NCBI GenBank assembly: GCA_964355175.1 | Contig: CAYHBZ010000001.1 | Span: forward strand, 304,523 to 368,522 | DNA from: an uncultured Gammaproteobacteria bacterium | GTDB lineage: Bacteria; Patescibacteriota; Patescibacteriia; Magasanikbacterales; GWA2-37-8 | Direction of reading: 5' to 3' | Length of the DNA stretch: 64,000 nucleotides | Shown: piece after piece, positions 1 through 64,000 of the stretch | Layout of the letters: each line of letters opens with the position of its first letter | Position numbering within the stretch: position 1 is the first letter of the stretch | Translations under genes and position numbers: made by a program | The notes under the pieces: generated by a model | Databases searched by the model: none | What the model saw: only the letters and a program-made list of their open reading frames with translations | Told to the model about the DNA's origin: nothing

Positions 1-2708
1 TAGCCGGCATTGCGTTTAGCTCCGATACAAGTCTCACTTTTGGGAATACACATACCATTTTGTTGTCCAACCACACAACATTGATCGTTGACTGCATCCG
101 CACAAGTATTATTATTTTTAGTGCAATCAAATACAGAAAACTGAACAGTGTTACTTTTTTTGGAACCAATAGTGGTAACAAATAATGGACCAGAAGCCAC
201 ACCGCCTCCTGGCTTGGTAGTAATATGATGATTGGTATCAAGTGTGACGAAAGATGTTTCCAAACTTGAAAGCATACTAGAACTAGCCCCAATTTTCCAA
301 AAATAAGCCACATCTATATTTTCTAAATTATCACCATAAATATTCAAGACATTACCGACAAAAGGCACCGGCCCAGAAGGTGGATTAATAGCACAAATAC
401 CCGGTTTGGCATCACCACTCACAGTACGAATGGAAAAATTATTGTTGATTGGACTAAAAGTAACATTGTCGGCTAATTTTATTCTTACCGAAAAATCAAA
501 ATTTAAATCAATCGTGCTTGGTATTTTTACCATTACTTGCCCATCATTCCAAATAGAATTAAATTTTTTACATTCTTGAGGAAAATCAACACTACCAACA
601 ATATTTGGATTGGCGGCGTTGCCATCTTTATTTAAAATTACCGACCCACCCTGCGCTCCAAAATTCTTACCATAAATGACCAAATAATCTCCGCGAGCGG
701 TACTGGTAGCACTCAGAGCAGTAATGATAGGGCCGTTTGGATTAGAACCAGAAATAGAAAACTTTATTCCATTACTATACAGACCACCTTTTTTGGCCTG
801 CACGGTAAAACCACCATTACCCAGACCAACTGGCACAAAACTGCTAATTAAATTTTCATCCCAACTGCCAATTTTTACCTTAGATCCCTGAAAAAATATA
901 CCGTCATTAACTACATTGAGATCAGCCAATTTACCAAACCCTTTACCGGACACTGAAAATGGTTGGCCTTCAAAACCTGCCGCAGGATCTATGGTACAAA
1001 TCCCGGGATGAGAAATATTAGTAAGAGTAAAGACACTGCTGGCTCCCCAGCTATCATTGGTAACATCAGTGCCATTTGTACCACCAACCTCTGTCACTAC
1101 TTTCAGCGGACCGGTGGCAGCAATCGAGGCTGGCACAGAAACTACAATTTGATTATCGGTCCAATATTTAAAATTCGCGCCACAATTTACCGGCATGGCT
1201 TCTACCCATTTGCCACTCGTACTGCTAGCAAAATAAACATGGCCTGGATTTTTTCCAAAATATTTACCAAAAACAGATACATAATCCCCTACCGCTCCAT
1301 TATCCAAAGAAAAATAATCAACTCTTACTTTATTTACACAAACGCCGGTAGCCGCTCCAGCCACCTTTTCACAATAACCACTGGAACAATCGGAATTTTG
1401 TGTACAAATGTCGCCGGCACAAGATCCACACTCACCGCCACAATCGCCAGCCGGACTTGGGAAAGAAAATTTTTCTCCTACACTTTCGTCAAGCTTGTTA
1501 TCATAACAGTGGGTTGGTTTTAAATTTATTGAAAAATTAGTTTTAATTTGATTATTTCCCCAATCTATCCCCAATAAACCAATATTATGAGAACCTAGAG
1601 CTGCTTTGAGGGTGTTCCAATTTACAGTTAATGTGCCACTGGTATCACAATTATTCTGTGGCTGGACAGAAGTAATAAAATTATTATCGGCAATCAAATT
1701 TAATGTTTGCAAACCAACATCATCCTTGTAATCAACTATTACTCCGATAGTATCACCCTGACTAAAACCGTCTCCTGGCTGAGGAAATTTAACGGTAATT
1801 TGCGGAGGCGTAGAGTCGATTTTATCACCTGAAGTAAAACTAACATCACTGCAATTATAGGCACCACTGCAAGAAAGACTTTGCAAACCAGACTTTGTTT
1901 TAATATTGGCAGATTTTGCTATTACAATCTTATAAGGGGTCTTATACTCAAAACAATAATAATTGTTATTATTCAAACACTTAGTGGGAGGAGAAAAATA
2001 TACTTCACGATTATTGCCGCCCTGATAATTCCAAGTACCGTCGACCACACTGTTGGTAAAAGTATTAATTACCTGTATGTTATCCGGATGGCCACCAGCA
2101 CCAAGGTGATTTAAACTGTCGATGTCAACATCTTTATTAAAAACCATTATAGGAGAGTAGTTGGCCACACACACATTGCCGCCAGACGGTTTTTTATTAA
2201 TATGAAAAGATTCACCCGCACTACAGTCGACTCCCTGTGGGCAATCTCCACAGGATGGACATTTACCCCCGCAATTCGCGCCACCTTTGTCTATCTGCGC
2301 TTTACATTCTGGGTTGACTCCACCATTGAATCCGGTGGCTTCTACTAATTTAGTCATCACAAAAGCCACTATAGAATAAGCGGACAAAATAATCGCCAAG
2401 CCAATAGTAGCATTAATTAAGATTTTTTTGGCAGTACCAATCTGCTCTTCATTGCCGCCGGAAGTCATCCATTCATATCCGGCATATAACATCAGCACCA
2501 CCGCCAAAATTCCGAGCAACCCCAAAGCTGATTTAATAATATTGGCCACGATGATACGAATATCCACATGACCAAGACCGGTGGCATCCAAAGGCTGTAG
2601 ACCCAAATCAAGCGGAGCGGCCAGAGCTGAACTAGCAAAAAATAGACCAACGGAAAAAAATATTATACCAGCCGATATTAATAATAATTTTTTAAAATTA
2701 TTTTTCAT
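1..2708 (-). CDS. Large secreted/surface protein, 3' end cut by the window edge and absent from the ORF track. It has an N-terminal T4SS-pilin-like (VirB2/TrbC-like) two-helix module, Cys-rich linkers and repeated IPT/TIG-like modules.
   Basis: I translated the minus strand by hand from the ATG at 2708 and found no stop down to position 1. The N-terminus reads MKNNFKKLLLISAGIIFFSVGLFF...DIRIIVANIIKSALGLLGILAVVLMLYAGYEWMTSGGNEEQIGTAKKILINATIGLAIILSAYSIVAFVM. Cys-rich linkers follow (CGGKCPSCGDCPQGVDC, GDCGGECGSCAGDICTQNSDCSSGYC). Repeated GDYVSVFGKYFG / GDYLVIYGKNFG modules are typical of IPT/TIG domains. The start lies 2 nt after the stop of the upstream paralog. Confidence 0.7.
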   Translation of the reverse strand, partial: MKNNFKKLLLISAGIIFFSVGLFFASSALAAPLDLGLQPLDATGLGHVDIRIIVANIIKSALGLLGILAVVLMLYAGYEWMTSGGNEEQIGTAKKILINATIGLAIILSAYSIVAFVMTKLVEATGFNGGVNPECKAQIDKGGANCGGKCPSCGDCPQGVDCSAGESFHINKKPSGGNVCVANYSPIMVFNKDVDIDSLNHLGAGGHPDNIQVINTFTNSVVDGTWNYQGGNNREVYFSPPTKCLNNNNYYCFEYKTPYKIVIAKSANIKTKSGLQSLSCSGAYNCSDVSFTSGDKIDSTPPQITVKFPQPGDGFSQGDTIGVIVDYKDDVGLQTLNLIADNNFITSVQPQNNCDTSGTLTVNWNTLKAALGSHNIGLLGIDWGNNQIKTNFSINLKPTHCYDNKLDESVGEKFSFPSPAGDCGGECGSCAGDICTQNSDCSSGYCEKVAGAATGVCVNKVRVDYFSLDNGAVGDYVSVFGKYFGKNPGHVYFASSTSGKWVEAMPVNCGANFKYWTDNQIVVSVPASIAATGPLKVVTEVGGTNGTDVTNDSWGASSVFTLTNISHPGICTIDPAAGFEGQPFSVSGKGFGKLADLNVVNDGIFFQGSKVKIGSWDENLISSFVPVGLGNGGFTVQAKKGGLYSNGIKFSISGSNPNGPIITALSATSTARGDYLVIYGKNFGAQGGSVILNKDGNAANPNIVGSVDFPQECKKFNSIWNDGQVMVKIPSTIDLNFDFSVRIKLADNVTFSPINNNFSIRTVSGDAKPGICAINPPSGPVPFVGNVLNIYGDNLENIDVAYFWKIGASSSMLSSLETSFVTLDTNHHITTKPGGGVASGPLFVTTIGSKKSNTVQFSVFDCTKNNNTCADAVNDQCCVVGQQNGMCIPKSETCIGAKRNAG

Positions 2709-2709
2709 C

Positions 2710-4788
2710 TTAGTTAATCAGTTTTTTATTAGTCTTTATCCATTCTACACAAGTATCTTTGGTAAAATTATTACCAGCAGAAACCAATCCATCACAACAA
2801 AAATCTTTTCCGCCACTAACTGTTTCACAGCAGGTGTTACCGGGTTTGGTAGGATCACAAGTTGGAGAAATGCGACTTGGTGTAGTGGCCTGAGTTTTAT
2901 CCGGTCCAAGTCCAGGATAAAAACAATTGAAATGCGCGTCCTCTACCGTGGAACTAACCACCGGCATATAAAATTGATTATCCAAAAAGGTCGGATGTTC
3001 CATAGTTACTGTCTGATAATCCAAATTCAGATAAGGTTTGTGATAAGCTGGGATCCATGGCTTTTCCGGAGTAGACACAGTAGGAAATTCTATCAAATCA
3101 ATTGAACTAAGAGATTCAACTCTCATTCGTTTACTAAACACCATCTCCCATTTTTGATTTTTAACTACATAATCTGAATCTGGCGCCGGAGTGATATTCA
3201 CAAGATAAGGAGCGGTAATATCTATTTCGCTATTAATTTTGAAACTCCAATAATTATTATCTGGAACCAACCAGTTATTAAAAACCGGCAAAGTAGTGGT
3301 GGCGGTCTGAGCGGATCCATTTTTATTACCATCAAGAGCGTTACTAGCCAGATCCGATACGCCAGAAAAAGGCTGAGATTGGAATGTGCCGCCCAAAGTT
3401 TTAGCAGCTTTCAAAAGCAAAGTATATTCGTCTTCATTTAGACAAAAAATATCTCCACCGCAGGCATTCACTCCACATTTGAGCGACGGTGTAAATTCTA
3501 GAGTCCGGTAATTATTTACCAAATTAAAACTGCCGGCCGGTAAAATATTTTTTAAATTTTTTAAATATATATACTGATCCGATCCTAGCTTAGGAGCTTT
3601 ATAATATTTAGCTGTGCCAAAAGTAGATGTCGTAAAATCGCCCTGCAAACCGGTAGGATCAACTGCTTCGGAAAAAGTAATTTGAACTACTGAATTTCTA
3701 GCCTCCCCTTTTGGATTATCGGTAATGCTTTTTGGAAACACATCTACTACGGTTGGCGGAGTCAGATCGAGAGTGTTATTGCACACGAATTGCCAAGAAT
3801 AATAATCGTTGCCAAGATTTTGTTTGTTGAAAATAGATGGATAATTATTTTCAGAATTATTTTCTGCGATCTTTTTACCCAGATTGACAGTATACCCTAC
3901 CGATTCGGTTTCACTGCCCAAATAACCACCGTCAGATAAGGAAGAGTTGGTAATTGGTTTGAGAACCAAAGTAAAATGACCTTGGACATTATTGTAACTA
4001 CTTATTGATGACAAAACTACCAAACCAGTAATTGGCTGATTGCTGTCTGTACGCTTGACATTGATATAATCATCCATTAATTTCGATCCTGTGCCAGAAG
4101 GAGTCGTAGTCGCGTGATCACAATCGGTATTCCAATTAAATGTGGCTTTACCAGTGTTAATACAATCACCAAATGTATTGCTACCGTTGGTATCTACTAC
4201 AAAACTTGGCAGATAAACCGGCTTGGCAAAAGTAATCACAATTTTTGTATTACGCGGCACATCTTTTTGATCACGAGCTGGATAGTGATCTTTGACAACT
4301 TTACCCAAAGCACCACTGCCGGCAAAATTATAATTTTGGCTCGGGGCGGTATTGGTAGTACCTTCCGTACCAAAACCGTCTTTTACTCCAAGCATCTTCA
4401 TAATAAACGCCACGATCGAATAAGCGGATAAAATAATCACCAAACCAATCACGGCATTGCGAATAATACTTTTGGCCTGACCGATCTGATCTTCATTACC
4501 ACCGGCGGTCATCCAAAGATAGCCCGCATATAGTATGAGACATACCAAAACAATCCCGACTAAACCCAAAGCCGCGCGAATAATGTTGGCAATAATAATG
4601 CGAATATCAAAATTCGCCAAACCAAGCGGTTCTTGGATTATTTGCAAACCTTCATTGACGGTGTTCTGAGCTAAAGCGGTATTAAAAGACAAAAAAACCG
4701 CCACTAAAATTGCCCCCAATATAGTGACGGTCTTTAATTTATTGTATTTATTTTTTACGATCCATTGAAGCATGGGACAATGGAACAA
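2710..4788 (-). CDS. Secreted/surface protein with an N-terminal T4SS-pilin-like module, SbsA-type Ig-like domains and a Cys-rich C-terminus. It is a paralog of the 1..2708 protein over the N-terminal module.
   Basis: The 692-aa ORF carries the motif DIRIIIANIIRAALGLVGIVLVCLILYAGYLWMTAGGNEDQIGQAKSIIRNAVIGLVIILSAYSIVAFIM, nearly identical to the neighbouring gene. TPPTVVDVFP...ITFSEAVDP and DITAPYLVNITP segments resemble bacterial Ig-like (SbsA/Big_5) domains. The C-terminal part is Cys-rich (CCETVSGGKDFCCDG). Confidence 0.75.
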   Translation of the reverse strand: MFHCPMLQWIVKNKYNKLKTVTILGAILVAVFLSFNTALAQNTVNEGLQIIQEPLGLANFDIRIIIANIIRAALGLVGIVLVCLILYAGYLWMTAGGNEDQIGQAKSIIRNAVIGLVIILSAYSIVAFIMKMLGVKDGFGTEGTTNTAPSQNYNFAGSGALGKVVKDHYPARDQKDVPRNTKIVITFAKPVYLPSFVVDTNGSNTFGDCINTGKATFNWNTDCDHATTTPSGTGSKLMDDYINVKRTDSNQPITGLVVLSSISSYNNVQGHFTLVLKPITNSSLSDGGYLGSETESVGYTVNLGKKIAENNSENNYPSIFNKQNLGNDYYSWQFVCNNTLDLTPPTVVDVFPKSITDNPKGEARNSVVQITFSEAVDPTGLQGDFTTSTFGTAKYYKAPKLGSDQYIYLKNLKNILPAGSFNLVNNYRTLEFTPSLKCGVNACGGDIFCLNEDEYTLLLKAAKTLGGTFQSQPFSGVSDLASNALDGNKNGSAQTATTTLPVFNNWLVPDNNYWSFKINSEIDITAPYLVNITPAPDSDYVVKNQKWEMVFSKRMRVESLSSIDLIEFPTVSTPEKPWIPAYHKPYLNLDYQTVTMEHPTFLDNQFYMPVVSSTVEDAHFNCFYPGLGPDKTQATTPSRISPTCDPTKPGNTCCETVSGGKDFCCDGLVSAGNNFTKDTCVEWIKTNKKLIN

Positions 4789-4797
4789 AATTATAAA

Positions 4798-5040
4798 TTA
4801 TCTCTTCTTGGTTTCTTCTGGCAAACGACCAATTTTTTTAAGGTATTCCATTTTTCCAGCTACCTTAAGACTGTGCAAAGCACTTTTGCGACGCATGTTA
4901 CGACTCTTATCTTTGTCGTGATAGCGGATTTTCTTTACCTGTAAAATCTTACCTGACTGCTGCCAACGTTTTTTGACGCGGCGCATGTAGGATTCAAAGG
5001 ATTCGTTTTTTCTTCTTTTTATTTCTGACACAATATTCAC
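4798..5040 (-). CDS. rpsU: 30S ribosomal protein S21 with a basic C-terminal extension
   Basis: The segment KNESFESYMRRVKKRWQQSGKILQVKKIRYHDKDKSRNMRRKSA follows the S21 pattern (KNESLEDALRRFKR...REFYEKPS..RK). Confidence 0.6.
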   Translation of the reverse strand: MNIVSEIKRRKNESFESYMRRVKKRWQQSGKILQVKKIRYHDKDKSRNMRRKSALHSLKVAGKMEYLKKIGRLPEETKKR

Positions 5041-5102
5041 CTCCGTTTAAAATTAAAATTTACGGCAGATAGCATAAAAATGCTGTCTTCATTATACCTT
5101 AT

Positions 5103-6500
5103 TTATCGCTTATCGTCAAATCGACCCAACTTTCTTTTTAAGACTGTAACTAATTTTTTTTGATCCACGATTTCTTGAATACCGGATTCCATGTCGCGGA
5201 TGATGGCGGTGCCATCTTGCACTTCTTTTTGACCAATAATTACGGTGAAAGGAGCTTTCAAACTATCAGCCAACTCCATCTGACTCTTGAGCGAGGTTTT
5301 GAAAAAATTAAAAGCAATTTTTACTCCAGCACCGCGTAATTGATTTATTAATTTCAAAGTTACGCGACGAGCCTCTTCTCCCAGCTGAGCCACATAGGCA
5401 TCAGTTGGTACTTTTGGCATTTCACGATTATTTTTTTCATTGTATTGTTTGAGCGCCAAAACCGCGCGCTCGAGACCAATCGCCATACCAGCCGCCGGGG
5501 TTGGACGTCCGCCCATTTCTTCTACCAGCAGATCGTAGCGACCACCGCCACCTAAAGCGCTTTGCGATCCTTCTAAATCATCGGCTGGATAAATTTCAAA
5601 TACGGTATTAGTATAATAATTTAAACCGCGGACCAAAGTGTGATCCAATTGATATGGAATTTCAAGCACATCCAAATATTCCAATACTTTCATGAAATGA
5701 TTTTTGCTTTCCGCTCCGAGCCAATTAATAATTTGTGGCGCTTCTTCTTTTACAGTCTGACAGCCTACTTCTTTACAATCGAGCAGACGCATTGGATTTT
5801 TGGTAATACGCTGACGACACTCTTCGCAAAGATAAGAACGCTTACTGCGATAATAATTCACCAATTCATTTTTATAATTAGCGCGCTCAGCCGAAGTACC
5901 AATACTATTTATTTTTATTTCTACCGGCAAACCTAGATCTTTGAAAAAATCATAAGCTACCAAAATCAATTCGGCATCCATGGCTGGATCATTGGACCCA
6001 AAAGTTTCAAAACCAAACTGGTGAAACTGACGATAGCGACCGGCTTGCGGACGGTCATGACGGAACATTGGCCCCCAGTACCACAGCTTGGTAGGCTGAG
6101 GCATATTCCAGAACCCATGCATAATATAAGCACGCACTACGGAGGCAGTCATTTCTGGACGCATGGCTACTTTGGTGGTATCTTTATCTTCAAAAACATA
6201 CATCTCTTTGTCTACAACATCGGTACCTTTACCAATACCACGTACAAACACGCCTACTTCTTCCAAAATTGGGGTTTCAATACGAGCGAATTGAAAATGT
6301 TCGGCCAAATCAGAAATAGATTTATACATCGGCTTCCAATATTTTTCATCCTTTGGCAAAATATCGTGCATACCGCGCAACAACCCATAAGTACGTTTTC
6401 CTTTTTCAACAACGCCTTCTTTTTCTTTAACAGGCTTAGCGGCTTTCACAATCTTTTTCACTTCTGGTTTTTTCATTTTCATTTTTTTATCTTTAGACAT
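5103..6500 (-). CDS. hisS: Histidyl-tRNA synthetase
   Basis: Class II HisRS motifs are present: RGMHDILP, ETPILE, DKEMYVFEDK, RPEMTASVVRAY, WYWGPMFRHDRPQAGRYRQFHQFGFE, and GGGGRYD...AAGMAIGLER. The ORF-track start at 6530 is a TTG that overlaps the lepB stop. The ATG at 6500 (MSKDKK) is the more likely start. Confidence 0.9.
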   Translation of the reverse strand: MSKDKKMKMKKPEVKKIVKAAKPVKEKEGVVEKGKRTYGLLRGMHDILPKDEKYWKPMYKSISDLAEHFQFARIETPILEEVGVFVRGIGKGTDVVDKEMYVFEDKDTTKVAMRPEMTASVVRAYIMHGFWNMPQPTKLWYWGPMFRHDRPQAGRYRQFHQFGFETFGSNDPAMDAELILVAYDFFKDLGLPVEIKINSIGTSAERANYKNELVNYYRSKRSYLCEECRQRITKNPMRLLDCKEVGCQTVKEEAPQIINWLGAESKNHFMKVLEYLDVLEIPYQLDHTLVRGLNYYTNTVFEIYPADDLEGSQSALGGGGRYDLLVEEMGGRPTPAAGMAIGLERAVLALKQYNEKNNREMPKVPTDAYVAQLGEEARRVTLKLINQLRGAGVKIAFNFFKTSLKSQMELADSLKAPFTVIIGQKEVQDGTAIIRDMESGIQEIVDQKKLVTVLKRKLGRFDDKR

Positions 6501-6510
6501 AAAAGAAGAA

Positions 6511-7116
6511 TTAATATTTTGGAGCTTCAAAAACTTGAATGCGATTTATAGGCCAACCGCGTAGCCAGGTACGACCAACAATGAGACTGGCGTCCACTTT
6601 TCCGAACCGGCGAGAATCAAAACTATTTTCTCGATTATCCCCCATCATGAAATATTGATCTTTGGAAAGTGACATATTTATTTCACCTTCAGTGACAACA
6701 CTTTTTGGGATATAATTTTCTTCAAGCAATAAACCTTCGGGGTGTTCGTTGTTGTAAATAGTTACTTTATTTTCCGAAATTTTTACGCGTTCACCCGGCA
6801 AACCAATCACGCGCTTGAGAAAATATTCTTGGTGATTGTTTGGATATTTAAATACCACGACATCGCCGCGTTTGGGCGTATGCAGACGGTAACTCAACTC
6901 ATCAATAATGAGGTACTCGTGATCATAAAAATTTGGCTCCATGGAAGCGCCTTTGACGTAAAATGGTTTGAAAAGATAATAGCGTACCAGCGCAATCGTA
7001 ATACCGGCCAGCAGAGCAACTTTGATAAATTCCAAAAGTGCTAATCCGGCTCCAGCTAGATAACGACGCAAATAACGCCACAAATTTGAATTAAATTGAT
7101 TTTTTTCGTCAGTCAT
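6511..7116 (-). CDS. lepB: Signal peptidase I
   Basis: An N-terminal TM segment is followed by GASMEPNF, RGDVVVFKYP, KRVIGLPGE and GDNRENSFDSRRFG, which match the S26 peptidase boxes. Confidence 0.85.
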   Translation of the reverse strand: MTDEKNQFNSNLWRYLRRYLAGAGLALLEFIKVALLAGITIALVRYYLFKPFYVKGASMEPNFYDHEYLIIDELSYRLHTPKRGDVVVFKYPNNHQEYFLKRVIGLPGERVKISENKVTIYNNEHPEGLLLEENYIPKSVVTEGEINMSLSKDQYFMMGDNRENSFDSRRFGKVDASLIVGRTWLRGWPINRIQVFEAPKY

Positions 7117-7162
7117 AAATATGTTTAGTAGCCAGTATAATACCCCATTTTTTGCCTTTTGG

Positions 7163-7193
7163 CAAATTTAAAATCCCGAGCATAATCGGGATT
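7163..7193 (-). terminator. Hairpin after the tRNA pair, possibly an intrinsic terminator
   Basis: aatcccga (7172-7179) pairs with tcgggatt (7186-7193). On the minus strand a T-rich run follows the hairpin (plus-strand aaatttaaa). Confidence 0.4.
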
Positions 7194-7196
7194 TTG

Positions 7197-7270
7197 TGGG
7201 CGATTGAGGAATCGAACCTCAGACCTCGTCATTATCAGTGACGCGCTCTAACCATCTGAGCTAATCGCCC
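7197..7270 (-). tRNA. tRNA-Ile (anticodon GAU)
   Basis: The reverse complement is GGGCGATTAGCTCAGATGGTTAGAGCGCGTCACTGATAATGACGAGGTCTGAGGTTCGATTCCTCAATCGCCCA. It folds as a cloverleaf with anticodon loop CTGATAA. CCA is not encoded. Confidence 0.9.
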
Positions 7271-7320
7271 TTTTAATTAAAAAGACTATATCATTTCTCC
7301 CACGAAAAATCAAGACTTCG

Positions 7321-7394
7321 TGGGCGACAGAGGATTTGAACCTCTGACCTTTACAATGTCAATGTAACGCTCTAACCAACTGAGCTAGTCGCCC
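7321..7394 (-). tRNA. tRNA-Val (anticodon GAC)
   Basis: The reverse complement is GGGCGACTAGCTCAGTTGGTTAGAGCGTTACATTGACATTGTAAAGGTCAGAGGTTCAAATCCTCTGTCGCCCA. The anticodon loop is TTGACAT. Confidence 0.9.
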
Positions 7395-7592
7395 TTAAAA
7401 CAGATGGATTGTAGCAGATGTTACTAAAAAAATCAAGATGAGATTGGTTTTAATGTGCTGGTAGCAAAACTGTTCCGAGCGGCCATACGACTGCCGCAGC
7501 GCAACCTGCCAGGGCCTAACTCTGAGGAAAGCGATAAATACTTTTGGTACCGGCAAAAAACCAAAATCTGCGAGATAATGTTACAGGGGAAT

Positions 7593-8561
7593 TTAAAAAA
7601 TTTTTTTCAAATAATTCAATACATAGTCCCTTACGCCATCTTCCAATTCCCAGAATTTATCATGGTAACCCGCATCCCGCAGTAAATTAATTTCTGCTTT
7701 GGTATAATATTGATATTTATCCTTCAAATCTTCGGGCATTTCTATAAATTTAATCTTGGTCTCTTTTTCCAAAGCAGAAAAAATTGCTTTTGCCAAATCA
7801 GAGAAAGATCTGCTTTTCCCAGTACCAACATTAAAGATTCCATTGACGTTTGGATTCTTTAAAAAATATAAAACAACTTTTACCACATCCTTAACATATA
7901 TAAAATCCCTTAGCTGGCCGCCGTTAGAATATTCTTTATTGTAAGATTTAAACAATTTTATTTCATTAGTCTGAACTATTTGTTTGAAACCGTTAAGTAC
8001 TACCGAAGCCATTCTGCCTTTGTGATATTCATAAGGTCCATAAACGTTAAAAAATTTTAGACCCACCCACTGTGGTGGCCGCACTTTTTGCGCTAAAACC
8101 CAAAGATCAAATAAGTGTTTTGATTGGCCATACAAATTCAACGGCTCCAACTCAAAAATATTGTCATCAAAACCACGACTGCCGTCTCCGTAAGTGGCTG
8201 CAGAAGAAGCATATATAAATTGAATGTCTTTCTTCACACAATAATTAAATAGATGCTTACTATATTCATAGTTGGTTTGTAAAATAAAATCCTTATCATC
8301 TTCAGTAGTATCTGAACATGCTCCCATATGTATAATAGCTTTGATGTCAAAAAAATTATCTGATTTTATAGCTAACAAAAATTCATCCCTATCAAAATAT
8401 TTATCATATTTTAAGATTCCCAAATTCTTTCTCTTTGCATCATCAAGCAGATAGTCAACTATTATAATATCGTTGATCAACCCGGCATCATTTAGCGTCT
8501 TGATTATATTGGCACCAATAAATCCAGCCCCTCCTGTGATTATTAATTTGCTATTTGACAT
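7593..8561 (-). CDS. hldD: ADP-L-glycero-D-manno-heptose 6-epimerase (NAD-dependent epimerase family)
   Basis: ITGGAGFIGANIIKTLNDAG, HMGACSDTTE, YASSAATYGDG, YGQSKHLFD, FFNVYGPYEYHKGRMASVV and NVGTGKSRSF follow the HldD/RfaD sequence pattern closely. Confidence 0.8.
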   Translation of the reverse strand: MSNSKLIITGGAGFIGANIIKTLNDAGLINDIIIVDYLLDDAKRKNLGILKYDKYFDRDEFLLAIKSDNFFDIKAIIHMGACSDTTEDDKDFILQTNYEYSKHLFNYCVKKDIQFIYASSAATYGDGSRGFDDNIFELEPLNLYGQSKHLFDLWVLAQKVRPPQWVGLKFFNVYGPYEYHKGRMASVVLNGFKQIVQTNEIKLFKSYNKEYSNGGQLRDFIYVKDVVKVVLYFLKNPNVNGIFNVGTGKSRSFSDLAKAIFSALEKETKIKFIEMPEDLKDKYQYYTKAEINLLRDAGYHDKFWELEDGVRDYVLNYLKKIF

Positions 8562-8643
8562 ATTTAAAAAACAATAATAACACTTTAATAACTTCTGCCA
8601 GATGATAACCTATCTAAAAAAATAACTTTTTTCATAGAGCAAA

Positions 8644-9951
8644 TTAACTGTCCATTTTTCTACTTTCTTCTAAACGATAAGAATCACTTTCTTCGTGATG
8701 AGTACTTATTTCCAAAATTTCTGATTCATCCAAACCGCCAAAACGATGCTTCACGCCTTGAAAAATCCTCACGAAACTTCCGGGCAACATTTCACTAACA
8801 CTATCACCTACCTCCATACGCACTTTGCCTTTTAGAACTAGAAACATTTCATCTTTATTTTTGTGATAATGCAAACTACATTGAAAACCTTTATTCAAGC
8901 CCAAAATCTTACTACAATAAGAGTCGTTATTTTCCAACCATTTTTCATAGCCCCAGACTTTTTTTACAATAAAAACATCATCGATATGCCTTTGAGTGTT
9001 GGTAAGGACGGAAAGCAGTTCTGATTTATTTATTACCGACGTACCAGATTTTTGGACAACAATTTCACCGGCGCAATTTGACAGATAAGCAGCGGTCTCC
9101 AGGTCCGCCCCAGATAAAATTGAAGCGAACGCGACGGCCGCGATTGTGTCTCCAGCACCCGTAACATCGTATACCTTTACAGCTCTAGCCTTAATTTGTT
9201 TTAAATTCCCTTTTTTATCTGCAAGCAAAATTCCTTCACCACCTAGGGTTAAAAACACATCAGCGTTAAATATTTTTACCAAATTAATCGCTGCGTTGGT
9301 ATATGTATTCTCTCCAGTCATTTCTTGCGCTTCTTTCAAATTGGGACTAAGATAATCAACTCCTTTAAATAACAGATGTCGGCCTGGTTTAATATCAGCG
9401 AAGACTAACTTCTTGTTATTCCTACATAACTCCAACAGACGCTCAACTAAAATAGGAGCAAACAAACCCTTGGCATAATCCGATATCATTACACCATCAA
9501 CATTTTCAATTACTTTTGATATTTTATTTATAAACTCTTCAACTTCTGTTTCAGGTATATCATTGGTGTCTTCAATATCTACTCTCAGCAGTTGCTGACC
9601 TGTAGCCACAAAACGATGTTTAACCGTTGTAGGATATTTGGAAGAACTTATTATGCCTGAATAATCAATACCAACTTCTGACAACATTTCCAAAATTTTT
9701 TTTCCAAAAAAATCGGATCCAACGATACCAGCTAAAAAGACCTGCACCCCCAAAGCTGAAAAATTATTGGCCACATTAGCCCCACCGCCCAGTCGATAAT
9801 AGTCGTCTTTATTCTTTCTAAGAACCGAAACTGGCGCCTCCGGTGAAATTCTTTGAACTTCTCCATTCGTATATACATCCAACATGATATCACCTATAAC
9901 TAAAATTTTTTTATCCTTAAATTTCTCTAATATTTGGGCTATACTTAGCAT
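8644..9951 (-). CDS. Fusion of a PfkB-type sugar kinase (HldE domain-I-like heptose-7-phosphate kinase) with a C-terminal cupin of the phosphomannose-isomerase type
   Basis: The N-terminal part has ILVIGDIMLDVY..G.VQRISPEAPV and GGGANVANN...DVTGAGDT, the ribokinase/HldE kinase motifs. The C-terminal roughly 110 aa has VWGYEKW...SLHYHKNKDEMFLVLKG...HRF..., a two-His cupin core. The usual HldE cytidylyltransferase domain is absent. Confidence 0.7.
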   Translation of the reverse strand: MLSIAQILEKFKDKKILVIGDIMLDVYTNGEVQRISPEAPVSVLRKNKDDYYRLGGGANVANNFSALGVQVFLAGIVGSDFFGKKILEMLSEVGIDYSGIISSSKYPTTVKHRFVATGQQLLRVDIEDTNDIPETEVEEFINKISKVIENVDGVMISDYAKGLFAPILVERLLELCRNNKKLVFADIKPGRHLLFKGVDYLSPNLKEAQEMTGENTYTNAAINLVKIFNADVFLTLGGEGILLADKKGNLKQIKARAVKVYDVTGAGDTIAAVAFASILSGADLETAAYLSNCAGEIVVQKSGTSVINKSELLSVLTNTQRHIDDVFIVKKVWGYEKWLENNDSYCSKILGLNKGFQCSLHYHKNKDEMFLVLKGKVRMEVGDSVSEMLPGSFVRIFQGVKHRFGGLDESEILEISTHHEESDSYRLEESRKMDS

Positions 9952-10040
9952 AAAATTCTATTTCTACGTACTAATTTTACTTTATAATTTATAATTAATA
10001 CCCTATAATTATAACGCTAAAAACTGCCGAGGTCAATATG

Positions 10041-10069
10041 AAAATCAAAAAATCAGCTTGGTAGCTGAT
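10041..10069 (-). terminator. Intrinsic terminator downstream of the 16S rRNA
   Basis: On the minus strand, atcagc / gctgat (10052-10069) form a hairpin that is followed by tttttgatttt (plus-strand aaaatcaaaaa at 10041-10051). Confidence 0.5.
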
Positions 10070-10074
10070 TTTCG

Positions 10075-10103
10075 CTTGACTTCATAAATGTGACAAAGAA
10101 CCA
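10075..10103 (-). other. 3' half of the 16S rRNA processing stem
   Basis: cttgacttcataaatgtgacaaagaacca is complementary to 11837..11864, whose reverse complement is cttgacaacataaatgtgacaaagacca. The two halves bracket the mature 16S. Confidence 0.65.
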
Positions 10104-10183
10104 TATCTATCTTGTTCGCCGATTCTGATCAGAGATCAGGATAAGCTCGACTTGGATTCACATACTTTCGTATGAGTATCTCC

Positions 10184-11734
<1,551 letters not shown>

Positions 11735-11836
11735 TAAAAAAAGAGAATGATAAGCTCGGAAAAATTCCGAACTATTATTTGTTTTGTTGTTGAATAGACA
11801 GATTTTTAAATATATAAATTTTACTTTATATACTTA

Positions 11837-11864
11837 TGGTCTTTGTCACATTTATGTTGTCAAG
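11837..11864 (-). other. 5' half of the 16S rRNA processing stem
   Basis: This segment is complementary to 10075..10103 and lies in the leader between the predicted promoter and the 16S 5' end. Confidence 0.65.
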
Positions 11865-12039
11865 GTTCATTCTTTCCTTTTGAAGCCCAGATAAGGCTTC
11901 GACAAAGAAAGAAAAAAGAGGAAGCCATTTTGACTTACTCTTTTCTCTTTCCAGTATCGTCCGAAATTTCCGGTAGACTTAGAAAAATGATTTGATTTTG
12001 AGGTACAATTTGGAGGTAGGTTTTTTCAAAAGCTTTTAC

Positions 12040-12068
12040 ATAATAGCATAAGGTAAAAACCCTGTCAA
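12040..12068 (-). promoter_or_regulatory. Sigma-70-type promoter for the 16S rRNA unit
   Basis: The minus strand reads TTGACA (12068-12063), a 17-nt spacer, then TATTAT (12045-12040). It lies about 300 nt upstream of the 16S 5' end. Confidence 0.55.
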
Positions 12069-12088
12069 GGGCGGAAAAATGGCTTGGT

Positions 12089-12097
12089 TGTGGATAA
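12089..12097 (-). promoter_or_regulatory. Perfect TTATCCACA (DnaA-box consensus) 20 nt upstream of the 16S promoter -35
   Basis: The plus strand reads tgtggataa, an exact 9-mer match. It directly abuts the trmD stop codon. Confidence 0.3.
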
Positions 12098-12754
12098 TTA
12101 GCGACTTTCGCCTTTACGCCAATCCCTTATTTTTTTATGGTCTCCAGAAAGAAGAATTTTGGGCACTTTTAGGCCCATAAAATTTTCCGGACGGGTATAT
12201 TGAGGGTATTCAACAATTCCATCTTCAAAGGTTTCTTCTTTGAGCGAATCACTGTTGCCGAGAACTCCCGGCAATAAACGCGATACAGCTTCGATAATAA
12301 CCAGGGCTGGCAATTCGCCGCCCGCTAACACATAGTCCCCGACAGACACCCGATCATCCACAAATTTATAGACACGCTCGTCAAAGCCTTCATAGCGACC
12401 ACTGATGATGACCAGATTATCTAGTTTAGAAAATTGTTTGGCCATTTTTTGATCAAACTTTTTTCCATCCGGATCCATGATAATTATTTTGGTTTTTGGT
12501 TGTTTTATTTTTTTGCCATTTTTTACCAAATCCATATTTTCTAGAGTGAGATAAATTGGCTCTACTTGTAGTACCATACCAGCTCCCCCACCGTATGGTT
12601 TATCGTCGACATGGCGTTGCTTATCCAAAGTAAAATCACGAAAATTATGAGTAATAATTTCTATTAGTTCCTTATTTTGCGCACGCCCCAAAATACTATC
12701 TTGGCAATAGTGATGAATCAGATCTGGAAAAATTGTGAGAATGCTAAATTTCAT
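12098..12754 (-). CDS. trmD: tRNA (guanine37-N1)-methyltransferase
   Basis: MKFSILTIFPDL, DDKPYGGGAGMV, SGRYEGFDERV and GDYVLAGGELPALVIIEAVSRLLPGVLGN are TrmD signatures. Confidence 0.9.
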   Translation of the reverse strand: MKFSILTIFPDLIHHYCQDSILGRAQNKELIEIITHNFRDFTLDKQRHVDDKPYGGGAGMVLQVEPIYLTLENMDLVKNGKKIKQPKTKIIIMDPDGKKFDQKMAKQFSKLDNLVIISGRYEGFDERVYKFVDDRVSVGDYVLAGGELPALVIIEAVSRLLPGVLGNSDSLKEETFEDGIVEYPQYTRPENFMGLKVPKILLSGDHKKIRDWRKGESR

Positions 12755-12867
12755 AATTTCTAAGGTTGAGACAAAATAGAAAATTAATTTTCTATTTTGC
12801 GAGACCTGAATAAATTAGATGGCCTCGCAGAGGACTCATAGTCCCTTGATTATACTATCAAAAAGCT

Positions 12868-12901
12868 AAAAAAACAAGAATACCGACTTTCGTCGGTATT
12901 C
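12868..12901 (-). terminator. Intrinsic terminator after the 1472-aa gene
   Basis: gaataccgac (12878-12887) and gtcggtattc (12892-12901) form a 10-bp stem with loop tttc. A T-run follows on the minus strand. Confidence 0.55.
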
Positions 12902-12919
12902 TGTAAGTTATTTTAACTT

Positions 12920-15900
12920 TTATTTTACATTGAAATCAAAGCTATTCTCGGCAAGCACCACATTCTTGCTATCGAGTACTTTCACTTTTGCAGTGTAGGT
13001 ACCGGTAGCTAATTTCTTGCTCAAAGAGCTGGTAGCATTGAATTTAACGGCTTGACCTTTGGATAGCGTGCGGGTTCCGTCAACCTCACCCACTACTTTG
13101 CCATTGGCATCTACTACCTGGCGAACGATTTTTACTTTTACTGGTTTACCAGTTTCGTTCTTATAGGAGTAGGTGTACTTCACAGCACTGCCTGGTTTAT
13201 AATCAACTTTTAATCCGGTGATCACCACTTTGGAATCTGGATTATTGGTAGAAATTGAAGGTGGAGGCAGAGGTTTCTTTACAGTTACATCAAAGCTGTT
13301 TTCACCCAAAAGCTTATTTTTGGAATCCATTACTTTAACTTTGATAGTGTAGTTGCCGTCAGCCAATTTACTGCTTAGTAAATTGCTAGCGCTTGACTTA
13401 AAGGTCTTGCCTTTAGCAATCGAAGCGCTGCTATTTACCTGAGCCACTACTTTACCATTAGCATCGAGCACCTGGCGTGCTACTTTAATCTTTAAAGTAG
13501 CACTATTTTCATTCTTAAAGGAATAAGTGTAAGCAACTGAGCTGTTTGGAACATATTGCAATTTCTTTACTGGTAATATCACCAACTTGGAACCAGGATT
13601 GGAAAGAGTAAAGATTGTTACATTGGAAGAATTAGAGGATCCTACATTGGAAGATTCAGGTAAAGTGGTTAGAGCAGAAGCTTCTTTTAAACCTACAGTT
13701 ACTTGATAAATGGTGCTTAAAGCTCCAGTAGCTGAACGGAATCTGATGTTTAGTGTCTTTTGACCATCACCGGCAGACAACGCAAATACCTTGGTAGTGG
13801 CGTATAGTTCCCACACAGCGCCTACGAAAGCAGAGTCTTCGGAGATTATCATATCTTTAGCGTTGAAAGCTGAAAGATTGATAGTGATATTTCTAGAAGA
13901 TACTGAGGAAGGATTACCTGGTAAGCTGACGGAAACTTTCGAAGGAGCCGAACCAGCACCACTGGTAACACCACCACCGCCGCCGCTTGATCCACTACTA
14001 ACACTTACAGTGTTGCCAGTAAAGGTAGCGGAGTCAGATCCGGTATCAGTAGAATCTTTACTATCGGTAAAGGCAAGAGAAACAGTACCGTTTCCAGAGA
14101 CCTGGAACAATCCATCATTATTTGTTTTAGCACTAGCTACAGAGAAAATATTACCACTGCTTTGGAAGATACCGGTACTAGCACCAGTTTCAGTCAAAGT
14201 GATTGTTTCAGAGTCACTATAAGTATCGGAAGTGACAGTTACAGTCATAGTATCAGCAGAAGTAGTCAGGTTGGCGTCAGTATCTACTACTTTCAAATAC
14301 ACAGAACTAGCGGCAGTAGCATAGGTACTAGCGGCAGTACCAGCACCGTCTACGAAGTCAACCGAGGCAAGTGGGTGAACAATAGCGCCAGTTTCAGTGA
14401 CTGTACCAGTATTAGTAAAGGTGCCAGGAGCGTATAGAGTGTAGCTAGAACCGATAGTCAAAGAACCGGCATTGGTAATACTATCAGTAGAAGTGGTGTT
14501 ACCGGCCAAAGTATAGGTGCCGGCACCAAGAACTAAGCCCCAATATCTTTCAGCTGCTGGGGTTACAGAACCAGTACCAGTGTATCTTACAGTAGAGCTG
14601 GCCGAAGTAAATGTACCACTGTTAACAAAAGCGGTAGTACTGCTAGGGAAAGTCAAGGTAAAACTAGAACCATTTAAAGTCTTGCCGGAATTAATTGTAA
14701 GCACATTACTGACAGTGGTCGAACCAGACAAGGTGCCAGATGTGCCGTTGTTAACAACTAAATTCCAGTAAGTGGTGGAGGCGATGGTGGAGGTGGCACC
14801 GGAGAAGACTACAGTGGAGGTGCTGGCAGTGAAGGTACCGTTGCTTAATAATGGAGTGCCTGTACCGGTGAAGGTTAGGGTCTTGCCATTGGCGTCTAAA
14901 GTTTTTCCAGAGTTAATGGTTAAGACATTGCTGACGGTGGTGTAGCCACCTAATGTACCGGCAGTGCCGTTATCTACAGTCAAATTGTAATAGGTGGTGG
15001 AGGCAATAGTAGCAGTAGCACCGGAATAGACGACAATGGAGGTGCTGGCAGTGAAGGTACCGTTATTAACTAATGGGATACCGGTACCACTTAGAGTAAG
15101 AGTATAACTGCTTGCATCTAAAACCTTGCTGGCATTAACAGTTAGGACATTGCTGACTGTAGTGGAACCAGTTAAGAGGGCAGTCCCGGCGTTGTTAATA
15201 ACCAAATTAAAGTAAGTTGTGGAGGCAACGTCGGGTCCTGTAACACTATTTGAATAGGTAAAGGTAGAACTACCGGCGTTAAATGTGCCGTTATTAATAA
15301 ACGTAGAAGCGTTGTTACCTGTAACTTCTAAAGTACTTGTACCAGCATTAAAAACCGCGCCGCTGTTAATTCTGATACCAGTATTCCCTCCTGCTTGCAA
15401 TCCACCGTATACGGTTGAGCTAGCTGAATCAACCGTCACAGTATAAAAGGTACCGGAGGCCATATTTACACCATTACCAGTATATCTAATAAGTAAATTA
15501 CTAAAATTTGAAGCACCCGTATTATTAACAAACGGAGTTCCTGTGGCAGCTAAAGTAAGATTTTCAATACCTGGCTCCAAGATCGAAGGGGTACCCACAG
15601 TAAATAAATTATTTACTGTAGTACTACCTGTAATAGTGTTGGAAGTGGCACCATTCAAAGTCAAGTTGTAGTAGGTGGTAGAAGCAACGTTGGCGGTGGC
15701 ACCGGAGAAGACTACGGTAGAGGTACTGGCGGTGAAGGTACCGTTGCGTAAAAACGGAGTGCTGGTACCGGTCAATGCCAGAGTATAGCCGTTGGCATCC
15801 AAAGATTTAGTGGAGCTAACAGTAAGTACATTGGTGGTGGTCACATTACCGGCTAAAGTACCGGCAGTGCTGATTAATAGGTTGTAGTAGGAAGCAGAGG

Positions 15901-17338
15901 TGATTGGTTGGGTACTACCACCACCGTAGACCACAGTCGAAGTGCTGGCAGTAAAGGTACCACTTTGTGTAAATGGTGTGATACCTAACAAACTGATCGT
16001 GTATCCATTGGCGTCCAATACAGCGCCACTGCTAATTACAAGATTGTTCATTTCTACTATACCCGCCAATACGGCGGCAGTTGAATCGATTTGTAGACCG
16101 TAGTAGGTAAGGTTAGCGGCAACATTAGTAGCGCCGACACCGGAATATCTGACTACACCATTACTGGTAAGAGTACCAGTTTTAACAAGCGGAGTACCAG
16201 TGCCAGATAAATTCAAAGTGAAGCTAGAAGTATCGAGTGTCTTGCTGGCATTAATAGTCAATACACTACTGACAGTAGTAGAGCCAGACAGTGTACCTGA
16301 GGTGCCATTATCAACAGTCAAATTATAATAGGTGGTGGAGGCGATGGTGGCAGTAGCACCGGAGTATTTAACGGTAGAACCGCTTGGAACAAAAGTACCA
16401 TTTCGCACAAATGGAGTGCTCGTACCAGGCAAATTTATTGTACTTCCTGAATGGCCTGTTAAACTACCTGAGCTACCTATAGTAAGAATATTAGTAGTAG
16501 TAACATTAGAAGTTCCTGCTGTAGACAAAGTTACAGATCCATTTATAGTTAAATTATAAGGCACAAATCTACCTGAAGTTATACCACTATCACCAATTAA
16601 CTTTCCAGTACCAGTCATTGTTACAGTACCTGAAGTTTGAATCAAAGTACCTGGTGATAATATACTTCCTCCAACATTTAGATTAAAGGTAGATAAATCA
16701 AAAACTCTCAGTGAATTAACAGTAAGATCGTTGGTAGTTGTAACACTACTACCAAGCGTGGTATCATCGGCAATAGTAAGGTTGTAAAAATTTATTGATC
16801 CAGGGCCGCTAATAGTTTTAGTAAGACCGGACATCGTGAGAGTACCAACTGTTTGGCTAAGAGTAGTAGTGACATTAACATTACCAGACACATTAATTGT
16901 TCCAGTGGCGTTAAATGCAGTTCCGCCTAATCTCAGATCAACAACAGCCAAAGTACCGCCTACCTGAAAAGTACCGGCGTCTTGTGCAAAACTACCAGTG
17001 CCAGTAAGGGTTACGCCTGAATTAATATTAATAGTTCCGGTATATGTAGAATCCATTGATATGCCGGCAGTAGTTGTACTGACATCAAAAACAGCATTGG
17101 TAGTAGTTCTAGCTCCATTAAAAAACAAATCTTTACCGGTCAGAGTAGTACACGCTGCACCAACTCCACCGATAGTATCTTCCCAATTAGTAAGAGTTGA
17201 AGCCAGCTGAGAACTGCTCGCAGTCCAAGTACAAAAAGCCGCACTTGCCTGCTGACCAAAAAACATTGAGGAGAGCAGAAGTGCTGACCCCACTAAGAGT
17301 AGTTTAGACCTACTCAGAAATGACACATTCGTATTCAT
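12920..17338 (-). CDS. Giant secreted repeat protein (1472 aa), probably a beta-helix-type adhesin, with two C-terminal Ig-like modules
   Basis: The protein has a signal-like N-terminus (LLLVGSALLLSSMFFGQQASA). About 70-75-aa T/S/G/N-rich units recur many times (…TTVSNVLTINSGKTLDANGKTLTFTGTGTPL..NGTFTASTSTVV(Y/F)SGAT.TIASTTYYNLTV.NGT…). Two C-terminal modules of about 110 aa are also repeated (…YTYS(F/Y)KNE…KVKV(M/L)DSKN…ENSFD). Confidence 0.85.
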   Translation of the reverse strand: MNTNVSFLSRSKLLLVGSALLLSSMFFGQQASAAFCTWTASSSQLASTLTNWEDTIGGVGAACTTLTGKDLFFNGARTTTNAVFDVSTTTAGISMDSTYTGTININSGVTLTGTGSFAQDAGTFQVGGTLAVVDLRLGGTAFNATGTINVSGNVNVTTTLSQTVGTLTMSGLTKTISGPGSINFYNLTIADDTTLGSSVTTTNDLTVNSLRVFDLSTFNLNVGGSILSPGTLIQTSGTVTMTGTGKLIGDSGITSGRFVPYNLTINGSVTLSTAGTSNVTTTNILTIGSSGSLTGHSGSTINLPGTSTPFVRNGTFVPSGSTVKYSGATATIASTTYYNLTVDNGTSGTLSGSTTVSSVLTINASKTLDTSSFTLNLSGTGTPLVKTGTLTSNGVVRYSGVGATNVAANLTYYGLQIDSTAAVLAGIVEMNNLVISSGAVLDANGYTISLLGITPFTQSGTFTASTSTVVYGGGSTQPITSASYYNLLISTAGTLAGNVTTTNVLTVSSTKSLDANGYTLALTGTSTPFLRNGTFTASTSTVVFSGATANVASTTYYNLTLNGATSNTITGSTTVNNLFTVGTPSILEPGIENLTLAATGTPFVNNTGASNFSNLLIRYTGNGVNMASGTFYTVTVDSASSTVYGGLQAGGNTGIRINSGAVFNAGTSTLEVTGNNASTFINNGTFNAGSSTFTYSNSVTGPDVASTTYFNLVINNAGTALLTGSTTVSNVLTVNASKVLDASSYTLTLSGTGIPLVNNGTFTASTSIVVYSGATATIASTTYYNLTVDNGTAGTLGGYTTVSNVLTINSGKTLDANGKTLTFTGTGTPLLSNGTFTASTSTVVFSGATSTIASTTYWNLVVNNGTSGTLSGSTTVSNVLTINSGKTLNGSSFTLTFPSSTTAFVNSGTFTSASSTVRYTGTGSVTPAAERYWGLVLGAGTYTLAGNTTSTDSITNAGSLTIGSSYTLYAPGTFTNTGTVTETGAIVHPLASVDFVDGAGTAASTYATAASSVYLKVVDTDANLTTSADTMTVTVTSDTYSDSETITLTETGASTGIFQSSGNIFSVASAKTNNDGLFQVSGNGTVSLAFTDSKDSTDTGSDSATFTGNTVSVSSGSSGGGGGVTSGAGSAPSKVSVSLPGNPSSVSSRNITINLSAFNAKDMIISEDSAFVGAVWELYATTKVFALSAGDGQKTLNIRFRSATGALSTIYQVTVGLKEASALTTLPESSNVGSSNSSNVTIFTLSNPGSKLVILPVKKLQYVPNSSVAYTYSFKNENSATLKIKVARQVLDANGKVVAQVNSSASIAKGKTFKSSASNLLSSKLADGNYTIKVKVMDSKNKLLGENSFDVTVKKPLPPPSISTNNPDSKVVITGLKVDYKPGSAVKYTYSYKNETGKPVKVKIVRQVVDANGKVVGEVDGTRTLSKGQAVKFNATSSLSKKLATGTYTAKVKVLDSKNVVLAENSFDFNVK
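14450..16600 (-). repeat. Degenerate in-frame tandem repeats (unit about 220 nt) within the 1472-aa gene
   Basis: Recurring nucleotide blocks are visible, for example ggtggtggaggc(g/a)at(g/a)gt...gcaccggag(t/a)a...gtgaaggtaccgtt near 14770, 14990, 15670 and 16330. Confidence 0.6.
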
Positions 17339-17426
17339 AGAAGAAGATGAATTAATTACTTTTTATTTAATAAAAAATTAATAAAATTATTTTGTAGGAA
17401 TTTACTTAAAAATAGACTACAAATGC

Positions 17427-17455
17427 ATTATACACTTTTTTTAAATTCCTTGCAA
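17427..17455 (-). promoter_or_regulatory. Sigma-70-type promoter for the 1472-aa gene
   Basis: The minus strand reads TTGCAA (17455-17450), a 17-nt spacer, then TATAAT (17432-17427). Confidence 0.5.
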
Positions 17456-17474
17456 AGGATAAAAGTATTTTACA

Positions 17475-17483
17475 TGTGGATAA
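17475..17483 (-). promoter_or_regulatory. Perfect TTATCCACA box 19 nt upstream of the -35 of the 1472-aa gene promoter
   Basis: The plus strand reads tgtggataa, and the minus-strand context is CACTTATCCACA. Confidence 0.3.
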
Positions 17484-17520
17484 GTGCTCACGGAACGATT
17501 CTTCGTTTCACTTGGAGTGA

Positions 17521-17556
17521 TAAAAAACAAAAAACCGCCTCGACAAATCGAAACGG
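17521..17556 (-). terminator. Intrinsic terminator after the KH-domain gene
   Basis: On the minus strand, ccgtttcga / tcgaggcgg form a 9-bp stem that includes G:U pairs. It is followed by ttttttgtttttt. Confidence 0.55.
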
Positions 17557-17570
17557 TTTTTAAAATTTTC

Positions 17571-17954
17571 TTAGATTCCCAAGTCATCCACGGCGCTGGT
17601 GTCAATCATCGGTGCCGCACTTGCACTCTGCATAGGGCGAGGACCGCGACCGCCTACCGGCTCATTGATCTTTAGGTTCACGCGAGCATTGTGCTTGGCG
17701 CCTACGATCTTGAGCAAGGTGCGGATGGAGCGAGCGGTTTGGCCGCTGCGTCCAATGACATAGCCCATGTCGGCTGGATCGACATCCAAAGTAATGAGCA
17801 CACCGCGTTCATCAATGATACGGTCGGTCTTTACTTTGTCTGGGTTGTTCACAATCGCCTTTACAAGCGATTCAACAAACATCTGATCTGCTTCCATAGT
17901 ATTGTCGTTATATATTTCATTTCTACAGTCTGTCGACATGTGGAGGTATTCCAC
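17571..17954 (-). CDS. KH-domain RNA-binding protein (KhpA/YlqC-like) with a C-terminal extension
   Basis: FVESLVKAIVNNPDKVKTDRIIDERGVLITLDVDPADMGYVIGRSGQTARSIRTLLKIVG contains the KH GxxG core (GRSG). Its position next to rpsP is typical. The true start is probably an internal Met (MEADQMFVESL). Confidence 0.75.
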   Translation of the reverse strand: MEYLHMSTDCRNEIYNDNTMEADQMFVESLVKAIVNNPDKVKTDRIIDERGVLITLDVDPADMGYVIGRSGQTARSIRTLLKIVGAKHNARVNLKINEPVGGRGPRPMQSASAAPMIDTSAVDDLGI

Positions 17955-18005
17955 CAGCTCTGCTTTTCTATAATATCAAAATCCTGAAATTCGGTCAATC
18001 TTTTT

Positions 18006-18060
18006 GTCATCCCGAGCGATAGCGAGGGATCTTTAGATTCCTCATTATATTCGGAATGAC
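18006..18060 (-). repeat. Palindromic element copy A (intergenic, between rpsP and the KH gene)
   Basis: The sequence is gtcatcccgagcgatagcgagggatctttagattcctcattatattcggaatgac. The termini and the inner gagggatct/agattcctc segments are mutually complementary. It has the same architecture as copies B and C. Confidence 0.6.
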
Positions 18061-18066
18061 AGCGAA

Positions 18067-18381
18067 TTACGCAATTTTTTTCTTCTCGGCCAATTTAGTA
18101 GCGCGACGCTTACTGATAAATACTGATTTTTTTGTTTTGCCTTTTACCAATCCAGCTTTCAAAAACAAATTGTGCAAAGTTGGAGAGGCCTGAGCGCCTT
18201 TACCAATCCAGTAAGTAATTCTTTCGGCATTTGGCAAAAGTTGATTTTCTTTGGCGTGTGGATTGTAAGTACCAACCTGTTCCAAATAAGTACCCCAAGT
18301 ATCCTTGGTCTTTTCAGAAACGATAATGCGATATGTGGCAAATTTATTTTTACCAATACGCTGTAAACGAATTGCTAACAT
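18067..18381 (-). CDS. rpsP: 30S ribosomal protein S16
   Basis: MLAIRLQRIGKNKFATYRIIVSE...GTYNPH matches the S16 N-terminal signature. Confidence 0.9.
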   Translation of the reverse strand: MLAIRLQRIGKNKFATYRIIVSEKTKDTWGTYLEQVGTYNPHAKENQLLPNAERITYWIGKGAQASPTLHNLFLKAGLVKGKTKKSVFISKRRATKLAEKKKIA

Positions 18382-18464
18382 AGATTAATTTAATTTTTAT
18401 AAGAGTTTCTCTCATGACTTGTGAAGATCACGGAGAAGTTAAGAGCTGGCCTACTATACTATGT

Positions 18465-21400
18465 TTAGCTGGTTTTGTCAACATTTTCCTGGTCGGCGTA
18501 CTTCCCGATCTCGCCGATATTCACACTCAGTAGCTTGGAAACACCTTCGCCGCCCATAGTCACCCCGTAGAGCGCGTCGGCCGAGTGCATAGTGACGCGG
18601 TTGTGGGTAATCACGATAAATTGAGATTTGGCGGCCAATTCACTCATAATATTGGCAAAACGCAGAGTGTTGGCTTCATCGAGCGCCGCTTCAACTTCAT
18701 CCATTACTACAAATGGAGATGGGTTGCAGTTTAATATGGCGCAGATTAGCGCTATCGAGGTAAGGGTGCGTTCACCGCCCGACAGAGAGCTGATATTTTT
18801 TATTTTCTTACCGGGTGGGTTTACGATAATATCAATACCGGTAAGAATTTTATCGCGTTTTTTGTTTTTCAATACACCACCATTGTCATCCCCGTGAAAA
18901 CGGGGATCTTGGATTCCCGCTTCCGCGGGAATGACAGAGCCGTCGTTTGAAATGACATTACCATTGGCATCCAACATTTCTTCGCTTTCCGGTTCGCCAT
19001 AAATTTCTTCAAGCTGTGCTCCCCCACCATTAAATAATATTTGAAAATAACGATCAAATTCTTTGCGAATTTGTTTAAAGGCTTGTGAGCGTTTTTTCTT
19101 CATGATTTCGTCGAGTTCTTCGATCATCTTAGACAGATCCCCCACCGCTTTGGTCAAATCTTCCAGTTGACTGGAGAGAAAATCATAACGTTCTTTGGTG
19201 GTTTCGTATTCTTTCACTACTTCTTCATCAATACCACCAATCAAACTAAGCTGATATTTAAATTTAGAAATTGAATCCGCCACCTGATCCAGATCCACTT
19301 GAGAAAGCACACTATCCCAGCGTTCAGAGATACTCAAAAGCGAAGAACTGAGCTCATTATTGGCTTCATTATTTAGATCTTCATTTTTGGTTTCAATTTT
19401 AGCCAATTGAATCTTGAATTCATTGCGGCTACTCAGAATTTCATTAACTTCCGTCTGTTTTTTCTGCATTACTTCTTGCAAAGCAAACACGCGCTGTTTT
19501 TTAATTTCTTCCGCGTCATTAAAATTCTTTATTTCAGTAGCAATTTCCAAAATATCTTTCTCGCTGTTTTCAATTTCCGCTTTTACTTTATTTCTTTCCA
19601 CTTCCAAATCTTTCAGATGTTCGCCATACTCCTGCGGACTCATGCGAATAAAATTCAATTCTTTTTCCATCTGCACAAATTCGGCACTCTGCGAATCGCG
19701 CTGAGTGTGCAAAGCAATTAATTGATTTTGAGATTTTTCTTTTTCCATCTGGGCCAAAAGCTGGTCGGTCTTGGCTTTATCGAGTTGTATTTCTAAATCA
19801 CGGAAAATTTGTTCTTGTTTTATCAATTCTTCTTGATAATTAAAACCGGCATTTTCCGCAAAAGAAGTACTGCCGGAAAAACTCAAATGCATTCTTTTTT
19901 GTCCACGGAAACCACCTTTCATTACACCCCGTTTTTCCGCCACATCACCATCCAGAGTAACATAACGAATACGGCCGATACCCAAGCGTTGGGCCACAGC
20001 CAAATTTTTCACTATCAAGGTGTCGCCCAGGATAAATGAAAAAACATTACGAAATTTTTCATCAAATTTCACCAGATCAATCGCCAAACCAAATACGCCG
20101 TCTTCGTTTACTAGATTCTGGGCTTCGTAGCTTTCATTACGACCCACGATTTTATTAATCGGCAAAAAGGTGGCCACACCCATTTTTTCTTCACGCAAAA
20201 ATTCAATGGCGTTTTTGGCCACACTTTCATCAGCCACTACCAGCGATGATAAATTCGCGCCGGCGGCCACTTCCAGAGCGGTACGGTATTCATCCTGCAC
20301 TTCACCCAGCTCGGCCACCAGGCCATATACTTTTCCCAATCGATTTTTGTTTTCCAAAACTGAGCGTACGGCCGTAAGACCACTAAGCTCCAGATACTGA
20401 CGCTCGCTTTTTTGTTCAAATTGTTTGGTTTGCAATTGTGACAGACGCACCGCCGCCTGAGTTTTTTCGCGCGCCAAATCTTGCACCATCGCATTTTTTT
20501 GCGCGAACAATTTTTCCGCTTTCGAAATTTCCGCTTCAATGGACGCGCTATCACGATTTAATTTTTCTTTTTGAATCTGCAATTCCGCCACTTTATTTTC
20601 CAACCAACCGATATTTTGCTTGCCCAAATCACTATAGGCGTTTTGAATTTTGCCGGATAATATGGCCAACTCACGCTCCCAATCATTTTTAATTTTTACA
20701 GCCGCTTGATGTTTTTCTTGTAATTTTACAAACACTTCCTGACGACTTTCCGCGCGCGCCAAATCCGACAATTCATTCTGCACCGTTTCCAATTCTTTAA
20801 AAGCAATACGATAATTTTCATCCAATTCTTTTATGGTTTTATCCAGCTTATCCATCTCAGTTTTATTGCTCCAATATAGCGATCCATAGTATTTTTCTTG
20901 AGCTTCACGCAAATTTATTTCCACTTCATGGCGCTGTTCCAATTTACGGACCTGTTTGGAAAGCAGACGCAAACGCGGCTCTACTTCTTTGAGCAATGTA
21001 TCCACCTGCTTCATATTATCCTCTGTCCGCGCCAATTTCAGGCTGGCCTGGTGGTGTTTGATTTGATATTCCTTTATACCGGAAGCTTCATCCAAAAAAT
21101 CTTTACGCTCGGCTGGTGTCACCGTCAACATTTTGTCTATTGTCCCCTGACCGACTATACTATAAGAGTGCTGGCCAAACTGTGCCTTGGCAAGCAAAAG
21201 ATGGATATCCAGCATGCGCACCGGATTACTGTTTATGAGATACTCACCTTCGCCACTGCGATATAGACGGCGCGTAATCACCACTTCTTCGGCTTCAATA
21301 TCCGCGCGATTATCAGAATTATCGAGTACCATCGAAATTTCGCAAGCACCCAGTGCTCCGCGCGCTGCCGAGCCACCAAAAATAATATCTTCGCTCTTTT

Positions 21401-21593
21401 TACCACGCAAAGTTTTTAGGCTCTGTTCACCCATTACCCAGCGAATCGCATCCACCACATTGGATTTGCCCGAGCCGTTTGGCCCCACAATTGCAGTAAC
21501 ACTAAAACGACCGTCACGGGGCGGCAAAAAGTTTAATTTGGTCTTTTCAGCAAAGGATTTAAATCCCTGAATTTCTAAACTTTTGAGATACAT
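18465..21593 (-). CDS. smc: Chromosome segregation protein SMC
   Basis: MYLKSLEIQGFKSFAEKTKLNF...VGPNGSGKSNVVDAIRWV is the Walker A head. Long coiled coils and a hinge follow. The C-terminal head has LSGGERTLTSIAL and FVVMDEVEAALDE. The likely start is the ATG at 21593, because the ORF-track start at 21623 adds 10 non-conserved residues. Confidence 0.9.
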   Translation of the reverse strand: MYLKSLEIQGFKSFAEKTKLNFLPPRDGRFSVTAIVGPNGSGKSNVVDAIRWVMGEQSLKTLRGKKSEDIIFGGSAARGALGACEISMVLDNSDNRADIEAEEVVITRRLYRSGEGEYLINSNPVRMLDIHLLLAKAQFGQHSYSIVGQGTIDKMLTVTPAERKDFLDEASGIKEYQIKHHQASLKLARTEDNMKQVDTLLKEVEPRLRLLSKQVRKLEQRHEVEINLREAQEKYYGSLYWSNKTEMDKLDKTIKELDENYRIAFKELETVQNELSDLARAESRQEVFVKLQEKHQAAVKIKNDWERELAILSGKIQNAYSDLGKQNIGWLENKVAELQIQKEKLNRDSASIEAEISKAEKLFAQKNAMVQDLAREKTQAAVRLSQLQTKQFEQKSERQYLELSGLTAVRSVLENKNRLGKVYGLVAELGEVQDEYRTALEVAAGANLSSLVVADESVAKNAIEFLREEKMGVATFLPINKIVGRNESYEAQNLVNEDGVFGLAIDLVKFDEKFRNVFSFILGDTLIVKNLAVAQRLGIGRIRYVTLDGDVAEKRGVMKGGFRGQKRMHLSFSGSTSFAENAGFNYQEELIKQEQIFRDLEIQLDKAKTDQLLAQMEKEKSQNQLIALHTQRDSQSAEFVQMEKELNFIRMSPQEYGEHLKDLEVERNKVKAEIENSEKDILEIATEIKNFNDAEEIKKQRVFALQEVMQKKQTEVNEILSSRNEFKIQLAKIETKNEDLNNEANNELSSSLLSISERWDSVLSQVDLDQVADSISKFKYQLSLIGGIDEEVVKEYETTKERYDFLSSQLEDLTKAVGDLSKMIEELDEIMKKKRSQAFKQIRKEFDRYFQILFNGGGAQLEEIYGEPESEEMLDANGNVISNDGSVIPAEAGIQDPRFHGDDNGGVLKNKKRDKILTGIDIIVNPPGKKIKNISSLSGGERTLTSIALICAILNCNPSPFVVMDEVEAALDEANTLRFANIMSELAAKSQFIVITHNRVTMHSADALYGVTMGGEGVSKLLSVNIGEIGKYADQENVDKTS
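18885..18935 (-). repeat. Palindromic element copy B, inserted in frame inside smc
   Basis: The sequence is gtcatccccgtgaaaacggggatcttggattcccgcttccgcgggaatgac. It contains two hairpins (tccccgt/acgggga and attcccgc/gcgggaat). On the minus strand it is read as VIPAEAGIQDPRFHGDD within the SMC C-terminal head loop. Confidence 0.6.
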
Positions 21594-21628
21594 AATTATG
21601 CGGCTTATTATACCACAGCCCAATTATC

Positions 21629-21657
21629 TTGACAAAACCCCAAAATGGGGATATAAT
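21629..21657 (+). promoter_or_regulatory. Consensus sigma-70 promoter for nrnA
   Basis: TTGACA (21629-21634), a 17-nt spacer, then TATAAT (21652-21657). The ORF-track TTG start at 21629 is in fact this -35 hexamer. Confidence 0.6.
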
Positions 21658-21673
21658 CGCCTGTTCCTTATAT

Positions 21674-22630
21674 ATGAAGAAAATAGTTTTACAAATTCAC
21701 GATAAGATCAAAAACGCCAAAAATGTGGTTTTGATTCCGCATCAAAACGCCGATGGCGATGCCCTGGGATCGGCGGGCGCGCTTTTTGATTATCTCACTT
21801 CGCTTGGCATCCAAGTGCGTATTTTTTGTCTTACCCCTCTGAATCCCCGCCTGAGCTTTTTGCCGCATAGTGAAAAACTCACCACCGACCAAAGTATTTT
21901 TTTGGATAAAGAAATTGATTATATTATCGTAGTGGATTCCGGCGATCTGGAATATGCCGGCGTCCATAATTTGGTAAAAGATCATCCGGCCGAAATTATT
22001 AATATTGATCACCACCACACCAACAAACAATTTGGTACTCATAATTTAGTGATCCCCACCATGAGCTCTACCGCAGAAGTAATTTTTCATTTTCTGCGTC
22101 ATGTTCGCGCGCGCTTTACCCATCGTATTGCCACTGCCCTACTTACCGGCATCATCACCGACACCGATAATTTCACCAATGCCGCCACCTCCCAAAGCGC
22201 TATGGCCGCGGCCGGCGAACTGATTCGTCACGGTGGCAATTTGAATCTGATCAACACCCATACTGTCCGCAATAAATCCGTGAATCTCTTGCATTTATGG
22301 GGCGAAGTACTAAATCGCCTCCAAAAACACGAGGGTCTGGATATGGTCTATACCTATATCACCCAAGCCGATTTGGACAAACACCAAGTGAGCGAAAACG
22401 AAAGTGAAGGCATTGCCAATTTTCTCAACAACTTAGACGAAGGCAAGCTGGCCTTAATTCTCAAAGAAACAAAAGACGGAAAAATCAAAGGCAGTTTCCG
22501 TACCACTCGCGACGACACCGATGTCTCGGCGCTCGCCAAAAAAATGGGCGGCGGCGGACACAAAAAAGCGGCGGGATTTTCTACTACAGGTACAATTGAA
22601 GAAGTATTAGAAAAAATAATGGCTTTGTAA
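21674..22630 (+). CDS. nrnA: DHH/DHHA1 phosphoesterase (NrnA-like oligoribonuclease/pAp phosphatase)
   Basis: HQNADGDALGS, VVDSGD, NIDHHHTN, GIITDTDNF and GGGGHKKAAGF are the DHH and DHHA1 motifs. The start is placed at the ATG at 21674 (MKKIVLQ). Confidence 0.8.
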   Translation: MKKIVLQIHDKIKNAKNVVLIPHQNADGDALGSAGALFDYLTSLGIQVRIFCLTPLNPRLSFLPHSEKLTTDQSIFLDKEIDYIIVVDSGDLEYAGVHNLVKDHPAEIINIDHHHTNKQFGTHNLVIPTMSSTAEVIFHFLRHVRARFTHRIATALLTGIITDTDNFTNAATSQSAMAAAGELIRHGGNLNLINTHTVRNKSVNLLHLWGEVLNRLQKHEGLDMVYTYITQADLDKHQVSENESEGIANFLNNLDEGKLALILKETKDGKIKGSFRTTRDDTDVSALAKKMGGGGHKKAAGFSTTGTIEEVLEKIMAL

Positions 22631-22638
22631 TTTTTTGG

Positions 22639-22667
22639 TTGACCTGCGAGTATAATAATAGTAAAAT
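22639..22667 (+). promoter_or_regulatory. Putative clpP promoter
   Basis: TTGACC (22639-22644), a 17-nt spacer, then TAAAAT (22662-22667). Confidence 0.4.
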
Positions 22668-22670
22668 ATC

Positions 22671-22844
22671 AATAATACTTTCCATTCACTCACCTGTGAA
22701 AACACTCGGATAATTTGCAACCCGCCGAAGCTCTGGCTCTGAACTCGTCGCTTGGCTCCTCAAACAGCAGAGCCAGCCACGCTTCGTCGGCTCACAAATT
22801 ATTTCCTCGTGTTTTCAATGGTTCGTTCATTGGAAAATATTATT
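22671..22844 (+). repeat. 174-nt imperfect palindrome forming the predicted clpP 5' leader
   Basis: The left arm is aataatactttccattcactcacctgtgaaaacactcggataatttgcaacccgccgaagc. The reverse complement of the right arm is aataatattttccaatgaacgaaccattgaaaacacgaggaaataatttgtgagccgacgaagc. The central part has ctggctctg (22733-22741) paired with cagagccag (22768-22776). Confidence 0.55.
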
Positions 22845-22865
22845 TCTACATAATTAAAACATACT

Positions 22866-23462
22866 ATGAATAACGACATTAAATCCCAGATACTTATTCC
22901 GACCGTTATTGAAAAAACCAGCTACGGCGAACGTGCCTACGATATCTATTCTCGCTTGCTTATAGATCGCATTATCTTCCTCGGCCAAGCGATCGACGAT
23001 CATGTGGCCAATATTGTAATCGCTCAATTGTTATTCTTGGAAAATCAAGACCCTAGCAAAGATATCAAAATATATATCAATTCCCCAGGAGGATCTGTAT
23101 CCGCCGGCATGGCCATCTACGACACCATGAAATATATCAAAGCCGATGTATCTACTATTTGTATCGGCATGGCCGCCAGTATGGCCGCCGTCTTGCTCGC
23201 ATCTGGCGCCAAAGGCAAACGCATGATTCTGCCCAACGCTGAAGTGATGATTCACCAAGTAATGGGCGGCATGGAAGGCCAAGCCAGTGATATCAAAATC
23301 CACGCTGAACGGATCCTACGCATGAAACAATCTCTGAATAAAATTTTGGCTGAACACACTGGTCAAGATATAAAAAAAGTAGAACAAGACACCGACCGTG
23401 ATAATTTTATGATTGCCAAAGACGCCGTCGCTTACGGCCTAGTAGACAAAATTGTTGAATAA
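22866..23462 (+). CDS. clpP: ATP-dependent Clp protease proteolytic subunit
   Basis: [35 protein letters not shown] and [11 protein letters not shown] (catalytic Ser) together with MIHQ (catalytic His) identify ClpP. Confidence 0.95.
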
Positions 23463-23483
23463 TTAGCTATAATTAGCCAAAAA

Positions 23484-23507
23484 ATACCCAAAATTGGGTA
23501 TTTTTTG
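23484..23507 (+). terminator. Intrinsic terminator after clpP
   Basis: atacccaaaattgggtat forms a hairpin (23484-23501) that is followed by ttttt. Confidence 0.6.
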
Positions 23508-23517
23508 TTTTACCCCC

Positions 23518-23546
23518 TTGACAAGATCCTCATTCTATGCTATACT
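23518..23546 (+). promoter_or_regulatory. Consensus promoter with no downstream plus-strand ORF
   Basis: TTGACA (23518-23523), a 17-nt spacer, then TATACT (23541-23546). Confidence 0.6.
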
Positions 23547-23552
23547 TATGAG

Positions 23553-23803
23553 TTGCTAAAAGTGAAGCACCCCGATTCGTTCGGGAACAGGATAAATAAG
23601 CATAGCCGCCCCATAAGGGTATTAGGATCCAGGTCAGTGCAAATTATCGATTCACAACAAGTAAGTATAATTAGCACCGACCCGTATCCACTACAAGCAT
23701 GGGGATGTGTTGACGGATAGAACTGGCTTCGGCTCGTCTTCTCCCTTGACACATCTTCTTGGGTGCGGTTTCCGGGGAATTAATTTTCCCCACAAAAACA
23801 ACA
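23553..23803 (+). ncRNA. Candidate structured non-coding RNA of unknown class
   Basis: The region is bounded by a consensus promoter and a strong terminator. Internal hairpins include cccga/tcggg (23571-23585) and a 16-position stem at 23632-23647 / 23667-23682. Further pairs are gatgtgt/acacatc (23704-23710 / 23749-23755) and ggggaa/ttcccc (23774-23791). The region is more GC-rich than other intergenic DNA in the window. The two ORF-track ORFs here do not look protein-like. Confidence 0.4.
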
Positions 23804-23835
23804 CTGCCTACTTCAAAAAAGTAGGCAGTTTTTTT
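23804..23835. terminator. Bidirectional intrinsic terminator
   Basis: ctgcctac (23804-23811) pairs with gtaggcag (23821-23828). A T-run follows on the plus strand and a T-rich tract follows on the minus strand. It would serve both the ncRNA candidate and the VanW-like gene. Confidence 0.6.
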
Positions 23836-23854
23836 ATTTTTATTTAATTTATTA

Positions 23855-25846
23855 CTAATTGTTTATCGGCACTGGTTCGCTAGGTGTAGCTCCTTGAGCT
23901 TCTGTCGCACCAACCGCCGGAGCTGCACAAGTTTCGCCTGGTTTGCACTCTGGCACCGCGTCCACACCCACCATACAAATTTTTGGCAACGGTCGATAGT
24001 AGCTATCAAACACACGATCTATTTTTTCACCAGCTGGCGTAACTCTACTATAAGTAAAACTGGCCACCGCGCCGCGAAAAGCATTTTGACATTTTACTTC
24101 GCCAGGTTTTAATTTAGCACTTTTTATTTCTTGTGGCTCGCCCGATGGAATCCATTTTTTTACGAGCGGATGAGTGTACGACCCATTGCGACCATCCGGT
24201 TTACCCCAGAGCGTGAAGATAAGTTGTTGTTTTTTATAATCAATCTCGGTCTGCAACAACAAATAATGTCCGGTATCATTTTTAAATTTTAAATCGAGTG
24301 ACGGCTCATACAAAGTAGCATCGGTACCGGGATTGCCATTCACCGGATCGGAATAATACCCGACCACCAAAGAATGATTTTGACGTTGGGTAATATCCAT
24401 ACCAGAATTCATGGCCATACGGAAAAGAGTGGTACCGATCTGACACATACCACCACCTATTTCATTTTTTATTTCGTTTCCTTTAATCACCGCTTCCGGC
24501 AGAAAACCATTTTCCGCCGTAAACGGACCAGCATAGCGGATAGCGGAAAATTCTTCATCTGGTTTTATAAGCGCACCATTTAGACGTGCCACGGCGTGGG
24601 CGATATTTTTGATACGATTGGTATGGCTATCTTTAAAAGTAGAATATCCCACCCCTACCACTTCTTCAATACCAAGCTCATTGGCATTGGCCATTTTTAC
24701 TACCGGCTCCGCCACATCTACAGTAAGCGCTACGGTTTTATTGGCTTGAGCCGGATGATAATTTCTATCTTTAAAAGCGGCATTGAGATCAGCATAAGTT
24801 TTTTCAGCATTCAAAGTAAGACCCGTTTGACTGGCTTGAAATTCCTTGACTTTACCTTTTTCATCCACGGCAAATTTGGCATCTTGCGCCGATCTATCTA
24901 CTAGGGGGCGCAGGCTCTCCAAATAAGTTTTTACTTTTTCTTGATTTAAAATAAATATCGGCTGTTGATTTTCATCCTTGGTCACTTCAATCCAGCCGCC
25001 ATATTGCGCCAAGGTCAAAGGCCAATCACGACGAGCTTTGGTCTGCGGATCCACATAATTTAATCCTAGATCACCATATCCCAAAACAGCCGCTAAATTT
25101 TCACTGGCTTTTTGGGCGTCAGAAAATTTTATGGCCGGTTCAAATTGTTTGGCGGTGACCGGTATATTTCCGAGATAGAGCTGACTCAAATTTGTTTGAA
25201 TTTGTTCAATAATTTTTTCATACTCAAATTCCAGCCCAGACTGCTCGGACACCACCGAATAATTCAACGGTGAAAAAGAAGTAATAAAAATATTAGCGTT
25301 GCGCGGTTTGTCTACTTTGTCGTCCAGATTATCTTTAAGCAGGCTCATTAAATTTAGCCAGTCTACTTTTACCGGCACATTCAAATTAGTATTTTGAACA
25401 CGATAATACAGCGGTCCAAACAAACGCGCCGGCCAACTACCCCCGCGGCCAAGTCCGTAAGCCGCCTGCCACAAAGCATAGCTGTCCAGCTTCACCAATT
25501 CAGCTGCCTCGCCGCCGCTGGCGACAGTATCAATACGCAAAACGGTTTTTTTATCGTTCACATTCACATCCAAATTTATACCCTCTTTGGACAATCTATT
25601 GTTGGTAGTCTCAATAAAATTATTTAAATCAGAGCGTGTCATCGAGCCAAGATGATAATTTCCGGCATAAACTCCCGGATAAATTTTATCCTGATAAACT
25701 TTCAAATAAGTAGCCGTTGCCCCCGAAACCACACCAAGTACCGCGACCAAAACCAAAAAAAATACCGCGACTATTTTTAGCGGACGCTTCCAAGGTTTTG
25801 CCTCCACCGATTCGCTCGGAAAGGTCTGTTTGATATCTTCATTCAT
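23855..25846 (-). CDS. VanW-family membrane-anchored protein
   Basis: The protein has an N-terminal TM segment. GGGMCQIGTTLFRMAMNSGMDITQRQNHS matches the VanW core motif. The tail is Cys-containing. Confidence 0.65.
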   Translation of the reverse strand: MNEDIKQTFPSESVEAKPWKRPLKIVAVFFLVLVAVLGVVSGATATYLKVYQDKIYPGVYAGNYHLGSMTRSDLNNFIETTNNRLSKEGINLDVNVNDKKTVLRIDTVASGGEAAELVKLDSYALWQAAYGLGRGGSWPARLFGPLYYRVQNTNLNVPVKVDWLNLMSLLKDNLDDKVDKPRNANIFITSFSPLNYSVVSEQSGLEFEYEKIIEQIQTNLSQLYLGNIPVTAKQFEPAIKFSDAQKASENLAAVLGYGDLGLNYVDPQTKARRDWPLTLAQYGGWIEVTKDENQQPIFILNQEKVKTYLESLRPLVDRSAQDAKFAVDEKGKVKEFQASQTGLTLNAEKTYADLNAAFKDRNYHPAQANKTVALTVDVAEPVVKMANANELGIEEVVGVGYSTFKDSHTNRIKNIAHAVARLNGALIKPDEEFSAIRYAGPFTAENGFLPEAVIKGNEIKNEIGGGMCQIGTTLFRMAMNSGMDITQRQNHSLVVGYYSDPVNGNPGTDATLYEPSLDLKFKNDTGHYLLLQTEIDYKKQQLIFTLWGKPDGRNGSYTHPLVKKWIPSGEPQEIKSAKLKPGEVKCQNAFRGAVASFTYSRVTPAGEKIDRVFDSYYRPLPKICMVGVDAVPECKPGETCAAPAVGATEAQGATPSEPVPINN

Positions 25847-25848
25847 AA

Positions 25849-26301
25849 TTATTCCTCCACTATAATAATTGGGATATTACCATCTACTTTATTTTTTGGC
25901 AACGCCACCGTCAGTACCCCATTTTTAAACTCAGCTCGGGCCATTTCCACTTTTACTTCCACCGGCAATACGATGGTGCGTGAAAATTTACCCCAATAAC
26001 ATTCGCGATAAAAAAATTCCAGCTCAGTGCTCAGCGGCGATTGGCGCTCACCACGAATCGTGAGCACATCATTTTGTAAATGCAATTCCACATTTTCCGG
26101 TTTGCATCCGGCCATCGGCGCCACCACTACCACTTCGTCTTTTGTCTGCACCACATCTATCGCCAGCTGACCTTCGCTGTTTAAAGCCGAAGATTCCGTC
26201 GAATTCCCTTTCATGAAATCGGCTAAGATAGAAAAATCATCTGCATTGTTTTCAAGTGGCAGAGAAAAATTATTATTCATATGTCTATTATTATACAACA
26301 A
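25849..26301 (-). CDS. Hsp20/alpha-crystallin small heat-shock protein
   Basis: DVVQTKDEVVVVAPMAG...LTIRGERQ...GKFSRTIVLP...A.FKNGVLTVALPK is the alpha-crystallin domain pattern. Confidence 0.85.
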   Translation of the reverse strand: MLYNNRHMNNNFSLPLENNADDFSILADFMKGNSTESSALNSEGQLAIDVVQTKDEVVVVAPMAGCKPENVELHLQNDVLTIRGERQSPLSTELEFFYRECYWGKFSRTIVLPVEVKVEMARAEFKNGVLTVALPKNKVDGNIPIIIVEE

Positions 26302-26352
26302 ATTTCAAAAAAACAAAAATCGGCGACCAAAGCCAAATTTGCTAATTTTGCA

Positions 26353-28203
26353 CTATCGTTTTGGAACCTTTTGATCAATCTTGGAAGCCAATTTATGCTC
26401 GGCGCAATAATCCACTACGGCCTCAAGGAAAATCTTGCCGTACTTGGCCAATTTTATATCACCAAATCCGGAAATCTTACGCACATCCTCCAAAGTCAGC
26501 GGCAGATAGGCCGACAGTTCGAGCAAAGTAGCGTCGGAAAATATCAGATAAGCCGGTACATTTTCTTTCTGTGCCAATTCGGTGCGGACGATTTTGAGTT
26601 TACCAAATAATTCCTCTTCATAAGGAATATCTCCGAGAGACACTTTCTTGCTTTTTTCTTTCACGGTTTCTATTTCTTTTTTATCCGCGATTTTTACCAA
26701 GAAAATTTTCTCTTTGCCCAGCAGGACATCACGACTTTTTTCCGTAAGCGCCAAAATTGGATATTCACTGCCGACTTGTTTGAGATAATCAAAAGAAATC
26801 AAATCTTTAAAATAGCGAAACCAATCTTCTTTGGGAATATCTTTGCCAATGCCGTAAGTTTTCAGAGTTTTGTGATACTCGCTAATTTTTTGGTTTTTGG
26901 AACCGCGCAAAAAATCCACCACATAAGTAAGTCCATAGCGACTTTCCAATCTGGCCACGGCCGACAAAGCTTTTTGGGCAATTACGGTAGCGTCAAATTT
27001 TTCACGTACGGTGAGACAGACATCACAATTACCACACTGCTCCGGCGCTTCTTCATCGAAATAATTTAATATGGCCCGACGGCGGCAAGCATTGGCTTCG
27101 CATAGAGTAGCCATTTGCGAAAGTTTACGCAACATTATTCGTGTTTGCTCCGGATTATTTTCTACAGCGGCAAATCTTTTGAGTTTCATTACATCACCGC
27201 CGCTGTAAAATAAAATTGCTTCACTTTTCAGCCCATCACGGCCGGCACGTCCGGTTTCCTGATAATAGCTTTCGATATTTTTTGGCAAATCACCGTGAAT
27301 CACAAAACGCACATTGGACTTGTTTATACCCATGCCAAAAGCAATCGTAGCCACAATTATTTTTATCTGATCTTTGATAAATAGGTCCTGGTGTTTTTGT
27401 CTTTTGTCTCCATTTAATCCGGCATGATAAGACTTTACCGAAAAACCGTCGGCTTTTAATTTATCCGCCATCTTGTCGGCCGAATTACGCGATAATACAT
27501 AGATAATACCAGAATCATCGCGATGTTTTTTCAGGTAAGCTACTATCTGCTCATACATTTTTCGTTTTGGCTCGACACTATAATGAATATTGGGGCGATT
27601 GAAACTAGAGGTAAAAACGCTTGGTTTTTTTAGCTGTAATTTATTTAAAATATCATCACGCGTGAGCTGATCCGCCGTAGCCGTGAGCGCGATAGTCGGC
27701 ACCTGTGGAAATTGTTTTTTCAGCGACGACAACAAGCGATACTCTGGCCTGAAATCATGCCCCCAGCTGGAAATACAATGCGCTTCATCAATCGCAAACA
27801 AAGAAATATCCAAATCTCTCAAAAAAACCAAAAACTGCTGATTATTACCAAGCAGCCTCTCTGGAGAAACATATAATAATTTTATTTCTTTTCTTTCCAA
27901 CTGCCTATAAATATCCGAAAGTTCATCATTATCAAGCGATGAATTCATGTAGGCCGCCCTGATGCCATTGAGGCGCAAAGCATCTACTTGATCTTTCATC
28001 AGAGCGATGAGCGGCGAGATTACCACCGTCAAACCACCAAACATCAAAGCCGGAATCTGATAACATAGTGACTTTCCCCCGCCAGTGGGCATCAAAACAA
28101 ACGCATCTCGTTTTTGCAAGATGGTTTGGATAATTTCTTCTTGATTGAATCGAAATGATTCGTAACCAAATTTGGTTTTAAGAATTTGCGCGGGAGATTG
28201 CAT
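26353..28203 (-). CDS. recQ: ATP-dependent DNA helicase RecQ
   Basis: [52 protein letters not shown] and GRAGRDG are present. A zinc-binding Cys cluster (CRRR...CGNCDVC) and a C-terminal HRDC-like region follow. Confidence 0.9.
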
Positions 28204-28221
28204 TAGTTTAAAAGTTTCAGG

Positions 28222-28641
28222 CTATTGTGCACAAGAACGAGCCAATAAATAATCGTTGGCCGTCGGCTCGGCGCCATTTTTAATTTCATTGGCGCGCTTC
28301 TCGCCCAATTTGGCATAGAAACACGCTTCCATAGCCGGAGTAATTTGAGTCGGCAACTTCGCCGGATCAATACCCACTTTCTCCAGCGCTTGTTCTTGGG
28401 CCGGAGATAACATCGGATTCTTGTCTACTGCCGCATTGTTTGTATTTTTTGTCGTAGAGGCTGGTTGTCCATATGAATTTTGAAGCAAAGGTTTGATACC
28501 ATATGGATCGGCCACATACAGATAAATACCCGCAATGATTAGGAGAAAGAAAATGATTCCCAGAATCATAAAAAATATTTGCAGAAATTTTTTCATATAA
28601 TTTTGATTTAAATATATTACCAGATTTATTGTATCACCCAT
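28222..28641 (-). CDS. Small membrane-anchored protein of unknown function
   Basis: The ORF has one clear TM segment (FLQIFFMILGIIFFLLIIAGIYLYV). The likely start is the internal MKKF. Confidence 0.5.
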   Translation of the reverse strand: MGDTINLVIYLNQNYMKKFLQIFFMILGIIFFLLIIAGIYLYVADPYGIKPLLQNSYGQPASTTKNTNNAAVDKNPMLSPAQEQALEKVGIDPAKLPTQITPAMEACFYAKLGEKRANEIKNGAEPTANDYLLARSCAQ

Positions 28642-28688
28642 CTATAACAAAAGCAAAAAGCGAGCTATTAACTCACTTTTCACGTCCG

Positions 28689-28779
28689 CGGAGAGGCAGG
28701 GATTTGAACCCTGGATGCAGTTTTAAAGCTGCATAACACATTAGCAGTGTGCCGCTTTCGACCACTCAGCCACCTCTCC
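28689..28779 (-). tRNA. tRNA-Ser (anticodon GCU), class II with a long variable arm
   Basis: The reverse complement is GGAGAGGTGGCTGAGTGGTCGAAAGCGGCACACTGCTAATGTGTTATGCAGCTTTAAAACTGCATCCAGGGTTCAAATCCCTGCCTCTCCG. The anticodon loop is CTGCTAA. Confidence 0.9.
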
Positions 28780-28861
28780 AAAATATGTAAATTGTGCTAT
28801 AATTGTACCAGAAAAATAAAAATAGTCAACCCATCTGCAATTATCAACTTAGCTATTGATT

Positions 28862-30445
28862 ATGAAAAAAATACTTTTTTGGCTGTTATTGGTACTAAAT
28901 TTAGTCTATCCGCTGACCATTATATCCAATACCCTAGACGGTGATTTCGGTTGGCATCTGCGTTTTGGACAGGATATCCACACGCAGAGCTCTTTTCCCT
29001 ACCTCGATACCTACACCTATACAAAATATGGCGAACCTTGGACCAATCACGAGTGGGGCGGCGACTGGATTATTTACCAGGTTTATTCTCATCTAGGATA
29101 CTTCTGGATCAATATCATCGTGGCACTGGCCGGCGCTCTCGCTTTTTGGATTATCGGCAAAGCATTTATTAAAAAACCTGGAGTTTCTTTTTTGTTTTTT
29201 GCTCTGGCCTGCCAGATGGCCGTGTACCATATTTTCGCGCCACGTCTGGCGATGTTTTCGCAATTATTTGCCGCTTTGATTATTTTAATAATTGAAAAAT
29301 ATTCCTCCCGTCCGCGCGCGCTATACCTGATACCGTTTATTATCTGGCTGTGGTCCGTTTTGCACGGTAGCTGGATTTTGGGCTTTATTATTATGAATAT
29401 TTATTTGGGTTGTGCCGTGCTTCCATATATTGTGGGCCAAAAATACCAAAAATATTTTAATGAAGAAAAAAAGCCGCTTACTTTTATTTATCAGCTAATA
29501 GGGATTCAATTGCTGGCGGCAGTGCTAATTATAATCAATCCCTACGGCATAAAAATTTGGCAAGAAATCTTTCAGTATTTTGGACAAAATTACTACAAAG
29601 CCCACATTAGCGAATGGACACCGAGCTATGCTTATCCGGTGTTTCCAAAAATTTTGATTTTGCAGACCATTACCTTAGTATTGGTAATATACGGCTTTAT
29701 CAAACGCAAAGTAAAATTTACTTACCTGACTTTTTTCCTGGCCTTTTTTTACGCGGCCATGATGTACAAACGCCAAGCGATTTTTACCGCCCTGCTTTCC
29801 GCCCCAATATTATATTATACCGCCACTTTTATGCGGGAACAGATGACCAATTTAAAATTTTATAACTTTTTTATAAAACAAAAAGAAAAATTCTATTTTG
29901 TCGGAATAATTATCACGATACTTTTGATAATATTCTATGCCCGCCAAATGCACTATACCGATGATCCTTGGAATGACAAAATTCTTTCCTATAATAACGC
30001 TCCGCCCTACGAAGCGACCATATTTTTACAAAACTATACCGCGGGAAAATCAATAAAATTATTCAATGAATTCAGTTGGGGTGGATTTTTAAATTGGATG
30101 TTGCCAAATGCTCTGGTATATCTGGACGGCCGCGGCAGTGCCACCTGGATGCACGACAAAAATACCAGCATGCTACAACACTATATCGAACTCAAAGAAG
30201 AAGATAATGCCGTAAAAATAATTGAAGATACCGGGGCGGACTATATCATGTTACGCTATCCCAAATTTGTCATTAGCGGCATTCCCAGCTTCGCCGACCG
30301 ACATTTATTTGGTGATAATTTCAAAGAATATTTCGTGAATCATGAAGAAAAACTGAGGGAGAAAATTGACAATAGCGGTCACTGGAAAAAAATATATTCA
30401 GACAATCGCGCTAACATCTGGCAAAAAATTAATCCCGCGCCATAA
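28862..30445 (+). CDS. Polytopic integral membrane protein, possibly a GT-C-type glycosyltransferase
   Basis: More than 10 hydrophobic segments are followed by a soluble C-terminal domain. The start is placed at the ATG at 28862 (MKKILF). The functional call is only a guess based on architecture. Confidence 0.6.
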   Translation: MKKILFWLLLVLNLVYPLTIISNTLDGDFGWHLRFGQDIHTQSSFPYLDTYTYTKYGEPWTNHEWGGDWIIYQVYSHLGYFWINIIVALAGALAFWIIGKAFIKKPGVSFLFFALACQMAVYHIFAPRLAMFSQLFAALIILIIEKYSSRPRALYLIPFIIWLWSVLHGSWILGFIIMNIYLGCAVLPYIVGQKYQKYFNEEKKPLTFIYQLIGIQLLAAVLIIINPYGIKIWQEIFQYFGQNYYKAHISEWTPSYAYPVFPKILILQTITLVLVIYGFIKRKVKFTYLTFFLAFFYAAMMYKRQAIFTALLSAPILYYTATFMREQMTNLKFYNFFIKQKEKFYFVGIIITILLIIFYARQMHYTDDPWNDKILSYNNAPPYEATIFLQNYTAGKSIKLFNEFSWGGFLNWMLPNALVYLDGRGSATWMHDKNTSMLQHYIELKEEDNAVKIIEDTGADYIMLRYPKFVISGIPSFADRHLFGDNFKEYFVNHEEKLREKIDNSGHWKKIYSDNRANIWQKINPAP

Positions 30446-31157
30446 CCAGTCCATACACTTTTTGCGCTCCGGCGGATTTTAATACACGCGCACACTCCTG
30501 CATCGTGGCCCCGCTCGTGAAAACATCATCCACCAAAATAATATTTTTAGAGAGCGCGTCACGACCTTGCCAAACAAAAGCGCCATTTAGATTGGACAGG
30601 CGCTCAGCTCGATTTAATTTGGCTTGCTGTTTGGTAAATTTTATTCTCTGTAAATTGAGATCATCCAACTGAATACCCGGATGATCTTTTTTTAATACTT
30701 GAAAAATATTTTGCGCGATTAATTGCGCCTGATTGAATCCGCGCTCACGCCGACGCCGGCTATGTAGCGGCACGGGCACAAGTGTGGCATCACAGCTAGG
30801 CAGATTACCGGCTTGCCAAATAGTATTCAAAAATTCTGTCGTGATTTGAAGCCAAAGATTATTGATATCCGTAACTAGATTATACTTAAATTTTTTTATC
30901 AATCCACTCACCGCTCTATTATTTTGATAATTAAAAAAGGCGGCCACAGCTTCTAGACTGCTGGCCGCCTGACAATTGAGACAATTTTTGCCGTTTAAAT
31001 TTTTCAGATGACAAACTGGACAATAAAATTCTCCGCCGTTAAAACTTTGTATTATACAACTATCACACCACCACACACCCTCTTGATCGCAGCCCAAACA
31101 AAATATCGGAAACAAACAATCCTTTATAAATTGCACTAGCTCCCCTCCCCTAAACAT
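30429..31157 (-). CDS. comFC: ComF-family competence protein (ComFC, phosphoribosyltransferase domain)
   Basis: N-terminal Cys clusters are present (CLGCDQEG..C, CPVCH...CLNC). RGFNQAQLIA and ILVDDVFTSGATMQECARVLKSAGA form the PRTase motif. The start lies 4 nt after the upstream stop. Confidence 0.8.
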   Translation of the reverse strand: MFRGGELVQFIKDCLFPIFCLGCDQEGVWWCDSCIIQSFNGGEFYCPVCHLKNLNGKNCLNCQAASSLEAVAAFFNYQNNRAVSGLIKKFKYNLVTDINNLWLQITTEFLNTIWQAGNLPSCDATLVPVPLHSRRRRERGFNQAQLIAQNIFQVLKKDHPGIQLDDLNLQRIKFTKQQAKLNRAERLSNLNGAFVWQGRDALSKNIILVDDVFTSGATMQECARVLKSAGAQKVYGLVMARD

Positions 31158-31160
31158 ATT

Positions 31161-31757
31161 TTATTTTACCATTGTAAAATTATCTACAAACCAAGTGTCG
31201 CCACTTTTTACCAAGCTCACTTTGGCCTGAGCGTCTTTTTGAGTAATCACTCCGCCTTTTTCTTCAGTAATTTTTACCTGCAAATCTACCGTCGCGCTGA
31301 CATCAGTCCAAGCGGATATTTTGGCGCTATAGGCCTCCACACTCACGGCATAAAAATTTGGACTATTAGCGGGAATATTAGCCGGAATTTTGGCACTTAA
31401 TTGTTTCCAGTAGCTGTCGGTGGCCAAACTTTCCACATCCATCATATTCTGATAGCGGCTTTCCGAAGAATATGAATTCAATCTTTCCACGAAAATTTTA
31501 GCAAAATTTTGAGCGGCCTTTTGCTGAGTTTCCAAAGTGCTGGTTTTTGGCACATTTACATTCTGTAGATTGGTGACTGGCAAAGTGGTGCCGGCAGGAT
31601 TACTTTCAGAGTCGCCAGGCAATACTGTATTACCAGCATTATCTACTGCCGGAGCATTTTTATTTTTGGAGCGCACATACAAAAATATACTGACACCCAA
31701 AATAAATAATACGATTAAACTAACTACGATAAAAATACGGGCGCGTAATGACATCAT
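31161..31757 (-). CDS. Bitopic membrane protein with a C-terminal alpha+beta domain, possibly VirB8-like (NTF2-like)
   Basis: A single N-terminal TM segment (IFIVVSLIVLFILGVSIFLYV) is followed by a low-complexity linker and a globular domain of about 120 aa. The gene lies immediately downstream of VirB4. The VirB8 assignment rests only on architecture and context. Confidence 0.5.
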   Translation of the reverse strand: MMSLRARIFIVVSLIVLFILGVSIFLYVRSKNKNAPAVDNAGNTVLPGDSESNPAGTTLPVTNLQNVNVPKTSTLETQQKAAQNFAKIFVERLNSYSSESRYQNMMDVESLATDSYWKQLSAKIPANIPANSPNFYAVSVEAYSAKISAWTDVSATVDLQVKITEEKGGVITQKDAQAKVSLVKSGDTWFVDNFTMVK

Positions 31758-31766
31758 ACAAAATTA

Positions 31767-33635
31767 TTATTTAGTTTGATTTTCAAATTCTTGTTTGGCG
31801 CGTTCGATCTCAAGCAACTGCTGCGGGTTGGTGGTCACCAGCTGATCTTCGGTATACGAAGCCACGATCTTGATAGCGGCATGTTTGAGACCGGCAAAAA
31901 ATATTCCTTCACCCGGAGCACTCTCCAACAATAAATATTTTTCACTATCCGTAAGCATGAAAACTTTTTGAATGTTGTCCACGGCGGCCGGAGATTGGCG
32001 GAGCAACAATTGCAAAGCCGAATTGGTCACAATCGCCTGTCCGTATTGGGAATGCAAGAAATCATTTACATCCTGCGTAATAGTCGTGACACCCAAATAA
32101 TATTTACGACAGCGTTTCACCAAAGCAAAAATAAATCTGGCGGAATCTTCGTGTTGCATCAGCCACCAGGCTTCATCAATTACGAGCACGCGCTTGCGAC
32201 GCTCGGAGCGCACCGTGTTCCAAATATAATTGATAATCGCGTAAATAGCGAGCGGACGCAATTCATCTTCCAAATCACGCACACTATACACCACCAACTG
32301 ATTTTTCATTTCCACATTGGTTGGCGAATTGAATAGTCCACTAAAAGTACCTTCGGTATATTTTTTCAATTTTAATACCAATTCGTTCGAGCCTTCCATA
32401 CCTTCGAGCACTTCCTGCAAATCTTGCATGATTGGCGCTTCGACAGTATTGAGATCCACACCGGATACGATATCTTTTTTGGCGTAAGTTTCGATGAGCG
32501 CTCTATCGATTACCGAATCCTGCTCAGTAGTAATACCACCAAGCATAATACGGAGTAATCCTTTCACAGTAATAACCGCGCTACGAATAATATCGTCGAC
32601 AGACAAATCCTGCTCCATTGGGCGAGGCAGATCAAATGGATTTACTTTACTCTCACTGCTCAAAGAAATATTAATATAAGTACCACCGACCGCGTCAGAG
32701 AGATGTTTATATTCCATTTCCGGATCAATCACAATCACTTCCAGGCCCATCATGAGAGAGCGCAAAATTTCCAATTTAATGGCATAGCTTTTACCGGCAC
32801 CGGAAGTAGCAAATACTACCATATTGGCATTCTGCATCGAAAAACGATCAAACAAAATCAAACTATTGTTGTGACGATTGATTCCGTACAAGATACCATT
32901 ATCGGAAGTAAGCTCGGCAGAAATAAATGGAAAAGACGCGGCAATCGGCGATGAATTCATGTTGTAGGAAATCATCAATTCATCATTGCACAGCGGCAAA
33001 GTAGAATTAAAACCTTGCTCAGCTTGATACAATACTTTGCGACTCATGATCAATTTACTGCCAAAAATACTTTCGATATCTTCGGATAACTGATCCAATT
33101 TTTCTTTATTTTTGGTATAAATAGTGACATAAAAAGCAAACTGAAAAAAGTGCTCTGTCCCCTGGGTTAGATTGTCGCGCAAGCCTTCAATATCACGCAA
33201 AGCGGTCTCACGAATTGGATCACGCGGCGCGCCCTTTTCGGCATCGGCGCTAATCTGCGCTTCGAGCGCACCTACTTTATTTTTTAATTGTTTCAAAATA
33301 ATTTCGGCTTTAATCGGATAAAAGAACATTGAAATATCCATATTCACCGACAAACCAATCACGGGAGAGCTCCAACCCACGGAAATATAACGCGGATAAT
33401 TCATGATGAAAAGCGTACGACAAAAAGTGGTGCCAAGCTGGATAAAATTGGACTCAATATTAAAAGCCGCCGGCGCGATAATATCACGCAACGACACCAC
33501 GCCCTCACGATAGACCTGCTCTTCTTGCAGAGTAATGAGTTCGGCAGCGGTAGCTTTTTCTAACTTGCTTTTATCTTTACTACCCAAACTCGCTTTATCG
33601 TTTTGTTTGGCAATGAATTGTGGTTTAAAGGCCAT
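31767..33635 (-). CDS. virB4: VirB4/TraC/PrgJ-family T4SS ATPase, C-terminal 622-aa part
   Basis: DIIAPAAFNIESNFIQLG..FCRTLFIMNYPRYISVGW is the VirB4 middle domain. VVFATSGAGKSYAIKLE is Walker A and RVLVIDEAWWLM is Walker B. TQDVNDF is also present. Confidence 0.85.
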   Translation of the reverse strand: MAFKPQFIAKQNDKASLGSKDKSKLEKATAAELITLQEEQVYREGVVSLRDIIAPAAFNIESNFIQLGTTFCRTLFIMNYPRYISVGWSSPVIGLSVNMDISMFFYPIKAEIILKQLKNKVGALEAQISADAEKGAPRDPIRETALRDIEGLRDNLTQGTEHFFQFAFYVTIYTKNKEKLDQLSEDIESIFGSKLIMSRKVLYQAEQGFNSTLPLCNDELMISYNMNSSPIAASFPFISAELTSDNGILYGINRHNNSLILFDRFSMQNANMVVFATSGAGKSYAIKLEILRSLMMGLEVIVIDPEMEYKHLSDAVGGTYINISLSSESKVNPFDLPRPMEQDLSVDDIIRSAVITVKGLLRIMLGGITTEQDSVIDRALIETYAKKDIVSGVDLNTVEAPIMQDLQEVLEGMEGSNELVLKLKKYTEGTFSGLFNSPTNVEMKNQLVVYSVRDLEDELRPLAIYAIINYIWNTVRSERRKRVLVIDEAWWLMQHEDSARFIFALVKRCRKYYLGVTTITQDVNDFLHSQYGQAIVTNSALQLLLRQSPAAVDNIQKVFMLTDSEKYLLLESAPGEGIFFAGLKHAAIKIVASYTEDQLVTTNPQQLLEIERAKQEFENQTK

Positions 33636-33638
33636 ATT

Positions 33639-34325
33639 TTATTCTTGTTCAATTTGCATCTTATCCATTGGCGCCATACGCTCGGTGAGAGCGATATCGG
33701 GATTATAAGTAGAGTACAATACTTCTACCAGAGACTGAGTGTCGAGGCGCACCACTTCCAGACCAATTCCGCGCAAACCAGACTCTACTTGGCGCACACG
33801 CTGATCTAAATCATATTTGCGTTTGGTGAATCTTTCCGCTTTTAGTTTTACCGTCACGGCCGGATGAAAAACTTCGCTCAAACGCGCCCAAAAACTTTTT
33901 TGTTTATTGGACAAAGGATCATAAGGCACCACTACATAAAAATTTTTGCTCATAATCTCCCCCATCTCGACAAGCTCCGACACAAAAGATCGATAGTCGG
34001 CAATCTGCGCGCGCAACAATTCATTGGTCTGTTCGCGCTCGCGTTTGAGCAAATCTTCCAGGTACGGCTTGATATATAATTCACGCGACTGAATTACCAC
34101 CTGCAAAGGGTGGTCCAAACCGTTGAGAAAACTCACATAAGCGGATACGATAGCGTTTTGTTCGTCTTCATTTTTCAAAGCAAAATTAATGCTCGATACT
34201 AACATTATAGCACGCATCGTGCCATCTTTCATCACCACGGTATCCTGTCTGATTTCTGAAACAGACAAAAATCTTTGGGCGGATGGTATGCTGGTTTTTT
34301 TTGCTGCCGCTTTTTTATTCTTCAT
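33639..34325 (-). CDS. VirB4 N-terminal segment encoded as a separate 228-aa ORF
   Basis: DTVVMKDGTMRAIMLVSSINFALKNEDEQNAIVSAYVSFLNGLDHPLQVVIQS follows, as I recall it, the N-terminal pattern of Gram-positive VirB4 proteins (Tn916 Orf16/PrgJ type). It is separated from the 622-aa ORF by TAA-AAT-ATG in the same frame. Confidence 0.55.
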   Translation of the reverse strand: MKNKKAAAKKTSIPSAQRFLSVSEIRQDTVVMKDGTMRAIMLVSSINFALKNEDEQNAIVSAYVSFLNGLDHPLQVVIQSRELYIKPYLEDLLKREREQTNELLRAQIADYRSFVSELVEMGEIMSKNFYVVVPYDPLSNKQKSFWARLSEVFHPAVTVKLKAERFTKRKYDLDQRVRQVESGLRGIGLEVVRLDTQSLVEVLYSTYNPDIALTERMAPMDKMQIEQE

Positions 34326-34331
34326 ATAAAA

Positions 34332-34784
34332 TTAATCTTCCGGTTTATAATAACCGCCGGTATTTACCGCCAAGGCCAAATCGCGCAGACGGTTATAGGA
34401 TAAATTTGGCACCTCCGCGATCTTTTCTACTAGCACCACCGTTTCCATTTTGCGCAATTGTTCCAATTCTTCTTTGGTGTCCATTTTATACCAGATGCGT
34501 CGACTCGGTCGGCGCAGTGTCTGAAACAAATTCAATAAAAAATAATGAAAAGACTGTCCGTTGATTTTTACAAAAGCCAAGATCAGAGAAAAGCTACCTA
34601 GAGTGGCTAGAGAGAAAATGAACAAAGCCATGTCCGCCAATTTAAAAGTAATAAATAAAATCAGTCCGGCAATTAGCAAGATCAAAAACTGACGCGTAGT
34701 CACCGGTCCAAAAATTTTATCCTCAACGTCAATAAATTGTGGCACTACAAACTGTTCCATATTAAATAGCCAACTCTTTTTCAA
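34332..34784 (-). CDS. PrgI-family (VirB3-like) small membrane protein
   Basis: VPQFIDVEDKIFGPVTTRQFLILLIAGLILFITF followed by a second TM segment is the PrgI-family pattern. The gene lies directly upstream of VirB4, as in Gram-positive T4SS loci. The likely start is the internal MEQF. Confidence 0.6.
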   Translation of the reverse strand: MKKSWLFNMEQFVVPQFIDVEDKIFGPVTTRQFLILLIAGLILFITFKLADMALFIFSLATLGSFSLILAFVKINGQSFHYFLLNLFQTLRRPSRRIWYKMDTKEELEQLRKMETVVLVEKIAEVPNLSYNRLRDLALAVNTGGYYKPED

Positions 34785-35901
34785 AATTAATTAAAGCTTC
34801 AATTTCCGCTAAAGAAATTTTATCTCTTTCTCCCAGCACTCCGGATAGTGGTCGTCTCTGCTCTATCGCCTCATCCACCGCGCTAATATAAGATTGATAC
34901 AGAGGACTATTATGCCAAGCGTCCCAGGATTTCATAAACAGCAGATAGGATTCTTCTTTCAAGTTCAAAAATTTTTGTTTCAGGCGCTCAGCGGCATCGA
35001 CCGGCTTGGAAGACAGGCGGCGAAAATCTACCAGATTGAAAAATTGAATCTCGTCGAGAGGCCCCATGGCCATCGGTTTGCTATGCACATCGTGCATCAT
35101 CGCTCTAGGAGTCACCGAAGCCGCGCGCATTGGCGCAATATTTTGGGCCGGTTTCTGCTCTGTTTTTTTTGCGATCAAATCTTCGATCGGCGCCGAAGCT
35201 ACGCCGGCACTGAAAATAATTTTATCTACAATATTTTCTTTCACTTCCTTTTTTTCTACTTTCGGCAAGTAAGTGGTTGGTTTGGATTTTTCGGTCAATT
35301 CTCTAGCCTGAGTTTCAGTCAATCCCAATCCACCGTCTTTTATAGAACGGCCACAAGCATCCAGAGTATCAGGTTCACTGCGAATATCTTTTAGACGGAG
35401 CTGAACGACACTACGCAAGCGACTATCAATTTGAGGTGAAACTTTAAATGATAAACTGGAAATGATTTTGGAAACTTGATCGGTGCGATTGGATGCTACG
35501 GTAGTTTTGGCATGTTCACTGTCTGGGACTTCTTCATGGAGCAATGATTTCAAATCTTCATTTTTCAAAACTGGCTTTCCTGGCACTTTTTTATCGTCAT
35601 CCTGAGCGACTTTATTGTCATCCCGAACGGATGTGAGGGATCTTTCCGGCCTGTTAGATTCCTCGCTTACACTCGGAATGACAGTATTCACCTTTGGAAC
35701 GACAGGTGCTAAAACAGGCTTCACAGGTGCGGACACAGGCACAGCCGGTGTTGGCGCCACTGGTGTCGGTGCAACTGTTGGTACAGCCACTGTCGGTGTA
35801 GACGCGCCGGCCTGGCGTTTTTTTATTTCAGTCAAAGAAACCCTCTCGGTCGTGCCGTCGGATTTTTTTACCGTAATCATGATTTGATTATTGTCTGGCA
35901 T
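34762..35901 (-). CDS. Hypothetical protein (379 aa) with a Pro/Val/Ala-rich segment and an embedded palindromic element
   Basis: The ORF is part of the operon and its ends overlap or abut the neighbouring genes. The repeat-derived peptide VIPSVSEESNRPERSLTSVRDDNKVAQDDD is embedded in it. I recognise no domain. Confidence 0.6.
   Translation of the reverse strand: MPDNNQIMITVKKSDGTTERVSLTEIKKRQAGASTPTVAVPTVAPTPVAPTPAVPVSAPVKPVLAPVVPKVNTVIPSVSEESNRPERSLTSVRDDNKVAQDDDKKVPGKPVLKNEDLKSLLHEEVPDSEHAKTTVASNRTDQVSKIISSLSFKVSPQIDSRLRSVVQLRLKDIRSEPDTLDACGRSIKDGGLGLTETQARELTEKSKPTTYLPKVEKKEVKENIVDKIIFSAGVASAPIEDLIAKKTEQKPAQNIAPMRAASVTPRAMMHDVHSKPMAMGPLDEIQFFNLVDFRRLSSKPVDAAERLKQKFLNLKEESYLLFMKSWDAWHNSPLYQSYISAVDEAIEQRRPLSGVLGERDKISLAEIEALINFEKELAI
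35596..35682 (-). repeat. Palindromic element copy C (35617-35682) plus an adjacent half-copy (35596-35610), in frame within the 379-aa ORF
   Basis: The full copy is gtcatcccgaacggatgtgagggatctttccggcctgttagattcctcgcttacactcggaatgac. The half-copy gtcatcctgagcgac matches the left arm of copy A at 13 of 15 positions. Confidence 0.6.
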
Positions 35902-35903
35902 AT

Positions 35904-36914
35904 TTATAAGCTATGTTGATGTAAACCAATCACCAGGCGTAATAATTCTCTGAGCCAATTCTGCACGGCTTGAGTATTTGGTTCATTTTGATAAAAATCG
36001 GCAATAAATTTTTCTTGAGCAAAAGTTTTAATATCCGCTTCATAAACCAAAGCAAATACTTGGTGAACAGCTTCCTGAACTTTCACGCCAGAAACAGCTT
36101 CGGAAGTGGTCGGTATAAATTCTCCATTATAATCCAAAGTACGAATCAAACCATCAAATTCTTTATCCAATTCTTGGGCATTCAAGCCATTATAAGCCAT
36201 CAACAAACGATCGCGCACTGGCACACCTACCACCACCGATTGATAAAAATAATTTTGTAATAAAAATTTATGATCAGATATTGATAAATCCCTAAAATAT
36301 GCCCAGGCCATTTGTATTATTAGACTACTGACCAAAACTTCCAGCCAATAAAACTGTGCACCTTCGTAATCGTCTTCCTTGGTAGCCGCAGGCAAAGAAT
36401 TTAATAATTTTCCGACATAACTAGTTGAAGCCGCGCCGGTAATTATTTGCCTCAAGGTATAGACAAATAAAATATCATCATAATAAGGCAACTTGCCGGC
36501 CAAAATCAAACTAATTTCTTCATCGTTATACGGCTTGATTTCTTTCAGATCAGGCGACAAATTATCAGTAGCGGCTGATACCAAAAAAATCTGTGAAGAT
36601 AAGCTATTTAACAACTCTTGATCGCTGGGGTTGGCTATAAAACTTTTGATAAGATCGACGCTGATTAAACTTATTAAAACCTTATCAATTTTTACAAGCA
36701 GTCCATTACTGGTATTTTGCAATTGTTTGGATAGATTTTCGGCCACACCATAGATACCCTTGGAATTTGGAGTAAACAGCTCTAGACGATCCTCGGCGGC
36801 GACCAATTCATTCAAAGCCAAGACAACCTCATTTTGTGGCTGAGAATAAAAGGTATATAATTTTTGCGCTCCAAGCTTTAAGGCCATATTTAAGAAAATA
36901 TTTTTTCGTTCCAA
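35904..36914 (-). CDS. Hypothetical soluble protein (336 aa) in the T4SS-like operon
   Basis: The ORF has no TM segment and a helical-looking composition. It overlaps the upstream gene by 25 nt. Confidence 0.6.
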   Translation of the reverse strand: MERKNIFLNMALKLGAQKLYTFYSQPQNEVVLALNELVAAEDRLELFTPNSKGIYGVAENLSKQLQNTSNGLLVKIDKVLISLISVDLIKSFIANPSDQELLNSLSSQIFLVSAATDNLSPDLKEIKPYNDEEISLILAGKLPYYDDILFVYTLRQIITGAASTSYVGKLLNSLPAATKEDDYEGAQFYWLEVLVSSLIIQMAWAYFRDLSISDHKFLLQNYFYQSVVVGVPVRDRLLMAYNGLNAQELDKEFDGLIRTLDYNGEFIPTTSEAVSGVKVQEAVHQVFALVYEADIKTFAQEKFIADFYQNEPNTQAVQNWLRELLRLVIGLHQHSL

Positions 36915-37963
36915 TGAAATTGATTATCGGATTCGCTGAAATATACCAACTCATCAGTTATTAATTTTTGCTCCTGCAAAATCGAGCTGAACTGGACTAA
37001 TAAATTTAATTGATCTTCATCAATCAAACTAACTTTACTTTTAACTACCGACAATAATTTTTTAATAAAATCAGGGGCTTGAGTTTTTAGCCAATCGGCG
37101 ACTGCGGTGGCACTGCCCAACCATTGGGTGAGATCCGGTAATGCTTGCAAAAAATTCAAATAGGTTGCGGATTTATCAATTTCCGCTTGCGGTTCCACCT
37201 TTTCTTCGTGCAAACATTTATCTTCTGTGATATTTTTCCAAATTTTTCCACTTACCAAAGAGTCGTAAATTACCAATATATATTCCAAAGCGGCTTTCAA
37301 CGGCGCATCTAAGCTGGTAACCTCGATAAATTGTCTAGCAAATTCTTCTACTTTTGTTTCTTCATTATCGGTTTTGAATTCATCCAGCATTTTCACCCAT
37401 TGAGAGATAGATTTATTATTTTTATCATCGAGATCGCCGACAATATTTTTATTTTCAGAGATATCGTCGGCAAATTTGCCGGCATCTTCTTTGTAAATAT
37501 TTATAAAACAATATTGGGCGAAGTAATTTCTAATACTTTCGATAACTTGTATCTTGCCAGACAACACAGCCAACAACAAAAATCTGGAGCCAAGTAAAAA
37601 ATCTTGACGCAAACTTTTCTGTTGAGCAAAATTCAAAAAACCAAGCCAGGCATAATACTTTTGATAAAACCAATTTTGTTCATCATTTAAAAAATCAAAA
37701 AATATTTTTTTATTAGACCAATCTTCCAAAGACCCGAGAATTTCACTATCTGCACCATCGTAGTAATCAGATTGATAATGGTACAAAGAAAACAGCAAAT
37801 TCAGCTGCACCTGTTCACTGGCCAAGACTGATTGATCTACATCAGCCCAATCTCTGGCGGTATAATCCGAGCTATTGTTTTCTAATTTACGCAACAAAAC
37901 CTGGCGCTCCTGCTCTGAGCGCTCTGGAAAAAAATTGGAAATTAATTCTTCGTAAGAAAACAT
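36890..37963 (-). CDS. Hypothetical soluble protein (357 aa) in the T4SS-like operon
   Basis: The ORF has no TM segment and is acidic. It is the gene immediately downstream of the VirB6-like gene. Confidence 0.6.
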   Translation of the reverse strand: MFSYEELISNFFPERSEQERQVLLRKLENNSSDYTARDWADVDQSVLASEQVQLNLLFSLYHYQSDYYDGADSEILGSLEDWSNKKIFFDFLNDEQNWFYQKYYAWLGFLNFAQQKSLRQDFLLGSRFLLLAVLSGKIQVIESIRNYFAQYCFINIYKEDAGKFADDISENKNIVGDLDDKNNKSISQWVKMLDEFKTDNEETKVEEFARQFIEVTSLDAPLKAALEYILVIYDSLVSGKIWKNITEDKCLHEEKVEPQAEIDKSATYLNFLQALPDLTQWLGSATAVADWLKTQAPDFIKKLLSVVKSKVSLIDEDQLNLLVQFSSILQEQKLITDELVYFSESDNQFHWNEKIFS

Positions 37964-37992
37964 ACTACCTGTTTATTTTATTGATCAAAATT

Positions 37993-40900
37993 TTATGATG
38001 TTGGATCTTTCTTATTTTTTTCAGCAGTTCCTTTTTCTACCGGTTTAAATGCCGCCATCTGCCTCTTTGGTGCCTTGCCGTCATCAGTAAAAGCCCCTTC
38101 ATTGTATAAAGAAATCAACTGACTGATATTTGTAATATGCTCCTGCTTACCTTTTGCCATCACAGTAATATTCATTTTACCGGTCTGATAAGCTTCCTGA
38201 GCGTCTACCTGAGATTTCTTGGCCAAAGTCATCAACACATCTTGAGGGTTGGTAAACAACTGATCCTTTACCAATTCATTAAACCAATCATTGGTAGTTT
38301 GCTGGTGTAAGGCGTCTTCTTTATTCTTTATATGTCCAAGACGTTTACCTGATTTTACCTCAGAGTATCTCCCGGCCAGCCCAATACCGTCATCGGAAAA
38401 TTTCTGTGCCCAATTATGACGCCCTGAATCAGACCCATTGGCTTTTTTACCATTAATCAAGAGACCATCCTTTTCTGTAAAATAATCTTCAACGTTTTCC
38501 GTGGAAGCCAAACCGGCCATATGGTTTAGATAACGTGGAGTAGTTTTTTGATGGTTTAAATGACTGGTAATATCACCTCTGGATATACGATACGCTTTGC
38601 CTCTGGTTCTAGTAGCATAGCCTGTACCCTCATCTAAGTTAATATAGGAATGCGATTGTTTACCGGCACGATTGCCAACATCCAATTTGTTGACCTCACC
38701 CAACACACCATCTTGGGCGATTCCAGCACCCACCAATACATGCCTTTGTTTACCTCTGCTAGATTTGATATTATCGGCATGGCCACCATTTTCAGTATGA
38801 GAACCACCGGCCATCTCATCGCGTAAATTGGTAACAAATTGAATTTGAGATTGATTATCATCCTGCGTCTTGATATATTGAGCCATTTTAGACTTATCGG
38901 TAATTGTTTTTAATGGAGCACTGTCAGCACCAAACTTATCACCGAATGTTTTTAATTCACTACCGGTAAAATCTTGATTTTCCAATTTATCATAAAATTG
39001 AGCCACACTCATACCCATTTCTTGCACAGCATAATCCATCACTTTGGCTACTTGTTTATGCATACCGGCAAATTCTAAATCACCACCAGTACTCAAAACC
39101 GCAAACAAATCATTAATTTTTTCAACGTTAAACTCCTTGCCTTGCCAACCAAGCCCACCATCTGCAACATTTTTTTGCATCTCCGCTTTTAAATCAGGTG
39201 CCATCGCGCGCCAAATACCATCATCAAGCCAACTTTTAGAAACACCATGATCAAGCATAGCGGCCATAATATTTTTATCGGCAGAAGTTGGCCCAGTACC
39301 TTTACCCTCTTTCGCATCTTTTCTCTTTTGAATCATCGCCAAAAGATTGGTACCAAAGTTACTGGTATAGGTGCTATAATCCATGTCCGTAAATCTTTTA
39401 CGATAATATTCTCTACCTTCAGATAAAGCCTCGTTTGGCACAGTGATACCTCGAGGTTTGTAAACTTCTTCTTGCTCTACTTCACTCAATAAATAATTAT
39501 GATCTTTGGAATAGGCATTTTTTTCCTCAGTTTCCTTGGCATGAGCCGCTGAATTCTCCCAAGAAATACTAGAGGTTCTTTTGGCTCTAGCTTTCTGTAC
39601 AGCCTCTTTTCTAGCGTCCTTAAGTGTCTGATCATTGTTATCTATAGATGAAATTTCTTCCTGTAGGGTTTCAATACTATCTTCTTTAGCTTTTATCGTA
39701 CTCCCATTTTTTACATCAAAATCGTTAAATGCTTTTTTGGCAGCTTCTAATTCTTCCGGATTGGAAGGATCCGCCGCTCCCAAAGCTGCTTGTAGCCTAT
39801 TTTTTTCCGAAGACAATTTACCAAGCTCTTCCTGTTCCGCTTTTAGCTGAGTGCGTTTGAGGGCCGAACCTTCAGAATGCATATTGTTGGCTGATTCCAA
39901 AATTTCCTGAGCCTCAAGCTCAGCTTTTATTGCCTCTTCGTCAAAGCCATGTTTTGCTTTAGTTAAATTATTGCTGAGTTGCGTTTTGGCAGTATCAGCA
40001 CCAAGTTCGGCTCCAGCTTGCTTTCTGAGAAGGCCCTTACCGCCATGTTTTATTATTTTACCATTTTCATCTTTCTTATCTTCGGTGTCAGAAAAAGCAA
40101 CGGCGGCTTTCTTTTCCAATTCTTCAATTTCAGCATGTTCTGTGCCTTCTTCAGCTGCTATAGCTGCTTGCTTGGCGAGTAATGCTCCGGCATGTTCCAT
40201 GAAATGCAACTTAGCACCACCTTCAGCTAAATGAGCGGCTTTCTCAGACAATTCCGCTTTAAACTTCGCCTCCACCTTGGCGGCGACCACTTGTTTTCCT
40301 TTGCCACTTTTACGATATTCTTCCAATGTTCCCGACATCAGTTCCTTGGTTCGTTCTTTGTTTCTATCAGCTCTTTCATTATGACCAACAACTTGTTCAG
40401 CTATACTACCTTTTTCATATTGAAATTTACCATCTTTAAAACGAGAACTCTCCAAAGTGGCACGGCGACCATACTCTTGGAATTCAGAAGTTTTAGCGGC
40501 AGAGCGTTCTTTTTCCGCGGCCAACATACCTTGGGCAACACGATCAAAGCCATCTGGCATATCACGCAAAAATGCACCTTTAGGAATGGCCGTTATCCTT
40601 TTATCTATCAATTCTTCTTGTAGTTTGGATTGATCTTCTGTTTTCTTTAAAGTTTTACGGCTGCCAATTAATTTGGCGCGAGCTTCATAGCGATTTTTTT
40701 GAAACCAACTCCTTGAATCCTTATCTTCATATTCATATTCACCTTCGATATCTTTACCATTTTCATCTTTCTTATTAACAAATTTCATTCTGGCGTTTCC
40801 TTTATCATCTAATTTTACATTACCGTGCTCATCTTTCTCCTCCTCCATTTTTAATCTAGGACCTTCCGAACGATAAATTTTCCAGCTTTCCAACTGGCGT

Positions 40901-42189
40901 TTGGCAAAATTTTGAACTCTTTCTACCGTATCTCCCAAAGGTGTCGCATTCCAAACCGCACTCTTGATACCACTGCCAGCGGCACTCACCGCTTTACTAC
41001 CCATATCTTTGGTCTTATTAAATGCCCACATACCGGCCGCTACACCAGAGCCAACCGTAGCCACTTTCTTGGCAAAATCCGTGGCCTTGCTCATCGCACT
41101 GCCACCTACTGTACCAAGCGACTGCGCGGTCTTGGCACCAACAAGTAAAATACCAATTGCGATAGCGAAGTTGGCAATTTTATCAAAACTCATCACCGCG
41201 CTAATACCCACGGTCGCGGCCGCGCCGTTAACTTTCGCACCCGGCATATTTTCTTGCGGAGCGGAATTATTCTCTTTGCTACTAATTTCAGAATTTATCT
41301 GACCACTGCCCACTACCGCAAATGACAGCCATAGGAAAAATACTACGACCGGACCCACGATGACATGATTACCAAACTCACTCCACCATTGCGAAGCATA
41401 TTTTTCGGTTTGCGGAATCACGCTGAGCACAAAAGCAAATGGCGACAACACAATCAAAATCCACAGCACCAACATGCGAGCCAAAAGCATAAATACAAAT
41501 ACGGCCATAATGCCCAAAGTGAGAGCGGCAAAACCAAGTGCGCCCACCGCGGCACCAAAAATTTCTGAATTACTGGTGAGACCTTGCGGACCAGTTTCGG
41601 GATTGAGAGAATAAATTTTATCCAAACTAAAAGCGTTGATCAAATTACCACCGGCCGTGGCGGCGATACCGTTTACAAAAGTAATCATTACCACCTGAGA
41701 AATATCAATAATCACGCCACAAATTATTCGACTGAAATTTACCAAAATAGCGGCAAAGAAAAACTTCACCAACATTTTTTTCCATTCGTATTGTTCTAGA
41801 CCCAAGATAGTACCAAAAGCCACCAGCAACAAAACCACCACAAAAAACATATTGGTAATATCACGCACCATCACCCAGCCTACCTGCACAGCGGTGGAAT
41901 TCAGATAGCCATTATAGCCGGCAATCTCAATAATAAACGACAAACAAAAAATCGCCAGACGAATCATCAAAGCCGCAGCGGCCAAGAGCATGGTCGTGAT
42001 TGCTTTGACAAAAGTATTAGGCTCAAAACCACCGGCGGCGGCCGGCTCGGCATACACCACATTTGTACCCATCACCGCATACACACCCAGACCCAAAACC
42101 AGCAAAAATACAAAAAGGGCCACTTGGTTTTTGTGGGCAGATAAAAAGTTATAGAGTTTAATTGTTCTCGCTTTAATACTTGAGAACAT
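37993..42189 (-). CDS. VirB6/TrbL-like polytopic membrane protein with a charged C-terminal extension of about 1000 aa
   Basis: The N-terminal 350 aa or so contain at least 6 TM segments (…MVRDITNMFFVVVLLLVAFGTILG…ILVNFSRIICGVIIDISQVVMITF…), as in VirB6/TrbL/PrgH-type channel proteins. The remainder is K/E/A-rich and looks like coiled coil. It is the first gene of the operon. Confidence 0.6.
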   Translation of the reverse strand: MFSSIKARTIKLYNFLSAHKNQVALFVFLLVLGLGVYAVMGTNVVYAEPAAAGGFEPNTFVKAITTMLLAAAALMIRLAIFCLSFIIEIAGYNGYLNSTAVQVGWVMVRDITNMFFVVVLLLVAFGTILGLEQYEWKKMLVKFFFAAILVNFSRIICGVIIDISQVVMITFVNGIAATAGGNLINAFSLDKIYSLNPETGPQGLTSNSEIFGAAVGALGFAALTLGIMAVFVFMLLARMLVLWILIVLSPFAFVLSVIPQTEKYASQWWSEFGNHVIVGPVVVFFLWLSFAVVGSGQINSEISSKENNSAPQENMPGAKVNGAAATVGISAVMSFDKIANFAIAIGILLVGAKTAQSLGTVGGSAMSKATDFAKKVATVGSGVAAGMWAFNKTKDMGSKAVSAAGSGIKSAVWNATPLGDTVERVQNFAKRQLESWKIYRSEGPRLKMEEEKDEHGNVKLDDKGNARMKFVNKKDENGKDIEGEYEYEDKDSRSWFQKNRYEARAKLIGSRKTLKKTEDQSKLQEELIDKRITAIPKGAFLRDMPDGFDRVAQGMLAAEKERSAAKTSEFQEYGRRATLESSRFKDGKFQYEKGSIAEQVVGHNERADRNKERTKELMSGTLEEYRKSGKGKQVVAAKVEAKFKAELSEKAAHLAEGGAKLHFMEHAGALLAKQAAIAAEEGTEHAEIEELEKKAAVAFSDTEDKKDENGKIIKHGGKGLLRKQAGAELGADTAKTQLSNNLTKAKHGFDEEAIKAELEAQEILESANNMHSEGSALKRTQLKAEQEELGKLSSEKNRLQAALGAADPSNPEELEAAKKAFNDFDVKNGSTIKAKEDSIETLQEEISSIDNNDQTLKDARKEAVQKARAKRTSSISWENSAAHAKETEEKNAYSKDHNYLLSEVEQEEVYKPRGITVPNEALSEGREYYRKRFTDMDYSTYTSNFGTNLLAMIQKRKDAKEGKGTGPTSADKNIMAAMLDHGVSKSWLDDGIWRAMAPDLKAEMQKNVADGGLGWQGKEFNVEKINDLFAVLSTGGDLEFAGMHKQVAKVMDYAVQEMGMSVAQFYDKLENQDFTGSELKTFGDKFGADSAPLKTITDKSKMAQYIKTQDDNQSQIQFVTNLRDEMAGGSHTENGGHADNIKSSRGKQRHVLVGAGIAQDGVLGEVNKLDVGNRAGKQSHSYINLDEGTGYATRTRGKAYRISRGDITSHLNHQKTTPRYLNHMAGLASTENVEDYFTEKDGLLINGKKANGSDSGRHNWAQKFSDDGIGLAGRYSEVKSGKRLGHIKNKEDALHQQTTNDWFNELVKDQLFTNPQDVLMTLAKKSQVDAQEAYQTGKMNITVMAKGKQEHITNISQLISLYNEGAFTDDGKAPKRQMAAFKPVEKGTAEKNKKDPTS

Positions 42190-42210
42190 GAAAATAAATT
42201 TACTGTCATT

Positions 42211-42239
42211 ATTATATCATAATTCAGCTAAGCGAACAA
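42211..42239 (-). promoter_or_regulatory. Putative extended -10 promoter for the T4SS-like operon
   Basis: The minus strand reads TTGTTC (42239-42234), a 17-nt spacer whose last bases give TGA, then TATAAT (42216-42211). Confidence 0.4.
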
Positions 42240-42264
42240 ACAAAACCCTCATCTCTCCAAACAC

Positions 42265-42273
42265 TTATCCACA
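42265..42273 (+). promoter_or_regulatory. Perfect TTATCCACA box in the divergent promoter region, 21 nt upstream of TTGACA (42295-42300)
   Basis: This is an exact 9-mer in the context CACTTATCCACA, the same extended context as the box at 17475. Confidence 0.3.
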
Positions 42274-42390
42274 CATTTATTTTTAATAAAAAAATTGACA
42301 GTGCTAGACCGATTTGTTAAGGTGAATTAAATGCTCTTTACACTGTGTGTTGAGCTTTTCGCTCACACCAACCACCCCCAAGAGGACGCC

Positions 42391-42714
42391 ATGAAGCTGC
42401 TCGTCAGTCTCACTTGCTTGGCGCTCTCCTGCGCCACCGAACCTCCCCCGACGATCTCGACGACGTCGAGTCTCATCACCACCGACCCGTGCCAGGGCAA
42501 ACAGTGGCTGGAAGAACATATCCTGGACTGCGGTCCAGGCAAATTCTACTGCTACCCCAAAGTGACTCAGCCGAAAAATGCCAACTGCCGGCTGATGTGC
42601 CAGACGCACTGGTACCCTATCAGCTGGGTCGAAGGCCAGGAGGGCGACAGCTACATCCGCATTCGCGACGACTTCACCGGAGATATCCTCCTGTGCCTCG
42701 TGCGAGCAAAATGA
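42391..42714 (+). CDS. Small Cys-containing secreted protein encoded in the high-GC island
   Basis: MKLLVSLTCLALSCA is signal-like. AGAGGA lies 6 nt upstream of the ATG. Codon usage is GC3-rich, unlike the rest of the window. I recognise no family. Confidence 0.5.
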   Translation: MKLLVSLTCLALSCATEPPPTISTTSSLITTDPCQGKQWLEEHILDCGPGKFYCYPKVTQPKNANCRLMCQTHWYPISWVEGQEGDSYIRIRDDFTGDILLCLVRAK

Positions 42715-42819
42715 GGTGACTCAACGGGGTTTCCGCCAAGGGGCTGACGCTAGCCGTCGGCTCCTGGCTCCCCAACTCATTTAGATAACGGCTTTAGGGC
42801 TGTTTTTTTATTTTTGGAG

Positions 42820-42828
42820 TTATCCACA
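42820..42828 (+). promoter_or_regulatory. Perfect TTATCCACA box between the two GC-island genes
   Basis: This is an exact 9-mer inside the AT-rich spacer of the island. Confidence 0.25.
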
Positions 42829-42905
42829 GAGATATTGTATTTTTATCAAATTGTGGCATACTAAAATAGTATGGGTAATAAATTACCCTCAATCTAGCCA
42901 AATGG

Positions 42906-42934
42906 TTGACAGAAACAACCGTTTGTGCTATAAT
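42906..42934 (+). promoter_or_regulatory. Consensus sigma-70 promoter for the second GC-island gene
   Basis: TTGACA (42906-42911), a 17-nt spacer, then TATAAT (42929-42934). Confidence 0.55.
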
Positions 42935-43018
42935 AAGCAATCGTTCTTTACAAGTGCTAATTTTGCCTATTTGGGCGAAATTGGCCAATATAACGAGAGA
43001 AGGAAATAAAAATGGGAA

Positions 43019-43072
43019 GAGATTGTGGTGGAATGTTTGTTTGCTAAGGCAAGCACACAGTCCACCACAATC
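43019..43072 (+). other. Perfect 13-bp hairpin in the 5' leader of the second island gene
   Basis: agattgtggtgga (43019-43031) pairs with tccaccacaatct (43060-43072). The left arm lies inside an 11-codon mini-ORF (ATG at 43009, MGRDCGGMFVC, stop 43042-43044) that is preceded by gaaggaaa. Confidence 0.5.
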
Positions 43073-43146
43073 TCGGACGCATGTTGCTCCAAGATAGTGT
43101 GGTCGGTTCTCACGAACCGCTAGCCTCTCTGTCTCAGGAGAACACC

Positions 43147-43554
43147 ATGCGCTACGCGCTCCTGGCCATCACGGCCGTTCTGTTCGTCGCCTGTGCGTCC
43201 GAAGCCGGAAATTCCGGCCCGGGCAACAGCTCCAACCAATGGCAGCCGACTGCCGACGCCGGGTCGCACAACGACTCCAGCGCCAAGCAGGCCGACAGCA
43301 GCTCGCAGCCGCAACCGGACCAGCAGGTCGTCGAAGTGAACGCCTGCGTGGACCTCAGCGTCAACGACGGCATCTACGACTGCCAGGACGGCAATCCGCA
43401 GACGACCATCGTGGCCAATCCGGAAACGTGCGAGTACCAGGCTGAAATGTGGTACTCTACGCCGGACAAGACCCAGGTCCTGGACGGCGCCAAGCGCGTC
43501 ATCGCCAAGGTCGGCAAGTACACGGTTGACTGCGTGCGCAAAGAGACGAAGTAA
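43147..43554 (+). CDS. Small lipoprotein-like secreted protein encoded in the high-GC island
   Basis: MRYALLAITAVLFVAC has a lipobox-like FVAC. AGGAG lies 8 nt upstream of the ATG. The mature part is S/Q/D-rich and then contains Cys. Codons are GC3-rich. Confidence 0.6.
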   Translation: MRYALLAITAVLFVACASEAGNSGPGNSSNQWQPTADAGSHNDSSAKQADSSSQPQPDQQVVEVNACVDLSVNDGIYDCQDGNPQTTIVANPETCEYQAEMWYSTPDKTQVLDGAKRVIAKVGKYTVDCVRKETK

Positions 43555-43703
43555 TGCAGAACTTCGTCGCCGGCAAACGCCGGTCCTTCCGCGAGCCCCC
43601 AGCTCGCCCTCCTCCTCTCGTGTCCGCTTCTGCATCGGCGCCATTCCCCATGGCGCCGCGGACACTTCCTTAGGATATTATTTTGTTAGTGTTTTGAGGA
43701 AAT

Positions 43704-43735
43704 AAAAAAATCTCGGTTTATGACCGAGATTTTTT
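43704..43735. terminator. Bidirectional intrinsic terminator
   Basis: An A-run precedes tctcggt (43711-43717), which pairs with accgaga (43723-43729), and a T-run follows. It sits between the island gene and the convergent 2649-aa gene. Confidence 0.6.
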
Positions 43736-43755
43736 GTTATTTTTAAATTATATAA

Positions 43756-46700
43756 CTATGGATTTTCTATTTTATTTACTGGCACAACTACTCTAGACTT
43801 AAATAAAGTATTAGAGTGAGAATTTTCAGATGTATCAGTATATATAGAATAAAAACTACACTCTTGCATTTTACCATCATAGCAACTACTTGTACCATCT
43901 GTACCTGCAGTTTCACTATCCACACAAGTACCATTACACCATCCCCAATTATCCAACACCTGAACTTTTGGTTGATAAACACAGCAACCGCCCAGTTTGG
44001 CATCATCCCATTTTGTCTTTTGAACACCACTGAGGACATCACAATTTTCATGCCAGATAGGAGCGCCTTCTTGGCCAGTACAATTATAATAAACTGTGGC
44101 GGTATATGGATGGAGATCACAGCTTTGATTTAGAATATATCCAAAGGCAGGAGCTTTGGTCTCATCAGCGGTACACTGAGGCAACAACTTGCCGTTACAT
44201 TCACTATCCATAGTACAAGGCACACTAGAACCGTTACATACACCGGCTTTACACATACCGCCTATAAAGTATCCGCGCTGATTCCAAAAACTACCATCAC
44301 TGGTTTTTTTGATATCACTTGGATCACCGGTACCCGGGTCAATAATAATTCTTCGCACCGGCATATGATCTGAGTCGGCATTATAGAAGAATTTGAAACT
44401 TGCTTCGTATGGCTTGGTGTCGATGACCAGATGATCAGTAGCGGATGCGGGCAATTTATTGTTAATGTTGAAACCATCCTGGAATATTTCCTGACATTTG
44501 CCGCTGGTGTCACAATCACCGACCGGATGTACTTGAGGAACTGATTTAGAAGGATCGTGGGCATCGCCATTATAATTTGTAGCTATATTAGTCACATCCA
44601 AATCTTTGGTAGTCAAAACCAATTTATCACTGGTGGTTGGCGATCTATATAATTGAGTTTTGTTATCAGAGAATATACTGATATTGCCAAACGGAATCTT
44701 AGCATAAACCTGCACGAGCAAACTCAGCGACTCTTTGATCTTGTCTACCAAAGGCTTACCACTGGTTGGGGCTTTGGAACTCATATTCTTTGGCAAACAT
44801 ACTTTCACCTGATCTCCAACACAACTATTTTCGTAACAAGCGGCATCAGTAGCACAACCTAAAGTACTGCTAACTACCCCATTGAAACTACAGTTACCTG
44901 CACAGAAGAAACCATTCTTTTCACAATTACTACTGCCATTGGCAGCATTACAGTCCAAAGCCATCTTTGGCGTGGTTGTACTACTGGTACAAGAGTTGGC
45001 TGAAAGATTACAAACCGAAGTATCGCCAAAAGCATTCTTACACTTAGTATTATCACCGGTACCGTCGGAATTTTTACATTTAAATTGACAAGTATTGTTG
45101 TTACCATGATTAGCACAAACGATATTGTAATTACAATTACTGTCTTGAGTACAACTGGAATAACTGGCAAGACTCCAGCGATCATAAGTTAAATTATTTG
45201 AGGTAAAACCTTTGTATCCTACAGGAGAACCTTTAGGACACATAGCTGTACTAAGCGGCTCTTCAAAAATTCCATTCGTGCCAAAACAAGAACGTAATAA
45301 ATACAACGGACTATTAGGGCTTTTGGTTTTAGAGTCATTCATGAAAGCGAACGGTGAGCTGGTAGCTTCACGAGTAAAATTCACTTTATTTTTATAAACG
45401 GCATCTACATTGGAAACATCTATCGTTTTGAAATCGCTTTTGGTATATTTCCACAACCTATCCGCCCAAGGTGCAAATTTTGTATCCAAACTGTCGAACT
45501 GGACATAGGCCTGGCAACCAATCTGAGTGTTTTGGAAACTTGACATAATGTTTGAATACCAAGTACCGTCCGGATAAGCTTTTGGTTCATCCGGCACACA
45601 GTGGGTATAACACCAATCTGGGTCATAATTATCACAGCCCTTAATTCCGCTAGCGGCTTTATAATCACTATGGAAACCTACGCCACAGATAGTGTGTGGA
45701 GATTCTTCAAAACCGTCATCAAGCGCAAGGGCAAACACACAATCAGAATCTGAATTATACACGTTAGCAGATGTATTAAAACATCTATCAAAACCACCCA
45801 AATCCGATCTGTAAATATTCGCGGCCACACAATACTTTGTTCCTTCCGGTAGTGCCGCGGCCGACTGTGGATTACTGCCATTGATATCCACTGATCCCTC
45901 TATTGAACCAAGTGGCAACCAACTCATACATGGATATTGTGGATCGTCCTTTGTACCACCAATTACTCTAGATTTATCATACTCCAAACAAAAACCTTTC
46001 CAACCATACAAATTTTGAATTTTATTATCTTTTATCTGACAGGTACCTCCGGCTTTTTCACATTCTCCTGGTGGCAATTGAGCCGGATTTTTAGCATCAA
46101 AAGCAACACTACATGGCTGATCATCTTTTGAACCACCTAAACATACACCTTTATTATCTTCAGCATACACTGTCTTCAAGGAAGAATCATTTTTCTGAGA
46201 AAAATACTTGACTACGGACTTATTACCAAATGTTACTTTGGCATAATCACAATCACAAACCTGAGCCGCCGGATCTCCGGCATCAAATACAGCACCACCA
46301 TTTTCAAAGCATTTATTTAATTTGGTGGAATCCTTCAAATTATTCGCAAAAATATTTGGAAAAGGAGAGTCTTTTTCCGGATAAGCGCGACAAGCCTTAC
46401 CAATACTAGAAGCGGCCAAATCACTATTTTTGCCATCATTACCTTGCAAACACCATCCATTTGTACAAACACCGTCATTTTGTGCACCACAAGATACAGT
46501 AGTTGTAGCTGATTTACAACCAAATTTATTACTACCACCCGCGCACTTTGTGACATCATTTCCACAAGGAATAAGCCTAAGCAATCTCCAATCAGGATCG
46601 GGATCAGAAGCTTTGGCGATATTAAATTGCCACAATTCCTCTACCGGATAACTTCCCAAAATAGACAGACCTACTAACTCTCTTCCTTTCCAGGACACAT

Positions 46701-49700
46701 CGCGAGTTACATATTTTTCTTCAGTCAAAACCTTATTGGAATACTCACTTTGTCCGGTAATAAATTCGGCGCAATTTGCAGCTTGCCCATTTGGATCACT
46801 GGCACTAGGCAACTTGTCACAGAGGCCAATCGCGGTACACTGGGAAACTTTTTTATTTTGTTTATCATCCCATTTGTCGGTGCTGGCTTTGCATTGGAGC
46901 CATTCCGCGCATTCGCGATCACGCTTCACTGAAATAATACGATTAGCGTCTAGATTACCAGTAGTCATTGGATTGACTTTGGTGACTGCAAATAAATTAC
47001 CACTGATATCGCCCAAAGTACTATCGCTTTTGGCGTAGGTAGCTACAGTATCATATACCTTGGTTGGTTTATCGGTTTGATCAAACAGCGCACACCCGGC
47101 TTTTTGACTAACCTGTCCAGCACAATCACCTTCTGTTAGTTTAGTATTGTCAAACAAATAATAAGTTTGATCTTTATCAGCGTGGTCAATAAATTCAGAA
47201 CAGGTATCTTGTTCAGCCGGACACTCACCTACAAAATTTTTGTATTTGCCGGTATCACCAAATGACCACAGGTTAAAATAATTTCCATTTTTCTTATAAT
47301 CAGGATAGCAGGCTTGTTTGTCTTTCAGGTCGGGCAAACAAATATTTCCGCCAGAACATTCATCATTACTGCTACAGAAAGTTTGTGGATTGGCCACAGC
47401 CAAAGTAGTGCTGTTGCCACAGACACTCACACCTTTCCAAAACCAACCGGATATAGGTTGTTTGGATATCGGATCATTGAAGGTTCGCAGGGAACAAATT
47501 TTATTTCCACTCACAGCCGGATCTTTGAAATAGGCTGTACCTTTGCTGGAATTATAAGCATCACAACCTACCGCTTCCGCTTTACACAAAATACCACTTT
47601 TCGGACCAGCGTCACTAGTATTATCTTCAAACTGATTTGGATCAATTTTTACTGTGGTAGTAACATATTTTATTTTACCGGTCGCAGTCAAAGTCTGTTT
47701 ACCGGCATAGGTACAACCAAGATCTACAGCATTACAACTACTATTACTCTTACCATCGGCCACTAGATATATAGTACTACTGTCGGTACTATCGGCTGGG
47801 ACATAATAGGTCGAATCCAATACTTGCGGATGAGACAAACTACTATTATTTATATTGGCAGCAGTAATCTCGGACAAAGTAAATCCTTTTATATTCATAT
47901 AACAGCCACTCTTGCCCTGCTCTACCTGACAAGAGAACGACTTCCCGCCTACCACAGCAGTGCTCTTGGTACCGCCAATGCCCGACAAGAATACATTATA
48001 GGCGCGCGGACCGGCATCGGATACTTTATTAAAAGTATCTTTAAAAGCGGTACAACCAATAGCACCATCACGACAGAGATAACTAAAGTTGGTAAGGTAA
48101 TACAAAGTATCACCCAAACTATTTTTTGGACCGGTGTAAGCGGTACAGCCCAAAGCGGCGCCCGGTAAATTATCAGCCGGTTCGTCATCGCAAATTGAAT
48201 CCACTCGCAAAGAATTCTTTACCAAGTAGATATAATCGGAGACTTTTGTCAGACGAATATTATCCAAGAATAGACTACCGCTACCATTTAAAGTAAAGAT
48301 AAGACTGTTTAAAGTGGCGGTATCGGAAGATGGTAATTTAATGTTGAATTTGAATACTTGCCAGTTGTTATTGGCGCTAAAAATTGAAATATCAGTTGTC
48401 TTGCCGTTGTTGTCACTCATTTTCACAGACGCATTTAGACCGGTCCCTTTGGCCCAGAAAGTGAGATCATAACTCTGATCAGAAGCCTTGTCCACATCGC
48501 CACCCGAAACCGGTACAGATTTGGAAAGTACTGCGTTGTTGCCGGACAGTTCCAAGGAATGTTCACCGGCGTGATTTGATTCATTAGACCATACTACCGT
48601 GCCACCGTTTACCGACCAGCCTTTGGCCGCGGAAACTGAATCGGCAGTTTCAAAGGTAATGATAGGATTAGTGCTGCTGGCATCCAAACCAATAGTTTGA
48701 ATATTATTACCGTGATTGCCTTTATAGGCGCGACAAGAAACCATCTCAGCCGCGCAAGTCTGGCTGGATTGGTTGTGACTTATTATACCTCCTGGCAAAC
48801 CATAATAATAACAAGCACCATCTTTGGCTTCGCCGTTGCCAAAACATTTGTCTGGACCAGCCATTTCGTCACTATTTAGACGATACTGTGCACAGTCGGC
48901 GGATACTACCACAGTAGTGTGCATCAGAGCATAGTAAACATTGCCTTGATCATCATTAAATTGTCGACAATCCGGATCAGCAGTTCCGCTCTTATATAAT
49001 TTTTCATTACATTGATATTGCTTGGCATAGTTGCGCTCAACATCATCCTTAAATACTGTCAAAGGATTACCGTCAGTATATTTTTGCAAAGTATATGATT
49101 GTAATTGATAGCCACCAACTTTTGAACCTTCGTAAGTATAGAAATTTTTCTGTTTATTTTCATCCGGCTTGATACAACTGCGCAACAGGGTAAAATTTTC
49201 TACTTTTTCACCACCGTCTTGCGAGGATTCCATATTAGTGAAACCGGTACAATTATCGTCCGCCACAGTACATTCTTTGCCGGATTCAAAATTATTATAT
49301 TTGGAAGGAGGCACTATATAAGCGAGCGGATTGCCGCCGGAATAAGTGGTAGGCATTTCTTGATAGGCATTATACCCTACACAGCGGGCATCACACTGGT
49401 CGTTCCAGGCCGTGACAGTGTTATTGTCTACCTGGGCCGCCAAAAATTTACCGGGAATACCAGGAGCATCAGTGTCATTTACATTTTTGAATATCGAACA
49501 GCCGACTTCGCTAGCAATACAAACCTTGGCATAGCTGTCGCACTCTGTTTTTGGAGTCATCTTGATAAGATCGGACAAACTCTGTGGCCAATTTATACCA
49601 TTGGCACTGTTGGCATCTTTATCATAACAATTCAAATAATCCGGAGCTTTTTTGAGATATACCAAATCAGTATTAACATTACTCACACTTGGAGCATTTC

Positions 49701-51705
49701 CAGCGCTGGCATTTTTTACCAATCTAAAAGCACTACAACCGGCGGCTGAAGCATCACAGCTAGAAACTTTGTTATTTAAATAAATACCTTTGTTGGAAAT
49801 ATCAGTATAAGGAGCACTAAGCGCGGTAGATGTTGTCCAGCCAGCATTATTTTGATTCAAACTATACGCGCTACAACCAACATCATTTTGTTCACAACTG
49901 CCGGTATCTAAAGTGCGATACAAATAACCAACCTGCTCACCCTGACTATTGGTAAATGAGCGGCAAGTAGCATATTTTGGTTCACATTTTTGACCTTCCT
50001 CAAACTTCCAGACATTTTTTTCACGCACACAGTTGCCATAGCCTATACAATGACCGGTGCTGTCGCGACCCACGCAGGTTTTGATATCCATACATTCCTC
50101 TAAACGATCCGGCACATCCGCACCTACCGGAGTTGTGCCATACCCCAGAGCATCACAACGAGTTTGTTCTAATTTTACTACCCAATTTGGATCTACCAAA
50201 TGACAATATGGGAAATTGGTCGGATCATCATTTACGCTAAGCACATTGCCTTGTGCGTCTTTTACATAACTACATTTATAAAAACTTTTCACTACCTCTT
50301 CTAGAGTGGCGGGATTATCCGGATCACTGCGTTTGGCTGCAATCTCCATGCCTAATGGGAAAATACCAAGCTGGCGCAACACCGCGATATTGCTATAGCA
50401 ATAATTATTATCTTTATCAAAACAACGTGGGTCCTGATTGGCCGTAACATTGGTCGGTGGAATCAATTTGGAGGTAGGGTGTAAAAAACCGCGCTTCATC
50501 GCCTCGGCGATGGTGAGAGGATCTCCATGTTTGGCTTCTTGGATAGCTTGGACCAAGCTATCATCAGCACGACAGTTGTATACACCATGCGAATCACAAC
50601 TATTGAGCTGGGTCAAAATATCATAATCCTCGGCCGCGGTTAATTTTGGTGTCAAAAATTCACTAAAGACAGCTTCGGCGGCGGCGCGACCGGCCAGTTC
50701 GGTACCGGCGCTGTTTGGATTCTGACCAACATTAGCAGCTGGACATTTGCCGCTACCGGTAACACCTGGAATACTCACACAGCCGGCTCCAAACGGGAGC
50801 ATTCCATTTTCTCGGAAATTTTTGAGCATCTGACTGGAGAGAGTATTCAAAAATATACTGAGGGTGGAAGGGATAATTTCATAAGCACCAGATCCCATGG
50901 CGGCGCCAATCTGAGCTTGGCTTTTATCGTTTTGTTTGTTGGGCGCATTGGCTTTCATTTCGTCAGCCGTTACTTGAGCTGGCGTTTTGATGCGGTTATC
51001 AATCAGACCGGTCACAGCTTTGAAACCGCCGCCCTCGGCACGGGTAGCTCTGGCATCATCAGTCTGCTGAGCGTAGAGACGGTCAATTTTTTCAGTAGTT
51101 TTAATATTTATACCCAAATCAGTATCATCCACTTTTAAAGAAGCGGAAAAAACTTTACTAGGGTCAATTCCATTATTATAAACACTACTCAAAGAATTAC
51201 CCCAATTAGTGGAAAAAGTTCGTAAATTACAAGCCGGCTTGGGCGGATTGGCACCATAATTATAGTTCAAACCTATTCTGAGGGCTAGATCCAACTTGAT
51301 ATCTGGCACTTTACATAGATCCAAGCCGAAAGTTTTTCCCAGACTATCGATAGCGGCACCGGCGGCGTCATTACCCACATCTTTGAGATAGCCGCCCACA
51401 CTCTTGGTATGAGCAAACGGATTCTGACCTTTGCCACCCGAAGCCAACCAGACGGCGCTGTCATAGGCCACTTTACGCATAAAATAACCGACAGCTTGTT
51501 GAGCGGCATTCATCACGGCAATTTTCCAACCATTTTTAATTGTGTCCCATATGCTTTTCGCCTGTGCCTGAACATCAGCAATAACTGAAACTGGCAACTG
51601 AGCCTGAGCCGGCTGAGCGGACAAAATAAATTCAGTAAATGAAGAAAAAACAAATAGAGTCAAAAGTATGCCGACCGCGAATTTTTTTGTTTTTCTAAAA
51701 AACAT
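43756..51705 (-). CDS. Giant Cys-rich secreted protein (2649 aa) with no domain I can name
   Basis: The ORF is uninterrupted over 7.9 kb. It has a signal-like N-terminus (FAVGILLTLFVFSSFTEFILSAQPAQA). Cysteines are very frequent throughout, often as C-x(n)-C pairs. Confidence 0.85.
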   Translation of the reverse strand: MFFRKTKKFAVGILLTLFVFSSFTEFILSAQPAQAQLPVSVIADVQAQAKSIWDTIKNGWKIAVMNAAQQAVGYFMRKVAYDSAVWLASGGKGQNPFAHTKSVGGYLKDVGNDAAGAAIDSLGKTFGLDLCKVPDIKLDLALRIGLNYNYGANPPKPACNLRTFSTNWGNSLSSVYNNGIDPSKVFSASLKVDDTDLGINIKTTEKIDRLYAQQTDDARATRAEGGGFKAVTGLIDNRIKTPAQVTADEMKANAPNKQNDKSQAQIGAAMGSGAYEIIPSTLSIFLNTLSSQMLKNFRENGMLPFGAGCVSIPGVTGSGKCPAANVGQNPNSAGTELAGRAAAEAVFSEFLTPKLTAAEDYDILTQLNSCDSHGVYNCRADDSLVQAIQEAKHGDPLTIAEAMKRGFLHPTSKLIPPTNVTANQDPRCFDKDNNYCYSNIAVLRQLGIFPLGMEIAAKRSDPDNPATLEEVVKSFYKCSYVKDAQGNVLSVNDDPTNFPYCHLVDPNWVVKLEQTRCDALGYGTTPVGADVPDRLEECMDIKTCVGRDSTGHCIGYGNCVREKNVWKFEEGQKCEPKYATCRSFTNSQGEQVGYLYRTLDTGSCEQNDVGCSAYSLNQNNAGWTTSTALSAPYTDISNKGIYLNNKVSSCDASAAGCSAFRLVKNASAGNAPSVSNVNTDLVYLKKAPDYLNCYDKDANSANGINWPQSLSDLIKMTPKTECDSYAKVCIASEVGCSIFKNVNDTDAPGIPGKFLAAQVDNNTVTAWNDQCDARCVGYNAYQEMPTTYSGGNPLAYIVPPSKYNNFESGKECTVADDNCTGFTNMESSQDGGEKVENFTLLRSCIKPDENKQKNFYTYEGSKVGGYQLQSYTLQKYTDGNPLTVFKDDVERNYAKQYQCNEKLYKSGTADPDCRQFNDDQGNVYYALMHTTVVVSADCAQYRLNSDEMAGPDKCFGNGEAKDGACYYYGLPGGIISHNQSSQTCAAEMVSCRAYKGNHGNNIQTIGLDASSTNPIITFETADSVSAAKGWSVNGGTVVWSNESNHAGEHSLELSGNNAVLSKSVPVSGGDVDKASDQSYDLTFWAKGTGLNASVKMSDNNGKTTDISIFSANNNWQVFKFNIKLPSSDTATLNSLIFTLNGSGSLFLDNIRLTKVSDYIYLVKNSLRVDSICDDEPADNLPGAALGCTAYTGPKNSLGDTLYYLTNFSYLCRDGAIGCTAFKDTFNKVSDAGPRAYNVFLSGIGGTKSTAVVGGKSFSCQVEQGKSGCYMNIKGFTLSEITAANINNSSLSHPQVLDSTYYVPADSTDSSTIYLVADGKSNSSCNAVDLGCTYAGKQTLTATGKIKYVTTTVKIDPNQFEDNTSDAGPKSGILCKAEAVGCDAYNSSKGTAYFKDPAVSGNKICSLRTFNDPISKQPISGWFWKGVSVCGNSTTLAVANPQTFCSSNDECSGGNICLPDLKDKQACYPDYKKNGNYFNLWSFGDTGKYKNFVGECPAEQDTCSEFIDHADKDQTYYLFDNTKLTEGDCAGQVSQKAGCALFDQTDKPTKVYDTVATYAKSDSTLGDISGNLFAVTKVNPMTTGNLDANRIISVKRDRECAEWLQCKASTDKWDDKQNKKVSQCTAIGLCDKLPSASDPNGQAANCAEFITGQSEYSNKVLTEEKYVTRDVSWKGRELVGLSILGSYPVEELWQFNIAKASDPDPDWRLLRLIPCGNDVTKCAGGSNKFGCKSATTTVSCGAQNDGVCTNGWCLQGNDGKNSDLAASSIGKACRAYPEKDSPFPNIFANNLKDSTKLNKCFENGGAVFDAGDPAAQVCDCDYAKVTFGNKSVVKYFSQKNDSSLKTVYAEDNKGVCLGGSKDDQPCSVAFDAKNPAQLPPGECEKAGGTCQIKDNKIQNLYGWKGFCLEYDKSRVIGGTKDDPQYPCMSWLPLGSIEGSVDINGSNPQSAAALPEGTKYCVAANIYRSDLGGFDRCFNTSANVYNSDSDCVFALALDDGFEESPHTICGVGFHSDYKAASGIKGCDNYDPDWCYTHCVPDEPKAYPDGTWYSNIMSSFQNTQIGCQAYVQFDSLDTKFAPWADRLWKYTKSDFKTIDVSNVDAVYKNKVNFTREATSSPFAFMNDSKTKSPNSPLYLLRSCFGTNGIFEEPLSTAMCPKGSPVGYKGFTSNNLTYDRWSLASYSSCTQDSNCNYNIVCANHGNNNTCQFKCKNSDGTGDNTKCKNAFGDTSVCNLSANSCTSSTTTPKMALDCNAANGSSNCEKNGFFCAGNCSFNGVVSSTLGCATDAACYENSCVGDQVKVCLPKNMSSKAPTSGKPLVDKIKESLSLLVQVYAKIPFGNISIFSDNKTQLYRSPTTSDKLVLTTKDLDVTNIATNYNGDAHDPSKSVPQVHPVGDCDTSGKCQEIFQDGFNINNKLPASATDHLVIDTKPYEASFKFFYNADSDHMPVRRIIIDPGTGDPSDIKKTSDGSFWNQRGYFIGGMCKAGVCNGSSVPCTMDSECNGKLLPQCTADETKAPAFGYILNQSCDLHPYTATVYYNCTGQEGAPIWHENCDVLSGVQKTKWDDAKLGGCCVYQPKVQVLDNWGWCNGTCVDSETAGTDGTSSCYDGKMQECSFYSIYTDTSENSHSNTLFKSRVVVPVNKIENP

Positions 51706-51718
51706 ATTAGGGTTTGGG

Positions 51719-52381
51719 CTATCTATTAGCAGACGAAGTGGAAATATTATTTAAATTTTGAATATTGTTGTTGGTATTATTTGGACTCATCATTTCCTGT
51801 ATCATCTGCATCAATTCAGCATCGCTATAATTATCCACGATTTCTTTTTTTACACCGGCACCTATCAACATCGCTCTGACCTGAACCGGATCTTTTATTG
51901 CCTGCTCTAGATTTGTAATCGGAGCGGTAGCCGGAGCCTGCAAATCAGCTGGCGTGGCACCGACAGTGCTGGTAGCGGAAACCTCAGTAGCTTCTAGGGC
52001 CTGTCCACAATCAGTGCCTTCGGCACACAGCGGATTGGTTTTGGTCTGTATTTCTTTGCCATCCAGGATGCTATCGCCATCGGTATCAGGCAAATAAGGA
52101 CTGGTGCCATAAACATAAAGCTCGTCAAAATCACTCAGCTCATCGCGATCGGTATCACGAAATCTCAAAGCATCCACGGTATCTACCTGATCTTTTATTG
52201 AAGCGGAAATTTCTTTGTTAAGAGCGAAGCGACTATAGATATTATTGCGAATTTGCAAAACACCCAAACCAATCGCTAAAATAGCAAAAGCCAACAGCAA
52301 GACAAAACCAATCTTCTGTTCTTTAGTTAAGATTGAGCTAATAGTTTTTTGACTGTCAGCCATAACCAGAATTAATTTCAT
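51719..52381 (-). CDS. Membrane-anchored protein with thrombospondin type-3-like calcium-binding repeats
   Basis: A TM segment (IGFVLLLAFAILAIGLGVLQI) is followed by DTDRDELSDFDE and DTDGDSILDGKE, which fit the D-x-D-x-D-G motif. The stop lies 13 nt upstream of the giant gene start. Confidence 0.65.
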   Translation of the reverse strand: MKLILVMADSQKTISSILTKEQKIGFVLLLAFAILAIGLGVLQIRNNIYSRFALNKEISASIKDQVDTVDALRFRDTDRDELSDFDELYVYGTSPYLPDTDGDSILDGKEIQTKTNPLCAEGTDCGQALEATEVSATSTVGATPADLQAPATAPITNLEQAIKDPVQVRAMLIGAGVKKEIVDNYSDAELMQMIQEMMSPNNTNNNIQNLNNISTSSANR

Positions 52382-52406
52382 TAATTATACCACAGAAACC
52401 ACATTA

Positions 52407-53258
52407 TTATAATGTGGATATCTTTGATAGCTGCTCCCAATTAGCAACTGACAGCTCTTGCGCCCGCACTGTTTCTGAAAAGCCCATATTTTTTAGGGCT
52501 AATTGAAGTTTTTCTTTGTTTTGTTTGCCGAAATAAGGCAGAAGATTTTTTATCAACAATTTACGTTTCTGAGCAAAACCAATTTTCACCATTTGAAAAA
52601 ACTTTTTATTATATTCGGCATCAGGTCGTTTCTGATCTATTTTTATTTTTAATACGGCCGAGTCCACCTGAGGCGAGGGCCAAAAATTATTTCTATTTAC
52701 TTCCCCTACCATCTCCGCTTGGCCAAAATATTGCACTGCGATAGCCAACACTGACATATCGCCCGGCTTGGAACAAATACGCTGAGCCACTTCTTTTTGT
52801 ACCATTAGGGTCATCTCTTTTGGTTTATTGGATAAATCTTCCAAAAATAGCTTCAGAACCGGCGAAGTGATTTGATATGGCAAATTGGCCACCACTTTAT
52901 AATTTTTGGGAAATATTTTCGGATCGGCGCGCAGGACATTGCCCCAAATAATTTCAAAATTATCTTCTTGGCTTTGGGCCAAACGCGAGCTGATTTCTTG
53001 CCAATACGCCTCAAGTTTTTTTTCAATTTCAAAAGCCAGCAATTTTTTTACTTTCGCGGCCAGATCCAAAGTAAGGATGCCAAAACCAGGACCGACTTCG
53101 ATCACGGTATCTTTTTTATTTACTCCGCTCACAGCAATGATCATATCAATGACCTCCGGATTGATTAGATAATTTTGACCGTATTCTTTGGATGGTCGCA
53201 GCTGAAATTTCGCACAAAGATGTTTGAGATAATCAACATTAAAAAGTTTTTCATTCAT
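52407..53258 (-). CDS. rsmA: 16S rRNA (adenine1518/1519-N6)-dimethyltransferase
   Basis: YGQNYLINPEVID, VIEVGPGFGILT and ANLPYQITSP are KsgA/RsmA motifs. Confidence 0.9.
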   Translation of the reverse strand: MNEKLFNVDYLKHLCAKFQLRPSKEYGQNYLINPEVIDMIIAVSGVNKKDTVIEVGPGFGILTLDLAAKVKKLLAFEIEKKLEAYWQEISSRLAQSQEDNFEIIWGNVLRADPKIFPKNYKVVANLPYQITSPVLKLFLEDLSNKPKEMTLMVQKEVAQRICSKPGDMSVLAIAVQYFGQAEMVGEVNRNNFWPSPQVDSAVLKIKIDQKRPDAEYNKKFFQMVKIGFAQKRKLLIKNLLPYFGKQNKEKLQLALKNMGFSETVRAQELSVANWEQLSKISTL

Positions 53259-53259
53259 A

Positions 53260-53859
53260 TTATATTTGTACTTCCAAACCGCCTTGTCTTAACATTTTTA
53301 TTTTATTCCCGACAGCCGATACGATAGTGGTGTGAGGATTATGAGGCAATTCGCCATAATCCAAAATAATATCCGGTTGCTCCGATAGGGATTTAAATAT
53401 TTCATAAAACTCAGCGGCGGAATAACAGCTAGGCTGACCAGCTAAATTGGCGGAAGTGGCGACAAGCGGTCTTTGGATTTTTTCCGTAATTGATTTTATC
53501 AGCGGATAATCGGATACGCGTATGGCTACCGTATTATTTTTACCTACCACTCCCTTGGCCAATTTACCTAGAGCATAGTTACCTACCACGGTAATAGGAC
53601 CAGGCCAATAAGCATGGGCCAGACGATTTAAATTATAATTCCAGAGCAAATATTTTTTGGCCATTTCGATACTATTTACGGTTACTAGTAATGGCTTGTC
53701 GTCACTGCGGCCTTTGATTTTGAAAATTCTATCTACCGCCGCTTGATTGGTAGCGTCACAGCCTAGGCCGTAAGAAGTCTCAGTTGGAAAAACCAAAACT
53801 TTTCCGTTTAAAATTTCGGAAACTACTTGGGCTAGATTGCATTCTGACAGTATTTGCAT
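53260..53859 (-). CDS. tsaC: L-threonylcarbamoyladenylate synthase (YrdC/TsaC type)
   Basis: VLVFPTETSYGLGCDA, IKGRSDDKPL, WPGPITVV and TSANLAGQP are present. The start is placed at the ATG at 53859 (MQILSE), directly after the prfB stop. The longer ORF-track start would overlap prfB by 83 nt. Confidence 0.8.
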   Translation of the reverse strand: MQILSECNLAQVVSEILNGKVLVFPTETSYGLGCDATNQAAVDRIFKIKGRSDDKPLLVTVNSIEMAKKYLLWNYNLNRLAHAYWPGPITVVGNYALGKLAKGVVGKNNTVAIRVSDYPLIKSITEKIQRPLVATSANLAGQPSCYSAAEFYEIFKSLSEQPDIILDYGELPHNPHTTIVSAVGNKIKMLRQGGLEVQI

Positions 53860-53860
53860 A

Positions 53861-54937
53861 TTATTCTTTAATCCATTTGAGATAGGATTCGCACAGTGGC
53901 AATAATTCTCCTTCGAGCACGCCTTCCGGATCGGTACTTTCATAATCGGTGCGATGATCTTTTACCAGATGATACGGATGCAAGACATAACTTCTGATTT
54001 GATTCCCCCACTCAGCGCTTTTGTATTCGCCGCGTAATTCTTTGTGTTCTTTGGCGAGTTTTTCTTCTTCAATACGATACAGCTTCGCTTTGAGAATTTT
54101 CATCGCGGTTTCTTTGTTTTGGGTTTGGGAGCGTTCGTTTTGGCAGGATACGCTGATACCGGTAGGAAGATGAACGATACGCACAGCACTATAGGTGGTG
54201 TTTACACTCTGTCCACCTTTGCCACCGCTCATAAAGGTATCAATACGCAAATCTTTTGGGTCAATACTTACCTCTACTTTGTCATCCAGCTCGGGCAACA
54301 CCTCTACGAGCGCAAAGGAAGTATGTCGCATTTTTTCAGCATCAAACGGCGAAATACGCACGAGACGATGCACACCGTGTTCGGATTTGAGATAGCCAAA
54401 AGCGTAGCGTCCGGACACGCGAAAAGTAATGGATTTGTATCCGGTTTCTTGCCCGCGACTTTCATCCAATATTTCTATACGCCATTTTTGTTTTTCACAA
54501 AATCTGCTAATCATACGCAAAAGCATTTCTGTCCAATCCTGCGCTTCGGTGCCACCACTGCCGGCATGCATGGATACTATGGCGTTGGTCTGATCGTATG
54601 GCCCATTTAAAAGTAAAAATAATTCATATTCCTCAAACTTTTTTTCGAGCTGAGTAATTTGCGCCTCAATTTCTTTTTCCAGACTGGGATCTTCTGACTG
54701 GCTCAGCTCCAAAAGATCATTAGCTTGTTTTTTTATCTCATCCCATTTGTCTACTTCTCCTTTTATATTCTGATAGTCTTGACTTATAGCTTGCGCACTT
54801 TTTTGATCAGACCAAAAATCGGCGGCGTTCATCTGCTTGGCCAATTGCTCCATTTTATTTTTTAAATCCTCTAATTTTAAAAGAGTGACCGCCTCCTCAA
54901 TCTTTTTATTCAAAATCCGCAACTTTTCCAAAAGCAT
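53861..54937 (-). CDS. prfB: Peptide chain release factor 2, a single uninterrupted ORF
   Basis: The SPF tripeptide (RISPFDA) and the GGQ motif (SGGKGGQSVNTT) are present, together with the N-terminal DFWSD region. No frameshift site is needed to obtain the full-length protein. Confidence 0.9.
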   Translation of the reverse strand: MLLEKLRILNKKIEEAVTLLKLEDLKNKMEQLAKQMNAADFWSDQKSAQAISQDYQNIKGEVDKWDEIKKQANDLLELSQSEDPSLEKEIEAQITQLEKKFEEYELFLLLNGPYDQTNAIVSMHAGSGGTEAQDWTEMLLRMISRFCEKQKWRIEILDESRGQETGYKSITFRVSGRYAFGYLKSEHGVHRLVRISPFDAEKMRHTSFALVEVLPELDDKVEVSIDPKDLRIDTFMSGGKGGQSVNTTYSAVRIVHLPTGISVSCQNERSQTQNKETAMKILKAKLYRIEEEKLAKEHKELRGEYKSAEWGNQIRSYVLHPYHLVKDHRTDYESTDPEGVLEGELLPLCESYLKWIKE

Positions 54938-54938
54938 A

Positions 54939-55436
54939 TTAGAAAATCTTTACCAAACCCAGGGTAAAAGCCAAAGTAATTAGATTGGAAGCGATTACTC
55001 CAGCCAATAGATACGGCCAAGCTTTTTTGGTGGGCATACCCAAAATAAAAGCGATCAGGGCGGCCGTAATTCCACCATTGATTGGCAAGGGCAAGCTCAT
55101 AAAAATAAACAAACCCCATAGTTCATACTTTTGATATTTAGCAAATTTCTCCTGGGCGTGCAATATGGTTTTCGCCCAAGCTTTTCCAAAAAAACCGGAA
55201 TTTTGAGAGATCCAATTGTGGAATCGTTCAGCTAATAATAAAATCAAAGAAATCGGCACCATATTACCCACCGTCACTATCGCCATGGCTTCCCATGGAT
55301 TCAGATGAAAAACAACCACACCAATAGCCAAAGATACCTTTTCGGTAAAAGGCAACATGGATAGAATAAAAGTAGCAATTTCCGGAGGAAAGCCTTGGAA
55401 AAAATTGACTATATATTGAATGGTTGGATTGTTCAT
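54939..55436 (-). CDS. Small multi-pass membrane protein, possibly of the small multidrug export (COG2426) family
   Basis: The protein has four to five TM segments. The family call is from memory of the pattern and is weak. Confidence 0.5.
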   Translation of the reverse strand: MNNPTIQYIVNFFQGFPPEIATFILSMLPFTEKVSLAIGVVVFHLNPWEAMAIVTVGNMVPISLILLLAERFHNWISQNSGFFGKAWAKTILHAQEKFAKYQKYELWGLFIFMSLPLPINGGITAALIAFILGMPTKKAWPYLLAGVIASNLITLAFTLGLVKIF

Positions 55437-55544
55437 AGATAATCTATAGTTTAGCCTATAAAAACTCTTTTGACAAATATTGACCTTTTATATGATATAC
55501 GACTGTGCTATGATAGAAATAATTAATTTTTAACCATATAACAT

Positions 55545-55937
55545 ATGGAACTCAATACCCTTTTGTTCCTAGTCGGACGTATCGTATTCGGCGGCTATTT
55601 CATCATGAGTGGCCTCAACCACTTTCAGCATGCGGATATGCTCAGTGGATATGCGGCCAGCAAAGGAGTAAAATCTCCAAAGATGGCGGTATACTTTAGC
55701 GGTTTACTGTTACTGGTTGGCGGCTTGGGCGTATTACTGGGCGTATGGGTACAGTTAGCAGTATTATGCCTAGTACTTTTCTTGTTGCCAGTTAGTTTTA
55801 TGATGCATGCTTTCTGGAAAATTACTGACCAAAATATGAAGATGACAGAGAGTGTCAATTTCAAAAAAAATATGGCATTACTAGGCGCGGCTTTAATGTT
55901 GCTTGCTATTTCTACTCCTTGGCCTTTGTCGCTGTAA
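55545..55937 (+). CDS. DoxX-family membrane protein
   Basis: GRIVFGGYFIMSGLNHF plus three further TM segments is the typical DoxX layout. Confidence 0.7.
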   Translation: MELNTLLFLVGRIVFGGYFIMSGLNHFQHADMLSGYAASKGVKSPKMAVYFSGLLLLVGGLGVLLGVWVQLAVLCLVLFLLPVSFMMHAFWKITDQNMKMTESVNFKKNMALLGAALMLLAISTPWPLSL

Positions 55938-55954
55938 AATAAATAAAAATAAAA

Positions 55955-55983
55955 GCAGCCAATCAATTGGCTGCTTTTTTTCT
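55955..55983. terminator. Bidirectional intrinsic terminator
   Basis: gcagccaat pairs with attggctgc (55955-55974). It is flanked by an A-run and a T-run and sits between the convergent doxX and the 2283-aa gene. Confidence 0.6.
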
Positions 55984-55995
55984 TTTTTTTAATAA

Positions 55996-58900
55996 TTAAT
56001 TGATCGGTACAGACACCAAAAGATCTTTTATAAACGCGCTAATACCATCACTTATAATAACCTTCGGTTTAAATACACCCGGCGCAGAATAAGTGTGCGA
56101 TAAAGAACTGTTTATCACCGATGCCGGCGTGATTACCCCGTCGCCAAAATCCCAGGTATATGAATAATAAGGTTTATCTGATTCGTAGAGATAAACATTT
56201 TTAAAGTAAGAATCAAAGACAGCTGGACACCAGGCATTGCCGCAATAAGAAGTAAAGTACATTTCACTGTAAGCTTTGTTGGCCAATAATTTGCCTACCG
56301 GGATTTTGTAATGTTTCCATTGACCATAAGTGGTGTAATCTTTAAAACTGTTGTCTGTATTGGCAGATTCTCCGTATACAGCATTTAAAGCAATATAATT
56401 TTTCACATTCCAATCCGGGTAGCCATTGTCAAAACCAAAGCCGTGGCTCCAGCCGAGACCATTAGATTTGAAGTCCAACTCTACTATCGTACTAGAGGTG
56501 ATGGTATATGGATGATTCACCGCTTTCCACATCATCTTATTTAAATATAGCGTATCGCCATTGTCTTGCGCTTCGCCTGAACCGGAGGCGAACGATGGAA
56601 TGATGTTACGAAGGTTTAATTTACTGAAATCCAATTTAGCCAGTACTTTGGAAGCGGCTCCGCCGGCTGGTTCGGCGGTGAAACTCAGCGCCAGAGATGA
56701 AGTCCCTATAATTGGTGCAGAAAAAACACTGGCCGTAAGCGGTAAATAACCAGAGTTTATATTCACACTCTTGGTATCAATATTTTTACCATCACTCACT
56801 ATCACTTTGGCATTAAAGGTTCCGACTGAATTATAAATATGATTTATAGTATTCATAGCCGGTGAACTTTCTGTCACTACCCCGTCCCCAAAATCCCAAC
56901 TGTAGGAATAATTGGATTTGTCCGATTCATAAACATTAATATTTTTGAAATAAGAATCAAAGACAGCCGGACATGAGCTGTTGCCACAATAGGAATTAAA
57001 GTACATTTCGCTGTAGGCTTTGTTGGCTAATAATTTTCCTACTGGAATTTTGTAGTGTTTCCATTGGCCGAACTCTTTGTAATCATTGAAAGAATTATCA
57101 GTGGTAGGAGATTCGCCGTAAACCGCGCTGAGAGCTATAAAATGTTTCACATTCCAATCTGGATAACCGTTATCAAAACCAAAACCGTGACTCCAACCCT
57201 TGCCATTGGATTTGAAATCCAATTCTACCACGGTATTAGGTGTAATTGTATGAGAGTAATTTACCGCTTTCCACATCATTTTATTTAGATAAAGAGTGTG
57301 CCCATTATCTTGAACTTCGGCGGATCCAGACGCATAAGATGGTATAATGTTGCGGAGATTTAATTTGCTAAAGTCTAAAGCTAAAACCTGTTTACCGGCT
57401 CCATCAGTCGCGTTGGCAGAAAAATCCACCGCTAGCGGCGGCACCCCACTGGTAGAGCTAGCGACAATGGCGGCTTTGAGAGGCAGGTAGCCTGGGCTGA
57501 TAATTACACTTTTAGTGTCAGTATTTTTACCGTCACTCACAATAACTTTCGCGGAGAAATCACCATCTTGTAGATATTGGTGGGTAGTGGCGGCAAAGAC
57601 AACCGAACTTTGTACAGGCGTACCATCCCCAAAATCCCAACTGTAAGAATAATAAGATTTATCAGATTCGTAGACATGGACATTTTTGAAATAAGAATCA
57701 AAGACAGCCGGACATGAGCTGTTGCCACAATAGGAATTAAAGTACATTTCGCTGTAGGCTTTGTTGGCTAATAATTTTCCTACTGGAATTTTGTAGTGTT
57801 TCCATTGGCCGAACTCTTTGTAATCATTGAAAGAATTATCAGTGCTGGCAGATAAACCATATACCGAACTCAAAGAGATATAATTTTTCACATTCCAATC
57901 TGGATAACCATTATCAAAACCAAAGCCATGACTCCAGCCCTTGCCATTGGATTTGAAATCCAATTCTACCATAGTATTTGGTGTAATTGTGTATGGACTG
58001 TTTACTGCCTTCCACATCATTTTGTTTAGATATAAAGCATCACCATTATCCTGGACTTCAGCTGAACCAGAAGCGTAAGAAGGTATAATATTGCGAAGAT
58101 TTAATTTGCTAAAGTCTAATTTAGCCGGCACTTTGGAAGCAGACCCTCCGATTGTTTCAGCACTAAATTTGACTGTGACGGGCGGCACACCAATAGTAGT
58201 GTCCGCGACAAGCTGAACACTCAATGGCATTACATACACACTACTAATTGGACCGACAAAATTACCGGTTAAACTCTCATAACCACTCTTATTCACTGCG
58301 ACAACACTGTAATAATATGATCCGTTACTAGGAAAATTATTATCGGTATATTCTGTTGATGAAACATTGGCAATGTTAGCTAGCGGCATTAATCCTGCAG
58401 TACTACTAACCATCAACTGCGAACGATAAATATTGAAATGATCGAAATTGCCAACAGGATCAAGATATTTGTCCCATTTCAAAACCACCCCGTCTTTAGT
58501 AGAAGTCGCTGTAATATTATTTACACTTTGAGGAATATTAAAATCTTTAGTAAGATCAGCAGTATTGAACACCATTTGTGCGCCATACAAATAACCGCTA
58601 GACCACACGGCCATCAAATTATTTCCGTTGCCGGCCAAAGATACCGCGTCGCTATTAAAATAATTTTGACTGGCTAAATTTATATTCTGTGGCGACAGCC
58701 AACTGCCGTTCGCCAATTTGGTTGTCCAAGCTAAATTAGTTTGACCGCTATTGTTATTATAATTTTGATATACAATCTGCACCTTGCCCTGACCAGCCAG
58801 TGCCAACTTCGGATATTCAGCACTCATACCACTAATAATCGGCGACACTTCTTCATTTGACTTCCAGACCACTCCATTAAACCAGGTGTACATCACTCTG

Positions 58901-61900
58901 GATCGGCTTTGTCCGGAAACTGGATCCTGATAATATTCCCTAAAGGCGTAATGCAAATTATTATTTTCTGATTTCAATACCGGCATATCTACCGAACTAG
59001 TGGACACTATTACCGATGATGACCAACTAGATCCGCTTTTGATAGTATGCTTTATTTTATTTTCGCTTCCCGCTTTATAAACCAAGTGTAATTTATTGTC
59101 GGCTGTCACGGCTAACAAAGGATAACTTGGGTATTGGTCAAAATTAAGATTATTAATAGCCGACCAACTGCCAGACAGGGGTTTAGATATAAAATTGATT
59201 GTTCTATTACCAGAAGTCTGACAACTATCATTCCAAGTCGCACCATCCACCCAAGCGACCGAAGTATTGCCGACACTATCTACAGTAAAATTTGGATCGC
59301 GTGATTCGGTAGAATTATTGGACAAATTAGCCGGACCAACCCATTTACTACCATCAAAATAGTAATGGTAAATTTCCTGATCATTGAAACTAACGCAACC
59401 GCCGCTACCACCGGAACTTTGCCACATCAAATGAGGATTAGATCCGACCATTTTTAACTTTAACGAACTTACAGGACGATAACCGGTTAAGTTGCCGTCG
59501 GTCTGCCACACTTTTTCATAGACAACTATCGGCTCAGTCCAAGTGCTATTTTGGTATTTTAGATACATTAATCTTTCTTTGATTATACGCGGGCTTTGAC
59601 TGAGATTGTCTTCTAAATAACGATACACCACATGAGCGACACCGGAGGAATCATATTCCAACATATATTGATCACGCGAAATGCTAGCCGTGCTAGTGCT
59701 GCTTTCCACTACATATTGAGGCATCGCCCAAGGATCAGCCGGCTTAGCGGACGGATCTTTGATAGTAAAATAATTATCACTGTTATCAATACCTTCTAAG
59801 AAATTTTTTGCGTCCGCGCCGCGTACTCTGATTTTAAATTTATCCCCTGTATAAGATGAACTGAGCGGTATGGCCCAATTATAACTTCCGGTATTTGGAA
59901 TATTGTTAACCAAACTTGTAAATGAATTTGGATATTCTAAATATAAACTTACTTTGGAAACACCGCCGGTTGACGAAGAGGTCCAATTAATCGTATTGGT
60001 CGCGCCCAGCGTAAATATTTCACCGCCGTTTGGTGAAGTCACCGTAAAGGTGGGAGCTGTGCCGTCGATTATTTCAAACGGCCCCCATTCTTTGGAAACA
60101 GATTCATTGCCACGAAAATCTCTTAAGTTGCCTTTTATTTTATAACCAGTACCTAGAGGTAAATCCGTTGGCACATACCATTTCATTTCCGCGTAATTAT
60201 TTACCGCTTGATTCACGGCTGTTCCCAAAAATTGCCAGATTTGATTCGTCGGATTCCATAGATAAAAATCCCCTTCCTTAATTCCCACATTATCCGATCC
60301 AAAGGTTAATAAACTATATTCTTGTTGATTTTTTACTTTATAAGTAGTCGCCCAACGTAATTCCGTGGCGGAATTTACTGGCGCAACCGTATCTGATTTT
60401 AAATGTGAAAAAAAACGAATATTAGTAGTGGTGGCATTTGGTGAAACATCGAAAGACTGACGGAAACCGTCATATTGTGTTTTTTCTATATATCCAAACA
60501 ACCGGCCATTATTATATCCTCCTTTGCTAAAATTTCCATCATTGTCTGTACTGACAGAGCCCGTACCCTGAGTAAACCCACCTACATTAGGAAATTTTTC
60601 TTTATCCAAAGTAACAAATCCGCTAATTCCACCAACATATTTACTGTCAGTGGCACTCATCTGCACCGACACTGGATTGGAATAATAATGTAAATTATTG
60701 TTAGTATCGAGCACACCCATCGAAAAATCATAAATTACATTCTCTTCAAAATAACCTATTATATATTTACTAGGATCATAACCGGTGTAGTTCCAGTTGG
60801 TATCGGTTTTTTTCTTGAACATCAAAATATAACCAGCGCGATTTGGATCCGGTTTTGATTGTGGGATAGTGGCAATAACCGCCGGGTTGCCGTTTAGGCT
60901 ATATTTAAAAACGGAAAAATATAACGGCAAGGCGGCGTAACTATTCGCGGCGCTGGCAAAATTAAAATTTTTCGCTATCCAGTTGTCATCATAGTTGGCG
61001 TCCCGATCGCCTTCCGCGTACAATCTAAAATCAACATTGCCGATATAGCCGATAGTATCCGGTATGTTAAAATTAACAACAACGGTTTCGTTTGGCTTGA
61101 TCACCGTACCTGCCGGCAAATTAAATGTCAGACCAGTATTATAATTATCCGCGAAAATATAAAAAGTGGTGGTGGCGACATAATCATATCCTCGATTTTT
61201 TATAGTCACAGTAAAATTTGCCTGACTTCTGTTTACCAAATTACCGGCATTTACCAAATCAACAAAAATTAAATCACCTTGCGCCAAAGCTCGAACAACC
61301 GATAAAGTAGACTTTATTTCCTGGTCAAAACTACCATCAGCCGCCTGACTCAATAAAATATTTTTATTCAAAACAGCCACCTTATCCAAATTCACTTGGT
61401 AAATCTTCCAAGTACTGACAGTCGCGCTTTCATCAATTACATTTTCCACACCAAGCAATCTTTCGTTCGTAGTATCATATTGTGAATTTAAATAATTCAA
61501 CAAACTGTTAATCTTACTCTGAATGGAAATTTGAAATCCTCCATCCGCGGCCAAAGTAAGGGTTTTGAAAGGATACAAATATTGCGCGGTAAAATTTATT
61601 AAATAATAGCTAGGGTTACTATTTTCAGTATAACGCATCGCTCCATCGGATGGGATACTATTGGTTATAAATAATAAAACTTTTGGCAAAGCATCTGAAA
61701 TAGAATAACTTCCGGCCCACAGCGCCCAAGCTACCTGCGCGCTAGTTTCCACATCACTGGCATATCTAGGCTGTAAACCATAGCCGCCGTCTTTATTTTT
61801 TTGCGCGATAATTTCATCCAAAAGCGCCTGGTAAGGCTGACCTAGACCAACCAAAATTCTAGCCTTTATCGCTTTCTCACGCAGATTGACCGGAGCGGTA

Positions 61901-62847
61901 TTTTTCAAAAAATTCACCGCGGCCGTATACTGATCATTATTGGTAAGTTTAAAATCACTTAACGCGAAAACCACTTCGGCCGTAGTCTCATACTGATTAT
62001 AGCGACCAAAACTACCATCGGGATTTTGCTGAGTAGAAATATAATACAAAGCATTATCGGAAGGATACTTTTCAATACCATCATAGCTAGCAATAATCGG
62101 CGTACCGGCACTAACACTCTCTACGCCCAGCCAAGCACGCAAATATTCACCAATAGTAGCCTGACGCCCATTTCTTTTTTTCAAATTTTCTTCAATCGAA
62201 TTTGCCTGTTCGCGAATACCGGCACCAGAGACAGAATATAAATCCAAATCAGATTGTTTTTCGATAAATCTATTTTTTATATCTGCCTTGATAGCTGATT
62301 CGTTCAAATCATGCAGAATATTTCTTTTAGGATTAGCTTTGAGATCTTTGCGCCAATCTACCACACTGTTTAAATTTGGATCAACGGTTTTATTTTGCGC
62401 TACATACGGATGTGCTTCTTTAATTCTGCTGGTCAAAAAATCTCTTTCTATTTTTATCCTATTTTGATCGGAGTTTTTATCGGTAGCAATTTCGCGATAT
62501 TGACCTACCATTTCCTGAATATCTTTAGGTACATGGTATTGATCCATCGCATCAGCGTCCCCCATTTTATGTTTGGGAATAGTTAGATTTTTCAAAGATT
62601 CACTATCGCGACGAGATGAAAACTCAGCGGCCTTTTGCTGATAAACAGAAAAATCCTGTGGCAAAACCACTTCCTGTTCCCAATCTATCGCCGACCAATC
62701 TGTTTCTGGTAAATTTGAAGCGGTAGAACTAACCGACAATACACCCTTGGTATTTTTCACACCGACAGCTTGTGCCAAAGTAGGCAAAAAATTACCTACG
62801 ACTAGGCTGATGATTATAGGTGTGACCAAAAGGCGTTTTAGGAACAT
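55996..62847 (-). CDS. Giant multidomain secreted protein (2283 aa) with prenyltransferase/terpenoid-cyclase-like repeats, a beta-propeller-like region, an Fn3-like domain and three C-terminal modules each ending in a PKD domain
   Basis: The N-terminus is signal-like. QQNPDGSFG, QKNKDGGYG and QAADGSF repeats fit the prenyltransferase-like alpha/alpha toroid pattern. S/W-containing strands recur (SGSSWSS, SGSWSA, NGSWLSP). An Fn3-like segment is present (VLKWDKY...FNIYRS...YYYSVVAVNKSGYES). WDFGDG...VIVSDGKN PKD motifs occur three times. Confidence 0.85.
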   Translation of the reverse strand: MFLKRLLVTPIIISLVVGNFLPTLAQAVGVKNTKGVLSVSSTASNLPETDWSAIDWEQEVVLPQDFSVYQQKAAEFSSRRDSESLKNLTIPKHKMGDADAMDQYHVPKDIQEMVGQYREIATDKNSDQNRIKIERDFLTSRIKEAHPYVAQNKTVDPNLNSVVDWRKDLKANPKRNILHDLNESAIKADIKNRFIEKQSDLDLYSVSGAGIREQANSIEENLKKRNGRQATIGEYLRAWLGVESVSAGTPIIASYDGIEKYPSDNALYYISTQQNPDGSFGRYNQYETTAEVVFALSDFKLTNNDQYTAAVNFLKNTAPVNLREKAIKARILVGLGQPYQALLDEIIAQKNKDGGYGLQPRYASDVETSAQVAWALWAGSYSISDALPKVLLFITNSIPSDGAMRYTENSNPSYYLINFTAQYLYPFKTLTLAADGGFQISIQSKINSLLNYLNSQYDTTNERLLGVENVIDESATVSTWKIYQVNLDKVAVLNKNILLSQAADGSFDQEIKSTLSVVRALAQGDLIFVDLVNAGNLVNRSQANFTVTIKNRGYDYVATTTFYIFADNYNTGLTFNLPAGTVIKPNETVVVNFNIPDTIGYIGNVDFRLYAEGDRDANYDDNWIAKNFNFASAANSYAALPLYFSVFKYSLNGNPAVIATIPQSKPDPNRAGYILMFKKKTDTNWNYTGYDPSKYIIGYFEENVIYDFSMGVLDTNNNLHYYSNPVSVQMSATDSKYVGGISGFVTLDKEKFPNVGGFTQGTGSVSTDNDGNFSKGGYNNGRLFGYIEKTQYDGFRQSFDVSPNATTTNIRFFSHLKSDTVAPVNSATELRWATTYKVKNQQEYSLLTFGSDNVGIKEGDFYLWNPTNQIWQFLGTAVNQAVNNYAEMKWYVPTDLPLGTGYKIKGNLRDFRGNESVSKEWGPFEIIDGTAPTFTVTSPNGGEIFTLGATNTINWTSSSTGGVSKVSLYLEYPNSFTSLVNNIPNTGSYNWAIPLSSSYTGDKFKIRVRGADAKNFLEGIDNSDNYFTIKDPSAKPADPWAMPQYVVESSTSTASISRDQYMLEYDSSGVAHVVYRYLEDNLSQSPRIIKERLMYLKYQNSTWTEPIVVYEKVWQTDGNLTGYRPVSSLKLKMVGSNPHLMWQSSGGSGGCVSFNDQEIYHYYFDGSKWVGPANLSNNSTESRDPNFTVDSVGNTSVAWVDGATWNDSCQTSGNRTINFISKPLSGSWSAINNLNFDQYPSYPLLAVTADNKLHLVYKAGSENKIKHTIKSGSSWSSSVIVSTSSVDMPVLKSENNNLHYAFREYYQDPVSGQSRSRVMYTWFNGVVWKSNEEVSPIISGMSAEYPKLALAGQGKVQIVYQNYNNNSGQTNLAWTTKLANGSWLSPQNINLASQNYFNSDAVSLAGNGNNLMAVWSSGYLYGAQMVFNTADLTKDFNIPQSVNNITATSTKDGVVLKWDKYLDPVGNFDHFNIYRSQLMVSSTAGLMPLANIANVSSTEYTDNNFPSNGSYYYSVVAVNKSGYESLTGNFVGPISSVYVMPLSVQLVADTTIGVPPVTVKFSAETIGGSASKVPAKLDFSKLNLRNIIPSYASGSAEVQDNGDALYLNKMMWKAVNSPYTITPNTMVELDFKSNGKGWSHGFGFDNGYPDWNVKNYISLSSVYGLSASTDNSFNDYKEFGQWKHYKIPVGKLLANKAYSEMYFNSYCGNSSCPAVFDSYFKNVHVYESDKSYYSYSWDFGDGTPVQSSVVFAATTHQYLQDGDFSAKVIVSDGKNTDTKSVIISPGYLPLKAAIVASSTSGVPPLAVDFSANATDGAGKQVLALDFSKLNLRNIIPSYASGSAEVQDNGHTLYLNKMMWKAVNYSHTITPNTVVELDFKSNGKGWSHGFGFDNGYPDWNVKHFIALSAVYGESPTTDNSFNDYKEFGQWKHYKIPVGKLLANKAYSEMYFNSYCGNSSCPAVFDSYFKNINVYESDKSNYSYSWDFGDGVVTESSPAMNTINHIYNSVGTFNAKVIVSDGKNIDTKSVNINSGYLPLTASVFSAPIIGTSSLALSFTAEPAGGAASKVLAKLDFSKLNLRNIIPSFASGSGEAQDNGDTLYLNKMMWKAVNHPYTITSSTIVELDFKSNGLGWSHGFGFDNGYPDWNVKNYIALNAVYGESANTDNSFKDYTTYGQWKHYKIPVGKLLANKAYSEMYFTSYCGNAWCPAVFDSYFKNVYLYESDKPYYSYTWDFGDGVITPASVINSSLSHTYSAPGVFKPKVIISDGISAFIKDLLVSVPIN
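55999..58230 (-). repeat. Three in-frame tandem copies of a roughly 741-nt (247-codon) module
   Basis: 56941-57103 is identical to 57682-57844, which is 163 nt at an offset of 741 nt. The third copy (about 55999-56740) is clearly diverged. All three copies contain LDFSKLNLRNIIPS...WSHGFGFDNGYPDWNVK...WDFGDG. Confidence 0.75.
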
Positions 62848-62857
62848 ATAATTAAAT

Positions 62858-63517
62858 TTAAGATAACATCCTTATTATTAGAAAACAAAATAGATAAACC
62901 ACTATTGAAAAAAATACTAGGTACATAAAAATATTGCCCATTTCCAATGTATCTAGTTTGCGTTCTACAAAAAATTTTTTATCCGACAATAATTTATTGG
63001 CTTCGTTTGCTATATCAACAAGAAATAATTTCGTAAATTTAGTAGGTAAAAATATCAAATTCTTTTCATAGAACTCAAAATCCGTATCATCGTCGGCATT
63101 ATCTGAAGACGAAAACACAATCGCAATGCTATAATAATAGCTCTTTAAAGATACACTCTTGGTTATAATAAAACGATCTACCATCTTTAATGGAAGACGT
63201 ACCGAATCACACCAAATTTCTCCTGAAACATAATCTATTTTAAAAGCATGCGACCCCGATAGAGCCAAAATATTTTTCAAGATTAGATAAAAAACAAACA
63301 GAACTAAAACAAGGCCAAGATAATCTTTTGGCGCCTGCGGAATTAAACGAGACAGTCCATATCTTTGGTAAGTAAAATAAAAAATTAAGAAAAATACAAC
63401 AAACCACGACAAATTAAGAAAAATAGCGAGATAATTTTTTTGTTTAACAATCAATTCTTGATTTGAATGCTTGACGGAAAATCTTCCAAAAGTAATAATT
63501 TTTTGCAATAAATTCAT
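62858..63517 (-). CDS. Hypothetical membrane protein (219 aa)
   Basis: The ORF has three TM segments (two N-terminal, one C-terminal). I recognise no motif. Confidence 0.5.
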   Translation of the reverse strand: MNLLQKIITFGRFSVKHSNQELIVKQKNYLAIFLNLSWFVVFFLIFYFTYQRYGLSRLIPQAPKDYLGLVLVLFVFYLILKNILALSGSHAFKIDYVSGEIWCDSVRLPLKMVDRFIITKSVSLKSYYYSIAIVFSSSDNADDDTDFEFYEKNLIFLPTKFTKLFLVDIANEANKLLSDKKFFVERKLDTLEMGNIFMYLVFFSIVVYLFCFLIIRMLS

Positions 63518-63523
63518 AATAAT

Positions 63524-64000
63524 TTAATTGATTTTTTTATGCCAATGTAGCTTATCCACTTTTCTAATATTTTCCTCTTCGCCGATAATCTCTAAATATT
63601 CCAATAATTTTATCAATTCATCGTCATCCTCCTGTCCGATAAACTCTTTTACAAATACAGCGTTGCCGTAGTTACGCTCCAATTTTTCTTTAGAATCATC
63701 CACCATAATAATTGAATCCAAGGCATAGCCGGTTTTTTTCTTTATTTTTCGTAAATCTTTTATATTATAAAAATAACCTAAATCGTGATCAAACCGACGA
63801 ACACAATGCTGACTCGTCAAAACTATTTTTAGCTCCCCGAGATCTTTAAAAATAACATCGACAACTTGACCTGCATAGTCCTCGCCTGATGAGGTCCAGA
63901 CCGCAACATCAAATAATTCTAAACACTGCTGTAAAAATTTATCTAGTCCAGGTCTTTTATAAATATTATATTCAAATACCTTAAAATCCGGCTCCCGCCC
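63524..64000 (-). CDS. NIF/FCP1-like HAD-family phosphatase, 5' end cut by the window edge
   Basis: The frame stays open to position 64000 beyond the ORF-track TTG start. My hand translation upstream reads ...YKRPGLDKFLQQCLELFDVAVWTSSGEDYAGQVVDVIF..., followed by IIMVDDS...NAV.V..F. This matches the layout of CTD-phosphatase-like HAD proteins. Confidence 0.6.
   Translation of the reverse strand, partial: GREPDFKVFEYNIYKRPGLDKFLQQCLELFDVAVWTSSGEDYAGQVVDVIFKDLGELKIVLTSQHCVRRFDHDLGYFYNIKDLRKIKKKTGYALDSIIMVDDSKEKLERNYGNAVFVKEFIGQEDDDELIKLLEYLEIIGEEENIRKVDKLHWHKKIN

Follow-up and report, generated by a model that had tools for sequence, protein, structure and literature searches.

The window analysed here, a stretch of 64,000 nucleotides from an ultra-small bacterium of the Magasanikbacteria, begins with two adjacent genes on the reverse strand, termed A and B below. 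Gene A (2710..4773, reverse strand) encodes a putative modular pilin of 687 aa, delineated from its open reading frame, Pfam matches, hydropathy, an orthologue alignment and an AF2 model. A mechanical call of the open reading frame extends it to 2710..4788, with a TTG at 4788 as the opening codon; the true start is likely to be the ATG at 4773, since the protein beginning there (MLQW...) fits the family consensus and a 100%-identical database protein (P0121, 687 aa). Gene B starts with an ATG at 2708, one base past the TAA stop of A, and its frame remains open to base 3, in agreement with the initial annotation, which had reported a gene running off the window edge. The window thus contains the 5' part of B (1..2708, reverse strand), that is its first 902 codons and at least 902 aa, with the C-terminus lying beyond the edge. 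In a contig that is 99.0% identical, the full-length protein has 3,620 aa, and B-type proteins in general range from ~1,400 to >4,400 aa. The 600-800 aa of fused extracellular domains proposed in the initial annotation is accordingly wrong for B, which reaches ~3,600 aa by the near-identical contig.

The pair is embedded in a housekeeping block with the gene order lepB-hisS-rpsU-A-B. All three upstream genes lie on the reverse strand: rpsU (4798..5040), coding for ribosomal protein S21, is directly upstream of A (81 of 83 loci; PF01165 detected in an orthologue), preceded by hisS (5103-6530; 69 of 70 loci) and the signal peptidase I gene lepB (6511-7116; 55 of 56 loci). A candidate promoter in the hisS-rpsU spacer (TTGACG-17-TATAAT, 5091..5119, reverse strand) agrees with the consensus at 11 of 12 positions, and is to be read as a consensus match only, total counts of such sites being no higher than in shuffles. 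No terminator-like site was found in the rpsU-A or A-B junction, and rpsU, A and B are probably co-transcribed. As A and B are separated by a gap of just 1 nt in this predicted rpsU-A-B unit, their products probably act as a pair. Members of the A family occur in 310 or more species-level genomes, most of them from Magasanikbacteria, and a giant pilin-fusion gene of the B type directly follows A at all 74 testable loci. This large conserved A family and its fixed pairing with B across the lineage, both traced by sequence comparison, are new to this analysis.

The A protein comprises a predicted signal peptide (residues 1-35, ending A-L-A↓Q), a short stub (residues 36-55), the pilin hairpin (residues 56-127, with helices 57-89 and 94-127 flanking the loop WMTAGGNEDQ), a disordered linker (residues 128-151), a β-sandwich ectodomain (residues 152-640) and a Cys-rich tail (residues 641-687). 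The AF2 model (pLDDT 85, pTM 0.76) contains the same hairpin, followed by a disordered linker at residues 132-151 and then by confident β domains. A Pfam scan detects Big_5 downstream of the module, and Foldseek searches with the model recover only Ig-like/S-layer SbsC, LdtMt2 BIg, CopC and MG-type β-sandwiches for the ectodomain, with no enzyme fold among the matches. In B the predicted signal peptide (residues 1-30, ending A-L-A↓A) and the hairpin (~residues 46-128) are followed within the window by Cys-rich linkers, Big_7 and TIG repeats (Pfam); past the window edge, Pfam detects Big_5 and Laminin_G_3 in the copy from the 99.0%-identical contig. The Cys content of B is 3-4%. The domains originally assigned after the block are hence borne out, with Big_5 in A and TIG and Big_7 in B. 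The accompanying statement that the two proteins diverge completely past the block was overstated, Big_5-type Ig-like domains being common to both.

For the A model, Foldseek ranks the S-layer protein SbsC first (4uic, E = 2.9e-4; 2ra1 is also matched), and A shares chains of Big_5-type Ig-like β-sandwiches with the Geobacillus SbsC/SbsA S-layer proteins. This raises the alternative that A is a structural Ig-like chain akin to an S-layer stalk and B its outer partner, the two forming an envelope scaffold with an architectural role rather than one in host adhesion. Such a role would be in keeping with the constitutive housekeeping gene context and with the reported prevalence of S-layers in Patescibacteria (bioRxiv 10.1101/2024.05.28.596244). 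The A ectodomain is also unusually well conserved, with many invariant residues in the orthologue alignment, and this, together with the S-layer protein as best structural match, weakens an adhesin reading of the pair and would suit a structural role in the envelope. However, the structural matches are weak (TM-score ~0.13) and point to generic Ig-like chains, and neither A nor B contains an SLH or other known S-layer anchoring domain, the pilin hairpin standing in place of SLH or SCWP binding. Furthermore, the wide spread in the length of B and its lectin-like Laminin_G_3 domain fit ligand binding better. We consider a purely architectural function of this kind improbable.

The N-terminal blocks of A and B had been described in the initial annotation as almost identical and as having the layout of VirB2/TrbC-type pilins, and both descriptions hold. 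The two blocks are 66% identical across 85 aa, well above any chance level, and share the loop motif, WMTAGGNEDQIGQAK in A and WMTSGGNEEQIGTAK in B. The module spans 4380..4634 in A (reverse strand; ~residues 47-131, from PLGLANFDIR to MKMLGVKDG) and 2325..2579 in B (reverse strand; ~residues 44-128, from ATGLGHVDIR to TKLVEATG), and both copies match the Pfam family T4SS_pilin (PF18895) above its gathering score of 26.6, with 34.2 bits for A and 30.4 bits for B; the A module scored alone reaches 40.4 bits. An HMM built from diverse modules recovers only A and B among the open reading frames of the window (E = 2e-39 for A and 6e-36, more exactly 6.5e-36, for B), the next frame scoring E = 0.24; no further pilin module was thus found in the window by this search, the surroundings of the T4SS genes included. 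PF18895 is matched by 32 of 32 sampled modules, and the TrbC family (PF04956) by 16 of 32 at E up to 0.1 (best 3.4e-6), with the whole A protein below the gathering score of 27.9 (14.6 bits, E = 0.039). A distant relationship to VirB2/TrbC is suggested by profile-profile comparison, where hhalign aligns the module profile with six annotated VirB2/TrbC sequences over 61 columns in register, including both helices (Prob 73%, E = 3e-5), as against Prob <= 1.5% for reversed and shuffled control profiles. Free small pilins are 47-48% identical to the module and likewise contain the YAGxLWMTAGGNE...AK...IGL motif. Taken together, these comparisons support the classification of the N-terminal blocks as VirB2/TrbC-type T4SS pilin modules. 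Comparison of the hairpin fold is non-discriminating, as every helical hairpin matches, and searches of the module profile against PDB sequences retrieved no solved pilin, with spurious matches of repeat proteins ('Pizza') to the short loop motif only. An NCBIfam scan gave one below-threshold match, to the Mycoplasma ICE 'Mbov_0395 pilin-like conjugal transfer protein'. Identity as type IV pilins was rejected, there being no class III leader and no N_methyl match in Pfam or NCBIfam.

Among described families, the closest likeness is to the patescibacterial VirB2-like pilins, such as those encoded in arrays by Southlakia epibionticum and other CPR bacteria (PF18895; PMC10633639, PMC12102498), which occur in the same phylum and share with A and B a signal peptide, two long helices and the YAGxLWMTAGGNE loop. 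These described pilins are small (~100-190 aa), are often encoded in arrays and in many genomes lie near virB4, whereas A and B have ~555 and ~3,490 extra residues, respectively, and their genes make up a constant pair embedded among housekeeping genes. To the canonical VirB2/TrbC proteins (PF04956; e.g. Agrobacterium VirB2) the relationship is more distant: the two-helix hairpin is of similar length, the profiles match in register and A has the same A-x-A↓Q leader end, but A and B come from a monoderm host and are encoded outside a virB operon. Head-to-tail cyclisation as in VirB2/TrbC is ruled out for A and B by their large C-terminal extensions.

Hydropathy profiles of A and B show exactly three hydrophobic segments each, namely the signal peptide and the two helices, with none later. 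Among complete proteins, a hydrophobic segment after the hairpin is absent from 77 of 79 A and 23 of 26 B proteins (a C-terminal one occurs in 1 of the 26 B proteins), and LPxTG is absent from the last 60 residues of all 79 A and 26 B proteins. The predicted pilin hairpin is hence the only hydrophobic anchor in nearly all complete copies of A and B, and the predicted topology supports a location of their C-terminal domains outside the cell. Signal-peptide cleavage was assigned by rule and conservation: the predicted A35↓Q36 site (A-x-A↓Q) shows conservation of 90% or more across 120 orthologues of A, and B orthologues contain [AVS]-x-A sites. The possibility, raised at the outset, that the block is just a cleaved leader was rejected, as the predicted and conserved signal-peptidase site lies 15-20 residues ahead of the block, which should therefore be kept in the mature protein.

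Processing at the C-terminus or cyclisation is established for TrbC/VirB2 pilins, and it could be envisaged that the block is a long cleaved leader after all, or that the ectodomain is cut from the pilin module after export, leaving the pilin and the secreted part as separate free proteins. The disordered linker (residues 128-151) appears accessible in the AF2 model, and the conserved neighbours of the pair include a gene for signal peptidase I. However, the conserved A-x-A↓Q site precedes the block rather than following it, the linker is poorly conserved (column identity 0.49) and lacks a conserved cleavage motif, and lepB is an ordinary housekeeping signal peptidase gene, with no dedicated TraF-like copy seen. 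A separation of this kind is very improbable.

Conservation is concentrated in the module. In A the median identity to orthologues is 67% for the module vs 42% for the ectodomain, and in B it is 64% vs 33%; by column identity, the loop of A (0.93) exceeds the helices (0.74-0.79), which in turn exceed the ectodomain (0.64). By these alignments, conservation in both A and B peaks in the pilin block. Modules of this family are widespread: a search at E up to 1e-3 recovered 76,902 cluster representatives, with many architectures that include 2-17 tandem copies. The best 150 of these representatives are dominated by multi-module proteins and so give no unbiased share of short versus fused forms. 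A search with the 143-aa N-terminus had returned short proteins only and suggested that fusions are rare; this was misleading, as the full-length family escaped the word-index search, whose best matches (P0001 and P0002) are fragments of A-type proteins.

The window also encodes the set described for the monoderm-type T4SS of the class ABY1, i.e. PrgI, VirB4 and a comF neighbour. A PrgI/VirB3-like gene (34332-34784) and a split VirB4 gene (33639-34325 and 31767-33635), both on the reverse strand, represent T4SS core components, the former at ~27 kb from A. Of the VirB3, VirB4 and VirB6 genes that the initial annotation had placed ~27 kb away, the first two are therefore present, and the third is not confirmed: the sole VirB6 candidate in the window, a polytopic protein of 1,398 aa (37993-42189), is matched by no model. 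The description of these genes as cognate to the pair is not supported, as VirB4 or PrgI lies within 10 kb of the A-B pair at 0 of 84 loci and the pair itself sits in the housekeeping block. One Magasanikbacteria contig contains both the A-B pair and an array of 10 small pilin genes. Free small pilins stop at a median of 12 residues past helix 2.

These observations bear on whether the module is still a pilin in function. It might have been co-opted as a static two-helix anchor in a wall-poor monoderm cell, never extracted or polymerised and independent of any T4SS, so that A and B would by themselves constitute a surface fibre, an adhesin or a scaffold of the envelope. Consistent with this, the pair never adjoins T4SS genes and belongs to a housekeeping block, probably co-transcribed with rpsU; the hairpin is the sole anchor, with no sortase signal; the abundance of the module in many architectures and tandem arrays suggests a general-purpose membrane element; and extraction of a protein of the size of B from the membrane looks difficult. 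However, hydrophobicity alone would suffice for an anchor, yet in both proteins no other region is as well conserved as the module, and its nearly invariant polar loop is common to the free small pilins. We regard a static anchor as a possible explanation, though a less probable one than that developed below.

The explanation that we favour, which seems about equally likely to hold or to fail, is that A and B are modular VirB2-type pilins, in which a carrier hairpin and a flexible linker bear a large extracellular 'effector' part and are mounted on a filament of small pilins. In this scheme signal peptidase I would remove the Sec signal peptide at the conserved A-x-A↓Q site, and the two long helices would insert as a hairpin with the N-terminus outside, the WMTAGGNE(D/E)Q loop facing the cytoplasm and the end of helix 2 outside. 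A disulfide-rich Ig-like/β-sandwich chain, ~535 aa long in A and ~3,500 aa long in B, would then be exported, with the hairpin as the sole anchor. A and B would be made together and act as a pair, A as a conserved adaptor and B as a longer and more variable fibre or adhesin on the epibiont. As its motifs are common to the free small pilins of the lineage, we infer that the hairpin still engages the pilin-handling or packing interface, and a few copies of A and B would be incorporated into the small-pilin filament, most plausibly at its tip. Display of the pair on a T4SS-related structure, as originally suggested, may be envisaged, and of all these steps incorporation into a pilus is the one that we put forward most tentatively. 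It is weakened by the lack of linkage to T4SS genes, both at the sampled loci and in the window, where 27 kb separate them, and by the fact that membrane extraction of a subunit with 3,500 extracellular residues is without precedent among VirB2-type pili.

The nearest functional analogy is offered by the modular type IV pilins (e.g. Streptococcus sanguinis PilB/PilC, ETEC CofB and Vibrio cholerae TcpB), which likewise combine an N-terminal carrier, a short flexible linker and bulky adhesive, lectin-like or β-rich modules. Models put the bulky grafted modules of these proteins at the tip of the pilus (Raynaud et al. 2021, PMC8179133). Proteins of this design are widespread and varied in architecture, and CPR bacteria are among those that have them (PMC8179133). 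The two groups are unrelated: modular type IV pilins possess a class III signal peptide, a single α1 helix and T4P machinery, whereas A and B contain a predicted class I-type signal peptide and a VirB2-type hairpin of T4SS ancestry. In the literature searched, where subscription journals are thinly covered, we found no description of fused or modular VirB2-type pilins, and no report of a visualised pilus of PF18895 proteins in any patescibacterium. The postulated role of A and B, target-cell contact for a T4SS, is similar to that of PrgB-type (LPxTG) adhesins and of the tip adhesin VirB5. Nevertheless, PrgB is anchored by sortase and its gene belongs to the T4SS operon, whereas A and B are devoid of LPxTG and unlinked to T4SS genes; VirB5 is not a pilin, and A and B have no kinship in sequence or fold with either PrgB or VirB5.

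Patescibacteria (CPR), which live attached to host cells, account for a large share of bacterial diversity. The one patescibacterial species that is genetically tractable cannot do without its T4SS and the VirB2-like pilins (Wang et al. 2023, PMC10633639), and a survey across the phylum detected no T4SS adhesins (Quinonero-Coronel et al. 2025, PMC12102498). The A-B pair provides concrete candidates for the host-contact function of the T4SS and may supply surface adhesins for Magasanikbacteria. A bolder extension, which we consider unlikely as it stands, is that A and B constitute the host-contact organelle of the patescibacterial T4SS, with giant modular pilins that nucleate or cap a small-pilin filament and a tip fibre of 3,000-4,400 residues that tethers the epibiont to its host; the poly-pilins with 2-17 modules could then be pre-assembled filament segments. 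If true, this would be the first conjugative-type pilin used as an adhesin carrier, in parallel to the modular type IV pilins.

We found no account of surface proteins anchored by such a pilin hairpin in the literature searched. Should the hairpin prove to be a mere membrane anchor, it would represent a lineage-wide mode of anchoring surface proteins in monoderm ultra-small bacteria that involves neither a sortase signal nor a lipobox. The predicted architecture of A and B suggests that the VirB2-type pilin fold can carry or anchor very large extracellular cargo, a capacity previously described only for type IV pilins.

Two adjacent minus-strand genes, A and B, lie at the left edge of the window. 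The mechanically called ORF of A spans 2710-4788, and translation almost certainly begins at the ATG at 4773, because the resulting N-terminus (MLQWIVK...) agrees with the consensus of 120 orthologues and with a database protein (P0121, 687 aa) that is 100% identical to A. Gene B starts at an ATG at 2708, one base beyond the TAA stop of A, and is open to the left window edge, with 902 codons inside the window. In a metagenomic contig of 953,736 bp that is 99.0% identical to the window (ENA ERZ4201064 NODE_2), the full B can be read as a protein of 3,620 aa, whose residues 1-902 are the same as those of the window's B; as the gene leaves the window, the initial annotation had put its size about four-fold too low. 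Both proteins begin with a Sec-type signal peptide.

The signal peptides are followed by a block of 85 aa common to A and B (66% identity), which includes the motif quoted in the initial annotation (WMTAGGNEDQIGQAK in A, WMTSGGNEEQIGTAK in B). A search of all ORFs of the 64 kb with an HMM of diverse modules of this kind recovers only A and B (E = 2e-39 and 6e-36), which argues that the match is real and not due to chance, and bears out the earlier observation of a nearly identical block in both genes. The sole other ORF with a faint likeness (E = 0.24) encodes 139 aa at 28222-28641 (minus strand), adjoins a tRNA-Ser, has one hydrophobic segment and is probably unrelated. The proposal that these N-termini are pilin modules also holds: both exceed the gathering score of 26.6 of the Pfam T4SS_pilin model PF18895 (A 34.2 bits, B 30.4 bits), and all of 32 related modules scanned singly match this model. 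On sequence grounds, the homology of the block to the VirB2-like pilins of Patescibacteria is thus firm. A more distant homology to canonical VirB2/TrbC is probable: 16 of the 32 modules match the classical model PF04956 at E-values up to 0.1 (best 3.4e-6), and a profile-profile comparison with six plasmid genes that carry a VirB2 or TrbC/VirB2 annotation gave Prob 73% and E = 3e-5 over 61 aligned columns, in register over both helices, with a reversed target and 20 column-shuffled targets all at Prob <=1.5%. The leader end, A-x-A followed by Q, is likewise common to the orthologues of A and the annotated VirB2/TrbC proteins. AlphaFold models show the block as a long antiparallel helical hairpin (helices 57-89 and 94-127 in A); comparison of this fold is uninformative, since thousands of unrelated hairpins match too, and a PDB sequence-profile search with the module found no pilin.

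Hydropathy profiles of A and B contain exactly three hydrophobic segments, one for the signal peptide and one for each pilin helix. In the 120-sequence alignment of the A family, A35 and Q36 of the A-L-A site and its following Q are at least 90% conserved, and in the B orthologues [AVS]-x-A occupies the equivalent place. As the predicted cleavage sites lie 15-20 residues N-terminal of the block, signal peptidase would leave the hydrophobic block in the mature protein. These conserved sites argue against the block being a merely cleaved leader, and we consider a long leader, or cleavage after export, very improbable. After cleavage the N-terminus is predicted to lie outside, with helix 1 running inward, a cytoplasmic loop and helix 2 running outward, a topology that would place the C-terminal domains of both proteins outside the cell; this fits their Ig-like, Cys-rich nature. 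A later hydrophobic segment is absent from 77 of 79 complete A proteins and 23 of 26 complete B proteins, and LPxTG was found in none of either set; by this survey, the predicted anchor of A and B is the pilin hairpin and no other.

The AF2 model of A has high confidence (pLDDT 85, pTM 0.76) and shows a disordered linker (132-151) followed by β-sandwich domains. These resemble only Ig-like chains, including the S-layer protein SbsC, the BIg domains of LdtMt2, CopC and macroglobulin MG domains, with no enzyme fold among the structural matches. The presence of SbsC among these likenesses would accord with an S-layer-like structural role, which we nevertheless regard as improbable. The ectodomain of B combines Big_7, TIG, Big_5 and lectin-like Laminin_G_3 domains with Cys-rich repeats.

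A protein search with A yielded 589 matches, the best 120 of which are all 650-745 aa long, combine PF18895 with PF13205 and are 42-100% identical over their full length; by sequence, A is a member of a large orthologous family. Its relatives occur in 310 stretches of GTDB contigs (one genome per species), and nearly all of those with an informative organism name belong to Magasanikbacteria. Among 84 sampled loci, with denominators counting those testable for each feature, a pilin-module gene lies directly downstream of A in 74/74, and rpsU, hisS and lepB lie upstream in 81/83, 69/70 and 55/56, respectively. The complete downstream genes encode about 1,400-3,460 aa from stop to stop, and many more extend past the end of the locus. 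A near-consensus promoter-like site precedes rpsU and no terminator-like site was found between rpsU, A and B; these features and the junction of 1 nt between A and B suggest that the three genes are co-transcribed and their expression coupled. The order of A and a giant B recurs in an Uhrbacteria genome, where the genes upstream differ, and A- or B-like fusions occur in Falkowbacteria, Komeilibacteria and "Parcubacteria" records. In another lineage (JGI 3300076763, Ga0633490_0000078), two fusions of PF18895 with Big_5 (845 and 1,523 aa) lie about 6 kb apart in a locus lacking the rpsU/hisS context, so the fused architecture is not confined to the conserved A-B block. The interval holds a protein of 1,391 aa and several small ORFs without a recorded domain, and two TSP3_bac-repeat proteins lie just downstream of the second fusion.

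The strand that encodes the A-B pair also carries, some 5.4 kb upstream of it, a complete 16S rRNA gene (10186-11741, minus; Rfam RF00177, 1390 bits). A pfkB-cupin kinase (8644-9951) and an epimerase (7593-8561) separate it from tRNA-Val and tRNA-Ile (7197-7394), and the window holds no 23S rRNA; the rRNA operon looks unlinked or interrupted. Three further giant proteins, all minus-strand, have N-terminal signal-like segments and lack the pilin hairpin: 2,649 aa without any Pfam match (43756-51705), 2,283 aa with PKD, CARDB and fn3 domains (55996-62847) and 1,472 aa (12920-17338). A large share of the 64 kb thus codes for very large, probably secreted proteins.

The pilin module is the most conserved part of both proteins, with median identities to orthologues of 67% (A) and 64% (B), against 42% and 33% for the ectodomains. 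Within the A family, column identity is 0.93 in the loop, 0.74-0.79 in the helices, 0.64 in the ectodomain and 0.49 in the linker. The core motif is also present in the free small pilins of the same lineage, to which the A and B modules are 47-48% identical, less than to each other (61%). One might regard the hairpin as a static membrane anchor independent of any T4SS, a reading we consider a serious one of somewhat less than even probability; conservation above that of all other parts of the protein is not what one would expect of a generic hydrophobic anchor. This conservation is the main argument suggesting that the hairpin retains a specific contact with other pilins or with pilin-handling machinery.

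The window contains a monoderm-type T4SS core, 27 kb from A, comprising PrgI/VirB3 and a VirB4 in two ORFs, in a cluster resembling the ABY1-class arrangement (PMC12102498). The split VirB4 (31767-34325, minus) consists of a 228-aa N-terminal ORF with a weak TraC_F_IV match and, 3 nt apart, a 622-aa P-loop ORF with P-loop_TraG and AAA_10. Close to these ORFs are a ComF-like gene and one for a RecQ helicase. The gene row ending with PrgI and VirB4 is headed by a polytopic protein of 1,398 aa (37993-42189, minus) whose N-terminal region has several hydrophobic segments and whose C-terminal part is large and hydrophilic; given these features it is possibly an extended VirB6. Neither this protein, nor the ORFs of 357 and 336 aa in the row, nor a 379-aa ORF, has a Pfam match. 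These VirB genes had been termed cognate to the fusions, which synteny does not support: a VirB4 or PrgI homologue lies within 10 kb in 0/84 loci.

The module HMM detects no free pilin gene in the window. On a 628-kb Magasanikbacteria contig (ENA ERZ25039527 contig_18216), fused and free pilins coexist: the A-B pair (locus at 290,278-312,963) is about 150 kb from an array in which ten genes encode small or medium pilins (122-328 aa; locus at 133,646-154,134) and which adjoins genes for a sugar-binding protein and a glycosyltransferase. Neither locus has a VirB4 within 10 kb. An exhaustive HMM search recovered 76,902 cluster representatives with the module. Variants include a giant of the B type with 4,432 aa and a set of multi-module proteins (P0323, 820 aa; P0330, 1775 aa; P0331, 232 aa; P0457, 1369 aa), namely poly-pilins with 2-17 tandem PF18895-like modules and a protein whose two modules precede repeats that read as PKD-like. 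The two poly-pilins read, P0323 and P0331, have no signal peptides between modules; such chains are topologically consistent, as every hairpin ends outside again.

Patescibacteria are known to have VirB2-like pilins and arrays of their genes, which are deemed remarkable for monoderms (PMC10633639, PMC12102498, PMC12857230), and one survey found no T4SS adhesins in the phylum (PMC12102498). Our literature search, of incomplete coverage, returned no description of VirB2-type pilin modules fused to large ectodomains, of the conserved A-B pair or of poly-pilins; databases name these A and B proteins only "pilin", "Ig-like domain-containing protein" or "hypothetical". Incorporation of A and B into a T4SS-type pilus might be proposed from the conservation pattern, from the co-occurrence of fused and small pilins and by analogy with modular type IV pilins, a precedent placed at filament tips (PMC8179133). 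Two points count against it, namely that linkage to T4SS genes is completely absent and that B is so large, and we consider such mounting doubtful. The interpretation with the best support takes A and B to be modular VirB2-type pilins that are produced as a conserved pair, in which a carrier hairpin would anchor and display large Ig-like, lectin-bearing ectodomains on the surface. Taken whole, this layered statement has about even chances, and its surface-display core is more secure. The suggestion of the initial annotation that these proteins may be adhesins which a T4SS-related structure displays or anchors is plausible.

What the first reader, a model, noticed from the sequence alone, without database searches (positions are those of the whole stretch)
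12089..42828. Perfect TTATCCACA (DnaA-box) motifs placed 19-21 nt upstream of -35 hexamers
I found four exact copies of the 9-mer. They are at 12089-12097 (minus), 17475-17483 (minus), 42265-42273 (plus) and 42820-42828 (plus).

Three of them lie 20, 19 and 21 nt upstream of a good -35 hexamer. These belong to the 16S promoter, the promoter of the 1472-aa surface protein, and the promoter facing the first GC-island gene. The last of these also lies in the divergent region of the T4SS-like operon. Two copies share the longer context CACTTATCCACA.

The fixed position near -60 looks like an activator or UP-type site rather than a replication origin. The boxes are kilobases apart, and neither dnaA nor dnaN is in the window. 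This may link rRNA, surface-protein and island-gene expression to DnaA or to another factor with the same specificity.
Basis: seen in the sequence. Interest (0 to 1): 0.5.

Follow-up and report, generated by a model that had tools for sequence, protein, structure and literature searches.

The report
Conserved DnaA-box-like promoter element in Patescibacteria
A 9-base sequence identical to the binding site of the replication initiator DnaA sits at fixed, helix-phased positions upstream of the 16S rRNA, giant surface-protein and secretion-system promoters of an uncultured ultra-small bacterium and its relatives. It is therefore a real, conserved gene-control site, although the protein that reads it is not yet known.

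Summary
There are four exact TTATCCACA copies against 0.67 expected, and all lie in the 9% of the window that is non-genic. Three lie 19-21 nt upstream of a -35 hexamer. The window comes from a Candidatus Magasanikbacteria (Patescibacteria/CPR) genome.

Comparative data show a functional cis-element:
- The box upstream of the 16S P1 promoter is kept in 29 of 30 related loci. It is as invariant as the -35 and -10 hexamers, while its flanks drift.
- The boxes at the 1472-aa secreted-protein promoter and in the region upstream of the T4SS-like operon are also conserved.
- A fifth, variant site (ATATCCACA, 52413-52421) precedes the 2649-aa protein operon.

The distance from box to promoter falls in steps of about 10.5 bp, with box centres near -40, -50, -60 and -71. 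That is the geometry of class I/II activator or UP-subsite positions. The boxes are not an origin: there is no cluster, no GC-skew switch and no dnaA.

Genome-wide abundance is only about twice expectation, so the signal is positional.

The reader of the site is unproven. DnaA acting as a transcription factor is the leading candidate. However, the sites are mostly single boxes, unlike DnaA targets bound in vivo in E. coli, and no dnaA/oriC locus of this lineage could be retrieved.

The parts
12089..12097 (-). Box 1, TTATCCACA. It directly abuts the trmD stop codon and lies 20 nt upstream of the -35 of the 16S P1 promoter.
   Evidence: An exact or 1-mismatch box is kept at the orthologous place in 29 of 30 Magasanikbacteria loci. 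In alignment A1 its columns are invariant, like those of the -35 and -10.
12040..12068 (-). 16S P1 promoter, TTGACA-17-(TGc)TATTAT
   Evidence: It is conserved in the alignment.
10186..11741 (-). 16S rRNA gene, the target of P1. It is not linked to a 23S gene in this window.
17475..17483 (-). Box 2, TTATCCACA. It lies downstream of the khpA terminator and 19 nt upstream of the -35 TTGCAA.
   Evidence: A syntenic box upstream of the large protein gene is present in L002, L003 and L009 (spacer 18-19) and in L005 and L006 (spacer 31-32).
17427..17456 (-). Promoter of the 1472-aa secreted protein gene (12920-17338)
   Evidence: The protein has a signal peptide.
42265..42273 (+). Box 3, TTATCCACA, in the divergent region between the T4SS-like operon and the lipoprotein gene. 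It is 21 nt from the + strand -35. In inverted orientation it is 25 nt from the - strand -35.
   Evidence: In 37 related loci, a box lies within 250 nt upstream of the first operon gene in 10 cases (exact) and 26 cases (up to 1 mismatch). Permuted motifs give 0.2 and 3.1.
42295..42323 (+). Promoter TTGACA-17-TAAGGT, facing the GC-rich small lipoprotein-like ORF (probable start 42391, end 42714)
42211..42239 (-). Promoter of the 1398-aa / T4SS-like operon: TTGTTC-17-(TGa)TATAAT, an extended -10 type
   Evidence: The extended -10 TGnTATAAT is conserved in relatives.
42820..42828 (+). Box 4, TTATCCACA. It follows the terminator of the 127-aa ORF and lies 77 nt upstream of a consensus promoter. 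Its assignment is uncertain.
   Evidence: A second box-plus-promoter unit at the equivalent place in L113 has a spacer of 10.
42906..42934 (+). Perfect consensus promoter TTGACA-17-TATAAT. It is followed by a highly structured leader and the 157-aa GC-rich ORF.
52413..52421 (-). Fifth, variant box ATATCCACA at the 3' end of ksgA. It lies 23 nt upstream of the extended -10 TGgTATAAT (52384-52389) of the 220-aa + 2649-aa protein operon, so the box overlaps the -35 position.
   Evidence: At the same promoter in L165-L169 the box is ATATCCACA or TTATCCACT, at 22-24 or 32 nt.

Best explanation
TTATCCACA is a discrete, asymmetric 9-bp cis-regulatory element of a subset of sigma-70-type promoters in Magasanikbacteria and other Patescibacteria.

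Proposed mechanism. A sequence-specific protein binds the element as a monomer on one face of the helix. Its centre lies near -40, -50, -60 or -71, and from there it contacts RNA polymerase, like a class II or class I activator. This raises transcription of the 16S rRNA P1 promoter and of the promoters for giant secreted proteins, small lipoproteins and the T4SS-like operon.

Most likely reader. DnaA, through its domain IV, is the leading candidate, because the element equals the near-universal DnaA-box consensus. If so, expression of ribosomes and of the cell-surface and host-interaction apparatus would be tied to the level of the replication initiator.

Shown: the element exists, is conserved at orthologous promoters, is positionally quantised, and is not an origin.

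Inferred: protein binding, the sign of regulation (activation), and DnaA as the factor. I give about 0.9 to 'functional promoter-associated protein-binding site' and about 0.45-0.5 to DnaA specifically.
For: Non-random occurrence and placement in the window:
- Four copies against 0.67 expected.
- All four are non-genic, P about 7e-5.

Lineage: Magasanikbacteria.

Conservation at orthologous promoters:
- At 16S P1, an exact direct box is present in 20 of 30 related loci, a 1-mismatch box in 5, and an inverted box in 3-4.
- In alignment A1 the invariant columns are the box, the -35 and the -10, while the flanks vary.
- Box 2 is kept upstream of the syntenic large-protein gene.
- The region upstream of the T4SS-like operon carries a box in 26 of 37 loci, against 3.1 +/- 2.5 for permuted motifs.
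- The promoter of the giant-protein operon carries a box in 6 of 6 genomes examined.

Null controls:
- Same-composition permutations give 6.9 copies against 52 for the box in 736 kb.
- Only 1.5% of permuted hits are followed by a promoter within 5-35 nt, against 60% for the box.
- Non-CPR loci carry 4 boxes in 399 kb, none at a promoter.
- 47 of 52 boxes lie outside ORFs although 79% of the sequence is ORF.

Spacing:
- Spacers to the -35 cluster at 7-11, 18-22 and 30-32 nt, with gaps between the clusters.
- The Rayleigh test gives p about 2e-5 at a period of 10.5-11 bp for 22 dereplicated sites.
- A further class lies 22-24 nt from extended -10 promoters that lack a good -35. This continues the same series one helical turn closer.

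Form of the element: a single 9-mer with uninformative flanks and no dyad partner. This fits a monomeric reader such as DnaA domain IV.

Base tolerance: in promoter-proximal variants, positions 2, 4, 6 and 8 are least tolerant. T4 and C6 are also the fixed positions of the relaxed E. coli DnaA-box consensus (from my own knowledge).

Precedent: DnaA acting as a transcription factor at sites upstream of promoters is established in E. coli and other bacteria (PMC11317965, PMC3193534, PMC13438810).
Against: - No protein-binding or expression data exist for this lineage.
- I could not retrieve any Patescibacteria dnaA/oriC locus to confirm that its DnaA uses TTATCCACA.
- E. coli DnaA binds in vivo almost only to double boxes 2-3 bp apart, and only 13 of 32 consensus single boxes are bound (PMC11317965). 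Here most sites are single, and there is no general excess of a second box at +/-11-12 bp. A few exceptions exist.
- The commonest functional variants are TTATCCCCA, ATATCCACA and TTATCCACT. Position 5, the free 'N' of the classical TTWTNCACA consensus, is rarely varied. The specificity profile is therefore not a clean match.
- Phasing is not universal. Direct TTATCCCCA sites at the T4SS-operon promoter lie in a register shifted by about 5 bp (28-30, 38-40 and 47-49 nt from the -10). Including them weakens the Rayleigh p to 0.003-0.008.
- Box 4 is out of register, at 77 nt.
- The regulon (rRNA, tRNA, surface proteins, pilin-like genes, toxin-antitoxin) does not resemble known DnaA regulons, which centre on nucleotide and replication genes.
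Confidence: 0.5

Rival explanations
1. The element is the operator of a different sequence-specific regulator, specific to or enriched in Patescibacteria. Its recognition sequence happens to coincide with the DnaA-box consensus. The regulator would be a monomeric activator of highly expressed and surface genes.
For: - Sites are single boxes without the 2-3 bp double-box architecture needed for DnaA binding in vivo in E. coli (PMC11317965).
- The tolerated variants (positions 1, 7 and 9; TTATCCCCA is frequent) differ from the classical TTWTNCACA degeneracy.
- The regulon differs from known DnaA regulons.
- The motif is promoter-associated in CPR loci but not in Firmicutes or Nitrospina control loci, whose DnaA presumably has the same specificity.
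- One box precedes a small TrpR-family gene in L032. DnaA domain IV has a TrpR-like fold (from my own knowledge).
Against: - No candidate gene was found. The TrpR-like gene occurs in only one of about 170 loci.
- A 9-of-9 coincidence with the DnaA consensus is improbable a priori.
- If this lineage's DnaA has canonical specificity, it would compete for these perfect sites in any case.
Confidence: 0.3
2. The box is an RNA-polymerase-intrinsic upstream (UP-type) element, read directly by the alpha C-terminal domain or another polymerase part of Patescibacteria. No separate factor is involved.
For: - Box centres (about -40, -50, -60 and -71) coincide with the proximal and distal UP subsites, and with the further positions one helical turn apart that alpha-CTD is known to occupy in E. 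coli (from my own knowledge).
- The box marks promoters expected to be very strong, such as those of rRNA, tRNA and surface proteins.
Against: - Known UP elements are A/T tracts read in the minor groove. This 9-mer has four G/C pairs whose identity is strictly conserved.
- Most strong consensus promoters in the window lack the box.
- The box also works in inverted orientation at shifted spacings, which is more typical of a separate asymmetric protein.
Confidence: 0.08
3. The boxes serve replication control and not transcription. They would be scattered high-affinity DnaA titration sites, or a protein roadblock that stops read-through (for example from trmD into the rRNA promoter).
For: - Titration of DnaA by chromosomal boxes is documented in E. 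coli (PMC12371093).
- Box 1 abuts the trmD stop codon with no intrinsic terminator in between.
- Boxes 2 and 4 follow terminators.
Against: - Titration or roadblock roles do not predict a quantised distance to the -35 or -10.
- They also do not predict retention of the box at particular promoters while its orientation and spacing change.
- Overall abundance is only about twice expectation, which gives poor titration capacity.
Confidence: 0.07
4. The boxes are a chance occurrence, or part of a replication origin.
For: One of 100 shuffles also reaches four copies. Genome-wide density in 1.08 Mb of related DNA is within 1.4 sd of permuted motifs.
Against: - The box is conserved at orthologous promoters across relatives whose TrmD is down to about 57% identical to the window's.
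- Placement is non-genic.
- There is no box cluster, no skew switch and no dnaA.
Confidence: 0.02

Closest known systems
DnaA boxes acting as transcription-factor sites (DnaA regulons of E. coli, B. subtilis, Caulobacter, Pseudomonas)
   Same: The 9-mer is identical (TTATCCACA). It is located upstream of or overlapping promoters, outside oriC. It is asymmetric and suited to a monomeric domain-IV-type reader. T4 and C6 are critical.
   Different: - The sites here are mostly single boxes, whereas sites bound in vivo in E. coli are double boxes 2-3 bp apart (PMC11317965).
- The targets are rRNA, tRNA, surface-protein and T4SS genes, not nucleotide, replication or repair genes.
- Helix-phased class I/II-like positions have not, to my knowledge, been described for DnaA.
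- The variant spectrum differs (TTATCCCCA, TTATCCACT).
- Binding by DnaA is untested.
Class I / class II activator sites (CRP; monomeric MarA/SoxS/Rob marboxes)
   Same: The binding site lies at helically phased positions upstream of the -35, or overlaps a weak -35 at promoters with an extended -10. For an asymmetric site, orientation is coupled to distance: direct copies sit at about 10/20/31 nt and inverted copies at about 15-18/24-26 nt. The marbox behaves in a similar way.
   Different: There is no sequence similarity. This element is 9 bp, compared with about 20-22 bp. No AraC- or CRP-family regulator has been identified here. The resemblance is one of architecture only.
UP element and Fis sites of E. 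coli rrn P1 promoters
   Same: It is an upstream element of the rRNA P1 promoter at -40 to -75, and it is shared with other highly expressed genes.
   Different: It is not an A/T tract, and it is not the degenerate 15-bp Fis motif. Fis is, to my knowledge, restricted to gamma-proteobacteria.
oriC / datA / DARS DnaA-box clusters
   Same: The 9-mer is the same.
   Different: There is no clustering, no AT-rich unwinding element next to a box array, no skew switch, and no dnaA/dnaN neighbourhood.

Membership tests
DnaA box / DnaA-regulated promoter site | 9-bp match to the consensus TTATCCACA | tested here: met
   There are four exact copies in the window and 70 distinct exact copies in related Patescibacteria loci.
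DnaA box / DnaA-regulated promoter site | Bound by DnaA (footprint, EMSA, ChIP) | not testable with these tools
   No binding data exist for this uncultured lineage.
DnaA box / DnaA-regulated promoter site | The lineage's own DnaA uses this sequence, shown by boxes clustered at oriC next to dnaA | not tested
   No dnaA was found in about 2.4 Mb of fetched loci. Attempts to reach it by synteny failed.
DnaA box / DnaA-regulated promoter site | Double-box architecture: a second box 2-3 bp away in the same orientation, as required for in vivo binding in E. coli (PMC11317965) | tested here: not met
   Over 67 dereplicated sites, the mean match at +/-11-12 bp is not above background. Only a few sites have a partner, for example L013, L016, L029/30 and L009/26.
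DnaA box / DnaA-regulated promoter site | Degeneracy profile of functional variants resembles TTWTNCACA | tested here: inconclusive
   In promoter-proximal variants, positions 1, 7 and 9 are most tolerant and positions 2, 4, 6 and 8 least. T4 and C6 agree with the relaxed E. coli consensus. Tolerance of A7 to C, and the rarity of position-5 changes, do not.
Replication origin (oriC) | Cluster of several boxes within a few hundred bp, plus an AT-rich unwinding element | tested here: not met
   The copies are 0.5 to 25 kb apart.
Replication origin (oriC) | GC-skew sign change and/or a dnaA-dnaN neighbourhood | tested here: not met
   The cumulative skew falls monotonically. No DnaA or DnaN is present.
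Class I/II activator-binding site | Located upstream of or overlapping the -35, with distance constrained to helical repeats | tested here: met
   Spacers cluster at 7-11, 18-22 and 30-32 nt, with Rayleigh p about 2e-5. A class at 22-24 nt from the -10 overlaps the -35. Caveat: the T4SS-promoter series is shifted by about 5 bp.
Class I/II activator-binding site | Conserved at orthologous promoters while the flanks diverge | tested here: met
Class I/II activator-binding site | Factor-dependent stimulation of transcription | not testable with these tools
   This needs in vitro transcription or reporter assays.
UP element (alpha-CTD site) | A/T-tract sequence at -38 to -59 (consensus AAAWWTWTTTTnnAAAA) | tested here: not met
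   The box has four conserved G/C positions. Its positions do, however, coincide with UP subsites.

The most novel reading that the evidence does not exclude
In Patescibacteria (CPR), DnaA or a so far unknown monomeric factor with the same specificity would be the principal upstream activator of the rRNA P1 promoter. The same factor would activate the promoters of the giant surface proteins, lipoproteins and the T4SS-like machinery. It would work from single boxes placed at alpha-CTD-like, helix-phased positions. These ultra-small episymbionts would then couple ribosome synthesis and their host-interaction surface directly to the state of the replication initiator. This regulatory logic has not been described for any bacterium.
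Probability: 0.35. Interest if true: 0.8.

Novelty: new variant of a known kind. Interest (0 to 1): 0.62.

Why it matters
Almost nothing is known about transcriptional regulation in Patescibacteria. They make up a large share of bacterial diversity, have genomes of about 1 Mb, and have few recognisable regulators. Full-text searches found no paper that links DnaA boxes or promoter motifs to this group.

This work provides three things:
- A conserved, easily scanned 9-mer that marks the rRNA P1 promoter and the promoters of the surface and T4SS genes. A T4SS has been reported essential for epibiotic growth in Patescibacteria (PMC12102498).
- A concrete regulon.
- A testable hypothesis: DnaA, or a factor that mimics it, acts as a global activator.

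The hypothesis can be tested by EMSA or DAP-seq with recombinant protein, and in the genetically tractable Saccharibacteria. The element also helps promoter annotation in CPR metagenome-assembled genomes (MAGs).

Tried and rejected
1. Origin of replication. Rejected: no box cluster, no skew switch and no dnaA.

2. Fetching a dnaA/oriC locus of the lineage. All attempts failed.
- Extending the window to the right by exact protein look-up returned only short contigs.
- PMC12102498 reports dnaA near virB4 in many Patescibacteria classes. However, the VirB4 and RF2 homologue searches returned only close Magasanikbacteria. Their loci showed NusA-YidC-GroEL or gyrB but no dnaA.
- The gyrB divergent intergenic region is not an origin.

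3. Double-box test. Negative.

4. TrpR-family gene downstream of a box in L032, as a candidate factor. It is present in only one locus.

5. One-mismatch copies in the window at 2560 and 28974 are inside coding sequence. TTATCCACT at 63552-63560 lies in the end of a gene, next to a pseudo-promoter that overlaps the start codon. None of these is counted as a site.

6. The idea that box 3 serves both divergent promoters. The inverted copies in relatives have loose distances to the T4SS promoter (36-87 nt), but canonical spacings to the divergent promoter. Box 3 is therefore assigned mainly to the + strand (lipoprotein) promoter.

7. Extended motif CACTTATCCACA. It is not general.

8. Rfam. No known RNA family lies around boxes 3 and 4.

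Full report
**1. Observation**

TTATCCACA occurs exactly four times in the window: at 12089-12097(-), 17475-17483(-), 42265-42273(+) and 42820-42828(+). Dinucleotide-preserving shuffles give 0.67 copies on average, and 1 of 100 shuffles reaches four.

With one mismatch there are 32 copies against 20.2 expected. Most of these lie in coding sequence and look like chance.

All four exact copies lie in the at most 9.3% of the window that is not covered by genes. The chance of that is about 7e-5.

Reading the sequence confirms three of the four reported spacings:
- Box 1 is 20 nt upstream of TTGACA-17-TATTAT.
- Box 2 is 19 nt upstream of TTGCAA-17-TATAAT.
- Box 3 is 21 nt upstream of TTGACA-17-TAAGGT.

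Box 4 is different. It follows a terminator and lies 77 nt upstream of a perfect consensus promoter at 42906-42934.

**2. Context**

The window comes from a Candidatus Magasanikbacteria genome (Patescibacteria/CPR). TrmD, VirB4-like and RF2 proteins have relatives 85-99% identical in MAGs (metagenome-assembled genomes) of that name.

The genes around the boxes on the minus strand run in this order:
- SMC, rpsP and khpA, then a terminator
- box 2 and its promoter, then a 1472-aa protein with a signal peptide
- trmD, then box 1 abutting the trmD stop codon
- the P1 promoter, a leader of about 300 nt, and the 16S rRNA gene

The 16S gene is not followed by a 23S gene.

Box 3 lies in the 140-nt divergent region between two units:
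- a 1398-aa gene that heads a T4SS-like operon (PrgI, TraC-like, VirB4/TraG P-loop)
- a GC-rich small ORF with a lipoprotein-type signal

The GC skew is negative throughout and never changes sign. There is no dnaA or dnaN. These boxes are therefore not an origin.

**3. Conservation at orthologous promoters**

*16S P1.* I fetched 80 loci around trmD from species-representative genomes.
- The trmD-16S arrangement is conserved in Magasanikbacteria.
- Of the 30 loci L002-L033 that show the region, 20 have an exact box in the same orientation. In these it lies about 330-575 nt upstream of the mature 16S 5' end.
- Five have a one-mismatch box (CTATCCACA, ATATCCACA or TTATCCCCA).
- Three or four have an exact box in inverted orientation.
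- One has none.
- In an alignment of 18 P1 regions, the only invariant blocks are the box (TATCC-CA), the -35 (CTTGACA) and the -10. The flanks and the spacer vary.

*Box 2.* It is likewise kept upstream of the syntenic large-protein gene in L002, L003, L009, L005 and L006.

*Box 3.* I fetched 80 metagenomic loci around VirB4.
- 37 of them reach the start of the operon.
- Of these, 10 have an exact box and 26 a box with at most one mismatch in the 250 nt upstream.
- Same-composition permuted motifs give 0.2 and 3.1 +/- 2.5.
- Many of these boxes are in direct orientation, 8-10 nt from a divergent TTGACA promoter. In several loci that promoter leads to small GC-rich lipoprotein genes, as in the window.

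That promoter serves the 220-aa + 2649-aa protein operon. The same promoter in five other genomes carries ATATCCACA or TTATCCACT at 22-24 or 32 nt.

**4. Controls**

Set 1 (736 kb of Patescibacteria DNA around trmD):
- The box occurs 52 times, against 6.9 +/- 5.8 for 300 permutations of its letters.
- 60% of boxes are followed by a strong promoter within 5-35 nt, against 1.5% of permuted hits.
- In 399 kb of non-CPR control loci (Lactobacillales, Nitrospina and others) there are 4 boxes, none at a promoter.
- 47 of 52 boxes lie outside crude ORFs, although 79% of the sequence is ORF.

Set 1 is enriched by construction, because the orthologous 16S site is counted many times.

In the unbiased set 2 (1.08 Mb around VirB4) there are only 20 exact boxes, against 9.9 +/- 7.4 for permutations. 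The element is therefore not abundant genome-wide. It is concentrated at particular promoters.

**5. Geometry**

For 22 dereplicated direct sites followed by a -35/-10 promoter, the spacers to the -35 are:
- 7-11 nt (10 sites)
- 14 nt (1 site)
- 18-22 nt (9 sites)
- 30-31 nt (2 sites)

The gaps between clusters are almost empty. The Rayleigh test gives p about 2e-5 at a period of 10.5-11 bp.

The 16S P1 promoter itself appears in different lineages with spacers of 10-11, 20-22 or 30-32 nt. This argues for a face-of-helix constraint and against simple inheritance of one arrangement.

The sites 22-24 nt from extended -10 promoters that lack a good -35 continue the series one turn closer. They occur at the giant-protein operon. 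They also occur at L041 and L054, upstream of a membrane-protein gene and the 23S gene. Box centres are thus near -40, -50, -60 and -71.

Inverted boxes occur at 15-18 nt (four 16S promoters) and at 24-26 nt.

Two caveats apply:
- Direct TTATCCCCA boxes at the T4SS-operon promoter form a series at 28-30, 38-40 and 47-49 nt from the -10. This is shifted by about half a turn. Adding them lowers the significance to p about 0.003-0.008.
- Box 4 is out of register.

**6. Nature of the element**

- The flanks carry almost no information. There is no dyad or repeat partner, and the shared CAC prefix is not general.
- A second box 2-3 bp away is present in only a few sites and is not a general feature.
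- Among promoter-proximal one-mismatch variants, positions 1, 7 and 9 are tolerant. The variants seen are ATATCCACA, CTATCCACA, TTATCCCCA and TTATCCACT.
- Positions 2, 4, 6 and 8 are the least tolerant.

The downstream genes are a mixed set: 16S, a tRNA, a membrane-protein gene followed by the 23S gene, giant secreted proteins, small lipoproteins, a pilin-like protein, the T4SS-like operon, a RelB antitoxin, a nucleotidyltransferase and a TrpR-family protein.

**7. Interpretation**

The data establish a conserved promoter-associated protein-binding site. Its positions are those of class I and class II activators, and they equal the UP-subsite positions of E. coli. I infer activation from two facts: the site lies upstream of or overlapping the -35, and it occurs at promoters that lack a good -35.

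*The case for DnaA.* The sequence equals the near-universal DnaA-box consensus. DnaA domain IV reads such a 9-mer as a monomer. DnaA is an established transcription factor (PMC11317965, PMC3193534, PMC13438810). DnaA is therefore the leading candidate.

*The case against DnaA.*
- E. coli DnaA occupies almost only double boxes in vivo (PMC11317965).
- The variant spectrum is not classical.
- The regulon is unlike known DnaA regulons.
- I could not confirm the DnaA-box sequence of this lineage, because no dnaA/oriC locus could be retrieved.

*Rivals.*
- A dedicated factor with the same specificity (confidence about 0.3).
- Direct recognition by the polymerase itself (about 0.08).
- A titration or roadblock role (about 0.07).

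**8. Novelty**

Full-text searches found no paper that connects DnaA boxes or promoter motifs with Patescibacteria. They also found none that places a DnaA box at an rRNA promoter.

A DnaA-box-type site used singly, at helix-phased activator positions, on rRNA and surface/T4SS promoters across a CPR lineage is a new variant of a known kind of element.

I rate interest at 0.62. The cis-element and its regulon are solid, and they open CPR gene regulation to experiment. The trans factor and the direction of regulation remain inferred.

Noticed in passing
window 42906-43110 (+): A perfect consensus promoter (TTGACA-17-TGcTATAAT) is followed by an RNA that folds into two strong hairpins (MFE -66.6 kcal/mol, z = -6.5). 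The second hairpin is a 13-bp perfect inverted repeat (AGATTGTGGTGGA / TCCACCACAATCT). It encloses an 11-codon mini-ORF (MGRDCGGMFVC). No Rfam family matches. It could be an attenuator-type leader of the 157-aa GC-rich ORF, or a small RNA.
   Followed up: partly
window 42300-43700; L113, L116, L087, L139, L094: A GC-rich island (0.49 against 0.40) encodes small Cys-containing lipoprotein-like proteins. Relatives also carry small GC-rich lipoprotein genes divergent from the T4SS-like operon. The arrangement is therefore conserved and not a recent insertion.
   Followed up: partly
window 42858-42888: Two adjacent short palindromes, CATACTAAAATAGTATG and GGGTAATAAATTACCC, lie between box 4 and the consensus promoter. 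They could be operators, or an insertion that displaced box 4 from the promoter.
   Followed up: no
window 7196-11741 (-): The 16S rRNA gene is not followed by a 23S gene. Downstream come a PfkB-kinase/cupin gene, an NAD-epimerase gene, and then tRNA-Val and tRNA-Ile. The rRNA genes are therefore unlinked in this genome.
   Followed up: no
L041 7388-8570; L044 4686-6020; L054 12641-13982: In other Patescibacteria the 16S-tRNA-23S spacer holds a protein gene of about 228 aa with mechanosensitive-channel TM helices. In L041, L044 and L054 it is preceded by a TTATCCACA box. In L044 and L054 a second, inverted partial copy follows (ATCCACAGgtcatCTGTGGAT).
   Followed up: partly
window 37993-42189, 43756-51705, 55996-62847 (-): Three giant ORFs (1398, 2649 and 2283 aa) occupy about 30% of the window. 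The 1398-aa ORF, the only one of the three scanned, has no Pfam domain. The last two are each preceded by a gene of about 220 aa.
   Followed up: no
set-2 loci, e.g. L097, L103, L108, L113; window 42211-42219: The promoter of the T4SS-like operon is of the extended -10 type (TGnTATAAT) with a weak -35 (TTGTTC/TTGTTG). This holds throughout Magasanikbacteria.
   Followed up: partly
L044 4184-4262; L055 11217-14420: There is a group II intron domain hit in the 16S-23S spacer of L044. In L055 the 16S gene is split by insertions.
   Followed up: no
window 52361-52381: The first ATG of the 220-aa ORF (52381) lies 2 nt after the -10 hexamer. The true start is probably the in-frame ATG at 52363, which gives a leader of about 14 nt without an obvious Shine-Dalgarno sequence.
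   Followed up: no

Follow-up and report, generated by a model that had tools for sequence, protein, structure and literature searches.

TGTC-tagged palindromic repeats in a Candidatus Magasanikbacteria genome resemble the CGTC repeat superfamily and lie in frame in smc and a secretion-locus gene

Introduction

Short palindromic elements lie at three places in a 64-kb stretch of Candidatus Magasanikbacteria DNA (hereafter the window), and two of them are translated as part of genes. What kind of DNA are they, and how do they persist within coding sequence? A preliminary description, drawn from this stretch of DNA alone, had proposed a repeat family comparable to the palindromic elements of Rickettsia. 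Our preferred reading, to which we give a probability of about three in four, places the copies in a pan-bacterial superfamily of palindromic repeats with CGTC/TGTC tags, non-autonomous DNA that is gained and lost quickly and survives in genes at tolerant linkers. Members of this superfamily are known as CGTC REPs, as dRS3 or NTS in Neisseria, as RPE-6 and RPE-4 in Rickettsia and as 'Ssn-related motifs' (PMC3733652, PMC11893778). The assignment rests on the anatomy of the elements, and insertion polymorphism and siting in variable linkers are demonstrated alongside it.

Three elements share termini and inner boxes

Searching the window with the pattern GTCATCCC-N(20-50)-GGAATGAC gave exactly three matches, reported on the plus strand at 18006-18060, 18885-18935 and 35617-35682, and none in 100 dinucleotide-preserving shuffles. 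All three copies have one further conserved base at either end (TGTC...GACA), making them exact TGTCATYCC…GGRATGACA elements of 53-68 bp, and share the inner boxes GGAATC and GATCCC, so that the family signature given in the preliminary description holds. The window contains three dimers and one fragment per 64 kb:

Copy A, 18005..18061, minus strand: subfamily-2 dimer, intergenic; exact pattern match
Copy B, 18884..18936, minus strand: subfamily-1 dimer inside smc; exact pattern match, translation and folding
smc, 18465..21593, minus strand: host of copy B; SMC Pfam domains in homologues
Copy C, 35616..35683, minus strand: subfamily-2 dimer with a 14-nt spacer, inside the ORF at 34762-35901; exact pattern match and translation
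Truncated single unit CGTCATCCTGAGCGAC, 35595..35610, plus strand: 5 nt from copy C; minus-strand translation VAQDDD
ORF of 379 aa with no Pfam domain, 34762..35901, minus strand: host of copy C

A generic repeat finder run on the window missed the family on account of the indels between its copies. A loose scan for ATYCC...GGRAT hairpins also returned 7173-7192, a terminator-like hairpin beside tRNA-Ile, and 10200-10221, the 3' end of 16S rRNA; neither carries the tag and we excluded both.

A genome scan for dimers, read for breadth of distribution and not for totals, returned at least 120 loci, and the matches listed come from Patescibacteria, Rickettsiales, Omnitrophota, Gemmatimonadota, Acidobacteriota, Nitrospirota, delta- and gammaproteobacteria, and others. 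The end GGRATGAC, which the search pattern left free, was present in 75 of the 129 matches listed, giving at least 75 dimers with their tags outside. Units identical to those of copy B occur in MAGs of Saccharimonadales, Deltaproteobacteria and Planctomycetales, and about 17 units were counted along 17.5 kb of a related MAG (L125). Long open frames hold 26% of 90 dimers compared to 72% of random positions, placing most dimers between genes. That the window holds only three copies might suggest a chance likeness, or conserved coding sequence of the ordinary kind that owes nothing to a repeat family. We give this virtually no credence in view of the empty shuffles, of homologues that lack the segments and of the hundreds of related copies found outside the window in relatives and distant MAGs.

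The copies fall into two structural subfamilies

Each copy consists of two units in opposite orientation with the TGTC tags outermost. All six units in copies A-C begin with TGTC, and the truncated unit begins with CGTC. The C directly 3' of the stem is invariant across units, within a tail that reads CCA on the left unit of copy B and CTA, CTT or CAA-like on the others. Copy B represents subfamily 1, the hairpin type: its left unit is TGTC-ATTCCCGC-GGAA-GCGGGAAT-CCA and its right unit, on the opposite strand, TGTC-ATCCCCGT-GAAA-ACGGGGAT-C. As single-stranded DNA it folds into twin 8-bp hairpins (-17.5 kcal/mol, z = -5.65), and it is the only copy to do so. Copies A and C, which form subfamily 2, retain the tag and, of the stem, only its outer 5 bp (ATTCC/GGAAT or ATCCC/GGGAT); they lack the 8-9 bp stem and the 4-5 nt loop. 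On the minus strand copy A reads TGTCATTCCGAATATAATGAGGAATC-TAAA-GATCCCTCGCTATCGCTCGGGATGACA. In both subfamily-2 copies the left unit approximates the reverse complement of the right, and a unit on its own has no folding advantage over shuffles; unit instead pairs with unit, and the result is a single hairpin, long and imperfect (z = -2.8 and -1.9). The earlier proposal that every copy can form a long or a twin hairpin must therefore be divided, with twin hairpins upheld for copy B and a single long hairpin, with no unit hairpins, applying to copies A and C.

Copy B has the anatomy of CGTC repeats

CGTC REPs combine an unpaired CGTC, often TGTC, tag with a stem of 8-9 bp whose first two pairs are A-T, a loop of 4-5 nt and a short 3' tail of consensus CCA, and they occur in many copies dispersed through a genome, mostly as inverted pairs with the tags outside, termed 'HH dimers' (PMC3733652). 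The CGTC-1 family among them is the same as Neisseria dRS3 and RPE-6 of Rickettsia conorii (Di Nocera, De Gregorio, Rocco 2013, BMC Genomics 14:522; PMC3733652). Copy B fits CGTC-1 in its TGTC tag, 8-bp stem starting with AT, 4-nt loop, CCA tail and HH-dimer arrangement. In its left unit, 25 of 28 positions agree with the Neisseria NTS consensus CGTCATTCCCGCGMAVGCGGGAATCYRG, leaving 3 mismatches; the right unit fits the degenerate SRM expression as published, for which 0.09 matches are expected by chance. Copies A and C resemble CGTC-1 in the tag and outer 5 bp but differ in the long stem and short loop, and neither matches the NTS consensus or the SRM expression. There are two further differences: CGTC-1 dimers are mostly pairs of identical units, whereas the dimer here joins two different units (an ATTCC stem and an ATCCC stem), and the host phylum, Patescibacteria, lies outside the five phyla given for CGTC REPs (PMC3733652). 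The paper on NTS and Ssn (Nat Commun 2025;16:2388, PMC11893778) makes no mention of Patescibacteria or of in-frame copies. Our literature searches found no description of TGTC/CGTC hairpin repeats in Candidatus Magasanikbacteria, and searching by element peptide strings gave no match.

CGTC REPs are mostly intergenic, near gene 3' ends, with a minority in frame that yield peptides such as VIPAKAGI, SFPRKRES and DSRFRGND, and also SIPAKAGIQ...DSRLRGNA (PMC3733652); the in-frame peptide of copy B is of this kind. RPE-6 and RPE-4 of Rickettsia have both been placed in this superfamily (PMC3733652), so that the Rickettsia parallel drawn in the preliminary description is closer than an analogy. When we applied an RPE-4/RPE-6-type test, copies B and C proved to be in-frame insertions in conserved genes for which homologues without the insert exist. 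RPE-1, of about 100-150 bp (Ogata et al. 2000, 2002, via PMC3733652), likewise consists of palindromic repeats lying in frame at permissive positions of functional genes, but is longer than the window copies and forms a separate sequence family; of the Rickettsia elements, only RPE-4 and RPE-6 are assigned to the CGTC superfamily. The REPIN/RAYT system likewise has inverted pairs of hairpin units, leaves no target-site duplications and includes a small dedicated gene with repeats on either side; it differs in its tag (GTAG in place of TGTC) and in its partner (HUH/Y1 in place of GIY-YIG); no RAYT (Y1/HUH) gene was found in the window or related loci. The QMITE elements of Coxiella are GTAG-type and unrelated.

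Copy A occupies a site that is empty in relatives

Copy A is intergenic, as first described, and lies between rpsP and a KH-domain gene on the same strand, starting 5 nt past the rpsP stop codon (18067-18069) and ending 6 nt ahead of a promoter-like site of the KH-domain gene (-35 box 17998-17993). In alignments with four related lineages (L003, L221, L001 and L220), copy A was missing from the equivalent spacer while the spacer, promoter-like site and leader were otherwise conserved, with collinear flanks and an intact empty site. Copy A is therefore dispensable there. The smc-rpsP spacer of L001 contains a single unit that is missing from the window and from L003.

Could the elements be kept for a role at the RNA level, as transcript-end or stability hairpins or by slowing translation within genes, with their spread secondary? 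A spot between two same-strand genes near a 3' end, such as copy A occupies, is the commonest REP position (PMC3733652), and the elements fold strongly as RNA (-25 to -36 kcal/mol, z = -3 to -5.8). However, neither strand folds consistently better, there is no T-run 3' of the copy A hairpin on the sense strand, an Rfam search gave no match at any of copies A-C, and four relatives do without copy A. We consider such a role improbable.

The filled and empty sites also bear on whether the elements, especially those of subfamily 2, are classical MITEs, that is, double-stranded elements with terminal inverted repeats of about 26 bp moved by the DDE-type transposase of a related IS. Near-complementary units that do not fold singly are a MITE layout, and presence/absence polymorphism is observed. 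Yet the ortholog alignments that located the insertion points revealed no target-site duplication at either of the two clean filled-versus-empty comparisons (the copy A site and the L001 single-unit site). No transposase of any kind was detected, either in the window or across some 150 kb of DNA from related Magasanikbacteria, and clustering of neighbour genes identified no recurrent gene around subfamily-2 units. In addition, the length quoted for bacterial MITEs, 70-300 bp, exceeds that of the elements, and the termini of the elements are the same TGTCATYC tags that hairpin units carry. A MITE origin is thus quite unlikely.

Copies B and C sit in variable segments of their host proteins

The translations quoted earlier for copies B and C proved correct, and both copies fall in linkers rich in indels. 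Copy B is read as VIPAEAGIQDPRFHGDD, in the SMC protein context ...SVIPAEAGIQDPRFHGDDNGG..., and copy C as VIPSVSEESNRPERSLTSVRDD, in the context ...VIPSVSEESNRPERSLTSVRDDNKVAQDDD... of its host ORF. The site of copy B is a lineage-specific loop of about 50 residues in the SMC C-terminal head, between ...GGGAQLEEIYGE and KILTGIDIIVNPPGKK; at the same site in head structures of Bacillus subtilis SMC (5h66, 3zgx) the flanking segments are joined by only 4 residues. This loop is hypervariable among 60 homologues, and element peptides occur in 7 of 120 SMC homologues, every one of them in this loop. Among the relatives, L003 (94% identity, protein P0001) carries here a single unit of the other subfamily, L221 (91% identity) has no clear element, and L001 has the same dimer as copy B with 18 extra nt in one loop.

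The states of the loop (subfamily-1 dimer, subfamily-2 unit or empty) do not track the SMC tree. The right unit of copy B, 24 nt long, recurs unchanged in MAGs of other phyla and in L220, a lineage with just 75% SMC identity. Both observations would fit a scheme with no transposition, in which the repeats serve as homology patches and are spread or exchanged by homologous recombination or gene conversion after DNA uptake, a role proposed in the dRS3 literature (PMC11893778). Recombination of this kind needs a pre-existing copy, though, and leaves unexplained first arrivals such as copy A and the L001 single unit at intact empty sites; we regard this scheme as very improbable.

Immediately downstream of the host ORF of copy C comes a PrgI-family gene (34332-34784), in a locus that also contains split VirB4/TraC-like ATPase genes (33639-34325 and 31767-33635). 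Copy C falls in a variable linker rich in Pro/Val/Ala and is missing in all 32 of the closest homologues (79-44% identity), so that here, as at the variable SMC loop, forms without the insert exist beside the many copies elsewhere. Element peptides occur in the linker in about 6 of 117 homologues, and L125 (protein P0146) has two independent dimers in the homologous linker. Comparison with L124 DNA at the copy C site was too diverged to define a target-site duplication. The half-copy noted beside copy C is the truncated unit, which corresponds to the first ~14 nt of the full L125 units TGTCATCCTGAGCAGAGCGAAGGATC and CGTCATCCTGAGTGAAACGAAGGATC.

We suggest that the elements are non-coding, non-autonomous DNA that turns over within short evolutionary time. 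Survival inside a gene would depend on a length that is a multiple of three, a stop-free frame and a tolerant linker, and the canonical unit is open in five of six reading frames. These three conditions would account for the 51-nt copy in the SMC surface loop and the 66-nt copy in the low-complexity linker of the secretion-locus ORF.

Subfamily-1 units flank small GIY-YIG nuclease genes

Ssn enzymes are GIY-YIG nucleases that recognize the hairpin-type NTS/SRM motif, bind and cut it only as single-stranded DNA, and are encoded in the same genome by a small gene that the units flank; in Neisseria, the NTS repeat and the Ssn nuclease restrict incoming transforming DNA (PMC11893778). We found a GIY-YIG gene (in L007) flanked by dimers of the present family. 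Of 80 metagenome loci with relatives of this gene, 77 have a unit no farther than 150 nt from the gene and 53 have units on both sides; seven of these loci contain units identical to the left unit of copy B. The genes are small and single-domain, the layout is unit-gene-unit, and the flanking units are of subfamily 1; only 4 of the 196 flank units sampled were assigned to subfamily 2, most of them doubtful. This flanking by subfamily-1 units matches the published Ssn/NTS system. Searches of NCBIfam and PDB sequences returned no specific family for the L007-type protein and did not confirm a placement in cd10448. One of the GIY-YIG loci, L188, may come from a CPR-like genome.

Searches by motif expression and by phmmer, covering the window and about 150 kb of DNA from related Magasanikbacteria, detected no GIY-YIG gene, Ssn-type genes included. 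Small GIY-YIG genes do occur in named CPR genomes (L113 type; P0248, P0279, P0337), where each is single-copy and lies between copies of another inverted repeat; we rejected them as partners on account of that repeat. Hairpin-type units such as those of copy B might be recognized as single-stranded DNA by an Ssn-type nuclease that is encoded elsewhere in the genome or was formerly present, and such an enzyme, together with the unit-gene-unit cassette, could be the source of both the spread and the sequence conservation of hairpin units. For Ssn itself, the demonstrated activity is the cutting of DNA and not the movement of repeats (PMC11893778). We infer this enzyme step, recognition and cassette-driven spread alike, tentatively and for units of the copy B type. 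Subfamily 2 may have a protein partner of its own, as yet undescribed.

Alternatively, these tiny-genome bacteria may acquire the repeats from an outside source, with later spread that involves no resident nuclease. Identical units occur in unrelated phyla, and the SMC loop and the secretion-locus linker have been occupied repeatedly and independently, as would fit a phylum-crossing element. Such an element could enter by DNA uptake, for example, and home to a small number of sites that are permissive or similar to the tag; the native codons AATGTCATT are similar to TGTCATT. Decayed copies would then gradually give rise to the long acidic loops and linkers seen in the host proteins. We judge this scenario unlikely.

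Discussion

Membership of the copies in the CGTC/TGTC-tagged superfamily has practical consequences for annotation. The strings VIPxxAGIQ, RFxGDD, VIPSxSEES, SLxxxRDD and AQDDD are repeat-derived peptides and not conserved protein motifs, and short ORFs composed of them are probably spurious annotations. The kind of element was already known; the CGTC/NTS hairpin repeats are now extended to bacteria of the Candidate Phyla Radiation (CPR), where permissive loops have allowed them into essential genes, smc being an example. Subfamily 2 is common, and its partner poses a concrete question for research on Ssn-type nucleases. CPR bacteria are thought to depend heavily on DNA uptake. The repeats thereby raise a possible functional link between DNA uptake in CPR bacteria and a Neisseria-type restriction of transforming DNA by a repeat/nuclease pair.

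Three copies of a hairpin repeat

A search of the window with the pattern GTCATCCC-N(20-50)-GGAATGAC returned three matches, compared to none in 100 dinucleotide-preserving shuffles. These are the three elements with common termini and inner boxes proposed in the preliminary description; the pattern is exact in each, and on the minus strand all of them read TGTCATTCC...GGAATC - spacer - GATCCC...GGGATGACA. The half-copy reported beside copy C proved to be a truncated unit.

Repeat elements in the window (spans of the copies include the conserved outer bases)
18005-18061, minus-strand reading, copy A
18884-18936, minus-strand reading, copy B
35616-35683, minus-strand reading, copy C
35595-35610, truncated unit CGTCATCCTGAGCGAC

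Copy A is intergenic, as described earlier, with the rpsP stop codon 5 nt before its start and a promoter-like site of a KH-domain gene 6 nt past its end. Copy B lies within smc, homologues of which come from sources whose names include Candidatus Magasanikbacteria and Patescibacteria, so that the window belongs to a bacterium of the Candidate Phyla Radiation (CPR). Copy C lies in an ORF of 379 aa that has no domain in a Pfam scan; immediately downstream follow a PrgI-family gene and a VirB4/TraC-like ATPase encoded in two ORFs. Re-translation returned the same in-frame peptides for copies B and C as had been quoted for them. Two further sites flagged by a loose scan do not belong to the family: 7173-7192 is a terminator-like hairpin beside a tRNA, and 10200-10221 is the 3' end of the 16S rRNA.

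Two subfamilies and their relation to known repeats

Each copy had been suggested to fold into a long or a twin hairpin, and both forms are present, the twin form in copy B only. As single-stranded DNA, copy B forms two separate hairpins (-17.5 kcal/mol, z = -5.65), each with an unpaired 4-nt TGTC tag, an 8-bp stem beginning with AT and a 4-nt loop. Units of copies A and C have a stem of just the outer 5 bp (ATTCC/GGAAT or ATCCC/GGGAT), and their folds are no more stable than those of shuffles; here a single long, imperfect hairpin arises from pairing of the left unit with the right (z = -2.8 and -1.9). Copy B typifies subfamily 1, of hairpin-type units, and copies A and C subfamily 2, with the unit pattern TGTCATTCCGAGCG...CGAGGAATC. 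Both consensus pairs recur elsewhere, TGTCATTCCCGCGAAAGCGGGAATC / GATCCCCGTTTTCACGGGGATGAC for subfamily 1 and TGTCATTCCGAGCGCAGCGAGGAATC / GATCCCTCGCTGCGCTCGGGATGAC for subfamily 2.

CGTC-tagged REPs carry a CGTC (often TGTC) tag, an 8-9 bp stem starting with AT, a 4-5 nt loop and a CCA tail, are mostly paired with tags outside, and lie mostly downstream of genes and sometimes in frame (PMC3733652). Copy B shares every one of these features, whereas copies A and C share the tag, outer stem, tail and pairing but differ in stem and loop. CGTC-1 has been equated with Neisseria dRS3 and Rickettsia RPE-6, and CGTC-4 with RPE-4 (Di Nocera et al. 2013, PMC3733652); in-frame peptides in that supplement include VIPAKAGI, SFPRKRES, DSRFRGND and the dimer SIPAKAGIQTGPSMDSRLRGNA. 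The Neisseria form, NTS (CGTCATTCCCGCGMAVGCGGGAATCYRG), is the target of Ssn, a GIY-YIG protein of 94 aa that binds and cuts it only when it is single-stranded and whose own gene is repeat-flanked; the identity of the loop does not matter for cutting, and the repeat-nuclease pair lowers transformation by repeat-carrying DNA (PMC11893778). The left unit of copy B has 3 mismatches to NTS in 28 positions, and its right unit matches the degenerate expression for the Ssn-related motif (SRM; PMC11893778), for which 0.09 chance matches are expected. The likeness to Rickettsia palindromic elements noted earlier therefore holds at the level of the superfamily: the copies are members of a known, very widespread group of hairpin repeats that includes RPE-4/RPE-6 and dRS3/NTS.

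In a related lineage (L001), units at 12665-12707 and 20507-20553 carry extra DNA in their hairpin loops, amounting to 18 nt for the smc copy and about 22 nt for the other, consistent with the published dispensability of the loop for nuclease recognition (PMC11893778).

Distribution beyond the window

A scan for further copies had been proposed, and they are found both in relatives, one related MAG holding about 17 units in 17.5 kb, and across many phyla. Scanning one genome per species with only the left unit plus GATCCC as query, we obtained matches at at least 120 loci in many Patescibacteria classes, Rickettsiales, Omnitrophota, Gemmatimonadota and Acidobacteriota, among others; the matches listed also include Nitrospirota, Elusimicrobia, and delta- and gammaproteobacteria. 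Among the matches listed, 75 of 129 end in GGRATGAC at the right distance, an ending that the query did not require. The right unit of copy B is present in identical form in MAGs labelled Magasanikiibacteriota, Saccharimonadales, Deltaproteobacteria and Planctomycetales.

Insertion sites and tolerance inside genes

Comparison with relatives revealed empty sites. Four related lineages (SMC 94, 91, 91 and 75% identical) have no copy A in the corresponding spacer, and the stop codon, promoter-like site and leader around it align cleanly. Conversely, L001 (SMC 91%) carries one unit in the interval from smc to rpsP, where the window and lineage L003 have none. Homologues lacking the insert also bear out the in-frame insertions: the copy C segment is lacking from all 32 closest homologues (79-44% identity), and the loop holding copy B varies among close relatives. 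Target-site duplications, which the preliminary description had looked to define, were not visible at two clean filled-versus-empty sites.

The occupation of the smc loop differs among relatives. The copy B dimer recurs in L001, one of its hairpin loops being 18 nt longer; at this position L003 (94%) carries a lone subfamily-2 unit, L220 (75%) carries a dimer that shares an identical 24-nt right unit with copy B, and in L221 (91%) an element is not clearly present. These states do not track a neighbour-joining SMC tree built with the loop removed, and accounting for them takes several gains, losses or replacements.

Both in-frame sites are variable. The loop holding copy B is about 50 residues long, where the two flanking segments are joined by only 4 in Bacillus subtilis SMC head structures, and is hypervariable in length and sequence among 60 homologues; element-type peptides occur in 7 of 120 SMC homologues, all within this loop. 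Copy C occupies a Pro/Val/Ala-rich linker of variable length, which contains element-type peptides in about 6 of 117 homologues of the ORF and two independent dimers in another Magasanikbacteria MAG (L125). Between their GTC...GAC ends, copies B and C measure 51 and 66 nt, both multiples of three, and hand translation of the canonical unit found five of six reading frames open. Counting intergenic against in-frame positions for 90 dimers from other genomes placed 26% inside stop-to-stop frames 150 codons or longer, compared to 72% of random positions, indicating that the family is mainly intergenic with a filtered minority in genes. Of the dimers in long frames, about half are not divisible by three in length and are unlikely to be genuinely coding.

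Association with GIY-YIG nuclease genes

An Omnitrophota locus (L007) contains a 97-aa GIY-YIG gene (Pfam E = 9e-17) with element dimers on its flanks. Across 80 metagenome loci with relatives of this gene, a unit lies at most 150 nt from the gene in 77 and on both sides in 53, and 85% of the 196 units in these loci fall within 150 nt of it. Units identical to the left unit of copy B occur in seven of the loci. One such GIY-YIG locus, L188, and the window have in common a KsgA-plus-neighbour gene pair (43% and 33% identity), a weak hint from sequence that L188 may come from a CPR-like genome. Almost all units flanking GIY-YIG genes belong to subfamily 1; subfamily 2 accounts for 4 of the 196 units at these loci versus 99 of 322 in general loci.

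Neither the window nor about 150 kb of related DNA yielded a GIY-YIG gene, and Pfam scans of the other large ORFs in the window identified housekeeping genes and large surface-type proteins only, with no transposase, tyrosine transposase or GIY-YIG domain among them. Small GIY-YIG genes in named CPR genomes have another inverted repeat on their flanks. In view of these limits, action of an Ssn-type enzyme on units in the window's organism is only inferred, and for copies A and C it is unsupported.

The CPR genes (L113, 1950-2270; L134, 1470-1790; L136, 1470-1790) lie between inverted repeats CCGGGTAGTGAAAnTTnGA ... TCnAAnTTCTACTACCCGG, which places each inside a long hairpin, and gene and repeat may be another nuclease-motif pair. 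A Bro-N domain protein in L001 (2334-3161) is apparently missing at the matching place in the window; a 63% identical homologue lies on a metagenome contig (L144, 3492-4271), about 1.2 kb from a unit-flanked GIY-YIG gene.

Other features of the window

Between rpsP and the KH-domain gene (17925-17998, minus strand) is a promoter-like TTGACC-17-TATTAT with TG before the -10, followed by a leader of roughly 35 nt, GCAGAGCTGGTGGAA(1-3 nt)CTCCACAYGTCGACAG. Five lineages, one with an SMC only 75% identical, show conservation of this leader; 1-nt indels in it indicate that it is not coding, it has no Rfam match, and it possibly regulates the KH gene. The 16S rRNA gene (10186-11741) is solitary, with no 23S in the window, and is bracketed by a 25-nt inverted repeat (10075-10099 / 11840-11864, 92% complementary), probably a processing stem; the genes for tRNA-Ile and tRNA-Val are some 3 kb distant, past two protein-coding genes. 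The VirB4/TraC-like ATPase (31767-34325) is divided between two neighbouring ORFs, one encoding the TraC-like N-terminal part (228 aa) and the other the P-loop part (622 aa), a split that also occurs in L125 and so is probably real and not a sequencing error. At 43019-43074, with no convincing gene there, arms of 26 nt (88% complementary) enclose a 4-nt loop in a strong hairpin.

Very large ORFs in the window
12920-17338, 1472 aa, internal repeats with 222-nt period
37993-42189, 1398 aa, no Pfam match
43756-51705, 2649 aa, no Pfam match
55996-62847, 2283 aa, PKD repeats

Significance for Patescibacteria

Our literature search found no description of these elements in Patescibacteria, a phylum that PMC11893778 does not mention. 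The present case adds members of the superfamily from a Magasanikbacteria genome, where variable linkers tolerate two of the copies in frame.
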